Below are positions 1-18,505 of a DNA stretch of 18,505 nt, one piece after another. The notes below the pieces were generated by a model. It saw only the letters and a program-made list of their open reading frames with translations, was not told the origin of the DNA and searched no databases. The DNA comes from an uncultured bacterium. Lineage in GTDB: Bacteria; Deinococcota; Deinococci; Deinococcales; Trueperaceae. Each line of letters begins with the position of its first letter. Positions within the stretch are counted from its first letter, which is position 1. The translations under genes and the position numbers were made by a program. The stretch is from contig CAYGTA010000037.1 of the NCBI GenBank assembly GCA_964352605.1, forward strand, positions 1 to 18,505. The letters run 5' to 3'.

Positions 1-11
1 TTCTAAGTCTA

Positions 12-482
12 ATGTCTTGCTCACAGCAAGCAGCCCCAACAGTAATCTCCGCTGAATTTGAAGAATACTTCATTCCAAAAGAAGGCACCAGCATTCAACT
101 AAATACAGGTGAAAGAATTGTTATTGACGCAGGCTTTTTTGAAAATGATGTCACCATTGCCTTAAGTCAGTTTCAAGCAAAATTAATAGATAGTGAACAA
201 AGCGCAATCGGAAACACATTAAAAATCACTGTCTTCAAGCAAACTTTAACTAACACGCAGAACAAAAGCATTCATATTTACCCAAACTACCCAAACACAA
301 ACAACAAAAATATATATGCAGAGTTAACCCTAGAAGACACCTCAGGTAAACAAGCAAGCTACCAAAAAGACCTAAACTCAACAGAAATAAAAGAAAATGG
401 CATTCAAATACACTCGAGTGATCTGCTGGCTACTGAGCGTGTAAGTAACGCTGTGATCGCAATTCAAGTTATTGCCCAATAA
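12..482 (+). CDS. Hypothetical protein, Asn/Thr/Gln-rich low-complexity middle region, possibly a lipoprotein. The reading frame is open back to the window start, so the true start may lie upstream (5'-partial)
   Basis: 156-aa ORF from the track. No in-frame stop between position 3 and the ATG at 12. The N-terminal ...LSLMSCSQQ looks like a lipobox-like L-x-S-C followed by polar residues. I recognise no known domain. Stop TAA at 480-482 abuts the stop of the convergent moeB gene. Confidence 0.45.
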   Translation: MSCSQQAAPTVISAEFEEYFIPKEGTSIQLNTGERIVIDAGFFENDVTIALSQFQAKLIDSEQSAIGNTLKITVFKQTLTNTQNKSIHIYPNYPNTNNKNIYAELTLEDTSGKQASYQKDLNSTEIKENGIQIHSSDLLATERVSNAVIAIQVIAQ

Positions 483-1298
483 CTAACTTGGCAAAACATT
501 GCAAAACGCATCATAGTCAATGAGTTCTGAAATGCTGGGTGCATCACCACATACTTCACAGTTTGGGTTTCGAGCTAGGTTTACACGTCTGGCATCGTTA
601 TAAAGCGCATCAAAATGCTGTAAAACACCAATTAAAGGTTCACCTAAACCCAAAATGAATTTAACAGCTTCAGCTGCCATCATGCTGCCAATAATGCCGG
701 GTAAAACGCCAAATACGCCTGCTTCAGCGCAACTAGGCACCGTGCCAATTGCGGGTGGAGTTGGGAATAAGCAACGGTAACAGGGCCCTTTAATTTTTTT
801 TAAAGAAGCATTGAAAATAGAAAGTTGACCTTCAAATTGCGAAATGGCACCATAAATGAGGGGTTTAGCCTCTAAAACACAAGCATCATTTACGAGATAG
901 CGAGTCGGGAAATTATCACTACCATCAATCACTAAGTCATAATTAGCAAAAAGCACTCGAGCGTTCTCTGAACTAAGTTTAAGGTCATGCAGATTAATGC
1001 TTACTAAAGGATTTAAGCCTTTAAGCATGTGCTCAGCTGACTTTGTTTTGGCTTGACCAATATGCGCACTCGAGTGAATAATTTGGCGTTGTAAGTTGCT
1101 TAAGTCAACCGTGTCAAAGTCTACAATACCTAGTGTGCCTACACCGGCTGCGGCTAGGTACATTAGAATAGGGGAGCCTAAACCTCCGGCGCCTATGACA
1201 AGCACTTTGGCTTGCATGAGCTTTTCTTGGCCTTGTGCACCAACGCCATCTAAAATTATGTGCCGTGAATAGCGGTCTAGGTGTTCTTTGCTGAACAT
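483..1298 (-). CDS. moeB: HesA/MoeB/ThiF-family E1-like adenylyltransferase, probably the molybdopterin-synthase adenylyltransferase MoeB
   Basis: 271 aa. Rossmann nucleotide-binding motif VLVIGAGGLGSP. RYSRHI…G…GQ N-terminal signature of ThiF/MoeB. Two CxxC pairs (CYRC … CEVCG) typical of the Zn-binding C-terminal region of MoeB/ThiF. Confidence 0.8.
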   Translation of the reverse strand: MFSKEHLDRYSRHIILDGVGAQGQEKLMQAKVLVIGAGGLGSPILMYLAAAGVGTLGIVDFDTVDLSNLQRQIIHSSAHIGQAKTKSAEHMLKGLNPLVSINLHDLKLSSENARVLFANYDLVIDGSDNFPTRYLVNDACVLEAKPLIYGAISQFEGQLSIFNASLKKIKGPCYRCLFPTPPAIGTVPSCAEAGVFGVLPGIIGSMMAAEAVKFILGLGEPLIGVLQHFDALYNDARRVNLARNPNCEVCGDAPSISELIDYDAFCNVLPS

Positions 1299-1356
1299 GC
1301 GTTCTTAGTAAAGCATGACAAGGCTGTTAGGCATGTGATTGGAGGGTTGCTTGTCG

Positions 1357-1614
1357 CTATGATTTTTGATCGTAAGATTTGAAGCGTTGTACATCTTCTG
1401 ATCTTAAGTATTTGTGTTTGGTTTTGCGACTGTTGACGCGTTCACGCCAACGTTTATACGTTTTGCTTGGTTGAACTTTTCGCATGAGCTTTTTAGTTTC
1501 TGCTTCTTTAAGGCCAAATTGTGCTTCTATGGCTTCAAAAGGCGTGCGGTCTTCCCATGCCATCATGATGATACGGTCAATCTCTGCTTGGTTAAACTCA
1601 GGACTATCTTTCAC
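1357..1614 (-). CDS. DUF2805 / TIGR03643-family small protein of unknown function
   Basis: 85 aa with the highly conserved IDRIIMMAWEDRTPFEAIEAQFGL…RKTKH core characteristic of this family. Divergent from prfB. Confidence 0.7.
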   Translation of the reverse strand: MKDSPEFNQAEIDRIIMMAWEDRTPFEAIEAQFGLKEAETKKLMRKVQPSKTYKRWRERVNSRKTKHKYLRSEDVQRFKSYDQKS

Positions 1615-1824
1615 AAGAATAGTTTAGGTAGTGTTGTCCTAGACAAATAGAATGCCTGCTTACCAGCTTGATTGACTAATACGCCTCTAGCACCATCGTT
1701 AGACTCTAAACTTTTATGTACGCTATTTGGAAGCCTCAGAACAGAAACTTATACTTAACTTATTTAAGCGTGTCATAAGACTGAGTGGGTCAGAGCGTCC
1801 TCGCCAAACCTGTCTCGACTACGT

Positions 1825-1859
1825 CAGAATTATAAAGTCTGCCGACATTTATAATTCAG
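1825..1859. promoter_or_regulatory. AT-rich imperfect hairpin/palindrome (GAATTATAAAGTC…GACATTTATAATTC) whose 3' arm contains a consensus TATAAT hexamer at 1850-1855. Candidate prfB promoter/operator
   Basis: 10-bp perfect inverted repeat GAATTATAAA/TTTATAATTC plus GTC/GAC extension with a 1-nt bulge. TATAAT sits about 85 nt upstream of the prfB ATG in the divergent intergenic region. No strong -35 found. Confidence 0.25.
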
Positions 1860-1940
1860 CTTAGTATAAGCTATACTCAAACGCACACAAAAACGTCTTT
1901 AATAAGACTAAATGAAGGTTTAAACGCAAGGAGGCATGAC

Positions 1941-3033
1941 ATGAAAGAACAACAAGAAAGACTCGAAGCCCTCAGGGGGTATCTTTGACGTAACTGTCAA
2001 AGAACAAGAACTCAAAAAACTCGAGCCTAAACTAAATGACCCTAATCTCTGGAGTAATCCAGATGAAGCCAAAAAAGTCAGTCAAGAAGCCACACGCTTA
2101 AGAAAAGTAGTTGAAGGTTTCAAAAGCCTAGAAGATGACATTGAAAGCCTAACTGAGCTTTACGAAATGGCATCTGCAGAAGAAATACTCGAGCTTGATG
2201 AGGAAAAAGCCTTAATTCAAACGCAACTCGATGAGCTTTACCGTGAGACTTTATTTTCAGGTGATCATGATGATAGCGCCGCGATTATTACTATTAAGCC
2301 AGGTGCTGGCGGGACAGAAGCGCAAGATTGGGCGGGCATGCTTTTTCGTATGTATAAGCGCTACTCTGAGCGTAAAGGCTTTAATGTAGAAATTCTTGAT
2401 GCTGTGGGTAGTGACTCGGCTCCGCAAGGTATTGATTATGCTCAGATGATTGTGCGTGGTGAGCGCGCCTTTGGCTTGCTGCATGTTGAGGGGGGTGTGC
2501 ATCGTTTGGTTAGAACGAGTCCGTTTGACTCTAATAACCGTAGGCACACAAGTTTTGCTTCTGTTGAACTTATGCCTGAAATTGATGATGAAATTCAAAT
2601 TGAAGTTGACCCTAAAGATGTTCGGGTGGATGTCTATCGCTCGTCAGGGCCAGGTGGTCAGAGTGTCAATACGACTGACTCAGCGGTGCGCTTAGTGTTT
2701 AAGGGTGGCACGCCCGATGAGATTGTGGTGACTTGCCAAGATGGTAAGTCACAAATCAAAAATCGTGAAAAAGCCATGAAGGTACTTAAAAGTCGCTTGT
2801 GGGAGAGAGAAGAACGTAAGCGTTTAGACGAGCAGCTTCTTGCACGTGGTGAGCAAAAAGCGATTGAGTGGGGCTCACAAATTCGCTCTTACGTTCTAGA
2901 TAAGCAGTACATAAAAGATCACCGTTCCGGTGAAATGCGGCATGACCCAGACAATGTCCTAGATGGAGATATTGAAGACCTCATCTGGACTGGTTTAGAA
3001 TGGGAAGCAAGTGCTCGTACGCAAGCAAACTAA
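1941..3033 (+). CDS. prfB: Peptide chain release factor 2 (RF2), expressed via programmed +1 ribosomal frameshift. Frame 0 is 1941..1985 (MKEQQERLEALRGYL), then +1 from 1987 to 3033
   Basis: RBS AAGGAGG at 1928-1934, ATG at 1941. Frame 0 ends at in-frame TGA 1986-1988 after CTT. Downstream frame (the track ORF 2167..3033 lies in it) encodes DVTVKEQEL…, with the RF2-specific SPF tripeptide (RTSPFDS) and the GGQ motif (SGPGGQSVN). The N-terminal peptide …LRGYL/D is colinear with E. coli RF2. Confidence 0.92.
1974..1989 (+). other. prfB autoregulatory +1 frameshift site: internal Shine-Dalgarno-like AGGGGG, 3-nt spacer, slippery CTT followed by TGA C
   Basis: Sequence AGG GGG TAT CTT TGA C is identical to the canonical E. 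coli prfB recoding site: SD-like element 3 nt upstream of the CUU P-site codon, and the poor stop context UGAC. Confidence 0.9.
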
Positions 3034-3043
3034 AGGAATTCAG

Positions 3044-3069
3044 CTACTGAAGGCTTAAGCCTTCAGTAG
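3044..3069. terminator. Perfect 26-bp palindrome/hairpin (CTACTGAAGGCTTAAGCCTTCAGTAG) 11 nt after the prfB stop. Its 3' flank overlaps the SD (AGGGG) of the next gene. Likely a partial terminator/attenuator or mRNA-stabilising stem
   Basis: 11-bp GC-containing stem with CTTAAG at the centre. Followed by GGGTTTC (only a 3-U tract) and then the ATG at 3077. Confidence 0.45.
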
Positions 3070-3076
3070 GGGTTTC

Positions 3077-3715
3077 ATGCGTATACTCGCCATTGCGGAC
3101 GCAGTAAGCCCAATTATTTACTCAACCAATTTCCCCCAAAATTTACCTGACTTTGATTTACTGCTAAGTGCCGGTGACATGCCTGGTCATGTACTCGAGT
3201 TTTTGGCTACGAAGCTAACGAAGCAGCCTATTTATGTTTTGGGTAACCATGGTAATGGCTATATTTATGACACTGAGACTACTCAGAAGATGTTACCTGG
3301 TGGTTGCATAAATGCTCATAAAAGAGTTTTAGAAATAGAGGGGGTGCTCATTGCGGGTATAGAGGGTAGTGCGCGCTATAAACCGGGTGAGCAGCAGTAC
3401 AGCCAATTTCAAATGTCTCGCATGGTTGATCTTTTAACGCCACAGCTAATGTTGAATAAGTACAGAAAAGGTCGTGCGGTTGATATTTTACTTACCCACG
3501 CAGCCCCATGTGGACCGCATGAGGGTGAAGATTTTCCGCATAGAGGTGTTAAGGCGTTTAACCATTTTCATAAACGTTGGAAACCTAGATTGCATGTTCA
3601 TGGTCATGTGCATCTGAGTGGTGCTAATTCACCTCGTGAGTACACTTCAGAAGAAGGTGTGCGTGTGATTAATGCTTTTGAATTTACCCTTATTGATACG
3701 GAGGATTTTGCTTAA
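3077..3715 (+). CDS. Calcineurin-like metallophosphoesterase family protein (atypical motif I/II)
   Basis: 212 aa. Metallophosphoesterase motifs GD (SAGDMPG), GNH (LGNHGNG), an internal H (LLTHAAP) and GHxH (HVHGHVH). Motif I reads IADAV, lacking the usual DxH histidine. SD AGGGG lies 5 nt upstream of the ATG. Confidence 0.75.
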   Translation: MRILAIADAVSPIIYSTNFPQNLPDFDLLLSAGDMPGHVLEFLATKLTKQPIYVLGNHGNGYIYDTETTQKMLPGGCINAHKRVLEIEGVLIAGIEGSARYKPGEQQYSQFQMSRMVDLLTPQLMLNKYRKGRAVDILLTHAAPCGPHEGEDFPHRGVKAFNHFHKRWKPRLHVHGHVHLSGANSPREYTSEEGVRVINAFEFTLIDTEDFA

Positions 3716-3717
3716 GT

Positions 3718-4953
3718 ATGTCTAAGTTAATTTTAATAATGATTGATGGGGTGAGTGCGGATTACTTTGCAAGCTGCCGAACCCGTTTACCACATTTATC
3801 TCGCTTAGCCAAAGAAGGCTTGGTGGTAGAGAATTTGCGTTCTGATATGCCCGGAACCTCTTTAACAGGACGTACTACCATGATTACTGGTGTAACAGCA
3901 GATGTGCATGGTATTTGGGGCAATATTATTTGGGATGGCAGTCGTTTTCGTTATGCCAACCCAGATGATGTTCGGGTAGAAACCATAGCCAAACAAGCCA
4001 TGGAAAGCGGCTTAGATGTAGCTTGTATGGGCTACGGCATGTTACGAGCTCAAGATGCAAGTGTTTTTCACCACGCATGGTGGGCTAACGAAATGCTGCA
4101 ACGAGCGCGAGATTTAGAACCCATAGAAGCTGATGAAGGTTGGCTAAAAACCTCAAGATTTCAAGATCCCACAGGTAGGTTAAACGCCCTAGCTAAACGA
4201 GGCTACCCTGATAGCATTCCAGATGCTTACGCAAGCGACCGACTGCATTACATAGCTTCAGAATTTACGGGTGACCAAACCATGCTGCAATGGACAGCAG
4301 GACTCGCAAGTTCAGAGTCACCCCCTGACTTTATACTCACGGAAATACTAACACCCGACACGGTGCAGCACTTTGCTGGCTACAAAAGCCACTTTGGTCA
4401 CTGGTCAATAGCCTACGCTGATGCACTGGTTGGCAGCCTAATAGCAGAACTCGAGCTTTCAGATAAATTAAAAGACTATAGTTTTGCCATCATGAGTGAC
4501 CATGGGCATGGGGTCGTAACTAAAGCTATTTACGCAGATATTATATTGCCTGATTACACCTTGTCACCTGAAGGTGCAACCTTGCATGTAGTCGTAGAAA
4601 ACCAAAATCAAGTAAAAGACTTAGTCAAAAAACTCGGGCCTTTTGGGGTTGAGTTGTTTAACTCGAGCCATGTGCCTAGTGAATTTCAAAGTAACATTGC
4701 TACCTTTGTTGCGCCTGAAGGGCATTATTTTTCTTCTGCACCCGAAGGAAGCCTTGAGCCAATAGGTGAGGCCAAAGCTTTATCTATGCATGGCTTTAAA
4801 CCGGGTAATCCAGCCGATGACAGATTTGCGGTTTTTTGGGGTAAAGATATTCCTAAGCGAACAGTAGATTGCGCAGATGCAATTCAGGTCACGCCAACTC
4901 TTGCAAAGATTTTAGGCTTGAATTTGGATTACCCCGCGCAGTCTATTTTTTAA
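3718..4953 (+). CDS. Alkaline-phosphatase-superfamily protein, type I phosphodiesterase / nucleotide pyrophosphatase (NPP, PF01663-like) family
   Basis: 411 aa. N-terminal IMIDGVSADYF metal-ligand motif. PGTSLTGRTTMITG region corresponding to the nucleophile Thr/Ser segment. C-terminal MSDHGHG metal-binding motif. Start ATG lies 2 nt after the upstream stop, so the two genes are translationally coupled. Confidence 0.75.
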   Translation: MSKLILIMIDGVSADYFASCRTRLPHLSRLAKEGLVVENLRSDMPGTSLTGRTTMITGVTADVHGIWGNIIWDGSRFRYANPDDVRVETIAKQAMESGLDVACMGYGMLRAQDASVFHHAWWANEMLQRARDLEPIEADEGWLKTSRFQDPTGRLNALAKRGYPDSIPDAYASDRLHYIASEFTGDQTMLQWTAGLASSESPPDFILTEILTPDTVQHFAGYKSHFGHWSIAYADALVGSLIAELELSDKLKDYSFAIMSDHGHGVVTKAIYADIILPDYTLSPEGATLHVVVENQNQVKDLVKKLGPFGVELFNSSHVPSEFQSNIATFVAPEGHYFSSAPEGSLEPIGEAKALSMHGFKPGNPADDRFAVFWGKDIPKRTVDCADAIQVTPTLAKILGLNLDYPAQSIF

Positions 4954-4988
4954 GTCGGTAAAGCGTTCAAATCAGAAGAACCATTTGC

Positions 4989-5042
4989 CACTACACAAAA
5001 TAAACTAGACACTTTAAAGCACCTAGTTTATTTTGTGTAGTG
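4989..5042. terminator. Long hairpin (20-bp perfect stem, 14-nt loop) between the convergent phosphodiesterase gene and clpX. Candidate bidirectional terminator/RNA-stability element
   Basis: CACTACACAAAATAAACTAG (4989-5008) is the exact reverse complement of CTAGTTTATTTTGTGTAGTG (5023-5042). No U-tract on either side, so classed as a probable rather than certain intrinsic terminator. Confidence 0.4.
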
Positions 5043-5051
5043 ATAAAAGCC

Positions 5052-6248
5052 TTAAGCAGTTTTACGTCTTAAACCCTGATCTAAAATTAACTCATAATCA
5101 TCAAGATTCTTCTCAGTTAAGGTCAACTCAGTAATATCTGAATCAGGCACCTCAAACATAAGCTCGAGTAATACTTTTTCTAATATGGCTTTTAAACCAC
5201 GGGCACCGGTTTTGCGTTCTTGGGCGCGTTTTGCGATTTCTTCTAGTGCTTCAGAAGTGAAATTTAGTTTTATGCCTTCAAGCAAAAAGAGTTCTTGGTA
5301 TTGCTTTAAAAGCGCATTTTTTGGCTTGGTAAGTACATTAATTAATGCTTCTAAGCTTAAATCTTGTAGTCTCACATGAACAGCCAAACGACCAATTAAT
5401 TCAGGAATAAGCCCAAACTTCATAAGATCTTCAGGTGTGACATCCATGTTTTCAATAGTAGGGGCACCCTCTTCATTAGAATGAAAGCCTACTTTGTTGA
5501 TATTGGTTCTGTTAGATATAATGTCGTTAATACCTTCAAAAGCACCCCCGCAAATAAATAAGATGCGGCTCGTATCGACAGGAATAAGTTCCTGATGCGG
5601 ATGCTTACGGCCACCTTGCGGTGGTACATGCGTGACTGTGCCTTCAATCATTTTGAGTAAAGCCTGCTGCACACCTTCACCTGAAACATCTCTAGTAATG
5701 CTTGTGCCTTCAGACTTACGGGCAATCTTATCTACCTCATCAAGATAAATAATGCCGCGTTCAGCCGCATCAACATCATAATTGGCAGTTTGCAAAAGTC
5801 TTAAGATGATATTTTCAACATCATCACCCACATAGCCAGCTTCCGTGAGGGTTGTTGCATCTGCAATTGCAAAAGGTACTTGTAAAATACGCGCTAAGGT
5901 TTGAGCCAGTAAGGTTTTACCGGTACCACTCGAGCCGAGCATAAGGATGTTTGATTTTTCTATTTCACTGTCAGGATGTTGTAGCCTTCTGTAGTGGTTG
6001 TATACGGCTACGGCTAAGGTTTTTTTGGCTATTTCTTGCTCTATAACATATTGATCTAAGTGATTTTTTATTTCTCGTGGGGTTGGTATGCGTGTTGCGT
6101 TAAAACTTCTTGGTTGCGCTGCGTCTAAAACATCTGAAATACGATCAACACAATAATTACAAATATGAGTAAGGCCATTTTCGCTGGCGACAAGCCTGCT
6201 CACTTCAGCATGGGTTCTTCCGCAAAAATTGCAGCGCGGTTGGGGCAT
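5052..6248 (-). CDS. clpX: ATP-dependent Clp protease ATP-binding subunit ClpX
   Basis: 398 aa. N-terminal C4 zinc-binding domain (CNFCGR…CNYCVD). Walker [12 protein letters not shown]-like loop region. Strong colinearity with E. coli ClpX. ATG immediately follows the clpP TAA (TAAATG). Confidence 0.95.
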
Positions 6249-6857
6249 TTAGCTGTCCTTGCTTCCAAAGGCTTTGCGAGGTTCTACTACTTCGTCAATA
6301 AGGCCGTATTCTTTTGCTTCTTCGGGTGACATAAAGTTATCTCGTTCCATGTCTTTTCGAACCTCTTCTTTTGTTTTGCCTGTGTGCCTTGTATAAATGC
6401 CTTCCATGGTGTCTCTTAGGTAGGAAAACTCGTTTGCCATGACTTCAAGGTCAGGTAGACTGCTTCTGCCCATACCTGCTGAACCTGCGTGAATCATAAC
6501 GCGGCTATGGGGTAAGGCCGTGCGGTGACCTTTTTCGCCAGCCATAAGAATGATAGAACCAAATGACATTGCCATGCCAACACAGGTTGTGTATATGGGT
6601 GCCTGTACAAATTGCATGGTGTCGTAAATCGCTAAGCCTGAGTAGACTTCGCCACCGGGGCAGTTGATAAAAATGTTTATGGGTTGATCGTGTGACTGTG
6701 AATCTAGGAAAAGAAGTTGCGCTACCATGGTGTTTGCTACATTAGAATCAATAGGTGTTCCTAAGAAAATAATGCGTTCTTTCATTAAGCGACTGTAGAT
6801 GTCGTACATGCGTTCGCCGCGACCGGTTTGTTCAATTACATAAGGAACTAATGACAT
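6249..6857 (-). CDS. clpP: ATP-dependent Clp protease proteolytic subunit ClpP
   Basis: 202 aa. Conserved ClpP core (ERIIFL…, catalytic Ser region GMAMSFGS, His in MIHAGSAG). RBS AAGAGG upstream of the ATG. Confidence 0.95.
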   Translation of the reverse strand: MSLVPYVIEQTGRGERMYDIYSRLMKERIIFLGTPIDSNVANTMVAQLLFLDSQSHDQPINIFINCPGGEVYSGLAIYDTMQFVQAPIYTTCVGMAMSFGSIILMAGEKGHRTALPHSRVMIHAGSAGMGRSSLPDLEVMANEFSYLRDTMEGIYTRHTGKTKEEVRKDMERDNFMSPEEAKEYGLIDEVVEPRKAFGSKDS

Positions 6858-7085
6858 AATTACCTCTTATACCAAAGATTTGTGTGGTGATTGCTAGTAA
6901 AAGCTAACATTTTGCAATCAAGCCTAGGTTTATATGTTTAAGTATGCCTGTGCTCAGCTTAACTATGCTGTTAGCTTGCTCACCAAATGAACAGTATGAT
7001 TGGTTTGACCTGTCATTCTAATTTAAGCTTTGCCTGCTTTGAGCATTTCCACGATTTATCTGCGAAGCAGTAAGTCGTGTGACCC

Positions 7086-7135
7086 TTGAATCGCATGATA
7101 TCGGAACGCATTGAATGGCATGATATCGGAACGCT
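7086..7135. repeat. Tandem direct repeat, 2 x 25 bp (TTGAAT[C/G]GCATGATATCGGAACGC[A/T]), about 230 bp upstream of clpP and just downstream of the tig terminator
   Basis: Units 7086-7110 and 7111-7135 are identical at 23 of 25 positions. Each contains an EcoRV-centred GATATC and a GGAACGC core. Confidence 0.8.
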
Positions 7136-7157
7136 TTGGGTCATTGAAATAAATATC

Positions 7158-7194
7158 CTAAAAAAACCGCTTCCTTGCTAGCAAGGAAGCGGTT
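7158..7194 (-). terminator. Rho-independent terminator of tig
   Basis: On the minus strand, a perfect 14-bp stem (AACCGCTTCCTTGC / GCAAGGAAGCGGTT, centred on GCTAGC) is followed by a run of 7 U (plus-strand A-run 7160-7166), 20 nt after the tig stop. Confidence 0.85.
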
Positions 7195-7217
7195 AAAGTT
7201 AATGAATGCGAATGAAC

Positions 7218-8636
7218 TTAGTCTTCGCTGTCTTGTGATTCTTCAACTTCAACTTCGTCAGCAATTGCTTCAGCAACTTCGTCTTTGTCATCGGTATCAT
7301 CTAGACCGAGTTTCTCACGAACAATCTCACGAATGGCTTTGTCACGTGTAAGCAAGAAGCGGTAATTCTCTAACCAACTTTCACCACGTTCTTTTTTAAA
7401 TTTATTAACAGGCGTATTTTCACGGTACGCCATGTAAGCAATGGCACTTTCAAAATCTTGATTTGTCATGCTGGTGCCACGCTTTTCTAACAGACGCTCT
7501 AAAACTATGTCGCGTTTAACGCCTTTTTCAGCTGACTCCGTGAGTTCTGCGTCAAACTCCTCGCGTTTACCATCGGCCTCTAGTGACTCAAAGTAAGCGT
7601 CAAGTGTAAGACCATTTTGCTTCTTGAGGTCTTCAGCCAAGTTTTCAATAAGATTAACTTTGCGTCTGCTGACCAAATAAGCAGGTAAATCAACCGTTGT
7701 TTCTTCAACAAGTTTATCAATTAATTCTTCACGTTGATTTTCAAACGCCTCATTATCCAGTTCAGATTGAATGTTATTACGAATGGTTTCTTCAACTTGA
7801 GCCCAAGTTTCTAAGCCAAGGGTTTTTGCAAATTCATCATTCGTTTCGGGTTTTTCTTTTTCTTTAACATCTGTAATTTTGACTTTAAACTTAGGTAAAG
7901 CAATATCAGCCGCATTTTCTGCATCAGCATCAGCATCTTCTACTGCCTCATCATCTTCTGCATCATCACTATCTTCATCGCTGCTATCAGTTTCGCCACC
8001 ACTTAAGTCAAGCTCAACAATATCACCAATGTTTTTACCTAACAGCTGTGCTGCTAAATGCTCACCTGTACGCTCTAAATCAATAGGCATAGCGTTACCC
8101 GGTGTATCTTCATCAGCATCATCTTGAATGGTTTCAATCATGAGGTAGTCGCCAGCTTCAACTGCTCTATCTACAGGAATATGAGTAGCATGCTCACCCC
8201 GAAGTTGCTCAATGCTTTCTTGCACCATATCTTCAGTTAAGGGTTGCGCTGCTGCGTCAATAATAATTTCATCTAAATCAGCAAGTTCAAACTCAGGAAA
8301 CAAATCCACATCAACTTCAAAACTGTAATCATTACCTTGGCTAGGCTCATCTGCCTTAGAAATATTTGCATGAACAGGCTGAAGCTCTAACTCTTTAACA
8401 GCTTTAGGATAATGCTGATCTACAAGAACCTCACGAACTTCCTGATTAAGAGCATCTTCGCCAATACGTTTTAAAATAACGCCCTTAGGTGCTTTACCCG
8501 GACGAAAACCTGGCACTTTAATTTGACGTGATAAACTTCTAAAAACTTGCTCATAAGTCTTATCGACAACATCTTGAGGAACAGTAACTTTAAAGCTTGC
8601 GCTTACATTTTCTTTCTTAATGAGTTCGGTTTGCAT
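7218..8636 (-). CDS. tig: Trigger factor (ribosome-associated chaperone), with a degenerate middle PPIase-like domain, a poly-acidic insert and an acidic C-terminal tail
   Basis: 472 aa. N-terminal ribosome-binding signature GFRPGKAPK. Colinear with E. coli TF in the N- and C-domains. Sits in the conserved tig-clpP-clpX arrangement. SD AGGAG upstream of the ATG. Confidence 0.9.
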   Translation of the reverse strand: MQTELIKKENVSASFKVTVPQDVVDKTYEQVFRSLSRQIKVPGFRPGKAPKGVILKRIGEDALNQEVREVLVDQHYPKAVKELELQPVHANISKADEPSQGNDYSFEVDVDLFPEFELADLDEIIIDAAAQPLTEDMVQESIEQLRGEHATHIPVDRAVEAGDYLMIETIQDDADEDTPGNAMPIDLERTGEHLAAQLLGKNIGDIVELDLSGGETDSSDEDSDDAEDDEAVEDADADAENAADIALPKFKVKITDVKEKEKPETNDEFAKTLGLETWAQVEETIRNNIQSELDNEAFENQREELIDKLVEETTVDLPAYLVSRRKVNLIENLAEDLKKQNGLTLDAYFESLEADGKREEFDAELTESAEKGVKRDIVLERLLEKRGTSMTNQDFESAIAYMAYRENTPVNKFKKERGESWLENYRFLLTRDKAIREIVREKLGLDDTDDKDEVAEAIADEVEVEESQDSED

Positions 8637-8783
8637 TCGGTCTCCTTATAAATCAACTCTACAGTCTAAACCATAACTGCCATTTAGAAAACAGCTAATG
8701 AACTAAGGCCCAGAGATGCTTGAAGCTAAAAGTGAGATTGAAAGGCTACCCGCAAAGCAAAGTATAGCCTAAAAGATGTCAAA

Positions 8784-9917
8784 TTAATCTTTTATTTTCA
8801 AAAAAGCTGCCGGCGTTTTATGCCTAAACAAAGCAAAAATAGAAAATGCAAATGCCAAAAACAAAAACACACTCGAGCTTTGTATAGCTGCACTCGAGCT
8901 GCCTAGCAGATCAGCGCTAATGCCACTTAAGCTTGGTCCGAGTGCTTGGCCGAGTGCGAAGCTGGCGGTGGAGTACGCCATGGCTCTGGCCCATTCGCTT
9001 GGCTTTAGTTCTTCTCTAAAGATGTTGGTTATGGCGGTTATTACGCCCAAGAAGCTTATGCCGAACATAAAGGCAGAAAGCCAAGGTAGGGTTTGGACTA
9101 AGACATAAAAACTCGAGCTTGCTAGTGTAAGTAAGATGATGCTAAGGCCGAGCTTACCGCCAACTTTGCTGATGATGGGTGACCAGAATATGCCTGTTGA
9201 GGTTGCACCTATACCGAGTATTAGCCAGAAAAACATGATTGAGCTTTGTAAGCTGCTGGTTATGAACGTCATGTAGCCTATGTAGCCTAGACCATAAAGC
9301 CCGTAGGCAATTAATATGAGCGTGAATTGACTTAGTTTTTGTTGCTCGGCGCTGCTTTTGTTTCTTACTGCAGGTTCTTTTAAGTATTTATAGATGGGCA
9401 AAATCATGAGGCTAAAAATGAGACTTAAAATGCCTAGTAATAGCCAGCCTTGCTGCCAGCTTTTCATGAGGGGCAAAATAATAGGGGAGACAAGAATGCC
9501 TATGCCAACCCCGCTAAAGTAAAGCCCTGTGGCTGTGCCTTTGCCTCCACTTGCCAAAATAAGGGTTGCGCCACCTACAAAAACACATGCGCCCAGAAAG
9601 CCTTGCGTAAACCGTAGCAACATCATGACGCTAAGAGGTAAATTTAAGCTTAGTAAGAGAAGGCTAGCTGTTTGCAAGAAAAGACACAAAAATAAGCCTT
9701 GTTTGTAACCAAGTTTGTAAAGAATGTGGTGACTAATGAGCGCGCCAATTAAGTAACCTGCGGTGTTTGAACTACCTATGTAACCGGCTTGCGCGTAACT
9801 TAAGCCTAATTGTTGTTGCATTTCTGGTAAGACCAGTGCGTAGGCAAAACGGCCTATCCCAACCGCTGCACCAGGTGCAAAGCCTAAAAAGAAGCCAAGG
9901 AGAAGCTGCAAACGCAT
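8784..9917 (-). CDS. MFS transporter, YbfB-like family (DUF1228)
   Basis: 377 aa, about 12 predicted TM helices. N-terminal GIGRFAYALVLP motif typical of YbfB-type MFS proteins. Confidence 0.7.
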   Translation of the reverse strand: MRLQLLLGFFLGFAPGAAVGIGRFAYALVLPEMQQQLGLSYAQAGYIGSSNTAGYLIGALISHHILYKLGYKQGLFLCLFLQTASLLLLSLNLPLSVMMLLRFTQGFLGACVFVGGATLILASGGKGTATGLYFSGVGIGILVSPIILPLMKSWQQGWLLLGILSLIFSLMILPIYKYLKEPAVRNKSSAEQQKLSQFTLILIAYGLYGLGYIGYMTFITSSLQSSIMFFWLILGIGATSTGIFWSPIISKVGGKLGLSIILLTLASSSFYVLVQTLPWLSAFMFGISFLGVITAITNIFREELKPSEWARAMAYSTASFALGQALGPSLSGISADLLGSSSAAIQSSSVFLFLAFAFSIFALFRHKTPAAFLKIKD

Positions 9918-10251
9918 GCCGATGATTGTATGTTAAATAAAGCTTATGGTTGTGCTTTGTTATTGCAAAACAAGCTATCCTACTTTGGTATGAGGACAGC
10001 TTGAGTCTAGCTGATTAAACTGTTTGTCATGAAAATTATTCAGTTGCCATCTCATGAATTTCGAGATTACCGTTTTTAGCGGCAGCTGTTCTATTGTTTC
10101 CCCAAACTTAACAGCCAAATACACAGCCAGCTTGAGCTAGACTCTCAACTGGTAATTTTTTTATAGTTCATTTTAGAGAGGTTTTAGCCATGTGAACCGT
10201 TAATTAATTTTTTTATATGAATGTAAGCCTAGTTCAGATACTTGCGACCAA

Positions 10252-10272
10252 GTTGGAACGATTTTGGAACGC
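10252..10272 (+). promoter_or_regulatory. Direct repeat TTGGAACG(A)-N4-TTGGAACG(C), 12-bp period, 42 bp upstream of the yqiJ-like start. Candidate transcription-factor site
   Basis: TTGGAACG at 10253-10260 and 10264-10271. Shares the GGAACGC core with the clpP-upstream tandem repeat. Confidence 0.25.
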
Positions 10273-10313
10273 TTAAAAAACAATACTTTGCTTAGAAAAA
10301 GAAGGAGGTGCAA

Positions 10314-11084
10314 ATGACCAGCCTACTCGAGTGGTGGAACTTTATGTTTTTGTTGCCGCTGCTGTCGGGTCTTTTGCTTGGGGTTGGCATTGTGGCTTCG
10401 GGTGCAATGGCTGATTTAGGAGATGCAGATTCTGATTTTGGAGATGCAGAGTTAGCAGATGCAGGATTTGGAGATGTTGATTTAGCAGACGCAGACTTTG
10501 CCGAATTTGATGCTGTTACGGTTGATGCTGATAGCGATTTTTCAGGTTCAGAGGCAAGTAGTCTCGATGCTGATTTATCTGAAGCTGAAGCTAGTGATGT
10601 TTTTGCTCAAATCTTAAGTTTCTTTGGTATTGGTCAAGGTCTACCGTTATCTGTCATGTTGCCAATATTGCTGGTGACTGGGGGGCTAAGTGGCTTGCTT
10701 TTAAATGGGTTTTTAGCTCGGTTTTTAGCGTCTGCCTTTGTGTTTGCACCCCTTTCTTTTGTGGTGAGTATTGTGACTTCTGCCTTTACAGGGCAGCTTG
10801 TCGCTAAGTCACTTGCCTCAGTTTTAAAAGCCAAACCCACAGCGATTTCAACAGGAGGATTGATTGGTTTAACAGGTAAAGCGGTTTACACAATTTCTAG
10901 CACAGGAGGTGTTGCTCATATAAAAGATCCTTATGGAAATATTCACCGAATAAGTTGTTTTACAGAGCTTGAACAGCCCATTGCTGCAAATCAAGCCATT
11001 CAAGTTATAGCGTTTGATACCAAACGTCGAAGCTATCTGGTAGAGCCAGCTGCTCTAGAAACCTTTGAAAAGGAGAAGATATGA
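10314..11084 (+). CDS. yqiJ: YqiJ-like inner-membrane protein with a C-terminal NfeD-type OB-fold. Partner of the downstream flotillin
   Basis: Architecture is TM1, then an acidic loop, then TM2-3, then a C-terminal beta-rich OB domain (GLTGKAVYTISSTGGVAHIKDPYGNIHRISCFTEL…IQVIAFD), colinear with E. coli YqiJ. RBS AAGGAGG at 10302-10308 favours the ATG at 10314 over the track's GTG at 10308. Stop overlaps the next start (ATGA). Confidence 0.7.
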   Translation: MTSLLEWWNFMFLLPLLSGLLLGVGIVASGAMADLGDADSDFGDAELADAGFGDVDLADADFAEFDAVTVDADSDFSGSEASSLDADLSEAEASDVFAQILSFFGIGQGLPLSVMLPILLVTGGLSGLLLNGFLARFLASAFVFAPLSFVVSIVTSAFTGQLVAKSLASVLKAKPTAISTGGLIGLTGKAVYTISSTGGVAHIKDPYGNIHRISCFTELEQPIAANQAIQVIAFDTKRRSYLVEPAALETFEKEKI

Positions 11085-12892
11085 TTTCATTACTGTTTAC
11101 TGTGGTTGCGGTTGCAAGCATAGTACTAAGTCTATTTGGGGCTAGTTTGCTACCCACATGGTCATTTTTTAATAGTGTTGTGAGTTTGGTATTTGGCTTG
11201 GTCTTTTTTGTACTTGGCTTAACCGTCTGGGCAATACGTAGCTTTTATATAAAGCCATCTGCAAATGAAGCCTATGTCATAACGGGCATGGGTGGCCGCA
11301 GGGTATTGATTGACCAAGGTGGCCTGTTTATACCTATTGTTCAACAGATGGTGCCCGTATCACTAGAAACCATGAAGCTAGATGTAGAGCGACTTGGGCA
11401 AGATGCTCTCATTACTAAAGACAATTTACGTGTCGATATGCGTGGTGAATTCTACATTAAAGTCTTACCAGACCAAGATGATGTGATTAACGCAGCCAGA
11501 AGTTTAGGAGATAAAAGCGTAAACTCAGAGTCAGTATCTGACCTTGTTTTTGAAAAGCTGGTATCAGCCTTACGAAGTGTTGCAGCGACAAAAGAGCTTG
11601 TTGAAATACATGCCCAAAGAGACGAATTTGCAGGTGCAGTGCAGCATCTTGTTACCACTGACTTAGAACAAAATGGGCTGACTTTAGAAAGCGTTACCGT
11701 ATCTCGATTTGACCAAACCAACCAAGATATGCTTTCTGACAGCAACATCTTTGACGCGCAAGGTAAACGAAAAATAACCGAAATAACCCAATCAGCCCTT
11801 GTAGAACGTAACCGCATAGAACAAGAAGCCTTCCGAGAAATAACCACCAAAAATGTAAATACACGTAAAGAAACCCTAGAACTCGAGCGTCAGCAAGCAG
11901 AGGCTGAAGCTGCGCAAGAGTCAGAGATTAGTCAAGCTCAGTCAGAGCGTAGTCGTGAAGCTGAAACCTACCGTATTGAGCAGCAACGTCAAGTTGAAGA
12001 AGCTCAGATTGCGCAAGAAGAAGCTGTTAAACGTCGTAGTTTGGAGCGTGACCGTGAACTTATTGCCAGACAGCAAGAGTTAGAAACAGCTGATGTTAGT
12101 CGTAAAAAAGCGGTAGATATTGCAGAGCGGCAACGTCAAGTAGAAATTGCTGATGCGGAACGTGCAAGGGCAGAAGCAGAACAAGCTTACCTTTTAGCTC
12201 AAGCTGCCCGTGAAAGTGCCGAACAAGAAGTTACAACCGTAACCCGACTTGCAGAAGCAGAGCGTGAAGCGCAAACAAAGCTTATTGCTGCCAAACAGCA
12301 AATCGAAGAAGACCGCTTCCGTCAAGAAACGGATGCAACAGTAGAGGCCTTTGCTGAAGTTAAAAAAGCAGAAGCTAGCCGTGAGGCAGCTGTACTAGAA
12401 GCTGAAGCTGCTCTAAGTAGAGCTCGAGCTGAGGCTGAAGCTAAAGAGCGTCTTGCAATTGCTGAAACCGCATTAAAGCGTGTGGATGTTGATATTGAAA
12501 AGGAAAAAGTTTCAGTTGAGCAGGCTCGAGTTGCGGTTGAGCGTGAGGCTTTAGAGAACCGTGAGCAGTTTAGTCAAGCTGCTATTGAGTTTGAGGTTCA
12601 GAAATTGCGTATTGAAGCGTCAAGAGATGTTCAAGTTGAGCTTGCTAAGGCTATTTCTGAATTCATGAGCCGCGGCAATATGCAGATTTTTGGCTCTCCT
12701 GAAACGATGTCTAACATGATGAGTCAATACGCTAAGGGTATGGGTATTGGGCAAATGGTAGATGGTGTTGCTGAAAACACTGACTTGCTTAGTAGTGGCA
12801 AGATGATGGAAATTATGACAGGCTTACAAGCTGTTGTAAGTGAGTTTAAAAAGCCGGAGGCTGCTACGGACTCCGATAAGAATTTATCCTGA
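11081..12892 (+). CDS. yqiK: Flotillin-like SPFH/Band-7 domain protein (YqiK-like) with a long EA-rich coiled-coil region
   Basis: 603 aa. N-terminal TM helix. SPFH domain (NEAYVITGMGGRRVLIDQGGLFIPIVQQM…KDNLRVDMRGEFYIKV). About 250 aa of E/A/R/Q-rich heptad-like sequence, typical of the flotillin coiled coil. Confidence 0.85.
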   Translation: MISLLFTVVAVASIVLSLFGASLLPTWSFFNSVVSLVFGLVFFVLGLTVWAIRSFYIKPSANEAYVITGMGGRRVLIDQGGLFIPIVQQMVPVSLETMKLDVERLGQDALITKDNLRVDMRGEFYIKVLPDQDDVINAARSLGDKSVNSESVSDLVFEKLVSALRSVAATKELVEIHAQRDEFAGAVQHLVTTDLEQNGLTLESVTVSRFDQTNQDMLSDSNIFDAQGKRKITEITQSALVERNRIEQEAFREITTKNVNTRKETLELERQQAEAEAAQESEISQAQSERSREAETYRIEQQRQVEEAQIAQEEAVKRRSLERDRELIARQQELETADVSRKKAVDIAERQRQVEIADAERARAEAEQAYLLAQAARESAEQEVTTVTRLAEAEREAQTKLIAAKQQIEEDRFRQETDATVEAFAEVKKAEASREAAVLEAEAALSRARAEAEAKERLAIAETALKRVDVDIEKEKVSVEQARVAVEREALENREQFSQAAIEFEVQKLRIEASRDVQVELAKAISEFMSRGNMQIFGSPETMSNMMSQYAKGMGIGQMVDGVAENTDLLSSGKMMEIMTGLQAVVSEFKKPEAATDSDKNLS

Positions 12893-13720
12893 TTCATCTA
12901 AAGCAATATGAATGAGTGCATCCCCTTGATTCACAAGGGGATTATTTCTTTGCCCAATAATCCAACCCTTAAGCTGACTTTTGACTGTGGTTTGGTTTTT
13001 ACCTGCAATGTCATTTACTTTGCCTAATTCTTGACCTTTTATGACTGCTTGACCAAGCTCAAATTTGGCATGGAAAATGCCGCTCCGACTAGCTCTAAGC
13101 CAAACACTTTTATCTGCCCTAATAGAAGGGCTTTGATTGGTGCGACCTTCTCGCATATTTAAATTGGTCATAACACCTAGTACCCCTTTTATGCCAACGG
13201 CAATCGCAGTTTTATTAAAGCGGCTAGCCTCACCAGCTTCATATAAAAGCATCGGAATGCCTTGCTTAACAGCGGCAGCTCGCAAAGAACCATCTCTCGT
13301 TTTTGAATGAATCATGATGGGTGCGGCAAACGCCTTAGCAAGATTTAAGGTCTTTTCATCTTCAAGATCAGCGCGAATTTGTGGCCAGTTGCTCCGATGG
13401 TTAGAACCTGTATGAAGGTCAATGCCATAATCGCAACGCTTTACAACTTCATTCATAAAAAGATGAGCCAAACGGCTAGCTAAAGAACCCTTTGAAGAAC
13501 CCGGAAAAGACCGATTTAAGTCACGGCGGTCAGGCATGTAGCGTGTTTGGTCAATAAAGCCAAACATATTCACAACAGGAACTGCAACCACGACACCCGC
13601 TAGGTTTTTAGCGTTCACTTGTTTAAGTACCTGCCGAATGATTTCTACCCCATTAAGCTCATCACCATGAATAGCGGCACTCAAAAACAATTTAGGCCCG
13701 TCTTCTGCCCCTACAACCAC
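12884..13720 (-). CDS. Succinylglutamate desuccinylase / aspartoacylase (AstE/AspA) family zinc deacylase, downstream of rimK. The start codon is uncertain: the true N-terminus probably lies about 35-40 codons upstream of the track's GTG
   Basis: 278 aa as given. Zn-ligand motif AAIHGDELNGVE. Family-typical DLNRSFPG and DLH motifs. The same frame stays open upstream to 13840 and encodes IAFKLADSTLKKGEQKTLELPVARLVTGNWLSLPVT, matching the conserved N-terminus of this family. It contains no ATG, GTG or TTG. Confidence 0.75.
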   Translation of the reverse strand: MVVGAEDGPKLFLSAAIHGDELNGVEIIRQVLKQVNAKNLAGVVVAVPVVNMFGFIDQTRYMPDRRDLNRSFPGSSKGSLASRLAHLFMNEVVKRCDYGIDLHTGSNHRSNWPQIRADLEDEKTLNLAKAFAAPIMIHSKTRDGSLRAAAVKQGIPMLLYEAGEASRFNKTAIAVGIKGVLGVMTNLNMREGRTNQSPSIRADKSVWLRASRSGIFHAKFELGQAVIKGQELGKVNDIAGKNQTTVKSQLKGWIIGQRNNPLVNQGDALIHIALDESG

Positions 13721-13829
13721 CGTAACAGGTAACGATAACCAGTTACCCGTAACAAGCCTAGCAACAGGAAGCTCGAGTGTTTTTTGCTCCCCTTTTTTTA
13801 GGGTGCTGTCTGCAAGTTTGAAAGCTATC

Positions 13830-14747
13830 TTAGCCCGCCTTTACTTTTTTGCGTTTGGCTGTTGTGGCTTTGTGCTTCTCAACAGAACTTTCAAGATAGC
13901 CAATGATGCTTCCTGCTACATCAACCCCTGAGGACTTTTCTATGCCTTCAAGACCGGGTGATGAATTGACTTCCATGACTACAGGGCCACTGTTTGAGCG
14001 AAGCATATCTACACCTGCAACGCCAAGACCTAAAACTTCTGCTGCTTTTACCGCTGTAGCACGTTCTTTTGCACTTAATTTAATAAGTTCAGCCGTTCCA
14101 CCTTGGTGCAGATTTGAACGAAACTCACCTTCGGCTGCTTTGCGTTTCATACTGGCAATAACCTTGCCACCAACGACAAAGGCACGTATATCTTCACCGT
14201 TTGCTTCTTTCACAAATCGCTGTACCAAAATATTAGCGTCTAGTTGACGGAAAGCACCAATAACTGATTCAGCTGCTTTATCGCTTTCAGCTAAGACTAC
14301 ACCAATGCCTTGGGTACCTTCTAGCAGTTTAATAATAAGAGGTGCGCCGCCTACAATATCAATTAAGCCTTTAACATCTTTGGTGGAATGCGCAAAGCCA
14401 GTTGTTGGCAAGCCCACACCAGCTCTTGATAAAAGCTGCAAAGACCTAAGCTTGTCACGCGAACGTGTAATAGCCTGAGACTCATTAGCTGAAAAAACAT
14501 GCATCATTTCAAACTGACGAACAACTGCAGTACCGTAAAATGTGTGACTTGCACCCACACGAGGAATAATGGCGTCAAACTCGAGTTCTTCACCTACAAA
14601 GATGACTTTGGGTTTTTTGGGGCTTATGTCCATGTAGCAGCGTAAGTAGTCAATCACGCGTACTTCATGACCTTTTTCTAGGGCTGCTTCGACTAGCCTT
14701 TGGGTGGAGTACAGCTTAGGGTTGCGAGATAAAATGCCGAGCTTCAT
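13830..14747 (-). CDS. rimK: RimK, ATP-grasp alpha-L-glutamate ligase (ribosomal protein S6 modification protein)
   Basis: 305 aa. Typical RimK N-terminus [21 protein letters not shown]-grasp fold motifs, and a Lys-rich C-terminal tail. Confidence 0.9.
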
Positions 14748-14790
14748 GTGTGCTCCTTTTTGCCTGAAGGCAGCTTACTTCTCTTGCCTA

Positions 14791-15243
14791 TCACATCATT
14801 GTCAAGTCTATTTTGTTTAGGTAGGATTGACTAACGTCTACAACTATACGCTTTTTTAAAGCTTCTCGACCAATAAGCATGCGAAAGGTCATATTTTCTC
14901 GTTTACTTAAACTGAGTTCTATAAGCCATGTTTTACCTAAGAGCTGTAAATGAGTTTGAATGATGGGTCTTAGCTCACTTGAACCATTTGAGCTTTTGAT
15001 TTTACGAACATCATAAATGGGTAACTCTAATACGAGCTCTTCTTTGCTTGATTTTTGTTTTGGGTGAACCACAAAACGAACATAGGCTTTACCCTCTTTT
15101 TGAATTTGTTTAAGATTTCTTGCGTAAAGCGAAGAGGTTGCAGCGCCCGTATCAATTTTTGCCTTTATTTTAGGAATATTTAGATCAGGTAAGCTTACCC
15201 ATTCACGCCAACCAACCGTAGCTAGTACTTTTGCTTCTTTCAT
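14791..15243 (-). CDS. RimB-like retropepsin-type aspartic protease (annotated in databases as 'ATP-dependent zinc protease', COG4067), RimK-associated
   Basis: 150 aa. VGWREWVSLPDL N-terminus and DTGA(A)TSS aspartic-protease signature. Directly upstream of rimK, matching the rimB-rimK arrangement described in Pseudomonas. Confidence 0.75.
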   Translation of the reverse strand: MKEAKVLATVGWREWVSLPDLNIPKIKAKIDTGAATSSLYARNLKQIQKEGKAYVRFVVHPKQKSSKEELVLELPIYDVRKIKSSNGSSELRPIIQTHLQLLGKTWLIELSLSKRENMTFRMLIGREALKKRIVVDVSQSYLNKIDLTMM

Positions 15244-15334
15244 TTGCTTACTATAGCTATATTTGAAGCTTTACAGGAGCTTTCTAATCTAAAGTATTTG
15301 TAGAGCTAAGTTTTATTGCGACTGTCTCTTGACT

Positions 15335-15356
15335 CATTTGATAAGCTTATCAAATG
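15335..15356. promoter_or_regulatory. Perfect 22-bp palindrome CATTTGATAAGCTTATCAAATG, whose last triplet is the ATG start of the FAD oxidoreductase. Candidate operator
   Basis: The reverse complement is identical to the sequence. Lies in the 110-bp divergent region between the rimB-rimK operon and the oxidoreductase gene. No SD precedes the ATG. Confidence 0.5.
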
Positions 15357-16472
15357 CTAAATCGATCTGTATGGGATGACGGTAACTGGCGCTCGCTACC
15401 TAGCCTAGAATCTGACATTGAGGCAGATGTTTGTGTAATTGGCTTAGGAGGCTCAGGGCTTAGCTGCATTTTAGAGTTAGTCGAGCTTAATCAGCGTGTG
15501 GTTGGTCTTGATGCTGGCATGATAGCTGGAGGCGCAGCAGGGCGTAACGGCGGATTTTTGCTGGCTGGTTTAGCTGCTTTTTATCATGAAGCCATAACTG
15601 CGCTTGGGCATGAGCGAGCCAAAGCTATTTACGCTTTAACTGTTTCACACATACAAAAGATTATCTCTGAAGCGCCACAGCTTTGTAAACAAACAGGGTC
15701 GCTGCGCATAGCGAGTTCTGAAAAAGAACTAGCGGATTGTGAAGCGCAGTACGACGCCTTAAAGAAAGATGGCTTTGACGTAGAACACTATGAAGGTCAA
15801 GAAGGTAAAGGCCTTTACTTTGCAACTGACGCAGTCTTTAACCCCTTACTACGCTGCAGAACGCTAGCAAAAAAAGCCATGCAAGAAGGCGTGCAGCTCT
15901 TTGAACATTCAAAAGTAATCAAACTAAACCAAAACCTAGTAGAAACAAAAGAAGCTCGAGTTCACTGCAAGCATATTATTGTGGCAATAGATGGCAAACT
16001 CGAGCTTTTGTTACCTGAGTTATCTGCTGAGGTTCGTACTTCTAGGTTGCAAATGTTAGCTACTGAAGCGCTGCCAGACATTATTTTTCCTAAGCCTGTT
16101 TACTTGCGTTGGGGGTACGAGTACTACCAGCAGTTAGCAAATGGCTCAGTTGCGTTGGGTGGCTTTAGAGATAAAGCTGAGGCTGAGGAATGGACCTTTG
16201 AAAGTGAGCCTAGCAAAGCTATTCAGGCTAGGCTCACTGAGTTTCTAAGGCGAGATTTAAAGCTTAGTGCAAAGGTTACGCACCGCTGGGCTGCGTCTGT
16301 GAGTTACTCAAAAACGGTGTTGCCTTATTTTGCTCAAGTGCGACCTTATGTCTGGGCAATAGGGGCTTACAATGGCACAGGTAATGTCTTAGGGGCGGTC
16401 TGTGGTCGCGCCGTAGCGCAACAAGCGATACTAGGGAAGTCAGAGCTTGCAGCCTTGTTTTTAGGGCCTTAA
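15354..16472 (+). CDS. FAD-dependent oxidoreductase of the DAO family, PuuB/OrdL (gamma-glutamyl-amine oxidase)-like
   Basis: 372 aa. Dinucleotide-binding DVCVIGLGGSGLS followed by GxxAGRNGG, as in PuuB/OrdL-type amine oxidases. 3' end overlaps the convergent hemolysin-III gene by 12 bp. Confidence 0.75.
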   Translation: MLNRSVWDDGNWRSLPSLESDIEADVCVIGLGGSGLSCILELVELNQRVVGLDAGMIAGGAAGRNGGFLLAGLAAFYHEAITALGHERAKAIYALTVSHIQKIISEAPQLCKQTGSLRIASSEKELADCEAQYDALKKDGFDVEHYEGQEGKGLYFATDAVFNPLLRCRTLAKKAMQEGVQLFEHSKVIKLNQNLVETKEARVHCKHIIVAIDGKLELLLPELSAEVRTSRLQMLATEALPDIIFPKPVYLRWGYEYYQQLANGSVALGGFRDKAEAEEWTFESEPSKAIQARLTEFLRRDLKLSAKVTHRWAASVSYSKTVLPYFAQVRPYVWAIGAYNGTGNVLGAVCGRAVAQQAILGKSELAALFLGP

Positions 16473-17150
16473 ATAAATAAGCATCATGAAGTAATGGCTT
16501 GCCCCCCCAGCCAAAACAAACAAATGCCAAAGTTCGTGGTGTCCAAAAACACCAGGGTAAAAGTTTGGTCTTTGTAAACCAAAGATAACTGCGCCTGCTG
16601 TGTAAAACACGCCACCCAACAGCAAGAGCATAACTGCTCCAGAGCTGAGCGTTTGGGTTAAAGGCCCAAGAACAAACAAAGCTAACCACCCCAAAGCAAC
16701 ATAAAAGCTAGTTGAGTACCAGTGGTTAAGGTCTAACCACCTCAATTTAACCGTCATGCCTGCAGCAGCTAAAAGCCAAACAAGCAAAAATAATCCCCAA
16801 CCCAAAAAGATATTATGCTCTTTTAAACGAAGTAAAGCTATTGGCGTATAGCTACCTGCAATTAAGCAAAAAATGCCAACATGATCGAGTTTTAGAAGTA
16901 AGCGTCTTTGCTGATTACTAACCTTAAAGCCATGCAGAGCACTACTTGCTGCGTAAAGAATGATAGAGCTTAAACCATAAACAATAAAACTATAAACGTG
17001 CAAGCTGTTACCCCAAGATAAAGCCACCAAAACAATAGTGCCGATTAGACTTAAAAAGACACCAAAAAGATGGGTTAGGCAATTGATGGGTTCATATAAG
17101 TACTGATCAAGAAGACGAATAAAGCGTGGTTTTAGCTCTAAGGTACTCAT
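16461..17150 (-). CDS. trhA: Hemolysin III / PAQR-family membrane protein (YqfA/TrhA-like)
   Basis: 229 aa, 7 predicted TM helices. PAQR His motifs: HLFG near the N-terminus, DHVGIF mid-protein, C-terminal HHELWHLFV. Confidence 0.8.
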   Translation of the reverse strand: MSTLELKPRFIRLLDQYLYEPINCLTHLFGVFLSLIGTIVLVALSWGNSLHVYSFIVYGLSSIILYAASSALHGFKVSNQQRRLLLKLDHVGIFCLIAGSYTPIALLRLKEHNIFLGWGLFLLVWLLAAAGMTVKLRWLDLNHWYSTSFYVALGWLALFVLGPLTQTLSSGAVMLLLLGGVFYTAGAVIFGLQRPNFYPGVFGHHELWHLFVLAGGASHYFMMLIYLRP

Positions 17151-17242
17151 AGGTCATTATGCCATTTTTACTTCAAAAGCTGCTCTTAATTATCACATAC
17201 TTTCTTAATACATGCTTTATAAACAAAGGCAGAAAGTTAAAT

Positions 17243-18217
17243 TTACTTAGCTATACTTGCTTTTTGCTCACCAACGCAAAGAATTGCATCTTTATCAATA
17301 TCATTTCTTAAAACCGCTAAAGCCATAACGCCAAAGTCAGGATGCCTAACCACAGTAGCTAAAACCCCAACCCGTTTATCATTGAGCAAAATATTCTTTT
17401 CAGATGTAAGACCACTTAGGCTAAGCTTAGTTAACTCACGACGCAAGTTCCCACGCGCTTCAATTCGGGCCATAATCTCTTGCCCCAAATAACAACCCTT
17501 AGTATAAGACACAGCAAACGCGAGCCCTACCTCTTGCGGCAAAACACCGCCAGCCGCCTCGGTGGCTGCCTTAGGAATAACAGCTAATACTCGAGCTATT
17601 TCCGCGGCCTCCTGACTGACTGTTTGAGCTCCTGCTTCAATCAAGGCACTAAGAAGCTGCTCAGCTTGTTCTTGTGCTATCAACAAGTCAAACCCACCCG
17701 CATTGCTTCGTTTAGAGCTGAGCATAATCAAATCACTGCCATTAAACACAGTTGTTTGCGCAGTACTGCCCTCAGGTAAAGGTGTAAACAAAGACTCGAG
17801 TGTCATCTGAGCTTTGGCTCCTTGGACTGAAAATGCCTGCAAGGAGATACGCTCTAAACTAACTTGGTCAAAAATAATGTGTCTTTTGAGTTGCTCTTGC
17901 ACTTTGTCAATATCATTATCTTCAATTAATAAGAGACAGTCTTCTTTTCGTCTAAGGACTTTCATTTGTGCCAAAGCATGCCCTTTATGATTCAACATAA
18001 GAGAGGCGTTAAAGCTGTTCTCAGCTAAGCCTTTAACAGTGTTACTTAGTTGACCATGTAAAAAGTCGAGCCTATCTGCACCTGTTACCCTTAAAACTTG
18101 GAGCTTAAGTAGATTAATAATGCCAAGCTTTTCTAGAGCTTCTAGTTCTTTTTTAAGGCTTCCTGATGGCATGCTTGCAGTGTATTGTGAGATTTCTAAA
18201 GGAGGAATAAAAGTCAT
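17243..18217 (-). CDS. ygfZ: tRNA-modifying / Fe-S cluster repair folate-binding protein YgfZ (CAF17 family)
   Basis: 324 aa with the family-defining KGCYLGQE motif near the C-terminus and a GcvT-like fold signature. Adjacent to a hemolysin-III gene, as in E. coli ygfZ-yqfA. Confidence 0.85.
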   Translation of the reverse strand: MTFIPPLEISQYTASMPSGSLKKELEALEKLGIINLLKLQVLRVTGADRLDFLHGQLSNTVKGLAENSFNASLMLNHKGHALAQMKVLRRKEDCLLLIEDNDIDKVQEQLKRHIIFDQVSLERISLQAFSVQGAKAQMTLESLFTPLPEGSTAQTTVFNGSDLIMLSSKRSNAGGFDLLIAQEQAEQLLSALIEAGAQTVSQEAAEIARVLAVIPKAATEAAGGVLPQEVGLAFAVSYTKGCYLGQEIMARIEARGNLRRELTKLSLSGLTSEKNILLNDKRVGVLATVVRHPDFGVMALAVLRNDIDKDAILCVGEQKASIAK

Positions 18218-18505
18218 GCTCTACAAGTAGCATAGCTTGGGCTTATAACCTGCAAGCTGCTTAACCAAGTTGATGTTTTTTAGGTAATAAATGTTTTTAA
18301 TAGCAGTTCCACAATAAACCTAAGTCGCTTGCTGCCTTTATTTTACTGACCAAATGTCAAACGAATTATCTGCTTTGCAGATAACTCATAGAAAAGCTAT
18401 AGGTTGTAGTTCTTTGACAAAGATGGGCTTAGTTAAACCCTTTATTTGTGCCAAACCAGATTACAGAATTTACCTTTGTTGATGAAATTGAGAAATGCTA
18501 GATAA

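Follow-up and report, generated by a model that had tools for sequence, protein, structure and literature searches.

Why does one octameric palindrome recur more than once per kilobase in the genes of a low-GC bacterium, and what kind of process put it there? The window considered here is a whole, complete MAG contig of 18.5 kb, on which all counts for this genome are based; its source is a bacterium of low GC (42%) related to Trueperaceae (Deinococcota), and the window has a GC content of 42.4% and is about 88% coding. A recount found CTCGAG 23 times, exactly at the coordinates listed in an earlier note on this DNA, and all 23 copies carry an R...Y flank and are thus RCTCGAGY (5' base, A in 18 and G in 5; 3' base, C in 13 and T in 10; density, 1.24 per kb). 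Collapsed by strand, they comprise 16 copies of ACTCGAGC/GCTCGAGT, 6 of ACTCGAGT, and 1 of GCTCGAGC; the base flanking the 46 half-sites is A in 28, G in 18, and C or T in none.

The over-representation proposed in the note is robust. In 200 dinucleotide-preserving shuffles, 1.9 copies of CTCGAG (largest, 6) and 0.66 of RCTCGAGY (largest, 3) were expected, versus 23 observed for each. In 1000 synonymous-codon shuffles of the CDSs, the 21 copies in called ORFs compare with 2.9 ± 1.6 for CTCGAG (largest, 10) and 0.8 ± 0.9 for RCTCGAGY (largest, 4), and the R...Y flank, present in 23/23 copies, is found in about 28%. The enrichment is 12- to 35-fold. CTCGAG is the most over-represented hexamer, and no other palindrome comes close (the runner-up palindromic hexamer, TCATGA, occurs 14 times versus 3.7 expected); the commonest 7-mer, 8-mer, and 10-mer of the window are ACTCGAG, ACTCGAGC, and AAGCTCGAGT, respectively. 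The share of TCGA tetramers that lie within the motif had been put too high, at two-thirds; it is 23/42 (55%).

Along the window, the first copy, ACTCGAGT at 412..419, is read as CAC TCG AGT (H-S-S) in a plus-strand hypothetical ORF of 156 aa. The minus-strand moeB gene holds ACTCGAGC at 955..962 (GCT CGA GTG, A-R-V) and ACTCGAGT at 1068..1075 (CAC TCG AGT, H-S-S), and plus-strand prfB holds ACTCGAGC twice, at 2019..2026, directly 3' of the programmed +1 frameshift (AAA CTC GAG CCT, K-L-E-P), and at 2187..2194 (I-L-E-L). Three more copies on plus-strand genes follow: ACTCGAGT at 3193..3200 in a metallophosphoesterase-like ORF (V-L-E-F) and ACTCGAGC at 4449..4456 (E-L-E-L) and 4661..4668 (AAC TCG AGC, N-S-S) in a phosphodiesterase/sulfatase-like ORF. 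On the minus strand, clpX has GCTCGAGT at 5162..5169 (L-L-E-L) and ACTCGAGC at 5928..5935 in the Walker A region (GGC TCG AGT, G-S-S), and a gene for an MFS transporter has three ACTCGAGC copies, each encoding S-S-S (8871..8878, 8892..8899, and 9111..9118). Plus-strand genes then carry ACTCGAGT at 10325..10332 (YqiJ-like 258-aa ORF, L-L-E-W) and, in an SPFH/flotillin-like gene, ACTCGAGC at 11881..11888 (E-L-E-R), the sole G...C-flanked copy, GCTCGAGC, at 12422..12429 (GCT CGA GCT, A-R-A), and GCTCGAGT at 12524..12531 (A-R-V). Two minus-strand genes have one copy each, namely, GCTCGAGT at 13771..13778 in an in-frame N-terminal extension of an AstE/AspA-like gene (T-L-E-L) and ACTCGAGT at 14579..14586 in rimK (E-L-E-F). 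The remaining four are GCTCGAGT at 15954..15961 (A-R-V) and ACTCGAGC at 15998..16005 (K-L-E-L) in a plus-strand FAD oxidoreductase gene, and ACTCGAGC at 17589..17596 (A-R-V) and ACTCGAGT at 17794..17801 (T-L-E-S) in a minus-strand ygfZ-like gene.

The statement that all 23 copies lie in CDSs holds only once the annotation is corrected in two places: site 2020 lies inside prfB, 3' of the frameshift, and site 13772, though formally 5' to any canonical start codon of its gene, falls in an extension without one that is nevertheless covered by the family profile. It does not hold as a significant feature, because about 88% of the window is coding (probability, about 0.06), and noncoding copies exist in relatives (e.g., 6/25 in locus L082). 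Likewise, clpP and tig do lack copies, but the absence is not significant (0/4 permissive positions filled).

RCTCGAGY abundance is not an effect of codon usage, dipeptides, or composition. Both coding strands carry copies, and every reading frame is represented (11/5/7), with 12/23 in frames 1 and 2. Among the codons that had been called disfavored, CTC (10% of Leu codons) and TCG (4% of Ser codons) are indeed minor, and so is CGA (14% of Arg codons), but AGY is not, since AGC (25%) and AGT (27%) lead Ser codon usage; GAG makes up 34% of Glu codons. RCTCGAGY fills 23/46 (50%) of the positions in the window's proteins where synonymous codons permit it, whereas control words of the form R-palindrome-Y fill 4.6% on average (median, 0). 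About 52 Leu-Glu dipeptides are encoded, and CTCGAG is used in 11/24 of those with permissive flanks and in none of those with nonpermissive flanks. At distances of 0, 1, 2, and 3 changes from the word, the permissive positions number 23, 0, 6, and 9, whereas codon usage predicts 0.7, 6.6, 13.6, and 11.4. RCTCGAGY behaves as an absorbing state: a permissive site either is the word or needs two or more changes to become it. A distribution of this shape is seen in eight relatives, while the nonenriched controls L019 and L009 track expectation. The failure of codon shuffles, the use of three frames, the 50% occupancy, and the missing near-cognate states bear out the earlier argument that selection acts on the DNA word and not on protein or codons.

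The core is shared with relatives in Deinococcota, whose loci were taken from independent NCBI, JGI, ENA, and Logan assemblies and contain 1 to 6 copies of CTCGAG per kb with lineage-specific flanks. In L082 (GC,.44), CTCGAG occurs 25 times versus 1.8 expected, and 24/25 copies are RCTCGAGY. GCTCGAGC is the commonest form among relatives and the lineage form in L083 (GC,.44; CTCGAG, 30 versus 2.1 expected; GCTCGAGC, 17), L086 (GC,.45; 23 versus 2.1; GCTCGAGC, 13), L005 (GC,.52; 20 versus 4.5; GCTCGAGC, 17), and L001. The bare hexamer prevails in L002 (GC,.46; 30 versus 2.3 expected), with mixed flanks and a mild preference for G, in L023 (GC,.55; 26 copies in 4.4 kb), with no clear flank preference, and in L037 (GC,.48; 39 copies in 8.2 kb), with none. 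Each lineage fills 45 to 74% of the positions permissive for its own word. These data show that CTCGAG is constant across deep relatives and that the flank rule varies by lineage (G...C, R...Y, at least one G, or none). In L001, total CTCGAG matches the codon expectation (20 versus 15), yet GCTCGAGC occurs 17 times versus 2.4 expected and unflanked CTCGAG only 3 times versus about 13. In clpX, the copy at 5162..5169 aligns with GCTCGAGC in L005, L001, and L002, and the position of the Walker A copy is also occupied in L005 and L082.

With half of the permissive positions filled and the same core under other flanks in relatives, RCTCGAGY appears to be an equivalent, in a second phylum, of the unexplained cyanobacterial repeat HIP1 (GCGATCGC), and the parallel suggested in the note is strengthened by the hyperabundance of one core, with flanks that vary by lineage as HIP1 does in cyanobacteria, in independently assembled relatives. 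HIP1 is likewise an octameric palindrome common to a clade; it recurs roughly once per kb within coding DNA, irrespective of frame, and codon usage does not account for it. The density in the window is inside the HIP1 range of 300 to 2700 per Mb (PMC4390886). The relatives' GCTCGAGC mirrors GCGATCGC, both being GC plus a 4-bp palindrome plus GC, and the L001 hexamer lacks an excess outside its flanked context, as does CGATCG outside HIP1 (Elhai, PMC4390886). The two differ in core (TCGA here, GATC in HIP1) and phylum, in the degenerate, A-preferring R...Y flank of the window, and in that no cognate methyltransferase has been identified for RCTCGAGY; HIP1 and CGATCG are themselves absent from the window. 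Cyanobacteria also have lineage-specific replacements whose core and flanks vary among related genomes, i.e., TCGATCGA, GGGATCCC, GGCGCC, and rCCGGy (Elhai 2015, PMC4390886). The last shares the degenerate purine...pyrimidine flank, although the sequences are different and each is tied to an identified methyltransferase specificity, unlike RCTCGAGY. In the literature searched, we found no earlier report of a CTCGAG repeat in Deinococcota.

The mechanisms raised in the note, namely, a methyltransferase with repair bias, an uptake signal, a segregation signal, and phosphorothioation, are all candidates. We suggest, at a probability of about 0.55, that RCTCGAGY is a lineage-specific HIP spread through the genome by a process that reads double-stranded DNA and not codons or protein, that a solitary (orphan) DNA methyltransferase probably targets its core, and that a bias dependent on methylation is the probable cause of the build-up of copies. 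Our best guess at this bias is either (i) a mismatch-repair ratchet as Elhai proposed for HIP1, in which a G beside the methylated first C (G-mC) would direct repair so that mutations creating a flanked site are kept, or (ii) an advantage that methylation would give in recombination or transformation. In either case, the flank rule would mirror the specificity of a reader protein, a specificity that in this genome would have loosened from G to R. The strict G-mC model leaves the 28 A-flanked half-sites of the window and the bare-hexamer lineages L023 and L037 unexplained. No methyltransferase, Vsr-like, or restriction gene is present in the window or in any relative locus examined, so the link to methylation is drawn by analogy only. 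Escherichia coli Dcm/Vsr very-short-patch repair, with its excess of CCWGG, is likewise a methyltransferase-linked repair bias that raises a methylated palindrome, but its effect is small, unlike the enrichment here, and its deamination-product words are depleted. Here, CTTGAG/CTCAAG are not depleted overall (10 versus 12 to 16), nor are the single-mismatch neighbors of CTCGAG over the whole sequence, and the classic very-short-patch repair signature is thus absent. The same word is cut by XhoI (CTCGAG), PspXI (VCTCGAGB), and AvaI/BsoBI (CYCGRG), and PspXI exemplifies that readers of CTCGAG with flank discrimination exist. Restriction pressure depletes sites, and Deinococcus loci do avoid CTCGAG; as CTCGAG is enriched here, the likely identity of any enzyme acting at this site is a solitary methyltransferase or some other reader.

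It is possible, though on balance doubtful, that the word is a DNA uptake or recombination-stimulating signal spread by molecular drive, word-creating alleles replacing others through preferential uptake or recombination in natural transformation. Molecular drive has been proposed for USS, for DUS, and recently for HIP1. The observed density of 1.2 to 2 copies per kb, the presence of coding copies in every frame, and the way near-cognate synonymous sites have been captured agree with drive models. The USS of Pasteurellaceae and DUS of Neisseriaceae likewise lie inside genes in all frames at about 1 per kb and accumulate where tolerated, and a molecular drive is plausible for RCTCGAGY too. Deinococcus and Thermus are naturally competent, but their DNA uptake is reported to be sequence independent. 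Furthermore, known uptake sequences are asymmetric 9- to 12-mers, not palindromes, USS and DUS having a known receptor or demonstrated uptake bias, and a flank rule that differs between close lineages would break a shared uptake signal. In favor of the signal reading, methylated HIP1 raises transformation >100-fold in Synechococcus PCC 7002 (bioRxiv 10.1101/2024.09.10.611283), and HIP1 has been proposed to be an uptake sequence (bioRxiv 10.64898/2026.06.24.733823).

A less probable reading is that weak selection holds each copy as a binding site for a plentiful DNA-binding protein, for instance, one that structures the nucleoid or takes part in segregation. The palindrome and its purine/pyrimidine flank rule would fit a dimeric reader, a link with chromosome structure has been argued for HIP1 (PMC5861425), and copies in L086, L023, and L083 are spaced somewhat more regularly than a Poisson process would give (coefficient of variation, 0.59 to 0.75). 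However, spacing in the window is Poisson-like (0.90), there is no candidate protein, and selection on each site would need the strength to fill 50 to 74% of permissive sites.

Very improbable is a composition artifact, whether from CTC-GAG usage for Leu-Glu or as an undecayed relic of a high-GC ancestor's codons. High-GC Trueperaceae loci do have CTCGAG at roughly the level of CTC/GAG usage, with 85 to 95% of copies in frame 0, but occupancy of permissive positions is higher in low-GC relatives (61 to 74%) than in high-GC ones (19% for GCTCGAGC in L009). Together with the distance distribution, the codon shuffles, the minor status of CTC, the GAG share, the out-of-frame copies, the invariant flank, and the Leu-Glu pattern described above, this refutes composition as a sufficient explanation. 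Artificial sites (an engineered construct with XhoI sites, linker contamination, or an assembly artifact), for which no support was found, are refuted, as the window is a whole NCBI MAG contig, a 4.2-kb JGI metagenome contig 99.3% identical to it (L081) retains all three MFS transporter copies, and the word is also enriched in independent NCBI, ENA, and Logan assemblies, in frame in conserved genes and at positions common to relatives.

A recount of CTCGAG in the window gave 23 copies, with coordinates identical to those in the earlier note, and all 23 match the palindrome RCTCGAGY, as had been claimed. In 200 dinucleotide-preserving shuffles, CTCGAG is expected 1.9 ± 1.3 times (maximum, 6) and RCTCGAGY 0.66 times; the latter is thus 35-fold overrepresented, at a density of 1243 copies per Mb. 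With strands collapsed, the copies read ACTCGAGC/GCTCGAGT (n = 16), ACTCGAGT (n = 6), or GCTCGAGC (n = 1), and all 46 half-sites have a purine flank (A in 28, G in 18). CTCGAG is the most overrepresented hexamer of this DNA (42.4% GC), with other palindromic hexamers far behind, and the commonest 7-mer, 8-mer, and 10-mer are ACTCGAG, ACTCGAGC, and AAGCTCGAGT, respectively. Spacing of the copies within the window is Poisson-like, with no regularity. Across the low-GC clade (the window, L082, L083, and L086), positions -2 and -3 beside G-flanked motif halves are rich in A (AAGCTCGAG). An engineered or assembly artefact is rejected, because a 4.2-kb contig of JGI metagenome 3300007643 (L081), 99.3% identical to the window, retains its three copies; an indel of 25 bp, lying at some point within the overlap (6027 to 10263), distinguishes the two.

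The copies are not a by-product of coding. Eleven are read in the frame CTC GAG (Leu-Glu), seven as NRC TCG AGY (x-Ser-Ser), and five as GCT CGA GYN (Ala-Arg-Val/Ala), in genes on both strands. When synonymous codons were exchanged among all CDSs, preserving the proteins and the codon usage (codons contributed by the motif included), CTCGAG was expected 2.9 ± 1.6 times (maximum, 10 in 1,000 shuffles) and RCTCGAGY 0.8 ± 0.9 times, against 21 observed in each case, which bears out the view that codon usage does not account for the word. There are 46 permissive positions, at which the encoded peptide allows RCTCGAGY by synonymous codons alone, and 23 of these (50%) are filled, compared with 4.6% on average (median, 0) for 47 control words built as R-palindromic hexamer-Y. 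Furthermore, CTCGAG never encodes Leu-Glu where the neighboring codons cannot provide R and Y. The synonymous shuffles, frame counts, flank-dependent Leu-Glu coding, and occupancy comparisons together rule out both a codon or dipeptide explanation and a relic of a formerly high GC content.

The most telling result is the distribution of distances from the word at the 46 permissive positions, with the expectation taken from codon usage outside the motifs. The intact word is found at 23 positions (0.7 expected), sequences one change away at none (6.6 expected), two changes away at six (13.6 expected), and three changes away at nine (11.4 expected). Near-cognates that can be converted without altering the protein have thus been swept into RCTCGAGY. 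Across the whole sequence, single-mismatch neighbors of CTCGAG are present at expected levels, so that near-cognates survive only where the protein forbids conversion; their depletion is limited to synonymous-permissive positions and applies there to every kind of change. These data show the word to be an absorbing state for synonymous variation, and the site that is read to be a symmetric duplex subject to a purine/pyrimidine rule at the flanks.

The genes of the window are of an ordinary housekeeping kind: moeB, prfB, clpX, clpP, tig, rimK, rimB, trhA, ygfZ, and genes for an MFS transporter, an SPFH/flotillin-like protein, an AstE/AspA-like deacylase, and an FAD oxidoreductase. Rfam and tRNA scans detected no RNA genes in it. 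Twenty-one copies lie inside mechanically listed ORFs. The copy at 2020 is in prfB, 3' of the programmed +1 frameshift (CTT TGA C at 1983 to 1989; region, 1942 to 1989), a classic and already-known feature that is preceded here by a Shine-Dalgarno-like AGGGGG. The copy at 13772 is in a 39-codon in-frame upstream extension of the AstE/AspA-like gene (13721 to 13837, reverse strand), which is homologous to the N termini of that family and into which the family profile reaches. ATG, GTG, and TTG are all absent from this extension, and it overlaps the stop codon of rimK, suggesting either a noncanonical start (ATA at 13826 to 13828) or a sequence error; the AstE-like gene is clustered with rimB and rimK. 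The statement that all copies lie in genes is therefore defensible as a count (23/23), but it does not stand as a property of the element, because about 88% of the window is coding (P, ~0.06 by chance) and relatives have noncoding copies. The spacer separating the tig stop from the clpP start contains a perfect, loopless 30-bp palindrome (7165 to 7194), which reads AACCGCTTCCTTGCT and then AGCAAGGAAGCGGTT.

The window is one complete NCBI contig of 18,505 bp. Its host is a Deinococcota member of low GC content, close to Trueperaceae, as judged from its ClpX, which is 70 to 74% identical to those of MAGs labelled Trueperaceae and 55 to 58% identical to those of Deinococcus, and from trigger factor searches, which revealed closer relatives (63 to 69% identity, and 91% in one relative). 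Otherwise, the window proteins match only tiny clusters.

The same core is enriched in nine loci from independently assembled relatives, with a flank rule that is G...C, R...Y, or none. Among low-GC loci, CTCGAG occurs 25 times in L082 (Logan; GC,.44; 1.8 expected), where 24 of 25 copies are RCTCGAGY; 30 times in L083 (GCA_024642575.1; GC,.44; 2.1 expected), including 17 copies of GCTCGAGC; and 23 times in L086 (ENA; GC,.45; 2.1 expected), including 13. Among MAGs labelled Trueperaceae, L005 (JASBUK010000051.1; GC,.52) has 20 copies (4.5 expected; 17 as GCTCGAGC), L002 (JBOFGY010000076.1; GC,.46) has 30 (2.3 expected) with mixed flanks and a mild preference for G, and L001 (JAXHMC010000024.1; GC,.63) has 24, of which 21 are GCTCGAGC. 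In L087, from a complete 4.25-Mb genome (ERZ25070591 ctg148517; GC,.61), 25 of 28 copies (7.2 expected) have at least one GCTCGAG half. No clear flank preference is evident in two Deinococcales MAGs, L023 (1 to 4357; GC,.55), with 26 copies in 4.4 kb (6.0 per kb), and L037 (1 to 8220; GC,.48), with 39 copies in 8.2 kb (4.7 per kb). In these two loci, whose ClpX is 55 to 56% identical to that of the window, about one CTCGAG is expected; the copies are located within unremarkable coding sequence, 45 to 54% of permissive sites are filled, and the density exceeds the range of 300 to 2700 per Mb given for HIP1 (Elhai 2015, PMC4390886).

Because these loci have flanking genes unrelated to the window's, the enrichment is not tied to one locus. 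Each enriched lineage has filled 45 to 74% of the synonymous-permissive positions for its own word, and the near-cognate deficit is common to all of them, whereas the unenriched loci L019 and L009 track codon expectation. In L001, total CTCGAG equals expectation, yet GCTCGAGC is found 17 times against 2.4 and the unflanked form 3 times against about 13; preexisting cores appear to have been turned into the flanked form. Orthologous positions in clpX are flanked by A in the window and by G in L005, L001, and L002. Both clpX sites are common to the window and L005, and one each is shared with L082, L001, and L002, although each genome pair has just two or three jointly permissive sites, and high occupancy alone would yield such sharing; clpX, clpP, and tig are the only orthologues common to the loci, and site-conservation statistics are underpowered. 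Likewise, no motif differences exist between the window and L081 or between L083 and its close relatives L084/L085, strains that are too similar (99.3 to 99.9% identity) to reveal gains or losses of the motif. At the ClpX Walker A motif (5925 to 5940), the P-loop is GSSGTGKT in the window, L005, L002, L004, and L006, and its Ser-Ser pair makes the motif writable there (GGC TCG AGT); most relatives have GPSG or GPTG at that position.

Elsewhere in the phylum the word behaves differently. In high-GC Trueperaceae loci, CTCGAG is near the level predicted by CTC and GAG usage, with nearly all copies in frame 0. In three Deinococcus loci (L016, L018, and L032), it is found 0, 4, and 0 times against 4.8, 8.4, and 8.1 in codon shuffles, which is restriction-type avoidance in the same phylum. 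GTCGAC is found there 1, 4, and 0 times against 9.2, 7.7, and 4.4. In L004 (CP070651.1, Trueperaceae bin86), CTCGAG is at the codon level only, and other palindromes are raised (ATCGAT, 22 versus 6.6; GATATC, 15 versus 4.0).

The parallel with HIP1 drawn in the earlier note agrees with the anatomy of the element, which occurs about once per kb, in all frames, independently of codon usage, and clade-wide with lineage variants. Like the members of the HIP class (in the usage of Elhai 2015 and Xu et al. 2018), it is a short palindrome, the top word of its length, within 300 to 2700 copies per Mb (the HIP1 range), not derived from amino acid motifs, and shared by related genomes in lineage-specific forms; cyanobacterial variants include TCGATCGA, GGGATCCC, GGCGCC, and rCCGGy (Elhai 2015, PMC4390886). 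The GCTCGAGC of the relatives is built like HIP1 (GCGATCGC), as GC, a 4-bp palindrome, and GC. HIP1 proper is rejected, as GCGATCGC and CGATCG are both absent from the window. In the cyanobacteria that carry these HIPs, hexamer cores lacking the flanks show no enrichment (PMC4390886; PMC5861425). The literature searched contained no CTCGAG-based iterated palindrome or HIP-like word in Deinococcota, nor any description of this word in work on Trueperaceae methylation. The phenomenon is real, strong, lineage-wide, and previously undescribed in that literature, and most resembles the cyanobacterial HIPs. Our tentative reading, to which we assign a probability of about one in three, is that a deep branch of Deinococcota, comprising Trueperaceae-like organisms and another Deinococcales lineage, harbors a second, independent HIP system with CTCGAG as its core, and that HIPs are not confined to cyanobacteria.

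As to mechanism, a core that stays constant while its flanks change suggests either two readers or one reader with an evolvable flank contact. In Elhai's model, a methyltransferase modifies the leading C of the core, and repair is biased by recognition of G-mC (PMC4390886). Both G...C flanks and the pattern of L001 follow from this model, but the A preference of the window and the lineages with a bare hexamer do not; a broader methylation-linked bias that would spread the word is therefore favored. Such a bias might act as a repair ratchet or, alternatively, through a methylation-dependent boost of recombination and transformation, as reported for HIP1 (bioRxiv 10.1101/2024.09.10.611283) and since extended to an uptake-signal hypothesis (bioRxiv 10.64898/2026.06.24.733823). 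The methylation step is proposed by analogy only, because the sequences examined hold no methyltransferase gene: NCBIfam and Pfam scans of the window ORFs found no methyltransferase, Vsr, or restriction genes, and no methyltransferase catalytic motifs occur in any enriched locus (ORFs of the window and 27 related loci).

That transformation drive by itself spreads the word is rather unlikely. USS/DUS are asymmetric 9- to 12-mers that have a specific receptor and whose preferential uptake has been demonstrated, whereas RCTCGAGY is a perfect palindrome. Maintenance by a structural DNA-binding protein is more doubtful still. A very-short-patch-repair signature is rejected, since the T:G deamination-product words CTCAAG/CTTGAG are not depleted among the hexamer neighbors (10 versus 12 to 16 in the window, 33 versus 27 to 31 in relatives).

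HIP1 has been known for some thirty years, and how it arose and what it does are still debated, with a repair ratchet, chromosome structure, and a transformation signal all proposed. To our knowledge, the evidence on HIPs to date concerns a single phylum and, in essence, a single word. If our reading is true, the CTCGAG system has the GC-NNNN-GC architecture of HIP1 with evolvable flank rules, and would point to a general mechanism that reads a methylated C beside a flank base and is able to write a palindrome into the majority of a genome's synonymous-permissive sites. Its main value would be as an independent system for testing HIP explanations: another core, another phylum, and natural variation in flank rule and GC content (42 to 63%) provide a replicate, the models become testable through genes that covary with enrichment in Deinococcota (methyltransferases, repair nucleases, and competence genes), and the A-for-G lineage puts the G-mC model to the test. 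In practical terms, XhoI-type enzymes would cut such DNA every ~0.2 to 0.8 kb unless it is modified, and the word can serve as a strong marker when contigs are binned or assigned to the clade.

A second, weaker palindrome, TCATGA, is also raised in the window (14 versus 3.7 by dinucleotide expectation; 12 versus 4.8 ± 1.8 by codon shuffle) and ranks second in L082 as well (9 versus 2.3). The low-GC clade (the window, L082, L083, and L086) has unusually large tetranucleotide biases relative to base composition: AAGC/GCTT is 2.1- to 2.7-fold and AGCT 1.9- to 2.4-fold above expectation, GGGA, GGAC, ATCC, and CGGA are at 0.16 to 0.25 of it, with CCGG in L082 as low as 0.10.
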